The notes: generated by a model from the letters alone, not told the origin. Shown: positions 1 to 64,000, counted from the stretch's first letter. The stretch: 64,000 nucleotides of DNA from Lytechinus pictus (GCF_037042905.1 NC_087251.1:43712001-43776000); one strand, 5' to 3'. Numbers and translations are program-made.

Positions 1-244
1 CAAATGAAACTATGAAACCCACTCATCTCTTGATTGTAACACCAATAAGACACTTGAATCAACTCTAGCCCGCAGGTAACAAAATGAACAGCGAGAGTAT
101 CTCTTTCCTAAATGAACCTCTTGTCATCGATTACGTTTTAAAATCAACTCTGCATATCTTTCTTGAGAAAATCTCTATTGGTCATTCTCACTTCTGGTGT
201 ATATGTATGATCAGCTCATCACTCCTTTTACTTCCTTCAGTAGC

Positions 245-943
245 TGTGGACCGTTTCGTGAAAGTTGTCAGCACTGACAATCTGTCTTTCTCTGACAGTT
301 ACTATAGTAACAGTCAGAGACCAGTGCTTCTTAGCCAATCAAAAGCAAGGATTTAACTAATTGTCAGCACTGACAATGTAGTCAGTGCTGACAACTTTCA
401 TGAAACACTCACCTGGTGGGTGTTTCATAAAGCTGTTCACAAGTTACAAATGTCTTAATGCACAACTGGTGACCCTTACTGACATAGCACCTATGAACAT
501 GTTCCAGTCCTGCATAAAATTGCTTGTAACTTTACAATAAGCTTTGAAAATACCCACCAGGAATGAAATATCCATCTTGAATGTTCAATGCTCACTCTCT
601 CACAGCTAAACATACCATGGCCAGACTGTCTAATTTAGGTATTACATTTCTAGGCATTAAAGTATCAGGGCCCCGTCTTACAAACAGTTACGATTGATCC
701 GATCAACCACAACTATGGAAAGTCAGCAAAGTCAACATCTAAATGTGTGTTTGTTCAAAATATTTTCTGAATGTGATGTATAATCATACATTCATTGTTT
801 TCTTGAAAATTCAGTGTGCTTCTCTTTGTTTAGAAAGGACATCATGCAGATTTCAAGAAGAAAACCAATGACATTGTTGGATTTCCATATAATTTAAGAT
901 GATCGGATGGATCGATCGCAACTCTTTGTAAGACAGGGCCCTG
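245..943. mobile_element. Cluster of three short palindromic MITEs (about 245-413, 416-557, 666-943; PIF/Harbinger-like)
   Basis: Each has its own inverted ends; the latter two families recur at 55486-55948. Confidence 0.75.
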
Positions 944-2246
944 ATGTGACTTTACAGTGCAGGGTAAGTATAACTCTCAGTATACAGTAAACCAGGAATA
1001 GCATAGATCTGTGTGCTTTATAATCTAAGTTAGATGTTAAAATACAGGAGACATATTCTTGCCTACAGTGTACATGTACATTAAAATTGACTAGTCTTTG
1101 AATGATGACAATGCTAAGAATCTTTCAAACTATGTTTTCAGGTGTTTTTGGAACATCGGTCACACACAGCAAATATACTAAAGAGAACATTTTTATGGAA
1201 CTATTGATAATTTTATTTAAAACAACTAAAAAAGTTTGTGAAAAGAAAAGCAATTTAGCAAGGCAACAATATTCAAAACTGACTAGTTTGCCTATTCTGA
1301 ACAACAATAACAATACGATAACAATGTTTTCATTCCGGGATAGCTTTGAAGCTGCTGAAAGGGATTTACTCTTCAAGGTTCAAGACTAGCCTACATAAAT
1401 TTCTAGTGAGAACCTTGAATGCAATTTTACATTGGCATACATGTACGATGCACAAATACACGTAGAGCACTAGAGCAGAGCTGCATATATTCTTGACATG
1501 TCAAGTATACCCATTCCTTGCTTTATCCCTCTTCCTTGCGAATATATCAATACCAGATTTTTATTACAAAGATTTCTAGGAAACCACTATCCGAGATAGT
1601 GAATCTACTTCAAAGTATTCATGTCAAACATGTTTGGTATAATAGAGGTGTCAGAGCAGTGAGTGACAATGTTTACTTGTGAATATGTCACGCTATATCT
1701 CCTATTCGCTGCGAGGCTATCATTCACACCCTATTACTGCTCCCGTATTAAGCAATCGTGCACAAGTTTTTCTCATCATGCTCAGTGGCATTTACCAAAT
1801 CGCTTTACTCCAACAGCCCCAACCCTCCCACCCCCCCCCCCCCCCGGCACACACCACACACAATTTTTCTTGTGATTTGAGTAAAGCTGAAGGATAGGCA
1901 TGGATGAAAATCAATCCAATCAAATTTTTCATGGAGAATGGTTTTATGCGGATATGTAATGCCAAAAGAGGTTCGAAAAAGAGTAGGGTCTTTATTATCA
2001 TTTCCATATTTATTCCATAAATGATTATTTAAAATGTAAATTGGATTCAGTGAGTATTCAAAGAGATTTTTCCGATCGATGGATTATGTCTTATAACATG
2101 AAATGAATACCAATTACTTTATAATAAATGCTGTTCTACATGTGTATTAATATAAAGCTAACTCTAATTTAACAAGCTATAGAATAAACAGGGATTTCCC
2201 TGCTAAACTTTATGAAAGCATAGTATCTATAAATTGTGAATTTATA

Positions 2247-2997
2247 AGAAGTGGAATGCCTCTGGCAGTCTCAGGTCTGTGTTACGCAATTCAATAAAAG
2301 TGCTAACTTGGAAAACAAGTTAGATGAATAAGTATTCACAAAAAACACCATTCACATATAAAATACAACATTCATTGACCCTAAATGACCTTTGACCTTG
2401 ACTATGTGACCTGAAACTTGTGCAAAATGGTCAGTAATTACTGATATACTTGATTTCTCTTACATTGTACATACATTGTCCAAGTCTTATGAAATAGATC
2501 CATATACTTTTAAAGTTATGATGACATTTCAAAAAACTTAAACTTGGTTATTAAGATTTTGATGTTGATACCCCAATTTGGTCAAATTTCATTGATTCTA
2601 TGACATTTGACCTTAATCATGTTAGATGAAACAAGGATAAGATGATCAGTGATACTTGATTACTATTACATATATGTCAAAATTTCATGAACTAGATCTA
2701 AAATCTTTCAAATTTATGAAGGAATTTTGAAAAATACCCCCAACATGATCAAAGTTCTTTGACCCTAGGTGACCTTTGACCAGAGCCATGTGACCTGAGA
2801 CTCGTGCAAGATGATCAGTGATAGTTGATTACCCTTACGTCCAAGTTTCATGAACTAGGTCCACAAACATGTACTTTTTCAGTTATGATGACATTTCAAA
2901 AACTTAACCTTGGCCAAGATTTCAATCTCGGCAATGCCGCCGTCGAAAAAGCGGCGCCTTTAGTCGTGATCTGCTACATGTATGCAGGCGAGACAAA
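2247..2997 (-). mobile_element. Same family as 51687-52685
   Basis: AAGTGGAATGCCTCTGGCAGTCTC...GCAGGCGAGACAAA, TGACCTTTGACC subrepeats. Confidence 0.8.
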
Positions 2998-3384
2998 TAC
3001 CAAACTTGAAACTCTAGTACACGGCATGATTTCCACTCAATTAGTGACAAGTACATGTATTAAGTGTAGAAAATGCATGGTAATGCTTTTAAATTCATCA
3101 ACTTCTCTTTAAATATATATATATATATATGCATGTACAGTACATGTATATCTACAAATTGGATTGATTCTTCAAGATTGTATTGCTTCACCATAAAGAA
3201 TTCAGCAAAAGTTTGAAGAAAAAATATTTTCATTTCATGTAACTGCACTAATAACCAGATGGGAGCAAGGCCAAAACCAACTACTTACATGTATGAAAGC
3301 AGAAATTATGAAGTCAAGACTAGTCTACTCTGTACATGTATGCATTATTAGGGAAAGGAAAGAATTTATATGCACCTTCTCATC

Positions 3385-3502
3385 AAATATTACATGCAAG
3401 TAATAGTTGGAATTGATGTTCAGGAAATATTACATGCAAGTAATAGTTGGAATTGATGTTCAGGTAATATTACATGCAAGTAATAGTTGGAATTGATGTT
3501 CA
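3385..3502. repeat. 40-bp tandem repeat x3
   Basis: TACATGCAAGTAATAGTTGGAATTGATGTTCA at 3391, 3431 and 3471. Confidence 0.95.
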
Positions 3503-3990
3503 AAACATCTGTCAGAAAAAAAGACTGCATTGTATTAAACAAGTCCATATCTTCTAAAGATAGTATACAAAGTTTGAATTTGATAATCAAACCATCTACA
3601 GGTATTAAAGTATTTCCTAATTGATCAAATTAAACACACCCCCCCCCCCAAGAAAAAAAAACACATAAACAAATTTGAAGCATTCTTCAGTAATTTTTGT
3701 ATGTTTTGTGCAATGAGTACATGACTGACTGAAACACCGTCCGACCGCCTGGATGTATAGATGGATGGACAGATGAATGAACGAATGGAGGAATGAACAG
3801 ATGAATGAATGAACAAATAAATGACTGGATAAACGAATGAAATAATAATTAAATAAACTGATAGATCATTTAATAGATCTAGGAATCAATAAATAAATGA
3901 AACCACAACTGCGTGCATACATGAATTTATTGATCAGGATCTACATGTACACAGAGGTAAATCACCTGTTTTATCTTCAATTCTTTTTAA

Positions 3991-4576
3991 AGGAGAATAA
4001 AACCTTTGAAATAAGATAGCTTGTGTGAAAACAGAAAAATCAAAGAAACAGATCAACGAAAGTTTGAGAAAAATCGGACAAATAATGAGAAAGTTATGAG
4101 CATTTGAATATTGCGATCACTAATGCTATGGAGATCCTCAAATTGGCAATGCGACAAAGATGCGTGATGTCACTTGTGAACAACTCTCCCTATTACTTTA
4201 GTATATATTTCACTTGAATTGCCTCTTTTATCACATCTATCAGTAGATCATGTATTCTTTTTATATAGGAGGGCACGTAATACATATTTTTAAAGAATAC
4301 ATCATGGATAAAGAGTTTGTATCACCATAAAAAAAGCAAAAAGAGACATTTTGAGGGTATTTTATAGTCCATCAAAGGGAAAGTTGTTCACATGTGACAT
4401 CACACATCCTTGTCGCATTGCCAATGGGAGGATCTCCATAGCATTAGTGATTGCAATATTCAAATGCTCATAACTTTCTCATTGTTTGTCCGATTTTTCT
4501 CAAACTTTCTTTGTTCTTATTCTTTGATTTTTCTGTTTCGACACAAGCCTACTTGTTCCAAAGGTTTCATTTCCCT
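3991..4576. mobile_element. TTAA-flanked palindromic MITE, family K1 (Kolobok/ANGEL-like)
   Basis: TTAA|AGG...CCT|TTAA, long imperfect TIRs; relatives at 10278, 36895 and 58180. Confidence 0.9.
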
Positions 4577-5166
4577 TTAAGTCCCCTACAACAGAAAAAG
4601 AAATAAAAACAAAACAAAACCAAATCCTATTTACAATACATGAAATTCCCATGCATAGTAATTGAACATCAATAATGCCATTTCCATTAATGTATTGTAA
4701 ATTAAGCCTTATTGAAATATCAAACAACCCTGTGAGGTTACAATCCAAATGCCAAATCTAAGATTCATTAAAATTGTGTAACAGAATGTCTTGGCTTTGA
4801 AAACACACTTACCACGTAATCTCAAACATTTGGCATTCAAATAATAAACAATCAAGGCATGTAAAAAAGAAAATGAAGTTGGCATGTGCATATACAGACT
4901 GCCTAAAATATGCAACCAGGGTTGTTTCATGCATGCCTAGGGCATTGGTAAAAGGTCACACACAGTCTTGGTTCCCCCAACATGCTCATAATTTAGTGAT
5001 GTTGATGATAAAAGCAAGACTACAGCTAGAGCTTGTTGCAGTATATTTCCAATTTATACTCTCAATACTCACATGTAACTTAATAGTATCATGCAATATA
5101 TTACATGTATGTTGGTAACTGACACACATTAATCATACATGTATATACAATGTATTCCATCTTTAA

Positions 5167-5716
5167 CCTTTTGATCCAGAACCGGCCTCGTAGTGAATTT
5201 GCAAATAGCCAATAGGAAGGAATACCGTCCTGAAGCCATATGACATAAAAAATGGATTCGAAATGTCAGGTGATCTTTTAAACATAACGTCATCTTTCAA
5301 GTACAGTGTACGTGTAGGAATATCAGCCAATAATTTCAGTCAAGATTGGTATTCATTTTGGAAGGTTTTAGAATAAAATGTACTCCACTGCGGAGGAGTG
5401 ATATGTGGTAATACACTGCATAATACGCAACGAGTCATGACTAGTATGGGTAAGCTATGGAGTATGGATAAAATCTTACTTCAGTCAAAGCAGTGATTTT
5501 GAGCCTAAAACAGACACTAAAGATGAAAAGACCTGTAGACTAGGTCTAAAAAAAGCTTAACAGCTTAAGCCGGGTTGGGCTACCATGTAGACTAGCAGGG
5601 AAAATTATGCCACTGGTACTCGAATCATGGGAGTTTATGAAGGTGATGTGGTCGATATGTGCAAATAATTCACGATATGGGTAATGATTGCCCAAAATAA
5701 TTCAGGGTTCAAAGGG
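5167..5716. mobile_element. Degenerate piggyBac-like MITE
   Basis: TTAA|CCTTTTGA...TCAAAGGG|TTAT. Confidence 0.55.
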
Positions 5717-7840
5717 TTATACTGGGGACAACATTTACTCTTTATTTTGAACTACAATTTTTAGAAAAACCAAATAATACAATGCAAAATGCAAATTGAA
5801 TATTCAAATGTTCTTGAAAAATACTATCTTCATTTTATCTTATCAATAATTGGTTTTCACAACTTAAATGTATTTGACCTGATTTTTTAATAAATATTTT
5901 CAAACTTTAACAATAATTACAGCAACTGTAAGAAACAACAAATTTCTGCATAATATATGAGCCTCCGCATACACTCATTTTACTCAAATTTTTTGTTTGT
6001 CTCCTTTTTATATTTCTAAAGTTTATTATAAAAAACAACAAAAGAGTAAAGATAATTTCTATGGGACCCTGAAATACATGATTTTGTTTTTCAATATTAA
6101 ACCCACTCAGCCTTTTTTTCATAAGAGCTACAATTACAATGTATGGAATAATAACTTGATCTCAGGAAAAAAATATCATTAACAAACACAAAACTAAGAA
6201 AAGAAACTCGAACAAATTGCTTACATTGTACATGTACGAATATTAAATGAATCTTTAACTGATGCATTTGGAATATATCTAATTCAATTTGTGCGGTTCA
6301 CATTACCATCAACTGCCAAGAGCAAAATGAACTTTCCATCATGAGAGAATGTCAATTACTTCATCTATAAGTAAACAGCTCCAAACTGTGTAGCTAATGA
6401 GTTCTGAAGTACTCCACATGTAAATTGATCAAGGAGCTTCGTTAAACATGATTATGATGTAAAATGAGCGATAAGTCATTGAGCTTTCCTGCGATCTTCG
6501 CACCGTGGCGTGAGGAGAATGCCTACATGTACGCTGCGGTTTTGAATTTCGCGCGAAACTGAGAGCGTACCCATATCAACAAGATCGCTTTCGGTGAAGC
6601 CGTTTTGAAAACCACTTTCAGGTGTAAAAATGGGAACGCGATCTTCCAAACTGGTTTCCTGAATCGGTTTCCAGCAAACTACATGTACTTTTTAGGTTAG
6701 TAATGAGAAGTGAGAACAGTCTTTTTTTTGCACCTGCTGGGATAAACTCTAGTTGGATGAGTATGTATGTAGTCTCTCTCTCCAAAATCTTCATCAACAT
6801 TTCATCACTTTTGAAATATTTACTACCCTGGGTATGCCAAGCAAGTACAATATAGTGGGGTTTTGTTTTAGAGCTAAAGCAATAACAGTCTCATCATTAG
6901 CTTGAAATTGTTGAAACAACCCAATCAGGCCTACTGAAGAAATAAAGTCCTTAAAGGGGGGTTCACACTGACAAAGAATTTGTAAAATTGACTTTGATAA
7001 ATCAAAAAACAACAATTGAAATGCATTAGTGTAAATGTAGGTTTGGCAAAAAACTGTAAAGAATAACAGAGCCAGAGATTTATGAATTTTCAAGTTTTGA
7101 TAGGACACCACAAAACAAGCAGCTTCCCCCATATGTATATTCCATAAAATGTAATTTTCTTATGAAATGAAAATGTTATACATTCATAATATCATCAGAC
7201 ACATCCTATCACACCCCCTTCAATTGAAATGAAAAAAAATTATTCATAATGAACCATTAAAATAAACAATTGGTAGATAACACACTACGAGATATGAGGG
7301 GCAACTGCTGGCATATGACATTGTACATTAAAAAAATAAAAATGAATTTTCATCTTAACCTTCACATATTTTTTTTCTGCTTTTATCTTTAGGGTGCAAC
7401 GTCCAATTTATTTTCAAAATCATGTTTCCTGGCCTTAGCAAAGTTGGGCAATTAAAACTTTTGCATCAAATACCACATTGGGAGCTTTAAGGTCCTAGTT
7501 GCCAGGAGCATACATGTATATACATTGTAGACTGGTATCATCAATTTTTATTTGGAGCTATTAACACAAAAGCGCATCTTCATCTGCAAATAAGCAGGCT
7601 AGTTCGCCAAGTACTAGTTTATACACCATTTCCAAATTGAAACCCAAATGACTTTGGCTTGTAAAATACTGGTAATCTCCAACTGAGAGCTACAAAAAAG
7701 CCAGCTTATTGCACACCATTATTAAAAGTTAGCTGAGATGTAGATCTGAAGAAATGTGATAACTAAATTAATGTTCATGATATAACAAAATGCCAATTGA
7801 TATGAAATGTACAGGTTTGAAAAAAGTTTAAATTTTCCTT

Positions 7841-8445
7841 AACAAGTGGAATGCCTCTAGCGGTCTCACCTGCATCACGCGATTCAATATGGCAGCAGTG
7901 CTGGCTTTGAAAACTACTATAAAATAATTATTCACAAAAAAACATTCATATAATGATACAATACTACGTTCATTGATATTTGACCTTAATCATGTGACCT
8001 AAAACTTGTCAGTGATACTTGATTACCCCTACATGTATATCCACATTTTATACACTATATCTATAGGCTTTGAAAGTTATGACAGCAATCTAATAATTAC
8101 CTCTAAAATGGCCAAAGTTCAATGACCTTAAATGACCTTTGACTTTCGTTATGTGACCTGAAACTCGCATGAGATGTTCAGTGATACTTGATGACTCTTA
8201 TGTCCTAGTTTTATGAACTAGACCAATATACTTACAGAGTTATGATGGTAATTCAACAAATACCCCCAACATGGCCAAAGTCCATTGACCTTTGACCTTG
8301 GTCATGTGAACTGAAAATCGCACAAGATGTTCATTGATACTTGGTTTAATACTCTTATGTCCACGTTTTATGAACTAGACCAATACACTTACACGGATAT
8401 GATGGTAATTCAAAAATACCCCCAACATGGCCAAAGTTAATTAAC
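7841..8445 (-). mobile_element. Truncated copy of the 51687-52685 family (another fragment at about 9812-10035)
   Basis: Near-collinear reverse complement of about 52080-52685. Confidence 0.85.
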
Positions 8446-10277
8446 TCTTTTAGAGTTTTGACAACCTTATTACGTTACGTACGTAACGTGCCCTATCTTA
8501 AAAAAGAGATCCTTTTTACATATATTTGTTTGGTCACGCATAGTATCCACTCGTCAATGGAAGTGCCCCCCCCCCCCTATACATGCACATATACATAGGC
8601 CAGAAGGTTTTAGAAGTCCTTTCAAGACTATTCAACACATTTAACCTTGTACCACAGTCCTATTCTTAAAGAAATTGTGGGGGAATTGGATACTGAAAAC
8701 GATAACAAATAAAACAGAAAAGACTTTGCTTCAAAACATTCAGGCCTACAGCCCCTTTCACAATCGGTGGTGATACTGCTTACAACCGTTGCGATTCTGT
8801 GCAACATACATTGTGACCAAATGATCGCAAACGATCGCACGAGCAATTGTGAAAGCCCCTTAAAGGAGGGATGACCACAGGTCTGCACATAATACAGCTG
8901 TCTATTATCATTCCAACCATGTCATCTCCATTATTTACCTCGGCACTCTTCAATGACTTCTTTACAATAATACTTTTGAGATCAGGGGTGATCTTTTCGT
9001 CAGAATTGTCCTTCATTCAATCAACTGAATAATAATCAATTGATACACATGCTGCTGACATCAGTGACTGGCTACAATGCAATGGCACTCACACTATTGT
9101 CTACTTATTCATAACAGGTTCCCTTGCTTCAGTATACAGCACAGATAAATAGGTCGCTGACTTGAAATAGCTGGTGCGGTACCCTAAATTTTATGTCTTT
9201 AATTGTCAGCGTACCTAGGTAGAGATTACAAAGTAATAGACAGATATCTCCCTTTGATAAAAATTTAAAAAAATATTTAACAATACATGGACATTCCGCA
9301 CCTACAATTCTAAAGCCTGCAATCCCTAAACATGTGTGATATTTTATTTTCTACAACTAGATATTAAACCTGAAGGCATCTTCATTGGAAAAACGTGTAG
9401 ATACTTTAATACAAAAAGAATTTCCATAATGATGCATGTTCCATCCTTTCAATTCATGGGAGAAAAGGGGAATTTGCATAGGAATGAAAGATTGTTTCAT
9501 CATCATAATCATCGTCAGAGTTAAAGTCTGTTTTTCCCACTTTGTGGAATTGGATAGTTCATTTCCTTGATGGCTCTTCTCCCTACAGTCCTGTTATTTG
9601 GGTCAATGTGGGCACTGTGTCTGACGCTTTTCTGGTTGTATCGTAATATTTCATCAATGGCAGGATTGAGAATAATCATAGAACATAGAAACTTAGAAAG
9701 AGAATACAAAGACACACTCGCCTAACAAGATTTGAGCCACAAATGCTGGCTTTCATGACTACGGTACCTATTTTTTTTTTGTTTTTTTTTTATACATGTA
9801 CACTGTACAACAACATGGCCAAATCTCACTGACCTCAAATGACCTGCAACTTATGTCAAATGCTCAGCAACATGTACATGTATACCCTCTGTCTATGTTT
9901 CATGAAATACAATACTTTTATTAAAGTTATTCACAAACTTAAACCTGAGGTTAAGATTTTAATAATGACACCACACCGCCATCATTGCTTGGAAAAAGTG
10001 GCGTCTATCTCGCTTCTGCTGTGCAGGCGAGAAGTATAATGGATGGCGAGATATATTTTTTGAACTAATGCAAAGTGTACTATGTACATTTTGATTTTTG
10101 AACCATTTTTTTTCCATCAGCCAATTCCTATTTGAATAAAAGTATCTCTGTTTCAAATCATGAATGAATAGTCATCTTTCATGTCCACTCAATGGAAAAA
10201 ATAACAGCATAATTCAGATAAGAGCCTTTATAAACAAATCATAAAATGATTGAGACAATATACTTTGATAGCATTAA

Positions 10278-10861
10278 AGGAGAATGAAACCCTTGAAACC
10301 AGCTGAATCCATATCAAAGAGAAAAATCAAAGAAACATATTGTTGAAAGTTTGAGGAAGATTGAATGAATAATACGAAAGTTATGAGCATTTGAATATCG
10401 AGATCACTAATGCCATGTAGTTCCTCCCATTGGCAATGCGACCAAGATCTGTGATGTCACACACGTACAACTCCCTCATTACTTTAGTACTTATTTCACT
10501 TATATTCTCACTTTTATAGAGTCTGTCACAAGGTGAGGTGTTCTCTTTATGAGAGGACAGGTACAGGGGTTTCACAACATTATATCATTGATGAATCATT
10601 TGTCATATGATTAGAATGAGCAAAAAGAGATGTTTTGAGGTATATTTTCAGTGTCCAAAAGGGGAGAGTTGTTCATCTGTGACATCATAGATTTTGGTCG
10701 CATTGCCAATGGGAGGATCTCCATAGCTTTAGTGATCTCGACATTCAAATGCTCATAACTCTTCTATTGCTTGTCCTATTTTACTCAAACTTTTGTTGAT
10801 CTTATTCTTTGATTTTTCTGCTTTCACAAAAGCTAACTTGCTCCAAGAGTTTCTTTCTCCT
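10278..10861. mobile_element. MITE family K1 (subfamily)
   Basis: TTAA TSD, AGGAGAA...TTCTCCT termini. Confidence 0.88.
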
Positions 10862-11493
10862 TTAATCATTTTTTGCAGGTATGTTTAGTGTAAAATACAT
10901 GTACGATATATTTCATTATTCCTTAGATACCATTTGAATGGAATAAATTTATGTACATGTACTTTACAACTCATATAACAGATACACTGTACATGTAGCT
11001 GCCTTTTTAATAGCTGGGACTTGCTCTACTCTAGCCTTGTTAAAAAAAAATGGGCTACAATCAATTACCTCAACTTTGCACCAGAAAAGAGGATAATAGT
11101 ATTGATCATTTGGCGTTTGAAAACAGGAATTATTGGCTCTAATTCTGCTTCTTTCATGAGGAAAACCACACTGAGGAAGTGCGTAAACAATAGGATTTTG
11201 TAGGCGAGTGAGTGGTTGGCCGGATACAGACACCATTCTGCCTCACTTAGTAAGGAACTATTTATAACATGGCCGATAAAGAACAGGGCTTTAACTCCTA
11301 CAGCGGTTCTTGACACACTTTTTATACAACTTGAGGGCTATTGAGTCGGCAACATGACAAACGATAGTCCTTGATAGGATGAACAATCAATGTGTCCAAG
11401 GGATTCATACATACACCTGCGGGATCATATATCTTTTGTCACCTTTTGATTTTGAGTTCAAATCATAAAACAAAATATGTGCCATGTCTTTAA

Positions 11494-12098
11494 AGGTCAA
11501 GTCCATCCCAGAAAAATGTTGATATATATAAGTAGAGAAAAATCAAACAAGAATAGCACTGAAAATTTCATCAAAATCTGATTTAAAATAAGAAAGTTAT
11601 GACATTTTAAAGTTTCGCTTATTTTTCACAAAACAGTTATATGCACAACTCAGTGACATGCAAATGAGAGAATCGAAGATGTCTCTCACTATTTCTTTTG
11701 TTTTTTATTGTTTGAATTATACAATATTTCAATTTTTACAGATATTTGACAATAAGCACCAACTTGACTGAACCATAAATAAATTGTTAAAACAATGGTA
11801 ATTCCACATATTCAGAGAGAAAGAAAACTCTGTTTCACAGAGAAAGCGGAAAAAATAGAATATTTCATATATCATATAATAAAATACAAAAGAAATAGTG
11901 AGTGGATGATGTCATCAGTCCCCTCATTTGCATACTGACAAGGATGTGCATGTAACTGTTTTTGTGAAATTAACTGAAACTTCAAAATGTCATAACTTTC
12001 TTAAATACATCTGATTTTTATGAAATTTTCAGTGCTATGATTGTTGGATTTTTCTTTTCTTTTTTCAAACAACTTTTTATTAGGGTGGACTTGTCCTT
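11494..12098. mobile_element. TTAA MITE family K2 (Kolobok-like)
   Basis: AGGTCAAGTCCA...TGGACTTGTCCT termini at TTAA. Confidence 0.88.
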
Positions 12099-14389
12099 TT
12101 AAAGCAGATAATTAACACATTCTGTAAGAATCTGGATTGTCCCAAAGAATAAGGATCCAGTGTATTGTTTGTTGATGTCAATATATATGGAAGAGCGGAC
12201 TCTTAAAGGTCACTGGGACTAAAAGATCCACCTTTCTACCTGCTTGAATCCTTCATACTGAATTATTCAATATTAGACTATGCGTGAATTGCTGATATCC
12301 AAAAATGTCAGATTGAAGTCCACAGTAATCATGTTTTTGTTATCTGTTCTAAGCTTAAATAGTTTTGAAAGGAATAAACAGATCTGCCAAGTTCATTGGT
12401 TAGAAGGAAAATAAACTGCTTTGTTCTGCCTTTGATACCAAGGAGACAACAAAAAATGTGACAGATAGAATGTGAAAATTTCATCTTAATTTCCCCTTAT
12501 GGGCACCAAATCTCTTTTGGTTTACAATTCTTTGATATTTTATCAAATATTCAAACTATTACTGACAAATATGACTCTACTTGACTACCCCCCCCCCCCT
12601 CCATAGTTCAATGTACACCAGAGGGTGTCATTTTCACGAGTTTCAGGATAAATTTATTCTCTGTTTCTCTCTACTGCCGCCTGCTGAGTTATATGTGTCT
12701 ACTCAAATTTACCTGGTTATAAATTATGAAAAATGAAACCTTGAAAACATGTGTCGTATAAGCCTTCAGAGGTCAAGGCAATACAAGTGCACATATACCC
12801 TATGGATTCCAAGATATTTTTCTAGCAGGGAATGTTAATAGTGAGAGAACTATGCATTTCATGTATAGACAGTGCATGCATTCTGGAGAAAGCTTGTTCT
12901 ATCATCTGTATCACAAAAGCAAAGAAATCTTTAATAGCTTGAGGAATGAGGAATAATGGAAAAAATACAATAAAAAATCTTAAGGGTTATATTTCTTGAT
13001 GAGTATTGCAGTAGAAGCTTTGGCATAAAATTGATTAAATAGAGATTACAATGTACATGTACATGTACAGTTGTGTTCATAGTGAACCCAACCAAAAATG
13101 CACTCCTTCATGCTGAGTGTTGATGTAGGCCAATATGTAGACAAGAATCTCCCTGTATAGAATCTACACAAGGACATGCATATCGTCACACGAACAGAAA
13201 CCTTATTGCGGGCCTTATTAGTTATGCACATGAGTGACTCTTTGTATGTACATGTATACCCAAGCACAAGTCTCAATATTTATATTTCACCTATTTTAGT
13301 TTCTTAACCAATTGTCATCAAACAAATGTAACAGATGTTTGAATTTTACAATGTACATGTAGGATCTAACATCAATAGGCATTCATTTCCATTGAGCTGA
13401 AAAAGTACACATACATGCATACATGTGTACACTTGAATATATCCAAATCACAATTCTTCCAATTCTGAACAATGACTTTAAGTGTATGGTGCTCTAAAAT
13501 TGATTAATTCCTCATTATACTTTATGACATGACTATGAATTTATATCTTGAATGGTCTCGCCCAACCAGCACAGAAGATTTTTGACCACCACTCATCATG
13601 AAAAACACTGCTTCCATCCATCACTAATTTCAAATGAAAAGTAATTTAAAACTAAATCCTTGCAAAGAGGAATTGCACTTGTGTTCATGTCCATCTTTAA
13701 GTTTAATCTTATTTTGATTGCATATTTTACATTAAACTCTCTTATATTTTGATAAATATTAGTTCATTTTCAAATTTTTGCTAATGTCAGATTTTCATTA
13801 CAATGATGTTCCTTCACTTTGGGCTTTTAAGACCACTAACTCGGCCTGAAGAAAACTTTTGTAATGCCGTGAAATAGCGACCACCAATGGGTCTAGCTAA
13901 CACTTTTTTAAAGCATACTGTCCAATTCACTTTTGCAATACATTTCAAGCAGAATAATGACAATAATTTTCTTTAACTATTTTTAAAGAATTTTTAATGA
14001 TTTATTTATTTATTCATATTTATTTATTGATAGACTGACATATCAATCATTTTCCTAAAGCATGCACAGTACATACAGCAATAGCATTTGGCCTGTGCAG
14101 TACTTTCAATCCATCACTTTAATAATTGAAGAGCATTTTCGTTTGCCGTACTAAGGGATGTCCTAACTTATTTTCTGATTGTACTACAAGTAATTCAAGA
14201 TATTTTTTTATTTCATTCCATTCAAATTAGATGGTTCATAAAATGTGCATAATTACCCTACAACATTTAAGCATTAATTCAAGTAAGAATATATTCATGC
14301 TGTTCTATTGTGTACCGGTATTTTAATTTTTTGTGTGTCCACATTATTACCATGAACACATTTTTTTTTCAATTACACACATATTTTAA

Positions 14390-14962
14390 AGGACAAGTCC
14401 ACCCCAACAAAAAGTTGATTTGAATAAAAAGAGAAAAATCAAACAAACATAACACTGAAATTTCACCAAAATCAGACGTAAAATAAGAAAGTTTTGTTCA
14501 ATTTCACTAAACAGTTATAGGCACATCCTGGTCTTATGCAAATGAGGGGACTGATGACATCACTCACTATTTCTAGATTGTGTTTTATTATATGAAATAT
14601 TCTAACTTTCGCCTCATTGTCTTTTGAAAAAAAGTTTTATGCCTCCCTGAACATGTGGAATTACCATCGTTTTAACATTTTACAGTTCAGTCATGTTGGC
14701 CCTTATTGTCAAATCTGTAAAATATGAAATATTGTTTAATTCAAACAATGAAAAAAAAAAGTAATAGTGAGGAACATCATTGAATTTATCATTTGCATGT
14801 CACCGAGATGTGCATACATGTACAACTAAAAATTAAGCCAAACTTTAAAATGTCATACCGGTAACTTTCTTATTTTACATCAAATTTTGATGAAATTTTC
14901 AGCATTATGCTTGTTTTTTCTGTAGTTATTCAAATCATTTTTTTCTGGGGTAGACCTGACCT
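14390..14962. mobile_element. MITE family K2
   Basis: AGGACAAGTCCACCCC...GGGGTAGACCTGACCT. Confidence 0.85.
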
Positions 14963-15199
14963 TCAAAAATGCTCACATACAGTACCTGCATAATATGTCA
15001 CCACTGTGCATGAAATCTAACTATGAAATTGATGTTTACAATACACTTCCATAATTCATACTCCTGGCACCTAATCTGAATATCTGATATAAATGATTTT
15101 CTCTTTAATTCTGTAAACTGTACTGCTAAATGACAAGTCTGAAAACATATGAAACATGTCTTTCTGCTATAAAATGGTGTAACATTTGAGAGTACTTAC

Positions 15200-15286
15200 C
15201 CCATCTTCGTATCTGTCGAACATCGCCCCATTTTTAAGGGGTTCTGGAACACAGACTTGCCACTGAAATACATATTGCTTAGCCAT
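15200..15286 (-). CDS. PLCB4: Phospholipase C beta-4/norpA-like, first coding exon (absent from the ORF track)
   Basis: Strong Kozak context CCCACCATGG; MAKQYVFQWQVCVPEPLKNGAMFDRYEDG then GTAAGT donor (phase 0); closely resembles the recalled PLCB4 N-terminus [28 protein letters not shown]. Only 29 codons visible; next exon not found in 1-15199. Confidence 0.82.
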
Positions 15287-17767
15287 GGTGGGCTAGCTAC
15301 GCTGTCCCAGTAACAAAGTCATACATCAGCTCCAAGATCAACATGAAAAGTCATAGATAAAATACTGCAGAGATAAAGGGTTCTGCCTATCTCCTTCTGT
15401 TCCTCCTTCTCTTTCCTGGAGCTCAACTTAATATCAGCAATGGGAAGAGAAAACAGGGTTTGTGGTTTTATCTTGAACGGGTAAATTTAAAGCTTAAAAT
15501 CCTGTAATAGTTGCAGGTGTAACCAATACTTCAGCGGGAGAAATCCACTCTATATATCCAAGAAAACTGTATTTGGAGGATGAATGTGTTTCAGAGGGTA
15601 GGTAAACCTCAATTCCTGAAGGGAGTGTAGATTTGCCCTACATTCAAGTCACACACAATCGTCTATTGCTGGTTCCACCAAAACGAGATGAGATATGTCC
15701 AGAGTTTCGCACAAACACACGCAGAGGCAGGGCAGGAGTCTGAGAAAGGCAGAGAGACAGAGAGCAGAAGCTGCGATCAATTTGTAATGCCGTCAACGCG
15801 TAGGATTCTCAGACATCCCTTTTACCGTCAGTGCTTCACCGTATGTCTCCCAAATGCCAAGTGTTAGCCTTTCTACGATGCTAGCTAGCTGCTGTGTAGC
15901 TGCCTCCACCAATACAGTCCCATCCACCATGCAATATACCACTGCTATTTTCTCTTTTTTTACCCTTCTCCAGCATTCACATAATTCATCAGCGAAGCTC
16001 ATTTGCTATCTTCAGAAGGGTAGCGCTGATGAAAGTCATGTATAATATGATGCATGTGTGTGCGTGTGTGTGTGTCAGTGTATAGCTCGTGCTATACCAC
16101 AGCACTGCCTTTTGGTGGAGAAATGCACACTCAGATGTAGACTCACAGAAAAATGCTGCATTTAGCATGCAGGACTCTGGTGCATGTGTGTGTGTGTTTC
16201 TGTGTGTTCTGCTTTTAGCTGCTCCAGGTTTCAGGGGTTCACTTCATTTCAATCAGTCACTTTGTCCTGCAGCAAAGCCCCTGTCCTCAGGTCCACTTCT
16301 CTGGCTGCACAAGAGGAAAAACAAAAACAAATTTCATCATTTCTTTACCTCACCAAGTTGATTATTTCAGGGAGTTAAAAGACAACAGTGTCGATGAAAC
16401 TTCTAGATGTAATTAAATTGCAGGTCTCGGTGGCTGGGACATTTGGTGATTGGGTGGGCGGGCAGAACACATACTGGGAAGGGAGAACGCTTTATCATGG
16501 CTGGCATGTAAAATAGATTCTAGACGCATGTATTTGTAAGATAACATTCTTAAATGTTGTTTACCTTTAAATATACTTACATGTATATACATATATTATA
16601 ATTTTATTTTTAACATAATTTCAAGTTTCCACTTGTAACTAATTTACCATAGCATTGCTTTTTATTAAAACGATCCAAAAATGTCAGAACATTTCAAATT
16701 TACTGAATTGGGAAAATTAGTGATGATTATTATGCAAGCATATACATGGAGCTTATGCTATTATTGTCAAACAAAAATTCAAGACATAAAATGAGATTTA
16801 CATGCAATTTGTAAATAAATATTATAGAGATATTTATCTCTCTCTCTCTCACACACACACACACTCGTGCTTTCTACCTCTCTTCCTTTTTCACTCCCTT
16901 TCTCCATGATATTCAAGATCTAGTCTCTCCTAATAGTTTCTTATTTTACCTTATCTCTATACCTTATGTATTTTAATTTACATCTTTAAAAAAATAAAGT
17001 TTTTTATAAATGTATATAAAGAAACTAATTCAGCTAAATAAAAAACATTCAAATCTTAAAAGAATCAATCAATAAATGTTTCACACAAAAATTAACAGTA
17101 ATTCAATGTTAACTTTGGCAATCTGTAATCCAATTCTTTCTCAATCTATTAAAGCAAAAATAGAAACTTTTGTAATCAACCATAAATATTTGAAATATTC
17201 TGCTGATGTCATATTTTGCATTCATATTGCTCCTATTATTTCTCATTAAGTATTGCTTTTTTCTTGCAATTTTATCAGTAAAATATTTGTACAATTCAGC
17301 TTATACTGCAAACCAATCTTGAAATAAAATACCATTATTATTAAGAAAGAGCGATCTAAATTCTAAAGTTAGAAATAGTCTTAGAAGCAATAGTCCATTA
17401 GCGCTTACTAGTTCTATAGTCAGCTGCAGACCCAGCATTTTTCTAAAGGGGATGCATTTTGTTCCCCCAAACTAAAACCAGCACATCAATGATGTGGAGC
17501 TCATCCGGCATTTCACAACAAATTTAACACAATTTTTAAATTCAGCCCCAGTTGACACTGTAGTGAATTACATTGGTGACATAACTTGAGGAAACAGAAT
17601 TGAAATTGAGGAAGAAATGACAAAGAAGAAGCATATTTTGTGATTTATGAATAAATTTTGTATAAATCAGCATTAAATAATTTTCTGGTCAAAATTTCTA
17701 AATTCTGTGTAAAACCTTGGTGAACCTCATGTAGCTCTCAGATGGAACAAAAAAATCAAAATCAGTC

Positions 17768-19306
17768 AACTAGAGATGCTCGGCGGGTCGCGCGGCCGAG
17801 CATATGTATCCCCCGAACCCACCGCGTCATCCATCATTGCGATATATAGAGCACACACAGAAATTTGACAAATAATACAATTGTCATGGCGACAATGACC
17901 CTGCCCACATTTTGCCTGTGGGTACCAAATTTGATGACAATAATATGACGTAGCAGCGTGACTCTGCAGAACCTAAAGTATTGTCTAGTATCACCTGTTG
18001 GGGAATACAATCATAAAGTAATCTATTTTGTAAACTTAACCCTAGGCCCCCAACCCAAAATGATTCGCTTCACTTTCTAATATTGCTTCTGTGTGCCAAC
18101 TGTTATGACAAACTGGAAAAAAAGCAGAAGTTACAGGTTTTACCAAATTTTCCACAAAAATATGGTTACCATGGCAACCATGTCTCCACCCACTCCAAAA
18201 TCATTAGGCAGCTTCGCTTTACCATAATGGACCTTCATGCCACATTTGAAGATGATCAGAGAAGAAATGCAGCTGGTAGAGCGCTCACAAGGATATCTCT
18301 GCTATTTCCACAAAAACTCGTTACCATGGCAACGATGTCTCCGCCCACACTAAAATCAATAGGCGGCTTTGCTTTACCATAATGGACCTTCATGCCACAT
18401 TTGAAGATGTTCGGAGAAGAAATGCAGCTGGTAGAGCGCTCACAAGGACGTCTCTGCTATTCCACAAAAACTCGTTACCATGGCAACAATGTCTCCGCCC
18501 ACACTAAAATCAATAGGCGGCTTTACTTTACCATAATGGACCTTCATGCCACATTTGAAGATGATCGGAGAAGAAAGGCAGCTGGTAGAGCGCTCACAAG
18601 GACATCTCTGCTATTTCCACAAAAACTCGTTACCATGGCAACGATGTCTCCACCCACACTAAAATCAATAGGCGGCTTTGCTTTACCATAATGGACCTTC
18701 ATGCCACATTTGAAGATGTTCGGAGAAGAAATGCAGCTGGTAGAGCGCTCACAAGGACGTCTCTGCTATTCCACAAAAACTATTGTTACCATGGCAACGA
18801 TGTCTCCGCCCACACCAAAATCCATAGGCGGCTTCGCTTTACCATAATGGACCTTCATGCTACATTTGAAGATGATCGGTGAAGAAATGCAGCTGGTAGA
18901 GCGCTCACAAGGACATCTCTGCTATTTCCACAAAAACTCTTGTTACCATGGCAACGATGTCTACGCCCACATTAAAATCGATAGGCGGCTTTGCTATACC
19001 ATACTCAACCTTCATGCCAAATTTGAAGATAATCGGAGAAGAAATGCAGCTGGTAGAGCGCTCACAAGGACATCTCTGCTATTTCCACAAAAACTCTTGT
19101 TACCATGGCAACGATGTCTACGCCCACATTAAAATCGATAGGCGGCTTTGCTATACCATACTCAACCTTCATGCCAAATTTGAAGATAATCGGAGAAGAA
19201 ATGCAGCTGATAGAGCGCTCACAAGGAAATCTCGGAGGCGGCGGCGGACGTGGCGCGACGAGGCCAAATCCATAGTATCCTCCGAACTCTGTTCGGGGGA
19301 TACAAA
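17768..19306 (-). mobile_element. Helentron/DINE-1-like element carrying an about 156-bp tandem array
   Basis: GTATCCCCCGAAC subterminal IRs, hairpin ATGCTCGG...CCGAGCAT, 3' end CTAGTT, (GGC)n tract. Confidence 0.8.
18164..19226. repeat. Tandem array, about 7 units of 154-157 bp
   Basis: GTTACCATGGCAAC recurs at about 18164, 18320, 18474, 18629, 18785, 18942 and 19099. Confidence 0.95.
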
Positions 19307-19603
19307 TAAATAAGAATAATTTTTTGTGAGTTTTGAAAAATGTGCATAAATTAGCATATTTAATGAGTTTCAAAATTCTGTGTGGAAATTTAGTATCCCC
19401 ACCTAGAGCTTTCATAAAGTAAAAAAAAAAAGAAATTGATCAACAAATGAAAGAGAAAAAGTATTTTTTGTGATTTATGAATAAATTTTGCATTAATTAG
19501 CATAATTTTCTAGTCAAAATTTCAAAAGTTTGTGTGGAAGTTTGGTGACCCTCATGTAACCCTACCAGATGGATGAAAAAAAAATCAAAATTGGTCAACA
19601 AAT

Positions 19604-20055
19604 ATGACCTACCACCCCAAAACCACCAATAAGTCGCCAGGTAAGGTTCTCTGTAAATGGCCAAAATTGTAATTTAGTCTAAAAAAAAACAAAATTTAAA
19701 AAATAGCTTATCCGAAAGAGCAATTCTTCTTCTTTATACTGTAAAAATTTGAAATCGTGAAGTTGAATAAAAGAAAAGATACACTAATTTCTTGGACACT
19801 ACTTTTTCGGACTGCTTGGAAGTTTCACTGCACATCTCATGCTCGAGTGAACCCCAAACTTTAAAACTTGTTTTCTCCTTATTTTTTAAGCTCTTGCTGA
19901 ATTTCCTCTGCATTCAATCAAGTACTTGTAGTGGTTATTGTTGGTCAATTTATATAATATATCATTTTGAAGATTAGGAAGGGAATTTTCAAGCTCAATA
20001 AAAATCTCAATATTCATCTTGGTCGACTTATTGTTGGTTTTTGGTGGCAGGTCAC
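19604..20055. mobile_element. Sola1-like MITE
   Basis: About 35-bp TIRs ending GGTCAC, 4-bp AAAT TSD (AWWT is the Sola1 signature); relative at 58760. Confidence 0.75.
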
Positions 20056-20904
20056 AAATAAAGAAGTAGAAGCATTTTTTTTTATTATGAATAAAATTTG
20101 CATACATTAATAATTTTCTAGTCAAAATTTTAAAATTCTGTGTACAAGTTGGGTGAACCTCATGAAGCTCTCCCAGATGGAAGAACAAAATCAAAATCGG
20201 TCAACAAATAAAGCAGAAGCATTTTATGTGATTTTTTTAAATATACATAAATTACTAGCATAAAAATTGTTCTAGTCAAAAATTCAAAATTCTGTGTAGA
20301 AGTTTGGTGACCTCATAAAGCTTTACCAGATAGAAGCAAAAAAATCAAAATTGGTTAACAATAAAGAAGTTTGTGAATTTCGAATGTGCATAAATTAGCA
20401 TATTTAATGAGTTTTGAAATTCTGTGTAGAAATTTTGAATCCCCCACCTAGTACTATCATATAAAGCAATCAGAATTGAAAATCGGACTTGAAATGACGA
20501 AGAAGAAGCATTTTGAAATTGAGGACGGATGACAGATGGCGGACGCCATGCTACGGCATGAAGCTCATCTGGCCCTTCGGGCCGGATGAGCAAAAAAGTC
20601 ATCACTCACAAATCAACACATTTTAGATTCTTGTCTTTTTGTTGTTGCAATTTTATTGGGTGCACCCCATGGGAAAAAATTACACAGGGGTTCTGGAAGA
20701 AATTGTCCCCAAAAGCCCCAGAGAGCCATGGAAAAATAAAAAAGGGGCCCCTGACTGAAATTCCTATAGGGACCAATGTACATGTAAACTGTAAGTACTG
20801 GTAATACAATGTAGCAAAATCATAATGGTGAGCACCAGAAAACAATAACTGATATTTTGCTTGGAGCTTCTGAACGTACGGACCCTCCCCCTCCCCTGGA
20901 TTGG

Positions 20905-20935
20905 CAGTATTATTTTTTATTATTGTTAGTAGTAA

Positions 20936-20968
<33 letters not shown>

Positions 20969-21009
20969 CAGCAGCAGCAGCAGTAGAAGTAGAAGTAGAA
21001 GTAGTAGTG

Positions 21010-21090
<81 letters not shown>

Positions 21091-21167
21091 TTTTTTATTA
21101 TTAGTAGTAGTAGTAGTATTTTTTAGTAGTAGTAGTAGTTGTAGTAGTAGTAGCAGCAGCAGCAGAA

Positions 21168-21198
<31 letters not shown>

Positions 21199-21215
21199 CA
21201 GCAGTAGAAGTAGAA

Positions 21216-21266
<51 letters not shown>

Positions 21267-21286
21267 TTTTTTATTATTGTTAGTAA

Positions 21287-21319
<33 letters not shown>

Positions 21320-21396
21320 CAGCAGTAGAAGTAGAAGTAGAAGTAGAAGTAGCAGTAGCAGTAGTAGTAGTAGCAGCAGTAGAAGTAGAAGTAGAA

Positions 21397-21450
<54 letters not shown>

Positions 21451-21517
21451 TTTTTTATTATTGTTAGTAATAGTAGTAGTAGTAGTAGTAGCAGCAGTAG
21501 AAGTAGAAGTAGAAGTG

Positions 21518-21551
<34 letters not shown>

Positions 21552-21552
21552 C
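20905..21552. repeat. Compound (AGT)n/(AGC)n/(AGAAGT)n microsatellite with higher-order structure
   Basis: Direct inspection. Confidence 0.97.
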
Positions 21553-21734
21553 CCGGCTATTATCCCAGCCCTGCCAGCATACAGGTACAAGCATTTCAAG
21601 AAAATAACATTCCTGACAATATACCCATTCACTACACCTGGGCCGAGTGCAGCACAATGTAGACAAATTTCTTGCCTGGAATACAAATGCATGACTCTTT
21701 GACAGAAAGGCAAGAGTAAGAACTACCACACCTT

Positions 21735-21890
21735 GGGCCCGTTGCATAAAACTTTTTACCTGAGAAAACTCGGGTTGTTTTTACCGGAGTTTTTGCCCTG
21801 TGTTAAGTCAATGGCAGAAATCAGACTTACCTTAGTTTTCAGTTTTTACCAGAGATTTCTCAAGTAAAAAGTTTTATGGAACAGGCCCCT
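21735..21890. mobile_element. Short palindromic MITE
   Basis: GGGCCCGTTGCATAAAACTTTTTAC...GTAAAAAGTTTTATGGAACAGGCCC. Confidence 0.75.
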
Positions 21891-23800
21891 TGATGCTCCC
21901 ATACTGACCTTTATGACAGGTACAGTATTCTACTTCCAAAACAATCAAAAAGGCCAGTGAATAAAGTTCTCTTTTGGTATGGTATAAACTTCATATACCA
22001 TCCCCTAATACCATTGAGAGGTAAAATCTGCTCAATTGAAAGAATGAATCTACAAAATGAATGCTACTGAAAGGAGAAGGGGGCAGTATGTACAAGTGAT
22101 GACAGAAGAAGGTCATGGCCTGTTGGGGATGGTGAACCTATTAAACTTCTATCACTCTCAGATTATAGAGAGAAAAAACACACACACACATACCACATTA
22201 AAGAGGAAGCTTGCCTTGAGATTTGTTTGAATAAAATCAGTACAACAAAAGAAACATACCATACACTGTACCTCAAGTTTTGGCAGAAATCCATTTAAAG
22301 ACGAAATCAGAGTTTTTGGATTTTTAAAGCTTTAATCATGTGTCACCACAAGCCAGCAACTCCCTGGTGTGTCATGTAATATAAACTCTCAGAAATCGAA
22401 AATAATTTTACTTCATTCAATATGTCATCAGTTAGACACACCATTTGAAACCCACAATAAGACAAATATTTTCAGTCATTATGAAGCATGAAAAGAAAGG
22501 AATTCATGGGCATTGTGCATAATGTGTTAAACACAAACACCATGATTCTCTTACCTTTTGAAAAATTATTTTCTTTTTGTAAAACCTTCACCAAAACTTC
22601 ATCTTTTTGTTGTTGCTTTGCTTTGCTTTTATGAATATCACCTAAGGATGAACATGTCTGCAAACAATAACCTTTAGCTTTCACTGATCAATATGGATCA
22701 ATATGGATTATAAGATCAGTGACCCTTCTTAAAGACTGGATAATTTATCCATACCAACTCTGAAAAAGGACTCTAAACTTTTAATTACAGATTCTGAAAA
22801 GGCTGTAGCACTTGCTAATCATTTTAACTCAGTCTTTACGATTGAAAAAGATGACTGCATCCCATTCATGCTAAGTAAATTCCCCGCTATGGATGACATC
22901 AAGATTAGACAAGGTGTTCCGAAGCTTCTCAAAAACTTAGACACTAGTAAAGCTGCTGGTCCTGACGAGATCACTGCCAGGATTCTGAAAGAATCAGCAG
23001 AGGAATTAGCTCCAATTCTGACATCACTGTTCCAACAATACCTGGACACAGGGATTCTCCCAGATGACTGGCTCTTTATTAATATTAGTAAACATAACAT
23101 CAATCTTCAAGAAGGGGTCTAGAGAAAATCCTGAAAACTAAAGTCCTGTTTCCCTCACATCAATAATGTGTAAGCTTTTGGAACATATATACTTCACTCT
23201 CAGATCAGCAAACACCTTGATAAGCATAAAATCTTGACCCCGTTGCAACATGGTTTTCGGAAGGGACATTCATGTGTCACTCAGTTGATTTAGGTTGTCA
23301 ATGATTGGTCGGAAGGAATTGACAACTCGCAACAAATCGATGCTGCAATTTTGGACTTCACCAAAGCCTTTGACTGCGTGCCTCACAAAAAATTACACCA
23401 TTATGGCATTAGAAATAAAGTTTTGAACTGGATTAATATGTTCTTGACCCAGCGACAACAACGTGTTATCATCAATGGGGTAACCACAAAATGGCACCCA
23501 GTAATATCCAGGGTCCCACAAGGGACTGTATTAGGCCCACTGTTATTTTAAATCTACATCAACGACATTGTAGAAGAGCTTCAGTACAATGTACGACTGT
23601 GGACGACTGCATCTTATACACCACCGTATCAAGTGTTCAGGATTGTTTCAGGCTCCGAAAGGATCTTGACGTTGTTTGTCAATGGGCTTTTAAGTGGCAG
23701 ATGACCTTAACCCTAAGAAGTTCAAATTTACTAACATTTATATTGTTTGCTGACGATTCGAACATTTTCTTTTCCCATGATAACGTAATCCAACTTGAAA

Positions 23801-24276
23801 CTTCCTTTGCCACTTTTCCCTCCCTATTATGATTTTGTAAGTACTTTTTTTTTGTGTTACCACTTTAATTATTATTATTTGAATTACTTTCTCTTATTTT
23901 TGTTGTCGCTTATTCGTTTTATTTTGATATTTGTGGATTACTTGTTTTAAGTTTGTCTTCTGTGTCCGTCTCGATTTTTGTATAGTTATATAGTTTGTTT
24001 ATAATTAGTATTGAAACTAAGTTTAGGGGCTTGCCTTCTCTACAAGCTTTTGCTTTTCTTGGCAAGCCCCTCCGTTCATTTCTTGTTTCTTTTCATTGAT
24101 AATATTACTGCAACAAATTGTAGTTTTGTTTAATTTATATTCAACATTTGTTACGAAATTTCATTGATTTGTCTGTATTATCGATTATATTGAATATGTA
24201 TTGTTACTTTGATTATATTTTGAAAAAATTGTTGAACGGAAATAAAATCTAAATCTAAAAAAAAAAAAAAAAAAAA
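23801..24276 (+). mobile_element. 3'UTR-only LINE-B-family insertion with poly(A)
   Basis: Homologous to about 34840-35310; A-tail of about 20 nt; GAAA duplicated at 23797-23800 and 24277-24280. Confidence 0.85.
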
Positions 24277-26084
24277 GAAAGAATTGTAAAGTCAGAATTC
24301 ATACGTGTCACTGAATGGATCAAGACGAATAAACTATGACTATGATCTACATCAACGACATTGTAGAAGAGCTTCAGTACAATGTACGACTGTGGACGAC
24401 TGCATCTTATACACCACCGTATCAAGTGTTCAGGATTGTTTCAGGCTCCAAAATAGTGGAGCGGTTATGTGACAAAAAATGGCCAAGATGCTCGGATCTG
24501 GCAGAAAGTGTAAAAATTGGCATACAGAGGTATTTTTGGGCGCTGATTTCAAAAATTGCCGGCCCCAAGCGATTTGACCAGCGGGTCGGCCGCCATTTTG
24601 AAATCCAAGATGGCCGCCATGAAAAATCATTAAATGTCATTTTCTTGAGTTTTACATGGCATGTGACACTGAAATTTGGCATATAGGGGTATTTTGAGGC
24701 ACTGATTTCAAATATTGCCGGCCCCCAGCAATTTGACCATTTGGCCGGCGGCAAAATGGCCGCCATCTTAAAATCCAAGATGGCCGCCATGATATATTAT
24801 TGCAATCATTTTTTCGAGTTTTATATGAACTGCGGTATTGAAATTTGGCATATAGGCTTAATTCGGGTTGCTGATTTCAAATATTGCCGGCCCCAAGTGA
24901 TTTGACCATCGGGTCGGCCGCCATTTTGAAATCCAAGATGGCCGCCATGAGAAATCTTTAATGTCATTTTTATGAGTTTTACATGACGTGTGACACTGAA
25001 ATTTGGCATATAGGGGTATTTTTAGGCACTGATTTCAAATATTGCCAGCCCCCAGCAATTTGACCATTTGGCCGGCGGCAAAATGGCCGCCATCTTGAAA
25101 TCCAAGATGGCCGCCATGATATATTATTGCAATCATTTTCTCGAGTTTTATATGAACTGCGGTATTGAAATTTGGCATATAGGCTTAATTTGGGGTGCTG
25201 ATTTCAAATATTGCCAGCCCCAAGTGATTTGACTATCGGGTCGGCCGCCATTTTGAAATCCAAGATGGCCGCCATGAAAAATCATTAAATGTCATTTTCT
25301 TGAGTTTTACATGACGTGTGACACTGAAATTTGGCATATAGGGGTATTTTTAGGCACTGATTTCAAATATTGCCGGCACCCAGCAATTTGACAATTTGGT
25401 CGGCGGCAAAATGGCCGCCATTTTGAAATCCAAGATGGCCGCCATGAAAAATCATTAAATGTCATTTTCTTGAGTTTTACATGATAGGCGACACTGAAAT
25501 TTGGCATATACGGGTATTTTGAGGCACTGATTTAAAAAATAGCCGTCCCCCAGCAATTTGACCTCCAGGTCAGCAGCAAAACAGCCGCCATCTTAAAATC
25601 CAAGATGGTCGCCTTGATAGATAATTTGCTCAAGTCTTACGTATGGCCTGTAACACTTTAAATTTGGAAAAAAACTTGATCTTTGCATCCTTGATCAATG
25701 AAAAGAACATAGTAAATAGATGCTATTTTGAATTCCAATATGGTTACCAAGTTTGAATGATGTTCAACATTATAATGGTGAGTAAACATATGTATTATCA
25801 GTCAAAAGAGAAGAAAATAAGCTTTCTTTTGGCGTCCGAGTTGCTTTCTACACGTGTGTTAAGTTCGACGGCATCGCCCACAACTGAGATTTCCCTGTGA
25901 TCTCCATAGACTTCTTTCGAATCCAGTAATGTTCATCCAATTTATGGCAGCCATCTTGAAATCAAAGATGGCTGCCATAAAAAAATCATTAAAAAAAATC
26001 AAGTATCATAATTATAATGTAGGTATTATTTTAAAATTTGGCATTTTTGAATAACCATCGTGTGTTCGACAATCTGACAATGGG

Positions 26085-26800
26085 AGCATGTTCGCCTCAC
26101 AATCGGGAGATCGGGAGTTCAAGCTCCGACAGCATCAGACCAAAAGATGTTAGAAAAGGGGAGCTGCTTCTAACCTGTTTGGCGGTCAACGAATTAAAGG
26201 GGAAGTTCGACCTGACAAAAAGTTTATTGAAACAATAACAGAATAAGTAATGAAAAAAAAATATTGAAGGTTTGAGGAAATTCCATCAAATATTTAAAAA
26301 GCTATTGGAATTTCATTTGGTGCATTTGTGACGTCAGATGCAAGCAGTTCCCCCATGTTTCTTATAGTACAAAAATCAATGAAATGTACCCTCCTCAAAA
26401 AATGAAAATGTTTTTTTATTGGACCCTCAGTATATCAACAAACTAATGATTTCACACCCGCTCCAGAAAGAAAAAAAAATACCCATGATGAACCATTTAT
26501 GCATTTTATATCACACAACATAATGGGAAAGCTGCTCGTACAGTAGCCTATATGACGTCACAAATCAAAAACTTAAAATTCTAATATCTTTGATGGATCC
26601 ACCAATATCTTTTTTATATCATATTTTCTTTTGTTTTTACAACAAACTTTTCTCTGGGGTGAACTCCCTTTTTAAAGGATAGAGCAACGTCCGATGTCGC
26701 GCTGCTAAGTTGCTGCCGGGCTCACGATCTACAGGGTATGGGCAAAATCAATTTTCGGAGCATTTCTGTTACTGAATTCTATTTTGAACAATAAAATATG
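26085..26800 (+). mobile_element. Degenerate tRNA-derived SINE interrupted at its TTAA by a Kolobok-like MITE (about 26198-26670)
   Basis: 26085-26197 and 26675-26800 align to consecutive parts of the SINE at 61378; the insert has AGGGGAAGTTC...GAACTCCCTT ends. Confidence 0.75.
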
Positions 26801-26939
26801 TATTATTATCATCCATTATAAATATTAATTTCATTTCATCATCATCATCATCATCATACTACTATATAACCATCAGTACTTCAAGTCTGGAGCAGTTTTC
26901 TTCATGTTGATTTGTAATAAAATATTCAATCAATCAATT

Positions 26940-27270
26940 CTTTTATTTCATTTCCATTCAGAAAACATAATACAAAGTAATATAAAGTAATACAAATCAA
27001 GTACAATTTTACAGAAGGGCATTCTTACTTCGTAAAAAAAACAAAACAGAAAAAACAGTATAATATAGAGCATAAATGGAAATGAGGGGGATCCACTAAA
27101 AAGCAAAGCTTGTAAAGTGTGGATCCCCCTTGGAAATGAAAAAAGTATAGTAGACTTATTCTGATATGCGTACATAATTATATGTATTACAGGAAAGAAA
27201 AAGAGAACAAAAGAAATCATACGGATGCAAATATAATTACTGAACTAATGCAAAGCTTTTCACACAAATA
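26940..27270 (-). mobile_element. Diverged LINE 3'UTR fragment (LINE-B relative)
   Basis: Same loop TACAAGCTTTGCTTTT within a G/C stem (27085-27130), followed by a GGAAATGAAATAAA-like end on the minus strand. Confidence 0.65.
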
Positions 27271-30200
27271 TTGCAATTATTGGAGCAATATTCTAAAACC
27301 AGCGGCCAAAATCCTGCCTGTATTTCTAAAATGCAGTGCCTCAAATTGTTTAAAACCAAGAAAACGATTTTAATGAATTTTCATGACAGTCTACCCTCTC
27401 TAGATTTCAAGATGGTGGCCATTTTGCAGCATATCTGTTGGACAGATTACTGGGGGCAATTTCAATATCCCTAGATGCCAAACTAAAATAATACGTTACG
27501 TGATACTAGATAAAGTGATTTTTTTTCAATGATCTTTTTTCATGGCAGCCATCTTGGATTTCAAGATGGCTGACATTTTGCCTCTGACTCGGGATCAGAT
27601 CGCTGAGGGCCAGCAATATTTGAAATAAGCACCCCACACTCCGTCGATTTGTCAAAGTGCAATAATGCAGATCATATAAAACTCAAAGAAATAATTTAAA
27701 GCCTCTCAACAGAAAATGATTGTTCTGGATGGTTATTATTCAACCAAAGCCACTTCAAATGTGTAACTGCAGAAGAAGCTAGCTGGTTTGTGTATTTATG
27801 GTGCTTCATACTTACGTAACATCTATATCAGCAATTAAGGATGCCAAATTCCTTGCAACGGACAAAGATGTGGTTGCGTTGGATTTGTTTTCAGTGCCAA
27901 TGCAATGGGTCTTACTCACCATTATAATGTTGAACATCATTCAAACTTGGTAACCATATTGGAATTCAAAATAGCATCTATTTACTATGTTCTTTTCATT
28001 GATCAAGGATGCAAAGATAAATTTTTTTACCAAATTTAAAGTGTTACAGGCCATACGTAAGACTTGAGCAAATTATCTTTCATGGCGGCCATCTTGGATT
28101 TTAAGATGGCGGCCGTTTTGCTGCTGACCTGGAGGTCAAATTGCTGGGGGCCGGCAATATTTGACAACAGTGCCTCAAAATACCCCTATATGCCAAATTT
28201 CAGTGTCGCCTCTCACGTAAAACTAAAAAAAATGACATTTAACGATTTTTCATGGCGGCCATCTTGGATTTCAAAATGGCGGCCATTTTGCCACCGACCA
28301 AATTGTCAAATTGCTGGGGGCCGGCAATATTTGAAATCAGTGCCTAAAAATACCCCTATATGCCAAATTTCAGTGTAACACGTCATGTAAAACTCGTGAA
28401 AATGACATTAAAGATTTCTCATGGCGGCCATCTTGGATTTCAAAATGGCGGCCGACCCGATGGTCAAATCACTTGGGGCCGGCAATTTTTGAAATCAGCA
28501 CCCCAAATTAAGCCTATATGCCAAATTTCAATACCGCAATTCATATAAAACTCGAGAAAATGATTGCAATAATATATCATGGCGGCCATCTTGGATTTCA
28601 AGATGGCGGCCATTTAGCCGCCGGCCAAATGGTCAAATTGCTGGGGGCCGGCAATATTTGAAATCAGTGCCTCAAAATACCCCTATATGCCAAATTTCAG
28701 TGTCACATGCCATGTAAAACTCAAGAAAATGACATTTAATGATTTTTCATGGCGGCCATCTTGGATTTCAAAATGGCGGCCGACCCGATGGTCAAATCGC
28801 TTGGGGCCGGCAATTTTTGAAATCAGCGCCCAAAAATACCCCTGTGTGCCAAATTTCACACTTTCTGCCAGATTCGAGCATCTTTTTCACATATCTACTG
28901 GACTAAAAGGATCTTGACGTTGTTTGTCAATGGGCTTTTAAGTGGCAGATGACCTTAACCCTAAGAAGTGTAATATCATGTCCATGGGTCTGATAAGATC
29001 GAAACTCCTTCATGAATAAACCATGATCGGAGAAACTCTGGATCGAGTTCATGAACATACCTACTTAGAGTAACGATTTCTGCTGATCTTACTTGGAAAT
29101 CACACTATCAGCTGATAGTGAGCAAAGCATATAAGATTTTTGGTATCCTTCAAAGAAATATCCATCAGTGCAGCTCTGATACCAAAGGGAATGCTTACAA
29201 AGCTCTTGTTCGTCCACACCTAGAGTATGCGTCTGCTGATCCCTACCAGGCTAAATACATTCATATGTTAGATAAAGTTCAGAGAAGAGCTGCTCGTTTT
29301 GTGATCAGCGACTACAGTCGTAAGTCCGGTGTTTCCAAGATGCTAAAGCAGTTAGAGTGGGAAAGTCTTGTTGACAGACGACTCAATGCCAGATTGAGTC
29401 AGTTCTACTTAATTCATAAAGGGGAATCTCCAGTAACGTCAACCAAACTCCACCTTAGAAACTCCAGCCGTCCAACTCCAAGTCGACGCTTCACACCAGA
29501 TGCCTACAATATCATCAAATCCAGAACTGATAGGCACCTGTACTCTTTCCTGCTCACAAACCATACAGGACTGGAAAGACCTTCCCTTAGCCACTACATT
29601 AATGCAATCCCTTGATAAATTTAAGGCTGCTCTAAACTAATCAATGTTGCATCTGCACCCTACCACAGCGTCATGGAACTTTCGTTCTGTTGCTGTGTAC
29701 CCATGATGATGATGATGATGATTAGGATTGGCAGTAGTGTCTTGTCTCTCTCTTTTTTTTTGGGGGGGGGTTAAATCAAATTCGAAGTAGTGTATAATTC
29801 GTATGCATTTCACCTTGTTCTTTAGTCTTCAACAAAATATAAGTCTTGCAAGAATATTTATGAAATTTTGATGAAAGAGAATCGACAATGTTCTACATAT
29901 TAATATCATTTCAAATCTAAAACTATTTGTGAATAAATTTATGGAGATTTGCAGCTGGCAATCAGATGATATTTAAATGTGCTGGATACTTTGCCTAATA
30001 TATTTACAATTATTTCTTAGAAAACAAATAATTAAAAAAGGTGGAGAAGCTTCTATTGTAAAACTTCAAGGAGTCAAATATGTTTGAATATATCCTTTCT
30101 CAAGTCTATTTTTTCTGTCTTCTACCTCCCCTCCCCCCATTGCTCTTTCATTTTCTCTCGCATCACCAAGACACCCCCCCCCCCCCTCCCCACCCCCGAT

Positions 30201-30297
30201 GTCTTATCTCAACCATTTGTAGTAAAAAAAAGAAGTATAATGTATGTAAATTCTGCTATGGCTCACAAGGACTCGAGCTATGTTGGAGCCCTCACAA

Positions 30298-30715
30298 CCG
30301 GGGGGGGGGGGGGGGGGCAGTCAAATGTATTGCTGTACACATGCAGGGCCAAATTATTTCCAAACACTCCCTAAACGAGTTTTTCTCTGTGTGCAAAATA
30401 GCCCCCTAAACAAATTTTTTGCGGGCTTTATTTACACATTTTGGCCCCTAAACAAGTTGTCACCAGAATATGACCCAGGGGGAAAAAGCTTGGGGAAAAA
30501 ACATACCCTAAACACGTTTGGCTAGTCTTAAAAAAAAAGCTTTGGAAAAAAAACATACCCAAAATACATTTGACCCTGCGATTGACCATTGACCAGTCTT
30601 TCAAAACTACCTTTTTTTTTAAATCAGTGTTTTTAATACCCATAACGAGTGCACGCGTGGCCCGCGTCCAAAACTGAAAAAACACCCCTTTAAACGCATT
30701 TGACTGGCCCCCCGG
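30298..30715. mobile_element. MULE-like MITE
   Basis: CCGGGG...CCCCGG TIRs with inner CAGTCAAATG/CATTTGACTG; 10-bp TSD GCCCTCACAA (30288-30297, 30716-30725). Confidence 0.85.
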
Positions 30716-31554
30716 GCCCTCACAAGATCTTTCTTGAATTTATCATTTCATGTAGGCCTACATGTACTTGCTTTTAAATTTAAGTCAAGGGCCCCATTGC
30801 ACTTCGCCATCCAATGGTAACTTGCATGAAATCCTTGATCTTGATTGGCTGTTATGGTAGTTACCATTGGATGGCAAATTTACCATAATAGTAACTTTTA
30901 TGCAACAGGACACTGAACTGACTTAATGATTACACATGATGTAAATGAAATAAAATGGACACTCATACAGAAGACAGTGGGAGAAAAAAAACATGTGTCA
31001 AAGATGCATATTTGCAATATTTACCAATCAACTTTCTTGACATTTCAGCTTCAGAATTTCAATACAATTTTCTGTCATTATTAATCTTACCTTAGTTAGT
31101 ATTGCATGTATCAACTGCAGATGATCCAAATAAAAAATATTTTTAAAATACTTGGGATTAATTCATTTCACTCCTGGTACATGTTGTTGCAGAAATTCAT
31201 TCTGCAATGACAGCAATATTCAACAGAGACGGGTCAAAACACAAGTCAAAAGCCCGGGTCAAAAGCCTCATAAGACATAACGAAACTTCATAATTAAAAA
31301 ACATAGTCTTCACATAAACATTAACAGTTGCAGTCCATGGCATTTTTCAATCATTGATGCATAGCCATGCCCATAGGCATAGACTCAGAGTTCAGACATC
31401 TTTTGCCACGTCCACCTGGCTTCATTTACACCACTACTACCAGAATGAGACTCAACTCTCAGCTCTCATCTCAAACAAGTTTGTTGGGAGGTTGGACTCA
31501 CACAACGAATGTGCAGTACAAATCTCGAAATTTAGCTTGTGTGCCATTCAAATA

Positions 31555-32293
31555 CAGTCCGACCTCTCTTATCCGGACACGTTGGGACCAGCACCAATCC
31601 GGATAAGGGATTTATCCGGATCTGGGAGACCCAATATTAAATACACGCAGCTGCTGCCTCAGCTCCCCAACGGCGGTAGCTACACGTTATCTATTGTAGT
31701 GGGCGCATGTACAGACAGTATTCACTGCAGTGTCAGTGCAAGTTATAGGCGGTATATTTACGGAAATGAAATCGATCGATGGCCAAAACTGTTGGATAGT
31801 TTACCTGCTAAAATGATTGAGCATACCTCGAAAGAGAATGACTCAATGAAAGTTTTACAATTAGATCATCGCGGTGGGTATCGCAGCTTCCCAATGTCAG
31901 CCATTGTTATACTGACTGTAGGCTCAAACATGATAGATGGCGCTGTCCGTATTGAAGCCTAGCGTTAGCTAGCGAGACACGCATTGTTTTTCCCGGGAAA
32001 CGAAAAGAGAACGTGATGAAATGTTTGCGCTGCGCCTTGATTTACTGGAAAATTATCCTGCCTAAATTCTTTCAGTGATTTTCATGAAAAATAATGTTGT
32101 AGGTAGACTATATTGGAAAATAATTAATGTATGTAATCAAAGTGAGTTTGCGCATAGGATTGAGTTTAGATTGAAATCTCATTTCCTCACATACTAGATT
32201 GAATTGAAAAAAAAAAAAAAAATCTCGGCAAATGTGCGTCCGGATAATAGAGAGATCCGGATAAGGGGAGGCCGGATAAGAGAGGTCGGACTG
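31555..32293. mobile_element. pogo/Tigger-like (Tc1/mariner superfamily) MITE
   Basis: Perfect TIR CAGTCCGACCTCTCTTATCCGG, TA TSD. Confidence 0.92.
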
Positions 32294-32569
32294 TACTATT
32301 TATTCACGGAAATATGATGCCCTTAATAGCAATTACGTGCATAAGAAATCGCACACGCCGGTGACTGTGCATGTGAGTGGTCTGAGAATTATCGAGATGC
32401 AGAATAACGCAAAATAAAGAAGTCTCGAAATGAAAGATAAAGGGTACGCATTCTCAATCTCAAAGAAAGTGCATCAATAAATCTATATACTATAAACAAG
32501 ATCGAATTGTTAATATGTTGTATCTAACATAAATCATAATTCAATAATTAGCAAAACAGCAAAACTTAC

Positions 32570-32760
32570 AATCCTCAATCAGTGACCGTCAAGACGAACA
32601 AGCTGAGCTCCAACTTCCAAGACGATGGGGTGTGTGTGTTGTTGTTTTGGTTTGATCAGAAAATCCCGGGTATGTGGTGCAAGATGTGGTGTGTGGTGTC
32701 TTGCGCGATGTGGAGGAATTGCGAGATCAATAATATTGCGAGCTGCTATAATCGACCTTT
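32570..32760 (-). promoter_or_regulatory. Candidate promoter and non-coding first exon of the minus-strand (PLCB4-like) gene
   Basis: Minus-strand GTAAGT donor at 32569-32564 next to a non-repetitive, CpG-richer patch with several TTGCG(C/A)G motifs; upstream boundary is a guess. Confidence 0.3.
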
Positions 32761-33724
32761 AATAGCCAAAAAAACTATTACGTAATACATGAACCAGGTA
32801 AATTTTCATTTAAAAAAAAAGTCATCTGTAGTTCATGATGAAAGTACAGAAGAAAGTTTATTTTCCAAGGTGGATTGCCAGGAATTTTTGTTTGAAATAT
32901 TCCCTTGTTATAGTGAGAATGTTTAACTTATAGATCTAACTTGTTGAAAGGATAAAAAAAAAAAAGGGAAAGAAAGAAAGGAAGAGAGGGAGAAAACGGG
33001 GGGGGGGGCTGGGCGAATAAATGAGGTAAAGCAAAATAGAAAGAATTAGAGCTTGAACTTAGTGGGAAGAAAAACCAGAAAAGTAGCAGGAAAAGAGAAA
33101 AAGACGGGAAAGCATTGTCCCATTGCATGGCCGCGAGCGCAACGGTTTTGAAAGCGGGGGCTGAGCAAAATCTCAATTCAATCTGATGGTCATTTTTAAC
33201 GTTCATTTTGTGCATGTTAATTTTATTGAAAAATTGGGAGGACCCCAGTTCCCCGGTTCAGGGGCAGGCGCGTTTTTTTTTTTGGGGGGGGGGACTTTGG
33301 GGACTGAAGCCCCCCTAAAAATCGCTCAAGCCCCAAACAAATTTTCGACCACAAAGGAAAAAAAAAAAATATATACATATATATATATAGGTCCTATATG
33401 CGAAGGCCAGTATTCCATTCATGTCGTCAAATGCTCTAAAATCAAAGTTTTTAATATTCAGAATCTAACATTTTCTCGCTCGGTCGCAAAACGTTCCCTC
33501 GCAAAATATCTTCTAAATGAAGAATACATTAATGCTCTCTTAAAGTGTGAGTATAAGCCAATCAATAATCTCCTGCAATAGGCTATAGTGAACTGCCTTG
33601 CAACTTTTTTTTCCTAATTAACCTCCCTGTGCACGTACCCTCCACGAAATGCCATAAAATTGTAGTTTAACTCTAAACTTGTCGTGTTTGGTCAAACGCG
33701 CTCCAAATTTTTGTCATTCTTTAG

Positions 33725-35310
33725 GATATTTTTCTTTAGACAGGTCCCATTTTTTGTCAGTTAACAACGTTATTTCTTCTACTCTTCCTATTACATGTGG
33801 AGTACCACAGGGTAGCTTACTTGGTCCTCTTCATTTTATTACATATATATTAATGACATTTTAAAAGTTCAAATTTACTAACATTTATATTGTTTGCTGA
33901 CGATTCGAACATTTTCTTTTCCCATGATAACGTAATCCAACTTGAAAGAATTGTAAAGTCAGAATTCATACGTGTCACTGAATGGATCAAGACGAATAAA
34001 CTATGACCTACAAAAGACGAATTTTATGCTAGTTTTTAGTAGCAGAATAAATACATTACCTGATGATCCCATTTTTTATAACACTGTTCTTGAAAATGTT
34101 TCAGAGACCAAAGTTTTGGGTGTTACCATTGATAATAAACTATCATGGAAACCACACATCGGTAATGTATATATGCAAAACAATTTCAAGAATCATCGGA
34201 ATTATCAACAAACTCAAAATTCTCCCATCTCACACTTTACTTATCTTACATTAATATTACCATACATTAATTATGGTATTTTGGTATGGGGTTGTGCAAT
34301 CCACACACAATTACAAAGAATACTGTTGCTGCAGAAGTAGGCCCTTAGAATGGTTTTCCAATTCAGATCACACACAGATATACTATTTTTCCAAAATAAT
34401 ATTCCCAAAGTGAGCCATTCGTATATTTTCCAACTCGCCCAATTTATGTAAAAACTTAGCAAAGATGATCTCCCCACAATTTTTTTCAAATATATTCTGT
34501 AAAAACTCCTCTATACACGCGTACGGTTACCCAACGAGACAACGAAACTATTATCACTTACCCCCAATCCGTATTCTATTAGCAAAAAACTCTTTTATCT
34601 TTTTTGGACGACTTTAAAGAATCTCCAAGCCTTAATATTTTTAAACAAAAACTTTAAAATATGCTAATTTGTCAATACTCCACACCAACAAGTCAAGCTA
34701 ACACATAACCTAAAATAAAATTACAAAATAACCTAACCTTTAACTAGCAATAAATTTGTCAGATTTTACTTATTCACCTGCCATGTTCCTCTATTCATTT
34801 TCAGTTTTTATTTGCACCTCCCTTCTCTCACTCTTTCTTTCCTTTGCCTCTTTTTTCCTCCCCATCATATTTTTGTAAGTACTTTTATTATTATTATTAT
34901 TGTTATATCATTGTAATTATTATCATTTAAACTACTTTCTCTTATTTTTGTTGTCGCTTACTCGCTTTATTATGATATTTTGTAGATTACTCGTTTAAGC
35001 CCGTCTTCCGTGTCCGTCTCCATTTTTGTATATATATAGTTTTGTATATAGTTTGTTAATTAGTATTGAACCTAAGTTTAGGGACTTGCCTTCTTTACAA
35101 GCTTCGCTTTTCTTGGCAAGTCCCTCCGTTCATTTCCACATTCTTCATATAGATAAAATAATTGCATCTCACCTTAGTTTTGTTTAATTTATCTTCAATA
35201 TTTGTTATAAAATGTCATCAACTGTCTGTATTGTATTGAATATGTATACTTTGATTATATTTTGAAAATTTTGTTGAACGGAAATGAATAAATCATAAAT
35301 CTAAATCTTT
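33725..35310 (+). mobile_element. LINE-B: 5'-truncated decayed non-LTR retrotransposon (CR1/L2-group) with long 3'UTR
   Basis: TCGVPQGSLLGPL, LFADDSN, KVLGVTIDNKLSWKPHI, LILPYINYGILVWG; T-rich 3'UTR with stem-loop 35080-35125 and AATAAA near 35287. Confidence 0.9.
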
Positions 35311-35571
35311 AGAAAATGTCTCTGCAGCTATACTCCCTGATAGAAGCTAAACTTATTAAAAACATATAGTTTAGAGTCAGTAGTGCTGATCCATGTTTTG
35401 GAAGGCGAGAGGGGGTAAAGACATTCAAGTTGTCCAGAATCAGAATTTTGCACGTGAAGCTCACCGAAAAGTTCACAGTTTTATATGTTTAATAGTATTT
35501 TTATGTCAAATCTATAAAATGGTTTTAAAGCGGTTTCAGATGTTTTTGCAATGGATTCTTAAACATGTTAA

Positions 35572-36815
35572 AGGACAAGTCCACTTCAACAAAAAGTTGA
35601 CTTGAATAAAAGGAGAAAAATCCAACAAGCAAAACACTGAAAATTTCATCAAAATCGGATGTAAAATAATAAGAAAGTTATGACATTTTAAAGTTTCGCT
35701 AAATTTCATTAAACAGTTATATGCACATCCTAGTCGGTATGCAAATTGGCACACTGATGACGTCACCCACTCACTACTTCTTTTGTATTTTATTATAATT
35801 ATGAAATATGAAAAATTCAAATTTTCTCCTCATTGCCATGTGAAACAAAATTATATTCCTCACTGAACATGTGGAATTACCATTATTGTAAAAGCGTATG
35901 GTTAAGTCAAGTTGGTCTTTATTGTCAAATCTGTAAAAATTGAAATATTGTATAATTCAAACAATAAAAGACAAAAGAAATAATTAGTGAAGGACATTAT
36001 CGACTCTCTCATTTGCATATCGCTGAGTTGGGCATTTAACTGTTTTGTGAAAAATAAGCAAAATTCTAAAATGTCATAACTTTCTTATTTTACATCCGAT
36101 TTCGATGAAATTTGCAGCGTCATGTTTGTTTGATTTGTCTCTATCGATATGATTTTGTACTCCTTGTACAGGCTTGTATACTGGAATAACCAAAATGGTT
36201 CTATATAAACGACTGTTTAGAACCCTTTCTGCTTCTTCGAAGAAAGCTTTAAAGGTCAAGTCCATCCCAGAAAATGTTAACTTGAATCAATAAAGACAAA
36301 TTAAAAAAGCATGACGCTGCCAAAATTGGATGTTACTAAAAAGGTTGACATTTTAAAATTTCGCCTATCTTTCACAATATGCACAACTCAGTGTTTTTAT
36401 GGAAATAAGAGAGTCGATGATGTCCCTCACTCACAATTTCTTTTTTTTTATTGTTTGAATTATACAATAAGTGTTTACAGATTTGACAATAGTGACCAAC
36501 TTGACTGAACCACAAAGTGTTAAAACAATCATGGAAATTCCACGTGTTCAGGGAGGAATAAAGCTTTCTCATGACAGTTAAAGGAATATTAAATTATTCA
36601 ATATTGCATAATAATGAAATTAAAAAAATAAAGAATAGTGACTAGGTATGGGATGTCATCAGTCCCCTATCCCGACCAGGATGTGCATATAATTGTTTTG
36701 AAATTAAGTGTCATAACTCTTTTATTGTACATACGATTTTGATGAAATTTTCAGTGTTATGCTTAAGTTTGATTTTGTTTCCTTTTATTCATATCAACTT
36801 TTTGTTGGGGTGGAC
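35572..36815. mobile_element. Two adjacent K2 MITEs in opposite orientation (35572-about 36155; 36253-36815)
   Basis: Both begin at TTAA|AGG(A/T)CAAGTCCA and align to the 14390 and 11494 copies. Confidence 0.82.
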
Positions 36816-36894
36816 TATACATATATTAGCAAATCAATGCAATAAATTCAAATTATAAACTAAACCAAATTTATCCAATGCAGCCGATGTTTAA

Positions 36895-37347
36895 AGGAAA
36901 ATTAAATCTTTGAAACAAGATAGCTTGTGCGAATACAGAAGAATAAAAGAAAAGGTCAATAAAAATTTGAGAAAATTGAATAATTAATGCGAAAGTTATG
37001 ATCATTTGAATATTTAGATCATTATTGTAATGTAGATCCTCCCATTAATAATGCGACAAAGATGTGTAATGTCACATGTGAACATTATCACATCTATCAG
37101 TAGATAATTTATTCTTTCAATAGAAGATTTTGAAAGGAATACATTGTAGATAAAGAGTTTGTATCACCATATGAAAGAGCAAAAAAGATAATTTGGGGGC
37201 ATTTCATAGTCCATCAAAGGGAAAGTTGTTCACATGTGACATCATACATCTTTGTCGCATTGCCAATAAGAGGATCTCTATAGCATTAGTGATCGCAATA
37301 TTCAAATTCTCATAAATTTCTCATTATTTTTCAGATATTTCTCAAAA
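36895..37347. mobile_element. MITE family K1, truncated
   Basis: Collinear with 3991-4505. Confidence 0.8.
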
Positions 37348-39459
37348 CTGAACAAAAAAATGAAATTACCACTGACAGACAGTATTATTAAAAATAGTGA
37401 CGAAGTTATTATTCATTAAAAAGTACTATTCATTACTAAAAACTTCTGGGGCTAATGTTCCAGGCAGAGAATCTTTGGTAAAATGAAAAAAAAAGCAAAG
37501 ATGGACACATTTCACGCCCCTCAAACAATTTCATTTTTTATGATCTTCCATTAGTAATAATAGATATACATTACATTGGTATCTCTATTTATGGCGACTA
37601 GCACTCAAAATACTTTCTAGGTCGGCATGGTTGGTGACAATGTATGCATTCATTGTAACCAACCATGCCGACCTAGAAAGCATACTGCTTGGAACGTTGG
37701 CCTTAATGGATATAGTGAAGGGAATAATATTTTTGGAATAAAGGAGAGACGAGGAGGAAAAGGGAAAGAGTTGAAGAGACAGAAAGGGGGAGGGGGTGGG
37801 GAGATAAAGGGGTGAAAATTAGAGAAAAGCGCGCAGATGGAAATACAGTGTAGATAAAGAGACAATGTGGGTGGGGGGGGGGGTGCGAGATTATGAGGAG
37901 AAGAGGGGGGAAAGAGACAGAAAGGGAGAGAGAGAGTCACATAATGAAATATGAGTACGATACAGGTTGTCTTTGACTAACAAAAATCTTAGTCTTTTTA
38001 ACAAAAAATAAAATGAATAAAAGAATCCTTTGTTGCAAGGGCGTATAGGCTGGGGGTGCACACGCACCCTCTCGCTGAGGAGTTCAAACCGAAATTTGTA
38101 CCCCTTCTGCTTTCAACAGCTGATTTTTTCAAACTTTAGTTCCACCTCTCCAAGATGTGCACCCAGCTACCACTTCAGTTCCACCTCACCGCTCACCGGG
38201 ATGTGCACCCCCATGCTCAACCAGCCCTTGTGTTAGCAGAAATTATGCAATGCTATACCTACCCAAAAAAAATATCATTCAAATAAATCCACCTTAAAAA
38301 TGATTTATAAAAAGAATATTCATTCCCTTTATATACTAATTAAAAAATAATCAAATAAATCATCATATCATAAAATAATCATATTGTAACTATATCCAGT
38401 CAGCAAAATCACATCACTCTTATCTGGAAAGTTCAATGGTTGCCACTCCCGGTTGCCACTAAATGAATCTTCAAAGTCCTTCTATTGGTCTCTCATTATT
38501 GTCAATATAACTTGCCCTAGTTATAATAAGTAATTGATTCATACCAACCATCAGTTTAAGAAAATGGGGGGGGGGGGCAGCTTCACTCAAGTGGGACAGA
38601 AATTGTGCGATTTACTTTCACATTATAGTTTGAAATCACAGGCACTGTCACGGGGAACCTAAAGATAATTATTTACCCATATAATCTCCCCCGAGAGGAC
38701 TTATCATAAAATTAAAAAGTATTTGATCTGACCAGGGTATTTCCTTATTCGACCAAAGAAATCTCCATGATCTAACCAGGCTCATCAAAAAAATATTTTT
38801 TTTTACGTTTCTTACCCTTTTAAACATGCCCAAGTTAATGGTTTGATGAGCCTTGGAATTAATTCAGCCCTATGTCAGAGGGAAATTGTTGGGGGCACAT
38901 TACATTACTAATCTTTCTGAATTAGATATTGAATCGAAACCGGCCCCGGCTAAAAAAATGAAAATAGCCCTAATTCACAATTTTATCGTTACCAGATTCA
39001 GTTATAATTCAATTCATAACATTAAAACACTGATTTATCCTGAATACAATACAATTAATAATCTGTCCTTTTCCATAAACAAATGAAAAGATAACTTAAA
39101 AAAAAACTTATATTAAATGTAAACAATTGACACAAATTTATGTAGATCTGCATGAGGAGGACCATCCGACCTTTCTGAATAAAAGAGATGGATTTGTCTA
39201 CAAAATATATGGGAACTTGAGACACTGCACTTCAGGGCGAGGAACCATAGGCCTTTTGGGGCTATGCCCCCTAAAAAACGGTAAAGATAAAAAAACAACG
39301 AAAACTTGAAATAGGAAGGAGCGAGTAATTACGTTATATCTTTTAATTGTTTTAATGTCAAAATCTACCCCAAAATTAGATTTTTGTAGTTAAAAATATG
39401 ACAATTTTTGTTCACTCGCTTCGCTCATATAATTTGAAACCTTTTAGGCCTAAAATTGA

Positions 39460-39661
39460 CAACACTCGCCAAACCAAATCGAATCACAATCAGCAACCGG
39501 CCGAAAGTTTTCCGAAAGAGCGCCAGCTAGAGTCTAGTCTATAACGCTCGCTGAAAATATACGATTGGAAAACGCATTTCATTTTGCGAATAAATTCTCA
39601 TCAACGTTTATATATCTAATTTCTTTGGATTTTCTGGTGTACTTTATCGATTTCATTCAAC
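39460..39661 (+). promoter_or_regulatory. SART1 proximal promoter/5'UTR
   Basis: CpG-richer unique sequence directly upstream of the ATG; reverse CCAAT (GATTGG) near 39563. Confidence 0.4.
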
Positions 39662-39929
39662 ATGGGGTCGTCTAAAAAACACAAGGAAAAGGACAAGGAT
39701 CGGGAAAGGAAACACAAGCATAAAGACCGTGATAAGGACCGAGATAGAGAGCGGAAACACCGGAGCAAACACAGCCACAAACACAGGGATAAGGACAGGG
39801 ATCGTCGTGTCGTTGAGAAAGACGTCGAAGCCGGGGAAATTTCTTCACCAGAACAGAAAAATGACCGAAAACGCGGGAGGAGTCTTAGCCCATCCCACAT
39901 AAAACTTGAGAAAGATGTTGAATTACAAG
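39662..39929 (+). CDS. SART1: SART1/SNU66 (U4/U6.U5 tri-snRNP-associated protein 1), coding exon 1
   Basis: ATG 39662, MGSSKKHKEKDKDRERKHKHK... (MGSSKKH start as in vertebrate SART1; K/R/D/H-rich); donor AG|GTATCT at 39930, phase 1. Confidence 0.9.
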
Positions 39930-40196
39930 GTATCTTGACAATAATAGGCCTATTTTAGGTCAATCTTTCAAAATTGTGACAAACTTTTACATCACAAAAA
40001 TGCACATATGGGACTGAACTTTAGCATATGATTTGCACCATCACCATGCACCAGCGAATATAATAGTAATAGTAATACCGGTATTCCTGAACAATTGCCA
40101 TGACCATGCATGCCCATGTCATGATGAGACCTCTAAATTAAGGTTTTGATCATAAAGAAATACATTGTCATGACTCATGGATAAAGTAGACTTAAC

Positions 40197-40649
40197 CAGT
40201 AGAGGCGCACGGCCAATATGGGAGACTCTCTCCAATAGCAATAGGGGAGACAATCTCCCACATTGGAGACTTGCTTTGCAAAAGGACAAAAGAAACAACA
40301 CCAACAAAAGCATGATTTTTTCAACCAAAAATTTTGTCTCACTGAGGTCAGAAGCCCATTTGTTTTGTGTGTGATTGACAACAAAAATCCTTATCAAAAC
40401 AAAAGTAGACGGTGAATTTTTAAAGTAGAAGGTGAAAAAGGGTAATTTTTCATGAGGAATCTCCTTATCACATTTTTATTTGCCGCCAAGGTAATCCTTT
40501 TGCAGCAAATGTAAACAAAGGAAATTGGTCGCCAAAACTGGAGACCGTCTCTGAAATTGGATACCCAAATTCTTTACAAAAGTCTCTGATATTGGAGATA
40601 ATCTCCCACATTGGAGACAGTCTCCAATATTGGCCGTGCGCCTCTACTG
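40197..40649. mobile_element. TIR MITE with 5-bp TSD
   Basis: 31-bp TIR CAGTAGAGGCGCACGGCCAATAT(G/T)GGAGACT with one mismatch; TTAAC on both sides. Confidence 0.9.
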
Positions 40650-42736
40650 TTAACTTCTTGACTTAAAGTACATAATGCATAACAAAGTCTCAAAAGACTC
40701 AATGCTCAAAATCAAAATTTTTTTTTTTTAATTCATCAGGTTTTTTTTGTACTAAAAATTTAAAAGTCTAACTTCTCTAACTCTAAGTAAAACAGAGACC
40801 AGAGTCAGAAATTTTTGATTGTCAGACTGAGAGGAGAAGAGAGGCCTTCCCCTTTTAAAAACGAAACCTGGAATTCCAGTGGAATTAACTCTAAAACTAA
40901 AAGTTCCTGGAATTTTACAAAATATCTCAGAATTTTACAAATGTTCTCCAGTCTTTCATAGATGTTATGTACTTCTTTTCTAAAGTATGCAAAAAAGATG
41001 AAATATAGGGCCCAGTGCTGTAATGAGTCAAAAATATTGAGGGGGCAAAATATGACCAAAGACGTATCGGGGAAAAGAATTGCTAGTGAAGCGAGTGAGC
41101 GAAAATTTTGACATTTTCATTACAAAGATCTAACTTTGAGATAGATTTTGACATAATGTTCAGAAAATAATATAATTCCTGGAAATGATAACTTCCCGAA
41201 ATGATCTTGGAAAAGGGCAAAACTTCCCGGAATTTCCTGGATTACGGGAAGAGTGGAAGCCTTGAGGAAGGCTGACGTTAGAGCCTAAGTTAGGCTCAGC
41301 TCAGTCAGACTCAGTAAGATCCCTTAGAGCTTCGCAGAGGCTCATGGCATGGCCAATATTGGAATCAATTGGAAGATTTACTTCCATAATGGTGTACTAG
41401 TATTGATTCTTATTATATTGATTTTATTTGACCTTTATATTGGCTTAATTTGACAAATTGACCTTATTATATTGACTTTATTTGACTTTTATATTGACCA
41501 ACGAACGTAGAGGGCAGCGACACAGCAGTGTTGCTTTTAGGAAGGTCCACTCGATACGCGCATACAATTGAAGTTTGCGAACAAGGCATGCCAACAAAAC
41601 CATGCATCAACACAATACAATCTCGGATAAATAGCGAAATATAGACAAAAATGACAGATTATCACAAAAATACATTTAACTAATAGAAAAACAAAAGTAT
41701 GGCAAGTTCCCTCAAGTCTGTGCACATGCGTACATGTATCTGCGCGATTCTAGTAAAAGAAGATATGCAAGGAACACAGACTTTACACATGCAATACATA
41801 GACAGATATTCATTGAAAAATCTGACTCAAATGGTGGGAAAATAATGAATTTAGGGCGTTTCATGTGACGACCTCAAAATGCAGCCTTTCTCATCAAAAT
41901 CCCTGAATCGTGTGCAAAGTGAATGGGTGCGCAGACATGGGGTACCATTTTTTTTTTCAATCTGAAAATAACTGCCCGAGGTTTTTATATAAGAAATTCC
42001 TATATTTCTTTCAAATTTTTATGAGATATTTGTTACACTTACTCATAATAATATAAGGAACATTATTAAATGAAAGATTTTGTGAAATAAGAAGTTCATG
42101 TTAAATCTTAACTCAAATTGTTAGGTGCGCAGACTTTGGGACCACCATCGTATTAATCAAATTCGTTCAATCAATCTTGCCTTGGCGTTGCTAGTGTATT
42201 GGCCAGATTCGATCACTGCCTGATGGATTGCCAAGAGCTAGCCCGGATTTGTGGATACATGTACAGCATACTTATTTTTCATATTTTCAGACTCTTGATG
42301 GATTGCAAAGAGCTAGCCTGGATTTGTGGATATAACATACTTATTTCATATTTTCAGACTCCAATCTGCATTGAAAGTGAAAATTAAGATTCTAACCTTG
42401 AACATTCATCGTTGCTCAACTGCTTTAGTGCCACAACAATGACAGACCAAGTCCATGTCATTCAAGTCCATATGTAGCTAAGTCAAATCTACCAAAAAAG
42501 TGCACTGAGAGAAAACGGTCACAAAATCTTAGCCAAGAGGATCTTTCTAATACATGTAGCAACAATTCCGTGTGTTGCTGCCCTCTACGTCCGTTGATAT
42601 TGATTTTATTTGACCTTTTTACATGTAAGTTGTAATGGGCTATATACAAACTTTTCAATCATTATTATTATTCATCTCTATAAATATTTATATTATTATA
42701 TTAATATTGGCTCTAATTTTATCTTGTTGCTTTCAG

Positions 42737-42815
42737 ATGAGAGACAAGACAGTGCACCAGCTGGTGGTGGTGACTCAGGAGGGTTTACTGGTAGTCTCAG
42801 TATTGAAGATACAAA
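42737..42815 (+). CDS. SART1: SART1 exon 2 (first half of HIND motif)
   Basis: tttcag acceptor, gtaagt donor; DERQDSAPAGGGDSGGFTGSLSIEDT(N); joins exon 3 to give SLSIEDTNKLRAKLGLAPL, the Hub1/UBL5-interaction motif. Confidence 0.93.
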
Positions 42816-43901
42816 GTAAGTTCAGTTTACTAATTTTATGCCTTCTGAAAGTCTGCATAAATATGTTTAAAAAAAGTATACTGTCATCTGTGTCAGGATC
42901 ATTCAAAATGTATATCAATATAGATCTTGTTAATAAGTAAATGCAATGACAATCCACTTAGATACCATAATTCACAGCTTTGAATAGAAGTTGTTTGGGC
43001 ATGGTTTCTCTAATTGTATTTCAACTGTGTGTGTTTTTTTTTAAAAGTAAATGTTATAAAGTTCTTCCAAATTTCCAACAATGAACATTGTTGCATAATG
43101 ATCAAGGTTACATGTACTTTGCATTTGTCCACTCAAACTTGTAAGCAAATTTTGAAATAGTGGAGAAATACTTGCCCAACATTGAATTTAATTACCCAAA
43201 ACATATGAGTATAACAACATTTTCAAGAGGGGGGGGGGGGGGGGGGGTGGTGAGTGGTGTCTTCACTTTATTTTTATCCAGTACATTCATATTGACTTTT
43301 TAAACTTAAAAACCACAAAGCAACATCAAACTGATAAATTCAAGATTGTTTTATCTTACAAACTCAAGACCAATTATAAGACATATATATGTATGCTCCT
43401 GCTTGTTGCAGTTAATTTTACATTGAGAAATTTTGTGTTTTGAAGGATGAATTGTGTAGTGTGAAAACTTTAAAGAAAATACACTTTTATTAGTGAATTA
43501 TTGATCGCCCAATTCAGGCATTTTGCTCACTATATATCCTTTAAGTTGTCATTAGAGTGGCGGTGCAGTACCACTGGTGCTCAATTGTTATTTTTTTCAA
43601 GCAATCTCTTTATGATGACATTTTTGCATTTTTTTTTTGAAATGATATATTTTAGTACACTTATTCAATGATTCACCATTCAAAGTATCACCATATCATG
43701 TTTATTATGTTATGAAAAATGTATTACATGAATGCCAAAGAGAGCAAATTAAATGAGTATGAAATAAAATATATAAAATCAACTGAAAATATATGTAAAA
43801 TAATATCAAGTCAGTGCACATATTCCAAAGTTCCTAAAAACAAATAGATGAGTAATAATATCAGTTTACTGATCTGTGAGATTTGTATTGACCTTAAACA
43901 G

Positions 43902-44096
43902 CAAACTTCGAGCCAAACTAGGGCTTGCTCCATTGGATGTTGACGGTGAGGGGGCTGGAGAACCGGGGGAGATCGTGGAAGAGAAGAAAGATGTCCACAA
44001 GCCCGCAGTCAACATTTCTGATATCAAGAAGACAGAGGCTCTTAAAGAGAAAATGGCACAGATTCGTGAGAAGAGACTCATAAACAAGAAGCTACA
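43902..44096 (+). CDS. SART1: SART1 exon 3
   Basis: aacag/gtaagt; KLRAKLGLAPLDVDGEG...VHKPAVNISDIKKTEALKEKMAQIREKRLINKKL; phase 2-2. Confidence 0.95.
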
Positions 44097-44158
44097 GTAA
44101 GTGTTCTGTAAAAAGCTTTTATGTGTGTAAGTCGATATAGTATAGAATCAAACCTTAA

Positions 44159-44553
44159 AGAGAAATTCCAGTAGTTGCAGTAAACACTGATTTCATGAGA
44201 AAGTCTGTAAAACCAGGTTTAATTGTCAGTATATCATCGAGGATCTAGATCTGGTACAGTTACATAAACTGAACTTTGTGAAATCTTGAAATCTACGCTG
44301 AAAAATGTTCAGACTGAACTTCCCCAACACAGATAAGCGCACGTGGGACAGTGTATAATTATTGCTTTGAGCGTCGGGCCCGACGCTCTACCCGAATCCT
44401 GTGCTTATTTGCTGATTTCTCAGCAATTACACAATTTCTTCCAGAATCCTTTGGCACATGCGTTTTATTTATACAAACAGACACTTTGGTGGTCATTTCA
44501 TTGGATTCTGTACGAACTCATTTTGATATCGTTACCAAAACTAGCATTTACCT
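44159..44553 (+). mobile_element. TTAA MITE family K3
   Basis: TTAA TSD; highly similar to 63319-63712; older copy at about 53780-54153. Confidence 0.9.
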
Positions 44554-44558
44554 TTAAC

Positions 44559-44758
44559 CAGGGCTCGACATTAGCAGTGGCCCGGTGGCCCTGGGCAACC
44601 AAAAGTGAGAGTCGGGCCACCAAAATTCTGTAAACGCCAACACTTGGTTTATTGTTTTAGGGCCACTAAGTTTGCTTTGCGGGCCACAAAAAATGTGAAA
44701 TTGATGATCCTGGTGGACCGATCGGGCCACAGAGAAAAAAAGTTAGTGTGGAGCCTTG
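44559..44758. mobile_element. hAT-like MITE
   Basis: CAGGGCTCGACATTA...TTAGTGTGGAGCCTTG, imperfect about 8-bp TSD, internal GGGCCAC repeats. Confidence 0.6.
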
Positions 44759-44883
44759 CCTTAACCCTAAGCACAAGATAGAAGCTCGATTTTTCCTACA
44801 ACATTGGACATAATATGATTGAGTGATACATAAAGAATTGATGCAATACCCACTGTCCCCTTAATCATTTCTGAAAATATTCA

Positions 44884-45335
44884 AGGACAAGTCCATGCCA
44901 ACAAAAAGTTGATTTGAATAAAAAGAGAAAATTCCAAGAAGCATAACACTGAAAATTTCATCAAAATCGGATGTACTGTAAAATAAGAAAGTTATGACAT
45001 TTTAAACTTTTGCTAAATTTCACAAAACAGTTATGCACTTTCTGGTTGGTATGCAAATGAGGAGACTGATGACATCACCCACTCTTTCTTTTGTATTTTA
45101 TTATATGAAAAATTCTATTTTTTTCCTCATGGTCATGTGACACAAAGTTTAACCCCCCCTGATCATGTGAAATTACCAGTTTTTAGAACATTTTATGGTT
45201 CAGTCCAGTTGGTCTCTATTGTCTAATCTGTAGATATTAAAATATTGTATATAATCCAAAAAAAAAAAATAGTGAGGGACATCATTGACTCCCTCAATTG
45301 TACATATAACTGTTTTGGGGAAAATAAACCAAAAT
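44884..45335. mobile_element. MITE family K2, truncated
   Basis: Aligns to 14390-14850. Confidence 0.8.
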
Positions 45336-45459
45336 TAGGTAAAATGAATAATAGAATATGCAATCAAATACTTTGGTCGGGTGACTGCAATTTGTGTGTA
45401 TGTTAATTCAAGTCAAGATATTGAGCAAGGTTTTGACTGTAATTGTATGTTATTTACAG

Positions 45460-45562
45460 CAAAGTCAAGACCTTAGCTGATGATGATGACGATGATGATG
45501 CCGCAGCTTGGGTGGAGAAGATGAGGAAGAAACAGGTTGCTAAGGCTGAAGCAGACAAGAGG
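45460..45562 (+). CDS. SART1: SART1 exon 4
   Basis: ttacag/gtgagt; KVKTLADDDDDDDAAAWVEKMRKKQVAKAEADKR; phase 2-0. Confidence 0.95.
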
Positions 45563-47273
45563 GTGAGTTATCAGTTGGAGGAGAGAGAGAGAGATAGAGA
45601 GAGGTAGAGGAAAGCGATAGAGAAAGGGGATAGAGAAAGAAAGAGAGAGAGAGAGAGAGAAAGGAAAGACAAGGGAACATAAATAAAGGAGGTAAAAAAA
45701 ACAATATGAAGCATACTGGTTTTGCCATATCAACACAGATATTCAGTCAGACCGCAGGTCCCTATGCTAATGAGCAAAAAGGCCAGATTCATCCAAATCA
45801 TCTCGTGGCTGAATCCTCCTTCTTGCAAAATCTCGTGATTCGTGAGATTTTCTTTCTCTAAGAATTTACCTGTTTTAACCTCAAGTTAAATGAAATATTA
45901 TTGCACCATCAGATAGAGTAAATGTTACTCTTTCATATTGGTCATTTATTTTGTATACAATATTTTGTTAAATAAGTATATTTCTAGCCTGAAATTGTGC
46001 CTCAAAACTGAATTTTCTTCCTCTGTTTTCTTTTGCAAATTGTGCAAAACTTTTTATTTTGAGCCTCAATGATATCTATATCACCATAAAGCTGAACTTC
46101 TGTATTTTCTGACAATACCACTCTTGATATGCGGCACCTTTTAATCGGGTCAAGATCACACATTTCCCACCAAGGTACAAGACGAGATTTCTGAAATTTT
46201 GTACTTGCATGAAATCCAGAGTTCTGATTGGCTGGATAAGGTTCACAGAACAACAGGCGCAGGGTATTTGAGGAGATTACCACATGGGAAGTGTGACCTT
46301 CCCATGAACCCAGGCACTGGAACCGTTGGAATTGCCAGTGTGTGGTCTCTTTGACCAATCAGAGTGCAATATTCTTGTTTTCAAGCTGCTTTATGTACTT
46401 GGCAAATGAAAAGTGTGATCTTGACCCGATTAAACCAATTCTTATTTTGAAACCTATATCATTTTAAAGCATACATATTCAGCTTTATCATGATCTAAAA
46501 ATCATTTGGGCACAAACAAAAATAAAGTGTGAAAATAGCAGCTTTTGTCAGGTGAAAATAATTATTTTGTAGCATATTTTAGATCAAAATTTTAACCTAT
46601 TTACAAAATCTTTGAATAATTTCAAACACATGACCTGAAAGAATGATTCTTCTTCTTTACAATGATACCAAATTCATGACATTCGATGCACAATTAGAGC
46701 AGCAATGACCGAATGAAAAGAGGTGTTCTGGTCCGCATCAAGCTCATTAAATATGCAAAACATCTCAAGTCATGAATATCACTTGGATGAAAGAAGCCAC
46801 TTTCTTGGGACCTGCCGTCTGACTGTATTTTGGTAGAATTTGTAAGAATTTCAGTTGAAATTGTAAGAAATTCCAAAGGAAATTTGTATCAAAGATGACT
46901 TCATATGCAGAAAAAGAGACTTTTTGTAATAATTAAGTGTTGCGTTGTGAGAAACAACTGAAAAGCCTGGGGTTTTGAGGGATAACGTAAAGTGACATGA
47001 TATGTGGAATCTTAGGGAAGGGATTATTATCTGCATATTGTAAACATCTTGAGGGAAGAAAAAAAATATATATTTTTTGTTTTTGTGTTGAGTAGTTAGT
47101 TCGCAATTCAGGATTCAGATGTTGTTTGAAGTGAAAAATTTTGACATTGTTTCCACGTAGAAAACAAATATGAAAAACAGTTGACTGTAGTGAACCATGT
47201 TTTATAATTGAATAGAAAATAACTTGAATTACTCACAACATTGTAATAATTTCTTTCTACGTTCATATTTCAG

Positions 47274-47357
47274 GCAAAGATGCTGGAGGAGATGGATGCA
47301 GAATTTGGTATTGGAAAAATTGTCGAGGATGAATTCAGCAAGACTAAAGAGCAAAGT
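47274..47357 (+). CDS. SART1: SART1 exon 5
   Basis: tttcag/gtaagt; AKMLEEMDAEFGIGKIVEDEFSKTKEQS; phase 0-0. Confidence 0.95.
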
Positions 47358-47794
47358 GTAAGTATGCTTGTCATCATGATCAATCCAATGTTTTAAATCC
47401 GGTTTTGTCCCCGTGAATGGGGGTGGCCGATTTCACCTCACACTCGCCCTTACCCCCCTCCCTCCACTTTGCCCGATTCAGTGCATTCTCCATCCTCTAC
47501 CTAACCCTCCTATTCTCCTCCTCCACTTGCCTCTTCCATGTCTTCTTTGGCCGTCCCCTCCTCCTCCTCGAACCACCCACCTCAAACTCAAAAGCCCTTC
47601 TCAATACACGCCCGTCATTCTTCTTCAACTTAAGTAAAGCGGTGAAATCATACTTCTTGAAGTTCAATGGAAAATGTAGTTTATAGAATCACCACATACC
47701 CAACTTTGTATTTTATTGATTTCAAATGTACAATTGTTTTACAGGAAGTATGGTTGAATTGATTGGAACCATAGACTCATCTTTTCCATCTCGC

Positions 47795-48910
47795 AACTAC
47801 CACCACTGTCATCACCTTCACCACCACCACCGCCATGAAAACAATCGTCAATGTCACAGCAAGCACCGCCTTCAACCATCACTACCACCACCACTATCAC
47901 CAATACCACCACCACCAATCACCCTCATCACCACCACTACCACCACCACCAATCACCCTCATCACCACCACCACCACTACCACCAATCACCCTCATCACC
48001 ACCACTACCACCACCTCCACCACCACCACCAATTACCCTCATCACTACCACCACCACCACCAATCACCCTCATCACTACCACCACCAATACCACCACCAC
48101 CAATCACCACTATTACCAATACCACTACCACCAATCACCCTCATCACCACCACTACCACCACCTCCACCACCACCACCAATTACCCTCATCACTACCACC
48201 ACCACCAATCACCCTCATCACTACCACCACCAATACCACCACCACCAATCACCACTACTACCAATACCACTACCACCAATCACCCTCATCACCACCACCA
48301 CCACCACCACCACCTCCACCACCAATTACCCTCATCACTACCACCACCACCAATCACCCTCATCACTACCACCACCAATACCACCACTATTACCAATACC
48401 ACTATCACCAATTACCCTCATCACTACCACCACCACCAATCACCCTCATCACTACCACCACTACTACCAATACCACTACCACCAATCACCCTCATCACCA
48501 CCACTACCACCACCTCCACCACCACCACCAATTACCCTCATCACTACCACCACCACCAATCACCCTCGTCACTACCACCACCAATACCACCACCACCAAT
48601 CACCACTACTACCAATACCACTACCACCAAACACCCTCATCACCACCACCTCCACCACCACCACCAATTACCCTCATCACTACCACCACCACCAATCACC
48701 CTCATCACTACCACCACCAATACCACCACCACCAATCACCCTCATCACCACTACTACCAATACCACCACCACCAATCACCCTCATCACCACCACTACCAT
48801 CACCACTACCACCCCCACCACCAATCACTCTCATCACCACCAATACCACCACCTCCACTTCACATTTATTACCAACAACCTCAACCTCACTGCCACCACC
48901 ATCATGACTA
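47795..48910. repeat. Compound (CAC)n-based minisatellite in SART1 intron 5
   Basis: Recurrent CCAATCACCCTCATCAC(C/T)ACCACC modules. Confidence 0.97.
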
Positions 48911-49099
48911 CCATGCACTAAAGACTGTGATATTTATCGCAATATGAATGAGTGTGACAGTGATTATATTGATGCTATTACACTGCTTTAATTATTTATC
49001 CCTTGTAAATGGACTAATGTGGTTTTTTAATGATATATTTCAGATACATAAATGAATGCAAAATAATGTATTTTATTTGACTTCCTCAAAATAATACAG

Positions 49100-49196
49100 A
49101 AATACTCTCGGAGAAACTTGGAAGGTTTTAAAGTGGAACATTCGATGAAGAACTTTCAAGAAGGACAAAATGTCATTCTTACATTAAAAGATATGG
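49100..49196 (+). CDS. SART1: SART1 exon 6
   Basis: atacag/gtaagt; KYSRRNLEGFKVEHSMKNFQEGQNVILTLKDM (conserved ILTLKD); phase 0-1. Confidence 0.95.
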
Positions 49197-49667
49197 GTAA
49201 GTAGTAAGTCTACATGTTTGAACTTATGAAATCGCTTTATATGGAAAAAAAATGTACTGGAATGTTCTTTCTAGTTTCGATACTAATATTTATTACCATT
49301 TACTGTTCTGTAAAGATGATATGTTTGCGGAAAATGGTATGCCATAAACCTAAACCATAGGCATAGGGACATTGGTGAAGTTGTTAAGAGACGAGAGGAA
49401 GTTTGGTTTATGAGGTCAATATTCGAGTACAGAATGTAAGGCAATGTTGTATGAGACCCTTTGCAATCAATTACAAATTTCTGTTGCAATTTTACAATTG
49501 ATAGATCAATGTTAGCTTTTTTTAAGCCAGCATACACTCCTTGTAAGAAGCAGATTAGTGATCAAGTGTAAATTAGCTATTAATTGCAAGACATACATAT
49601 GATTGATGTTTGAGACCCAAAATAGATGTGCAATTGATTGCAAGTTTCTTGCAACGCCCCATAAGAT

Positions 49668-50349
49668 TTTTATGCCCCGCAGACGAAGTCCGAAGGGGAC
49701 ATTAAGCGTTGCCCTTGACCGTCCGTCCCCCACTGGTTTCCGCGCAATAACTCGAAAAATATTTAATGGATTTGAAAAATTTTTAGTGTGTAGGTAGATG
49801 ACACCAAAATACAAGCTAAGTTTGAATTTGGAGTGTGCAGGTCAAAGGTCACAGCTCATTATATATGCGAGTTTTTTTTCCACATGATAACTTTGGAAAT
49901 ATTCACCAGATATTAAAAATGTTTGGTGTCTGGGTAGATGACACCAACACCAAAATACAGGCTAAGTTTGAAATCGGAGTCCAAAGCTCACAGCTCATTA
50001 TATATGCGAGTTGGTTTCCGCATGATAACTTTGGAAGTATTCACCAGAATCAATCCCAGTTCAAGACACTGCTGCAAGTAGCTGTATTGAAAAAATTTAT
50101 GAGACAGCAAGACCACATTTTCATATGACACAATGAAGTGAGGGATTATCCACATCAAATGACCTGACTGTCATATCTTCTGTCAGAGATTATTATGGAA
50201 AGGATGAGTCTTTAGGTCAAAGGTCTAAATTTGTTCATTATATATGCATATTGGTTTCTGCACGATATTAAGTTCAGTCATATTGAATGAATTTCTGATC
50301 GCGTTATGCGGGGCATCTGTGTTTTTTTGAAAACATCAAATTTCTAGTT
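49668..50349 (+). mobile_element. Helentron/DINE-1-like element, further family
   Basis: ATGCCCCGCA...TGCGGGGCAT subterminal IRs, (CCGT)n, 3' TCTAGTT. Confidence 0.7.
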
Positions 50350-50412
50350 TAATCAAAGGTTGTTTACTTTTTTAAACACATAATTCCTTGTCTTTTCTTT
50401 TACCATATGTAG

Positions 50413-50552
50413 ATGGCCTGCAGGAAGAAGAAGATGTATTAGTGAATGTTAACATGATCGATAACGAGAGAGCTAAGAAAAATGTCGAACTGAGAAAGAA
50501 GAAACCAGATTACAAGGCTTACCAAGAAGATGACTTTGATGAAGATGGAATG
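50413..50552 (+). CDS. SART1: SART1 exon 7
   Basis: tgtag/gtgagt; DGLQEEEDVLVNVNMIDNERAKKNVELRKKKPDYKAYQEDDFDEDGM; phase 1-0. Confidence 0.95.
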
Positions 50553-51293
50553 GTGAGTCAATTCTAACATTATCTGGAGATACAAAATAAAAGATACTTC
50601 TATCGGTCCTTGAATGCAGGCACAACATAAAAATTTTGGTGATTCCAATGGCTTCAAATACATATAAAAAAAAACCAAGAGATGGGAAGAAACTACATAT
50701 GTACAATATATTATAACATTGTGCAAATATCTTTCTGCAATATATACCCTTTGAAATTCATTAGTCAAAAGTAAGATGACTGTCTACTCCTGAATTCATG
50801 TACTTGCCCCATGAACACTTTATTTTTGTGACTTAATATTCAATTTTCTCAATTTTAAAGCATCCATGATTATGTGTGCAGGCATTGTGATATCACAAGT
50901 TTTGGCCGTGGTTCAATGCATATGAGTAACAAGCCAGTAAACATAGGCGTAAAACCTGCCTTAGTTTCTATACCATTGGCTTGTTATATGATATAGGGCC
51001 ATATTGTCCAAAAGTTGAAGGACAAGCTATTCTTGTTTTCAGTTTTGTAATATTTGGAGCGTGTAAAGTAATAATAATAATAGTAATATTCTGCTTTGAT
51101 TTAGCACTCTACATATTTAAAGTGTCTTACAATGTATTATTACCATCGTAATCAGATTTACCTAGATATACCTTGATTTTCAATGCTCAGCCAACTTGTC
51201 CACGAATATGCCCATTTATATACAGATTTCTTAGAAGTTTGTCTTTTAATGTGAAAGTAATGTTAGTTTTCCAAACCTATCTTCCTGTAACAG

Positions 51294-51440
51294 TTCCGGC
51301 ACAAGACACTTCTTGGCAAGTATGATGAAGAGATCGAAGGAGAGCAGAAGAGATCGTTTCGTCTCAACCAATCAGGAATTGCCAATGTGGGTGATGAAGA
51401 TTATATGCAGAACATCCGAGATCAACTTAAGCAACAGGCT
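51294..51440 (+). CDS. SART1: SART1 exon 8
   Basis: taacag/gtaagt; FRHKTLLGKYDEEIEGEQKRSFRLNQSG...QLKQQA; phase 0-0. Confidence 0.95.
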
Positions 51441-51686
51441 GTAAGTATCTGTTCCATTCGGTGGATTCACAGTATGGTGCGCCACCTATCAGTTGCAGCG
51501 GACAGGCTGATATTCGCAATGCCTAATGGGAAATAAGTTGACATCTGTAGTGCGCGCTAGTGCATGCAAGGATTATGCTGCGCTGGCCGACGCGGCTCGG
51601 CCGGCTTGCATAAAATTTTACTGTTAACCAGGGTCCAGGAAGTGGGAGAGAAATTTGCCGCATATTTCTTTGCGAATTTTAGACTT

Positions 51687-52685
51687 TTTTTGTCTCACCT
51701 GCATAGCAGAGTGAGACTTTAGGCGCCGCTTTTCCGACGGCGGCGGCGGCGGCGGCGTCAACACCAAATCTTAACCAAAGGTTAAGTTTTTGAAATGACA
51801 GCATAACTTAGAAAGTATATGGACCTAGTTCATGAAACTTGGCCATAAGGTTGATCAAGTATTACTGAATATCCTGCTTGAGTTTCAGGTCACATGACCA
51901 AGGTCAAAGGTCATTTAGGGTCAATGTACTTTGGCCAAATTGGGGGTATCTGTTGAATTACCATCATAACTTTGGAAGTTTATGTATCTGATTCATGAAA
52001 CTTAGACATAATAGTAATCACGTATCACTGAACATCCTGTGCAAGTTTCGGGTCACATGATTAAGGTCAAAGGTCATTTAGGGTCAATGAACTTTGGTCA
52101 AATTGGGGGTATTTGTTGAATTACCATCATAACTTTGAAAGTTTATCGGTCTAGTTCATAAAACTTGGACATAGAGTAATTAAGTATCACTGAACATCCT
52201 GTGCGAATTTCAGGTCACATGACCAATGTCAAAGGTCAATGAACTTTTTCTATAATGGGGGTATTTGTTGAATTACCATCATAACTCTGTAAGTATATTG
52301 GTCTAGTTCATAAAACTTGGACATAAGAGTCATCAAGTATCACTGAACATCTCATGCGAGTGTCAGGTCACTTGACCAAAGTCAAAGATCATTTAAGATC
52401 ATTGAACTTTGACCATTTTAGAGGTAATCATTAGATTGCTGTCATAACTTTCAAAGTTTATAGATATAGTGTATAAAATGTGGATATAGGGGTAATCAAG
52501 TATCACTGACAAGTTTTAGGTCACATGATCAGGGTCAAATGTCAATGAACGTAGTATTGTATCATTATATGAATGGTGTTTGTTGTGAATAATTATTTTA
52601 TAGTAGTTTTCAGAGTCAGCACTGCTGCTACATGTATATTGAAATGCTTGAGGCAGGTGAGATCGCCAGAGGCATTCCACTTGTT
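51687..52685 (+). mobile_element. Helentron/DINE-1-like element, full copy (nested in a TIR MITE 51457-52849)
   Basis: 5' T-run + GTCTCACCTGC, (GGC)n, about 130-bp internal repeats rich in AGGTCA, 3' GCAGGTGAGA...GGCATTCCACTTGTT. Confidence 0.8.
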
Positions 52686-54215
52686 TAATGACTTAATCGG
52701 CTTTTGGCATATGGTTTTCATTTTTGAAGCATCACTGTACATTAGCACTGTGCGCTGTCTGCGCCTGCGTGTGATGTCGACCTTAGAACTTAGAAATTGG
52801 CCTGTCTGCTGCAACCGATAGATGGCGCAACATTTTGTGAATCAACTAATTTCATTGATAAACCTCAATAGACTTTCAGCAGGACCTATTTTTTTCTGCA
52901 TTCAGTGGGGTATATGGAGATCCAACCATGTTAACAAGCTGCTGTAGATATGGTAAATGTTTGATAAAAAATAAAATGAGAAAAATACAATTGGGATAGA
53001 TTGTTTTCATAAAAAGTGGGAGAGTTAGATGAATATCTTGTGCCTGATGCATCAAACTTTTTCCTTAAAAAAAACTCTTGCAAAAAAAAATTGATGCCTT
53101 TGACACGTAACATATTAAAAAAGTCTGCCAAAAATTGCTAGAGTTTTTCTTTTACGCAGCGGGTCCTTTGATGGTTAATTTCAATCAGAAAAGTGTAAGA
53201 GATGGAAAACTTTACAATTTTTTAAGTTCATCATTTAGACTGTGTATTCCACTCGGAATTAAGTATCTGTAGTAACAAGATTAATTTGTTGTGGTTGAGA
53301 GAGAATCAAAGAACTACATCTCTCTACTTCTATTTGAATGTTTCTATATTATCATACACTAAATAGAAGATTTTACACAGTTGATTTCCTGGATTGCAAA
53401 TGTGAATAATTCTTTTTATGTTTGATGTGATATGAAACATGTACAGGTGATAGTGTTAGTGGAGATGAAGTGCGTTCAAGAGTATTTGAAATGGTGCAAT
53501 AAGCATGGGGCTTGCTGAGTGCTTTTCCACAACATTGTAAATACACAAGATATCTTTGTACCCACGAGCATCATGAAATGAAACCTGTGCATTATCTGTT
53601 TTATCAAGCGGGTCAACAATATAAATATAAAGCAGGAAAAATGGCTACAAATTTGACTTTTTATTAAAAGAAGGCAGGTTGCGTGGCTTATCTATTTGCA
53701 CCACAAAGCCCTTGCCTCTAATTATCTTGGCGAATAAGACTGCATGCAAAATCTGTTTGCTGTTATGCTTATCAAAGTATGTAGTTCCAGTAAACACTGT
53801 TTTAATTAGAAAGTCTTTTATTAAAATCAAGGTTGATTGTCACCATATCATCATAGATCTAGATCTTGTACAGTTACATAGTAAACTGAACTTAAATCTG
53901 AGCTGAAAAGCGATTGCCAACACAGATAACCACATGTGGGACAGTGTATTATAATATTGCTTGGAAAAAAACCCTTATATCTGGCTGTAATGCCATGTTT
54001 ATTTTGCTGATTTCTCAGCAATTACACAATTTCTACTTAAGTCCTTTGTCACATACTGTATATTTACTTATACAGACTAAGACTTGGATGATAATTCTAT
54101 TGGATTCTTTATGGACTCATTTTCAGATTGTTCCCACAACTGGCATTTATTTTTAAGCAAATTTCATTAGCTACAATCTCTTAACCATTTCATAAATCCT
54201 GATCCAAACCTATAG

Positions 54216-54379
54216 GTCAGTCTGGATATGAAAGCACCTTCTTTAGCATCCGAGTATTACACAACAGCTGAGATGGAAACCTTCAAGAAACCCAAGAAGA
54301 AGAGAAGGAAACTAAAAGCCAAGTCAATAGCAGATGAATTAACTCCTCTAGCAGACACAGGCAAGGATCATGGGGCAAG
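54216..54379 (+). CDS. SART1: SART1 exon 9
   Basis: tatag/gtaagt; VSLDMKAPSLASEYYTTAEMETFKKPKKKRRKLKAKSIADELTPL...DHGAR; phase 0-2. Confidence 0.95.
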
Positions 54380-55485
54380 GTAAGTTCTTTTAATACATCC
54401 TACATAAATTAAATCCTGTTGAGTGATTGGTTCAAATAGCATCATGTGGCCAATGATATAACTATGATGTTGAAAACGAAACACCGATGAAGAAAACTTG
54501 CTCAGTCAGTAGGCAAAATAATAAAGGGGTTAATTTAAGAAAGAAAATCTCACAAATCACGAGATTTTGCAGGGAGGAGGATTCATCCACGAGAGGATTT
54601 GGATGAATGTTGCCTATTTGCTCATTAGCATAGGTACCTGCAGACTGACTGTGCTGTGCTTGCTTGCACAGATCATGTGCTTTCTCTGACGCACTGGAAA
54701 GGAAGGTGTCTCTACCGGGCAAGTCCCATGAAGGGACGACTCGAGCACTAATCAGATTACATTGAGTGCAGTTGCTAAGGAAAAGTAGGTCAGTCATCGC
54801 AAGTTACCGGGCTCTGTAAGTGCAGCACATGATGTAGATATTGGTTCAGATTGGGGATGAATTATCAAATACTATTGTGACTTATTTAAAGTAGGATATA
54901 AAAGAAATACATCAAGCATTTCTTTCAAAAGTATATTAATTTAAAGAGAGAATTATTCATCCTTGGTTAGACTGACAATATAAATATAGTTAACTACCAG
55001 TCACAATTCTTTAACTCACTATTACACTATAAAGGCAAAGAAAAATTAGATTTTGTTCACTGAATCTATTCCCTGCTTTTAAAATGTAATATCGAGTCAG
55101 AGCATTGTGGCTGGTAGTGTGATTACAGTCCTTCAAATATTTCCCAGAATAATTCCTGAAAGCCGAGAATATTTGTTTAATTTAGAGGCCTTACCAAAGA
55201 TCATCAGGCGTTTTTTTCCCCAACTTCATGATAATAATAATTATGTATACAAGGGTAGGGAATGATGTTTTTTTCAAGGGCTTTCTTTTTTCCACCACAT
55301 TGGGCATTTGCTGAATTTGAGGGGCTTTTTCGCTCATTGTAAAGGCTACTTATTTAACAAGCAAATATGCTGCAAAAGCATTTATCAATATTCTGCTAAC
55401 TTCTTTCAATAGTGTTTGTGGCATATCTTGGGGTAAATTTGGAAAAGATGGTCCATCCAGTTTACTTTGAGTGATTTGAGGCCAT

Positions 55486-56163
55486 CAGGGCCCTGTTTTA
55501 CAAATAGTTGCGATTGTTCAGATCAATCACAGCTATGGAAGGCCAGCAATGTCAAAATCTAATATGCACGTTTGTTCAAAATATTTTCTAGATATGATGT
55601 ATATTCATGAATTCATTGTTTTCTAGAAAATTCACTGTGCTTCTCTTTGTTTACAAAGGACATTATGCATATTTCCTGTATAAAAAATTATGACACTGAT
55701 GGACTTCCATAGAGTTACGATTGATTGGATCAATGGTAACTCTTTGTAAGATGGGGCCCTGGACAATGTCTTATTGGCATCTTTGCTGGGTGTTTCTTAA
55801 AGTTGTTCTTAAATTACAAGCGACTTTACACGTGACTGGTGACCCTTATGCTCAGTGACATATCCCTGTGCAATACCACCTAAGAACATTTTTCATTCGT
55901 GCATCAAGTTGTTTGTAATCTTTACGATAAGCTTTATGGAACATCCACCTGGGGGGTGTTTCACAAAGATTTAAGTATGAATTAGAGTCGCACTTAAATG
56001 TTGATTTGCCCACGGTATAAAATGCATGACGCATTGGTCAGAACATGCGAAGAGGATGCACACTACTGTGTATTGATAAATAAGATTGCGTATTGCGTAT
56101 CTTGTATGCATCAGCATTTAAGTGAGACTTAAGTCATACTAAAATCTTTGTGATACACCCCCT
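55486..56163. mobile_element. Cluster of three short palindromic MITEs (55486-55761, 55786-55948, 55950-56163)
   Basis: GGGCCC..TACAAA, GGTGTTTC..AAAG and GGGGTGTTTCACAAAGAT TIRs joined at CTG. Confidence 0.75.
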
Positions 56164-56398
56164 GGTTGGGTTAGCCATCCAGCCACTGATGGCCTTATGC
56201 CGCAGTAATTTAGTTATCTTTTTTCTGTCCCTGGTGCTCCAATGGTTGATATTTCTCCTCTTGCATTGTTGTTCTTTATAATTTTCTTTTCTGAATAAAT
56301 AATAAAATAGAAATATATAAAAAGCTAACCAACCGTCCTGTAAACGTCTGGCTTTTGCCCGTCATGTTATTTTGTTGTCACCATTCATTTTGTTTCAG

Positions 56399-56511
56399 AG
56401 GAGGGATAAGGAGAAGACGTAGAGAAGAGGAAGATGATTCAGAAATAAACCCAAGAGTGCCATCCCAGAATGCAGTTGATATGGATGTAGATTTCCCTGA
56501 TGCTGATGAAG
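56399..56511 (+). CDS. SART1: SART1 exon 10
   Basis: tttcag/gtaaac; GGIRRRRREEEDDSEINPRVPSQNAVDMDVDFPDADE; phase 2-1 bridges exons 9 and 11 exactly. Confidence 0.85.
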
Positions 56512-56579
56512 GTAAACAAAAATCTTCTTATCTTCTGTTGGTCGTAAAACTTCTTATCATTCTTTTTCCACATTTTGTC

Positions 56580-57180
56580 TGGTGTTTTAATTTGGATGAT
56601 ATCCAAGAAATGAATGGTGTTTGGTCTGTTTAGTGAAATAGTTCCAAGTATAATAATTACTCTTTATCCTTGTATTGTCTTTATATTTTCCTTTCTGATT
56701 TTTTTTTGCAGTTTTGATACTTTCCTTGCTATTTTAATTGGAATTGCCTCTGAGAGAAATGGAATGTGTGTGATTCTGTTTAGTTGAATTAGTTTCAAGT
56801 ATTCTTTTTATTGTTTTTATCTTTCTTTTTCCATCTTTTCTCTGTTATTTTGATTAGAATGACTTCTGAGAGATATGCATAGTGTTTGATATGCTTTTAT
56901 GAAGTGGTTTGAAGTATTAAATTTCATTCTTTTTATTCTTTATGTCTTTATTTTCCAACCTTATCTTTACTATTTTGCTCAGCTTGTTGAATTAGAATGG
57001 GTTTGGAGAAAAATGAATGGTGTTTGATATGCTTTGATGAAAAGGTACAAAGTATTACTCATTATTTTTTTATTCTTGTATCTTTCCCTTCCCACCTTTT
57101 CCTAACTAATTTGCTCTTTTATTTGGAAAAATGAATGGTGTTTGATATGTATTGATGAAATGGTCCCAAGTATTAATGAT
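56580..57180. repeat. Degenerate about 120-130-bp tandem repeat
   Basis: AATGAATGGTGTTTGATATG...AAGTATT-like motif recurs about 5 times. Confidence 0.6.
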
Positions 57181-58002
57181 TTATTTGTTAATATTTTTAG
57201 TGTCAATTGCCTTGAGTTTGCTTTTCAAGACTTATTTATCACAGACAATATTTTGACAAGGTGTATCATGCGTGAGGTACACACATTTAATTTGCAATCT
57301 GCTATACCGCCAGGAGGCTAGGTTTCCCACCATTCATTGAAATATTTGACGCGGCTTTGCCGGGAATCCTTTCCTGCAATTGCCTGCTCACGGCGTCCTG
57401 TGAGCGCAAGAATTCATACCAATTTAATCGTTGTCGTCCAACATGAATTTTTGCAGGTAATAACTCACCCTATTGGCACACAAAATCAAAGTGCATCATT
57501 GAAAATCAACATTATTTTGTCTTTTCTGAAATTTACATGAAGCAAGTTAACTAGTTCCAGCTAGATAAACCCTCGGATCAACACGACCAATGTGGAAACA
57601 GTGTACTACGGCAAAAGGTGCACATCATATCCCGCATGCAGGGAATGATGCAGTGTGAAATTGGTCGTTTCCATGACATTTGCTCCGGCAATAATTGCTC
57701 AACTATGAATTTCACACAGTATTTGAATGCCTAACTTCAACCCTGGATTTAACACTACATATACCCTACCCTAAACCTGACATAAAACCTTATTACAACC
57801 CTCACCCCAACCCTACATCTTAGACAAAATAAAGCCCACAGAAATTGTTGTATTAGCAAATTTTGGCATTTGTATCAGTAGCAATAATTGTTTTTTTTGC
57901 ATCGGGTTTCCCCGAATTCCAAGATTTTTACATTATGAAGTCATCGCATGAAGTCCTCTTCATGCGATGACTTCATAATGAGGTTCGTGTTATGTCTTGT
58001 AG

Positions 58003-58157
58003 TACCCATCGAGTACGGCCGAGCAAGGGACGATAGCGATGAGGAGATCTGGGGACAAGTCATTGAAGACGAAGCAGAGAAGGAATTACACAACGTGCTC
58101 AACAAAGCCAGGAAACTGAAGCAGAAGGGCAAGAGCAGTCAACGGGTTGAAGATCAG
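58003..58157 (+). CDS. SART1: SART1 exon 11
   Basis: ttgtag/gtgaga; VPIEYGRARDDSDEEIWGQVIEDEAEKELHNVLNKARKLKQK...; phase 1-0. Confidence 0.92.
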
Positions 58158-58179
58158 GTGAGAAATAGTTGTTCTTTAA

Positions 58180-58750
58180 AGGGAAATGAAAGCTTTGGAA
58201 CAAGTAGGCTTGTGACGAAACAGAAAAATCAAAGAATATGAACAAAGAAAGTTTGAGAAAAATCGGACAAATAATGAGAAAGTTATGAGCATTTGAATAT
58301 TGCAATCAATAATGCTATGGAGATCCTCCCATTGGCAATGCGACAAGGATGTGTGTGCTTTCCCTTTGATCGACTATAAAATACCCCCAAAATGTATCTT
58401 TTTTGCTTTTTATTATGGTGATACAAACTCCTCATCCATGATATATTCTTTATAAATCTGTATTACATGCTCTCCTATAGAAAGAACACATGATCTACTG
58501 ATAGATGTGATAAAAGAGGCAGTTTAAGTGAAATATATACTAAAGTAATGGGGAGAGTTGTTCACAAGTGACATCACACATCTTTGTCACATTGCCAATG
58601 GGAGGATCTCCATAGCATTAGTGATCGCAATATTCAAATGCTCATAACTTTCTCATTATTTGTCTGATATTTCTCAAACTCGCGTTGATCTGTTTCTTTG
58701 ATTTTTCTGTTTCCACACAAGCTATCTTGTTCCAAAGGTTTCATTCTCCT
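58180..58750. mobile_element. MITE family K1, opposite orientation to the 3991 copy
   Basis: TTAA TSD on both sides; reverse complement of 3991-4576. Confidence 0.9.
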
Positions 58751-58759
58751 TTAATATAT

Positions 58760-59215
58760 GTGACCAGCCACTCCAAAACCAACAATAAATTGCCAGGGAA
58801 GGTTCTCTGTAAGTACCCAAAATAGTAAATTAGTCTTCAAAAAGCAGCAAAAAAGCGGTATTGTTCTTCATACTGTCAAAATGTGAAGTTTTAAGGGTGA
58901 ATAAAAGACAGGATACAAGAGTTTCTTTGACACCGTTTCTTGCGAACTTCTCGGAAGTTTCACTGAGAATGCACAGTGTGCACACCTCAGGCTTGAGGGA
59001 ATTTATCCCAAACTCAAACATTGTTTCTTCCCTTAGTTTTTGAAGCTTTCGTTGAATATCTTCTGCAATCAATTAAGTACTTGTGAAAGCTATTGTAGAT
59101 TAATTCTAACAAGTTATACATCATTTTAAAGCTTAGGATGTGCTTTTTCAAGCTCAATGAAAATCGCAAAATTCAGTTTGGGCGACTTATTGTTTGTTTT
59201 TGGGTGCCTGGTCAC
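58760..59215. mobile_element. Sola1-like MITE
   Basis: GTGACCAG...CTGGTCAC, ATAT TSD; homologous to 19604-20055. Confidence 0.78.
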
Positions 59216-59415
59216 ATATTTTTTATATGTAAAAAAAAGAGCAAATTTGCCCCAAATGCATGCTTTGGGGCGACCATTCTTTCTAGTGTCGCCCCAAGAT
59301 CTGTCACAAACAATATTCAAGATTGTTTAGAAAATCAATATTCTAAATATGGCAGAATAATGATATTTGCATTTACTGCACGACTGTTTGTTGCCCCTAA
59401 AGAGTAGCACTTTAA

Positions 59416-60652
59416 CCCTATACGTGTCACGGGCCGTTTAGATCGGCCATGTGCTCGTGGCCAGGATGCACGGGCCGATTTGGGACGCCCATATTTCCAT
59501 TGGCTGCTGCTCAGCAGCGATGTATCGTATGGGCTTGTAAGGCAAGCTATGATTGGTTGAAATAATATGGAATTAATAAAGTATTGTATCGAACCGGTGG
59601 CGAAGTTTATCCAATGAAATTGTGTGGTTTATTTCTCATGATTTTGCTCCCGAGGCATGAAAGTTGAATTCGGCCGATGATGCGTTGTTGTGTATAGTGC
59701 TAGTGCAGTGTGCTCGGCGCTGATCAGCTGTGTTGTTATTGTCTGACGTGCCGTGTGATGAATAAAAGAAATTGATGTTTGAGTGGATGGAAATAAAGAT
59801 AGAATGGGTGAATCCGTCGACTTCAACTGGTGAGCGCCGTAATTTATTTGATACATTTGCAATTCGTGATGTTGACGATACCCTGGATAGTTCAGATTTT
59901 GATTTAGATATTGATGAATCCGATGTGGATTTTGGCGATGGCGACGCGAGCATGCAAAGTGCAAGTGGTAGCGACACGGAATCAGTGGCTAGGCCGGCCA
60001 GCCCGGCGGTTGATGGCCAAGCGAGCCGGTGGATTCCCGTTCAGCCCCCTGAACCTATGCGAGATGCAACAAACATGCCGAGGTTTACAGTCAGGGAAGT
60101 TGGGCCTGGGAGAGCTATGTAATTTGCTTTTTGTTTCATTGTGTATTATACCTTGCAAATTTATATTCTCAAGAATACTCAAACTGTAAAATGAAGCAAT
60201 AACAAAATGAAGCAATAACAAAAGAGATGTATTTTTACGCAAAATTTATTACATGACATGGTCACACAAATTTTATTCCACAACGGTCATAAAGAGTCAA
60301 ATTATAAAAAACTAATGTTTTTCTGAAAGCCTAATATATGTTCTAAAATATGCATATACTTTTTTTTCCCATATGATATGTGTTTGAATGAGAAAACATG
60401 GTGATCAGATGCATTACTGACAATGAATGAATTAGTGCAATGGTGTATGAGGGCGCCCTTTGCTGACAGTGAGGGCGCCCTTCATTCGAAAATCATATCA
60501 AAAGATAGGAAATATCATAACCTTCAAAATGGTATATAATTTGTCATGTTTTCTATCAACTGAATACAATAAATCAAGAATTAAAATAAACCTCCTCAAG
60601 TTCCTGCATATAGCCCTGACATGCCCCATTTCCCCATGTGACACTTATAGGG
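59416..60652 (+). mobile_element. Internally deleted piggyBac-like element
   Basis: TTAA TSD, TIR CCCTATA(C/A)GTGTCAC (14/15); contains an acidic D/S-rich ORF fragment 59772-60122. Confidence 0.85.
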
Positions 60653-60984
60653 TTAAAAGAAAGAAATAGCCCCCATGTTTCCGCAATCGCCCCAATGTGG
60701 TAAAAAAGATAGCCTGTCAAAAATAAAGAATTATTTTCTACCCTGTTTGCAACCTTCCTGATATGATTTGTCTATGTTTTCTATTTTTCATGAAAATTGC
60801 TCTCAAATTATCATGACTTGGGCAGTTCATTAAGTTCTAAGAGCAGTGAAAGATGAGGGGGGGTCAGTCATTTAAAAGGTACTTGACAGGTAGAAAGATG
60901 ATAACTTGATTTGTTTTCAGAATTTGATTTGAAATACTGTCAAGTATGTAGACTGTTGTTGACATAATCTCTTCTCCGTACCAG

Positions 60985-61129
60985 GTTGCCAGAGTTGTTG
61001 CCAGTATCAAAGAAGAGCCTGAGGATGAAGAGCCAGCGGCTGCAGCATCGGTCTCAAATAAAGGACCCAACATCATCTTCAACTCAACATCAGAATTCTG
61101 TAGAACCTTGGGTGATATTCCTTCATATG
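60985..61129 (+). CDS. SART1: SART1 exon 12
   Basis: accag/gtaagt; VARVVASIKEEP...NIIFNSTSEFCRTLGDIPSY (conserved FNxTSEFCRTLG); phase 0-1. Confidence 0.95.
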
Positions 61130-61377
61130 GTAAGTGTCAAAAGGTCATGCAATATGTCATCAGTGATTTTATTAACCAGCTTAAACCTAATTTTCTGTCA
61201 AATTTTCTAAATTTATTTTTTTGCCATATTCTTAAAGCCTGTGGTTCACTCTAATGATTTGCCAAATTCTAGATCAAAATTAATATTATTTAAAGAGTAA
61301 GATCATATTTAAATATGTTACGAATGGGCTCAACCCCCTAATTTACAAACTGGCTGAAACCATTCTTTGTGTACCAT

Positions 61378-61652
61378 GACCGGTGTGTTGGCTCAGTTGG
61401 TAGAGAGTCCGTCTCACAACGGGGAGGTCGGGGGTTCAAACCCTGGCTGCGTCAGAACAAAAGACGTTAAAAGATGGGAGTTGCTGCTACCCTGTTTGGC
61501 GTTCAACGATTAAAGGGATAGAGCCTCGTCGATCTGGCGCTGCACAGCGGCTGCCGGGCCCATGATCAATTGGGCAAAGCAAATTTTCGGAGTATTTAAT
61601 TTCATGTCTATTTCAAACAATAAATTATGGATTTTCATTTTTTTTTTCTTTT
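61378..61652 (+). mobile_element. tRNA-derived SINE (pol III A/B boxes)
   Basis: A box TGGCTCAGTTGG 61389-61400, B box GGTTCAAACC 61433-61442, tRNA-like anticodon arm, about 200-bp non-tRNA body, T-rich tail; second copy at 26085-26800. Confidence 0.88.
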
Positions 61653-62506
61653 ATAAATTCTCTGGAATGGTGCACACAAGTGGCACGTATGTGGCTTGTG
61701 CCTCTGAAAAAACATGTGCATGGCATGAATTATTTTACGAACTGGCTCAAACCATGGTTTTGTGCCGTTGTAAAACAGTGCGCATGGTGTGAATGATTTA
61801 ATGAAGTGACTCAAACCCGCTGTTTTTGGTAAAAATTAGCAGCTTCTGAAATGCATACATGCACTTCATTTCAAATATTGAACAAAAGAATTTATGAGCG
61901 TCTGAAAAACATCAAAAATTTGAACACGATTATTTCGAAATCATGTTTTGGAGACCAGCCGAGGTTTGAGCCAGTTCGTAAATTGGCTGACGATGTGTGT
62001 GTGAACAGTGGAGTGGGTATGATATTGTGGCCCAAGTTTATGCAATGCCCCATGTCTTTGAGTACATCGTTCTGTATGGTTAAAAGCACAAAAACCAACA
62101 AGGCAATAATTGGATCTGCAATACATAGAAAGTTGATAAGCAGTGATAATGATGAAGAATATTTAAATTCAGGCATTTCATTCAAACGCTTCAAATTTGA
62201 TATTCTTCATCAATTTTCTCGAAGTGTAAGTAAAGTAGATGGGTGTTCAGACATGGGGCACCATTTTTTTTTTTCATTGTTATAATGACAGACCTTTTTA
62301 TTTTGGAGAAAGTTTCATATTTGTTGCGCTTATTTTTGTAATATTTTCAGCACACTTAACTCTTCAGACGATAACGATAAATATCAAGTAAGGCTTTGGG
62401 GGAATACTGAAGAAATTCATGTTAACCTTACGTCCAATTTTGGTTGTGCTGATAAAGGGGTCCCTTGAGGAAAAAAATTACAACATGGCTTGGATCAATT
62501 TGCCCA

Positions 62507-62537
<31 letters not shown>

Positions 62538-63318
62538 AAAAAAAAAAAATTGCTCGAAACAGCACTGGAAACTAAAAGGAAGCCCCTGAAAATCCCCATT
62601 TATTTCAATGTTAAAGCTTATCCAATGTAGCAGATTTGCATAGTAAGTTGTGAAAAGTAACCCTTGAAAATCTGCCTGGCACCCCCTTAATATATCTCAG
62701 TTGGTAAAGTACTGGTGATGTAATCATTTATCCCTGGTCAAAATCCAAGTCAACTCATTTGTGCCCTGTACAAAGCATCAACCCTCATTAACAGGTCCCT
62801 CAGAGAGGAGCTTAAACTGACAGTGCCTTAGCTCTTGATATTAAGTGAGAAGTAGCAATTTCTATTTTTGATGATGTTCAAGTATGACTAAAAAAGTTGT
62901 TAAAGTAATCTATTGAAGCAGTCTTGCTATTGAAGACCACTAGTCAAATGGAGAGTGTAATATTGATCAACCATTCTGAAGTGATATATCTTTGTCATTA
63001 TACTGTGAAATATGCCTGTCCTATTGCATTTATCAGTATGCAAATAGCGAATGGGCATGAGTGTGATGGTACAATATTTCGCATGAAGTGAAAAACTGAT
63101 ACTCTATTCCTTACAGTGAATTTGAATTGTCGTACCATCGTACGAATAAGAAAATTTGCTATTTGTGTTGTACGTTTCAGAAGTTAGTTTGCACTTGCTT
63201 TTTTAGAGAATGGTATATTTTGGTACAAGTTCTACATTCATTTTCCTATTTGCTTGCGTAGAACACGCTTCGTAGGCGTCGTACCATAGAAAATGATAGA
63301 AAACCTTTTCCCACTTAA

Positions 63319-63712
63319 AGAGAAATGCCAGTAGTTGCAGTAAACACTGATTTCATGAGAAAGTCTGTAAAACCAGGCTTAATTGTCAGTATATCATCGA
63401 GGATCTAGATCTGGTACAGTTACATAAACTAAACTTTGTGAAATCTTGAAATCTACGCTGGAAAATGTTCACGCTGAAGATCACTAACACAGATAAGCGC
63501 ACGTGGGACAGTGTATTATTATTGCTTTGAATGTCGGCCCGACGCTTGACCCAAATCCTGTGCTTATTTGCTGATTTCTCAGCAATCACACAATTTCTTC
63601 CAGAATCCATTGGCACATATGTTTTATTTATACAAACAGACACTTTGGTGGTCATTTCATTGGATTCTGTACGAACTCATTTTGATATCGTTACCACAAC
63701 TGGAATTTACCT
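63319..63712 (+). mobile_element. TTAA MITE family K3
   Basis: TTAA TSD; AGAGAAATGCCAGT...ACTGGAATTTACCT. Confidence 0.9.
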
Positions 63713-63748
63713 TTAACACGATAGATGTGTCTTCCTTTGTATTTTCAG

Positions 63749-63909
63749 GCAAGTCGGGTCTTCGTGATGAAGAAGAAGAAACAACGTTGGTAGACATTGA
63801 GAAGGACGATGAGGAGGATGAGGCGATGGAAGATGAAGAAGGAGAAGAAGCAGCCGGAGCATGGAATACAGTCAGCATGGATGATAGGGAAGAAATCAAT
63901 CAAGAGGAG
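63749..63909 (+). CDS. SART1: SART1 exon 13 (gene continues beyond window)
   Basis: tttcag/gtaaaa; GKSGLRDEEEETTLVDIEK...AGAWNTVSMDDREEINQEE; phase 1-0; the conserved C-terminal domain is not yet reached. Confidence 0.9.
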
Positions 63910-64000
63910 GTAAAATTTCCATTTCTTCTTACCAGGCTTCCCATAACTATTTAAATGATACAATACTAACGGTAGTGTATGTTAGTAATGGTATGTCTAA

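Follow-up and report, generated by a model that had tools for sequence, protein, structure and literature searches.

A palindromic word gained at TA dinucleotides in a 64-kb window of Lytechinus pictus: probable excision scars of a TA-targeting DNA transposon

The window, that is, the whole 64-kb stretch analysed here, contains exons assigned to two genes, a Tigger/pogo-type MITE and 34 copies of the palindromic 8-mer TACATGTA (positions 1071–52629). The main features are the following.

1064..16585: hot zone with 26 TACATGTA and 11 TACA-N-TGTA, CpG o/e about 0.4; TACATGTA starts at 1071, 1438, 2975, 3052, 3141, 3286, 3333, 3942, 5102, 5136, 6229, 6524, 6680, 7511, 8030, 9793, 9875, 10896, 10954, 10990, 13054, 13060, 13249, 13354, 14815 and 16578
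15200..15286, minus strand: conserved coding exon that has an ATG and a GTAAGT donor; short homologous proteins are 64–69% identical
20779..30766: just two TACATGTA sites (20779, 30759), in an intergenic stretch of 22.9 kb
31553..32295: Tigger/pogo-type MITE with TA duplication, from CAG at 31555 to CTG at 32293
39620..63954, plus strand: SART1 (U4/U6.U5 tri-snRNP-associated protein 1), exons in part; PF03343, PDB 5o9z_P
41731..43116: second small cluster of five TACATGTA sites (41731, 42256, 42551, 42620, 43109)

The exon at 15200..15286, which we take to be from phospholipase C-beta, has no direct Pfam match and no PDB match; two of its homologues match PF17787 (PH_14) weakly, at an E of about 0.03, below the cut-off. 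The greater part of the hot zone is downstream of this exon and is read as one long intron. The Pfam scan for hot-zone exons took in 44 of 156 minus-strand frames, and further exons are possible. The 5' exon at 39620 presumably belongs to SART1, for which the matches are PF03343 (E=4e-6, below the curated cut-off) and PDB 5o9z_P (E=1.4e-5). The second cluster is within this gene, 2–3.5 kb from its 5' end.

The abundance of TACATGTA in the window exceeds chance more than tenfold. Markov models of orders 0–4 expect 2.2, 1.5, 2.3, 2.8 and 5.3 copies, and the order 4 value drops to 2.3 when the TACATGTA sites are collapsed out of the background. Orders 5 and 6 expect 12.7 and 25 copies, values that are high because they are built from sub-words of TACATGTA itself. 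A preliminary description had given 30–35 occurrences by eye, with only a few predicted by composition; both statements agree with the count of 34 and with the 1.5–2.8 expected at orders 0–3, and the enrichment survives the Markov correction within the window. The range of 2975..52636 proposed there covers 32 sites and misses those at 1071 and 1438. Among palindromic 8-mers of the window, TACATGTA is the most enriched (log10 P about -24), and among the 16 words of the form TA-xy-y'x'-TA it stands at 34 against 2.0 expected, the runner-up reaching a count of 11. TACATG without a subsequent TA stands at the background level (7.8% against a TA frequency of 7.6%).

One-mismatch versions are also in excess in the hot zone (29 against 17.2 expected, P=0.006; 27 without tandem copies, P=0.017). 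This bears on a library or assembly artefact, e.g., a ligation junction around CATG, CATG and GTAC being common restriction sites. Such an origin is scarcely credible: a junction artefact does not account for the one-mismatch versions, the flanks of the sites are colinear with sister copies, and the pattern is repeated in an independent contig, L006.

The origin of some sites can be followed in repeat copies. A comparable copy exists for five of the 34 sites, the other 29 being without one in the window, and the passage from TA to TACATGTA is clean at three of the five, near-clean with a substitution at one and ambiguous at one. Length is gained at TA and the TA is duplicated, as in Tc1/mariner footprints. 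Related gains were found in the same alignments.

2975..2982: TACATGTA, clean 6-bp gain at TA by comparison with the repeat copy near 51689
8030..8037: TACATGTA, clean 6-bp gain at TA, by comparison with a sister near 52490 (92% identity) and seven further plain units
42256..42263: TACATGTA, clean 6-bp gain in a single copy of a tandem duplication of 75 bp
52629..52636: TACATGTA, 6-bp gain; the empty site in the sister near 7885 is CA
14815..14822: TACATGTA within a dispersed repeat; a gain is plausible on an ambiguous alignment
2461..2477: 14-bp gain starting TACATTGTA, at the TA homologous to 8030
2667..2674: TACATATA, 6-bp gain one mismatch from TACATGTA, at the TA homologous to 8030
14856..14863: TACCGGTA, 6-bp gain at TA from repeat alignment; second core, same geometry
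44974..44980: TACTGTA, 5-bp gain at TA with the shape of a Sleeping Beauty footprint; single case

The first five had been put forward in the preliminary description as 6-bp gains, and those at 2975, 8030 and 42256 stand as such. The gain at 52629 needs one substitution because the empty site of the sister copy reads CA, not TA, and that at 14815 requires accepting a nearby 8-bp loss, a gapless alignment being possible as well. The single TA homologous to 8030 took different inserts in three of 12 repeat units and is plain in eight of the 12 aligned units; the differences are therefore gains, not the losses that had been a concern. At 14856, TACCGGTA is present in one of ten repeat rows, six having a plain TA and three being uninformative; the word occurs three times in the window against 0.22 expected. 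Insertions at TA account for six of about eight distinct 6-bp gains in the repeat alignments. To call them a dominant mutational process, as had been proposed, is an overstatement, since indel records of 1, 2 and 4 bp (80, 33 and 21) exceed those of 6 bp (13).

The flanks of the sites alternate purine and pyrimidine, like the targets of Tc1 and Sleeping Beauty. For reconstructed empty sites, the RYR-TA-YRY score is 4.32 of 6 against 3.10 in the background; it is 4.12 (P=5e-5) for 24 sites, ten stacked or tandem-explainable ones being left out, and 3.08 for control TA-N4-TA words. The palindromic, RY-alternating preference typical of Tc1/mariner targets is present at +1 to +3, where the flanks agree with the Tc1 and Sleeping Beauty motifs tabulated in PMC2577343. 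They depart from the Tc1 motif in the absence of a G bias at +4 (11 against 11.2) and in favouring C over T at +1, two features that speak against excision. The scar logo also has C/G at +5.

A companion 9-mer, TACA-N-TGTA, occurs 18 times in the window against 1.9 expected and is joined to eight of 25 hot-zone clusters. Longer spacers (TACA-N(k)-TGTA, k = 2–29, 8-mers collapsed) give 0–5 copies each against about 2 expected, nothing like k = 0 or 1. Three of the 18 9-mers (37140, 23585, 24378) read as ancestral from repeat copies, which likewise tells against excision. An 8-mer is present at six of 22 TA sites in 9-mers, against six of 200 TA sites that share the half-context (P=3e-4), and compounds of both words recur.

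13047..13067: triple compound, a 9-mer followed by two 8-mers with a common TA
1064, 5136, 6222, 7511, 9793, 10983, 13347: further compounds

An origin without any transposon has to be weighed at this point. Breaks or stalls in RY-alternating DNA might be repaired by a host polymerase writing a short palindromic insert, with (TACATG)n then growing as a young microsatellite. The alternating flanks suit this origin, as does the association of 8-mer and 9-mer, which exceeds what target taste explains; no donor was found in the window, and a scan of a viral collection for the triple run returned three contigs, each with a single local (TACATG)n run and without scattered sites around it. However, the inner CATG is not templated by the flanks, the same core having been gained at 2975, 8030 and 42256. 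An insert that is a tandem copy of neighbouring sequence, as in a slippage-born microsatellite, is possible for only five of the 34 sites, and tandem slippage or 6-mer duplication is excluded for 29. To our knowledge, no host enzyme duplicates TA while writing a fixed four-base core. We consider this origin unlikely.

The distribution of the sites is markedly uneven. The first 16.6 kb, which is CpG-poor, contains 26 of the 34 copies in 27.6% of the TA sites (P=4e-9), and about 2.0% of hot-zone TA sites (about 1 in 50) carry one. Across 32 neighbouring bins the density decreases as CpG o/e rises (Spearman -0.58). The word could accordingly stem from CpG decay (CG to CA/TG) in methylated DNA, which is the source of one copy in L006. 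Against this, paralog pairs gain length, Markov models with a CA/TG excess expect about one hot-zone site, and only two precursor words are present. The length gains largely refute decay as the main source, for which only a very slight chance is left, although it may supply two or three background sites.

The clusters of sites occupy 5' parts of two genes. The data agree only in part with a preference for gene bodies: the SART1 section between 44.2 and 64 kb, CpG-poor though it is (0.49), holds one TACATGTA in 19.8 kb. Clustering of this kind might also be expected of a selected regulatory motif, i.e., a transcription-factor site built up in first introns, and TACATGTA is reportedly a promoter motif in papers on Phytophthora. 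Nevertheless, the word arises by insertion within decayed repeat copies, its density in dispersed repeats is no different from that in unique DNA (3 against 5.6 expected, P=0.34), and selection for one site predicts neither companion words nor compounds, which makes a regulatory role very unlikely. As a caution for motif discovery, an enriched intronic palindrome such as this one need not be a factor binding site.

With a probability of roughly 0.7, the TACATGTA sites are excision scars of a TA-targeting DNA transposon, both 2-nt CA overhangs having been kept in repair. Of the insertion-excision reading in the preliminary description, the gains at TA stand, and the flank bias is Tc1/Sleeping Beauty-like; the dominance of the process and the MITE as donor are not supported. 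We infer that a cut-and-paste transposon with CA...TG ends and a Tc1-like target taste would have inserted, duplicating the TA, and later been excised in the germ line. Cuts two bases inside each end would leave the chromosome with two 3' CA overhangs that are non-complementary. Host end joining might retain both, one being extended across the break with the other as template. The product would be TA-CA-TG-TA (+6 bp), unlike the +4 product of worms, and one additional base at the joint would yield TACA-N-TGTA (+7). Compound scars could stem from a second hit at the same TA or from a single repair extending both ends, joined via the terminal TA. The pile-up in CpG-poor gene bodies may reflect more landing there, or tolerance of scars only and not of whole elements.

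Known systems share part of this pattern. TACATGTA is a minor excision product of Tc1 and Tc3. As in these C. elegans elements, the scars are gains at TA, bounded by TA on either side, in which terminal CA or TG is retained, and their flank alternation resembles CAYATATRTG at +1 to +3; they differ in retaining CA and TG both (+6 rather than +4), in the lack of enrichment of +4 words and in a density of up to 2% of TA sites. The Minos footprint is also +6 bp at TA, the same net size as here, but only one end supplies its four inner bases, which are non-palindromic, whereas the core of TACATGTA is palindromic and fits two bases from each end. Sleeping Beauty has in common with the window the TA target, CAG...CTG-type ends, a similar target motif and the one gain from TA to TACTGTA; it differs in its 3-nt overhang products, which are not enriched here.

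The usual excision products, according to the accessible parts of the literature, are TACATA/TATGTA for Tc1/Tc3 and TACAGTA/TACTGTA for Sleeping Beauty. Neither shape predominates here: the +4 words number 19 against 20–21 expected in the hot zone, the +5 words 3 against 3 in the hot zone and 9 against 10 in the window, and the single +5 gain is that at 44974. This tells against excision. Tc1 breaks have non-complementary 2-nt 3' overhangs according to the available text of PMC4490562, a point for excision. As a footprint, TACATGTA does not figure in the accessible text of any paper covered, including PMC1636448, PMC520745, PMC5224488, PMC7913693, PMC2874221 and bioRxiv 2022.10.12.511941, nor in the Sleeping Beauty footprint list in the accessible part of bioRxiv 10.1101/659086, which counts against excision. 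The literature search returned no paper on genome-wide TACATGTA scars in the texts it covered, footprints often being given only in figures or supplements outside its reach. Excision footprints have mostly been studied with single reporters, and surveys of genomes present them as infrequent and irregular. For rice, the accessible text of PMC4423477 reports that Mariner insertions exceed excisions 2.6–2.8 to 1, with 8 of 94 excisions 'perfect'.

Window-wide, convincing TA-flanked CA ends were found only in the MITE at 31553..32295, whose CAG...CTG structure is as the preliminary description had it. Its 24-letter end (TA plus 22) matches perfectly between both ends; with up to 3 mismatches allowed, the window has no further match to it. 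The CAGT-starting inverted ends are common to Tigger/pogo elements encoding CENP-B_N, HTH_Tnp_Tc5 and DDE_1, with 35 of 38 terminal bases identical to those of 2.03-kb transposase-encoding elements. This family might be the main donor, a sub-case of the excision reading: its ends start with CA, the TA is duplicated, and a copy of the same subfamily in L006 adjoins, at its right target TA, the start of a TACATGTA. The pogo element Passer, moreover, prefers the 5' parts of expressed genes (PMC9976928, accessible text). The target flanks of the family are unlike those of the scars, though. Position +2 is a pyrimidine in 13 of 17 half-sites of MITE relatives, all from other hosts, whereas 33 of the 48 scar half-sites have a purine there (P=0.0017), a difference in line with the Passer target consensus AAGTACTT (PMC9976928, accessible text); Passer leaves footprints of 0–4 bp, according to the available text. 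Contigs with young Tigger relatives have no excess of TACATGTA (2 against 2.3 expected in 63 kb), which also weighs against excision scars in general. The MITE ends are compatible, but the MITE is probably not the main donor, because its relatives prefer different flanks, and we regard its candidacy as doubtful. The CATG core is compatible with any CA...TG element. Within the hot zone, no TA-flanked element with CA ends and convincing inverted termini was found (best 15 of 18), against 26 scars, which counts against excision, as does the ratio of insertions to excisions in rice; CC-ended candidates in the window do not rise above 14 of 18, and a Tigger transposase query gave nothing significant there (best E=0.66).

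The hot-zone clustering, the RY flanks, the TACA-N-TGTA companion, the thrice-scarred repeat position and the TACCGGTA and TACTGTA gains are new. If 2% of intron TA sites bear a uniform scar and no intact donor lies nearby, element counts would badly understate cut-and-paste activity in this genome. As excision scars, the sites would reveal the repair of breaks with 2-nt overhangs in the germ line of a marine invertebrate, and would provide a marker that is neutral, countable and polarised, by which activity could be dated and landing places mapped. More tentatively, hit-and-run transposition could be a standing germ-line mutational process in which a TA-cutting transposase, with elements that almost never stay, has left a fixed palindromic scar at about 1 in 50 TA sites in some gene bodies; end joining would keep and cross-extend both overhangs, and single repairs would write compounds, which would attract hits and seed (TACATG)n. 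If this is true, the scars would map, across the genome and in datable form, germ-line chromatin access and past transposition, almost all of which element counts miss, and different cores (CATG, CCGG) would record different element families.

The L006 contig, 1011 bp long, contains three 8-mers and two 9-mers, which with its MITE copy next to a TACATGTA is a point for excision. Of its two internal 8-mers, one arose by substitution and not by insertion and the second shows a net gain of 5 bp, which tells against excision.

The window contains 34 copies of the 8-mer TACATGTA, with 2.2, 1.5, 2.3, 2.8, and 5.3 expected under Markov orders 0 to 4. This bears out the preliminary description, which had seen some 30-35 copies by eye where composition predicts only a few (order 0), and its proposed check against a Markov background, run here within the window. 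Orders 5 and 6 expect 12.7 and 25 sites, being models made from the word itself; once the sites are collapsed out of the background, the order-4 expectation is 2.3. The word ranks first among palindromic 8-mers of the window and is the outlier among the 16 words of the form TA-xy-y'x'-TA (34 versus 2.0 expected). TACATG without a TA after it occurs at background level; the excess requires TA on both sides. The excess of TACATGTA is confirmed, and the sites are rather likely (about 0.7) to be transposon scars.

The window has 36% GC, many dispersed and tandem repeats, and the following coding features:
from ~39.6 kb, + strand: SART1 gene (PF03343, E=4e-6, below cut-off; PDB 5o9z_P, E=1.4e-5)
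15200-15286, - strand: conserved coding exon with start codon and splice donor, homologues of which match the PH_14 family weakly; we take it to be phospholipase C-beta

The SART1 introns also hold an acidic open frame at 59769-60122 (+), presumably resembling a piggyBac-type N-terminus, and near it further frames at about 61400-62440, which we take to resemble a retroelement; none has a Pfam match.

The first 16.6 kb, essentially a CpG-poor hot zone (1064-16585) read for the most part as a long intron, holds 26 of the 34 sites (P=4e-9), or ~2.0% of the TA sites there. The 22.9 kb between the genes has two more. Five others lie close to where SART1 begins, at 41.7-43.1 kb, and the other 19.8 kb of that gene has a single site. 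Density follows CpG depletion (rho -0.58 over 32 neighbouring, hence non-independent, bins). Since the 3' part of SART1 is also CpG-poor and yet almost lacks the word, a methylated gene body does not suffice by itself. One-mismatch forms in the hot zone number 29 versus 17.2 expected. This excess of ~12 falls short of the ~25 exact copies, where a long process at constant rate expects ~1:1 (departure P=0.02), which roughly suggests that the scars are fairly young, with a mean divergence of ~5%.

A repeat copy spanning the site is available for 5 of the 34 sites, and five paralog pairs had been described as 6-bp gains. That description holds for 2975, 8030, and 42256, which are clean gains; 52629 requires one substitution, and the alignment at 14815 is ambiguous. 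Among 12 aligned units at the 8030 position, eight carry a plain TA, a 92%-identical sister among them, one is too diverged for reading, and three show gains:
8030: 6-bp gain at the TA common to the aligned units
2667: 6-bp gain, TACATATA, at the TA homologous to 8030
2461: 14-bp gain beginning TACATTGTA, at the TA homologous to 8030

Because the sister of 8030 is empty, the alignment is best read as recording separate events. A dispersed element with internal tandem units of 153-163 bp lies at 2245-2997, 7840-8450, and 51689-52685; one TA of these units is scarred in three copies, each in the hot zone. At 2864-2871, a 6-bp gain relative to sister units, AACATGTA, is probably a decayed scar.

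Slippage was considered and rejected as the main source, since only 5 of the 34 sites are explicable as tandem duplications of a local 6-mer. The flanks of 2975, 8030, and 42256 contain no CATG template. Among ~8 distinct 6-bp gains in clean-flanked indels between repeat copies, three are the exact word, two match it nearly, one is TACCGGTA, and two bear no relation to it. As records not de-duplicated into events, indels of 1, 2, and 4 bp (80, 33, and 21) exceed those of 6 bp (13). The scar is therefore dominant within its size class and not across mutation, and the earlier proposal of a dominant mutational process is overstated.

The reconstructed empty sites favour RYR-TA-YRY, with a score of 4.32 of 6 for all 34 sites and 4.12 for 24 (P=5e-5) after removal of 10 stacked or tandem-explainable ones, compared with 3.10 for background and 3.08 for other TA-N4-TA words. 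This purine-pyrimidine alternation matches the target motifs tabulated for Tc1 (CAYATATRTG) and Sleeping Beauty (RCAYATATRTGY), both RY-alternating (PMC2577343). The fit is partial; unlike the Tc1 motif, the scar flank prefers C over T at +1 and has no G excess at +4.

A companion 9-mer, TACA-N-TGTA, occurs 18 times versus 1.9 expected, with A/T in the middle in 12 and C/G in 6; three of the 18 are read from repeat copies as apparently ancestral sequence. Six 9-mers have a TA in common with an 8-mer and two more lie two bases away. Compound clusters make up 8 of 25 in the hot zone and 0 of 8 outside, and hot-zone TA sites in 9-mers are filled in 6/22 cases, versus 6/200 with the same half-context and 12/1073 others (P=3e-4). 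Alignment also gives single gains at TA:
14856: TACCGGTA
44974: TACTGTA

The classical +4 footprints TACATA/TATGTA are not in excess in the hot zone (19 versus 20-21; outside, 49 versus 35-39), nor are TACAGTA/TACTGTA there (3 versus 3). Two TA-bounded palindromes slightly exceed expectation, TAGGCCTA at 30753, 39445, and 39945 (3 versus 0.3) and TAGATCTA at 2693, 3874, 32931, and 53854 (4 versus 0.7); they could be additional scar cores or chance. The copy at 30753 has a TA in common with a TACATGTA. A run of TACATG and TACATT units occurs in an AT-rich viral-collection contig (L022:2955-3020), with no scattered sites in the rest of that locus.

Tc1-type excision has been described as leaving non-complementary 2-nt 3' overhangs (PMC4490562), with the repair route set by the host (PMC2874221) and +4 as the usual product in worms (PMC12632400). 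Extension of one CA overhang over the break, with the other overhang as template, would yield TA-CA-TG-TA, and one additional base at the joint would give the 9-mer. Extension of both ends, then joining via the terminal TA, could produce a compound scar in a single step, and a CC-ended element repaired by the same route would leave TACCGGTA. The insertion-excision reading in the preliminary description is partly supported, by the enrichment, the clean gains at TA, and the RYR-TA-YRY flanks, but not by canonical footprints, which are not enriched. In the way it works the scar resembles a Tc1/mariner excision footprint, but it is only a candidate member of that class: the canonical +4 and +5 products are not the prevailing ones, and no donor was identified. 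A literature search, with figures, supplements, and older subscription papers outside its scope, returned no paper on genome-wide TACATGTA scars.

The weak point of the excision mechanism is that no convincing intact donor was found in the hot zone, against 26 scars. In rice, 2.6-2.8 Mariner insertions are reported per excision (PMC4423477), so re-excision would have to be almost certain, or whole elements would have to be strongly selected against in these introns. The CAG...CTG TA-flanked MITE proposed as donor type does exist at 31555-32293, with perfect ends and a TA duplication, and shows that CA-ended TA-targeting elements are present in this genome. Its end motif was found at 19 loci of metagenome contigs, most of them holding elements of 0.8-2.03 kb encoding CENP-B_N, HTH_Tnp_Tc5, and DDE_1. 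Because 35 of 38 terminal bases are common to these elements and the MITE, its sequence identifies it as Tigger/pogo-type. Eight non-redundant loci of the Tigger-like element contigs show no TACATGTA excess (2 versus 2.3 in 63 kb), and at flank position +2, 13 of 17 half-sites of MITE relatives have a pyrimidine, whereas 33 of 48 scar half-sites have a purine (P=0.0017). The pyrimidine accords with the target consensus of the pogo element Passer, AAGTACTT (PMC9976928, section 21). The MITE is thus probably not the main donor.

One metagenome locus, L006, contains a 299-bp element from the MITE's own subfamily; the target TA on the right of this element also opens a TACATGTA. The 1011-bp contig of the locus has three 8-mers and two 9-mers; relative to the window's MITE copy, one internal 8-mer was gained (net 5 bp in alignment) and one arose by substitution. 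The Tigger-like 2.03-kb elements at L007:4001-6035, L008:4001-6030, and L018:960-2993 are young, almost identical to one another, and carry frameshifted transposases; they lie in another eukaryote's contigs, accompanied by 0.8-kb and 1.8-kb deletion forms.

Other repeats were observed in the window. The short pair 664-943 / 55484-55761 is possibly an old MITE; its inverted ends are flanked by TA, begin with CAAA, and match imperfectly (15 and 14 of 18). Inverted arms at 24485-25785 / 27912-28884 (up to 640 nt at 96%, with 158/170-bp subrepeats, 2-3 kb apart) look like a foldback element within a decayed LINE; the flanking fragments, without a Pfam match, are presumably reverse-transcriptase-like. 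Two ~600-bp families, which we take to be Kolobok-like, have long inverted ends as well as borders resembling TTAA; they are located as follows:
3986-4580, 10273-10869, 36887-37346, 58175-58755: family one
11488-12103, 14383-14968, 35556-36816, 44869-45346: family two

Tandem repeats include seven 155-bp copies at 18149-19233, a TAG microsatellite of 207 copies with internal higher-order repeats at 20927-21551, and a 1-kb CAC-rich minisatellite at 47889-48889.
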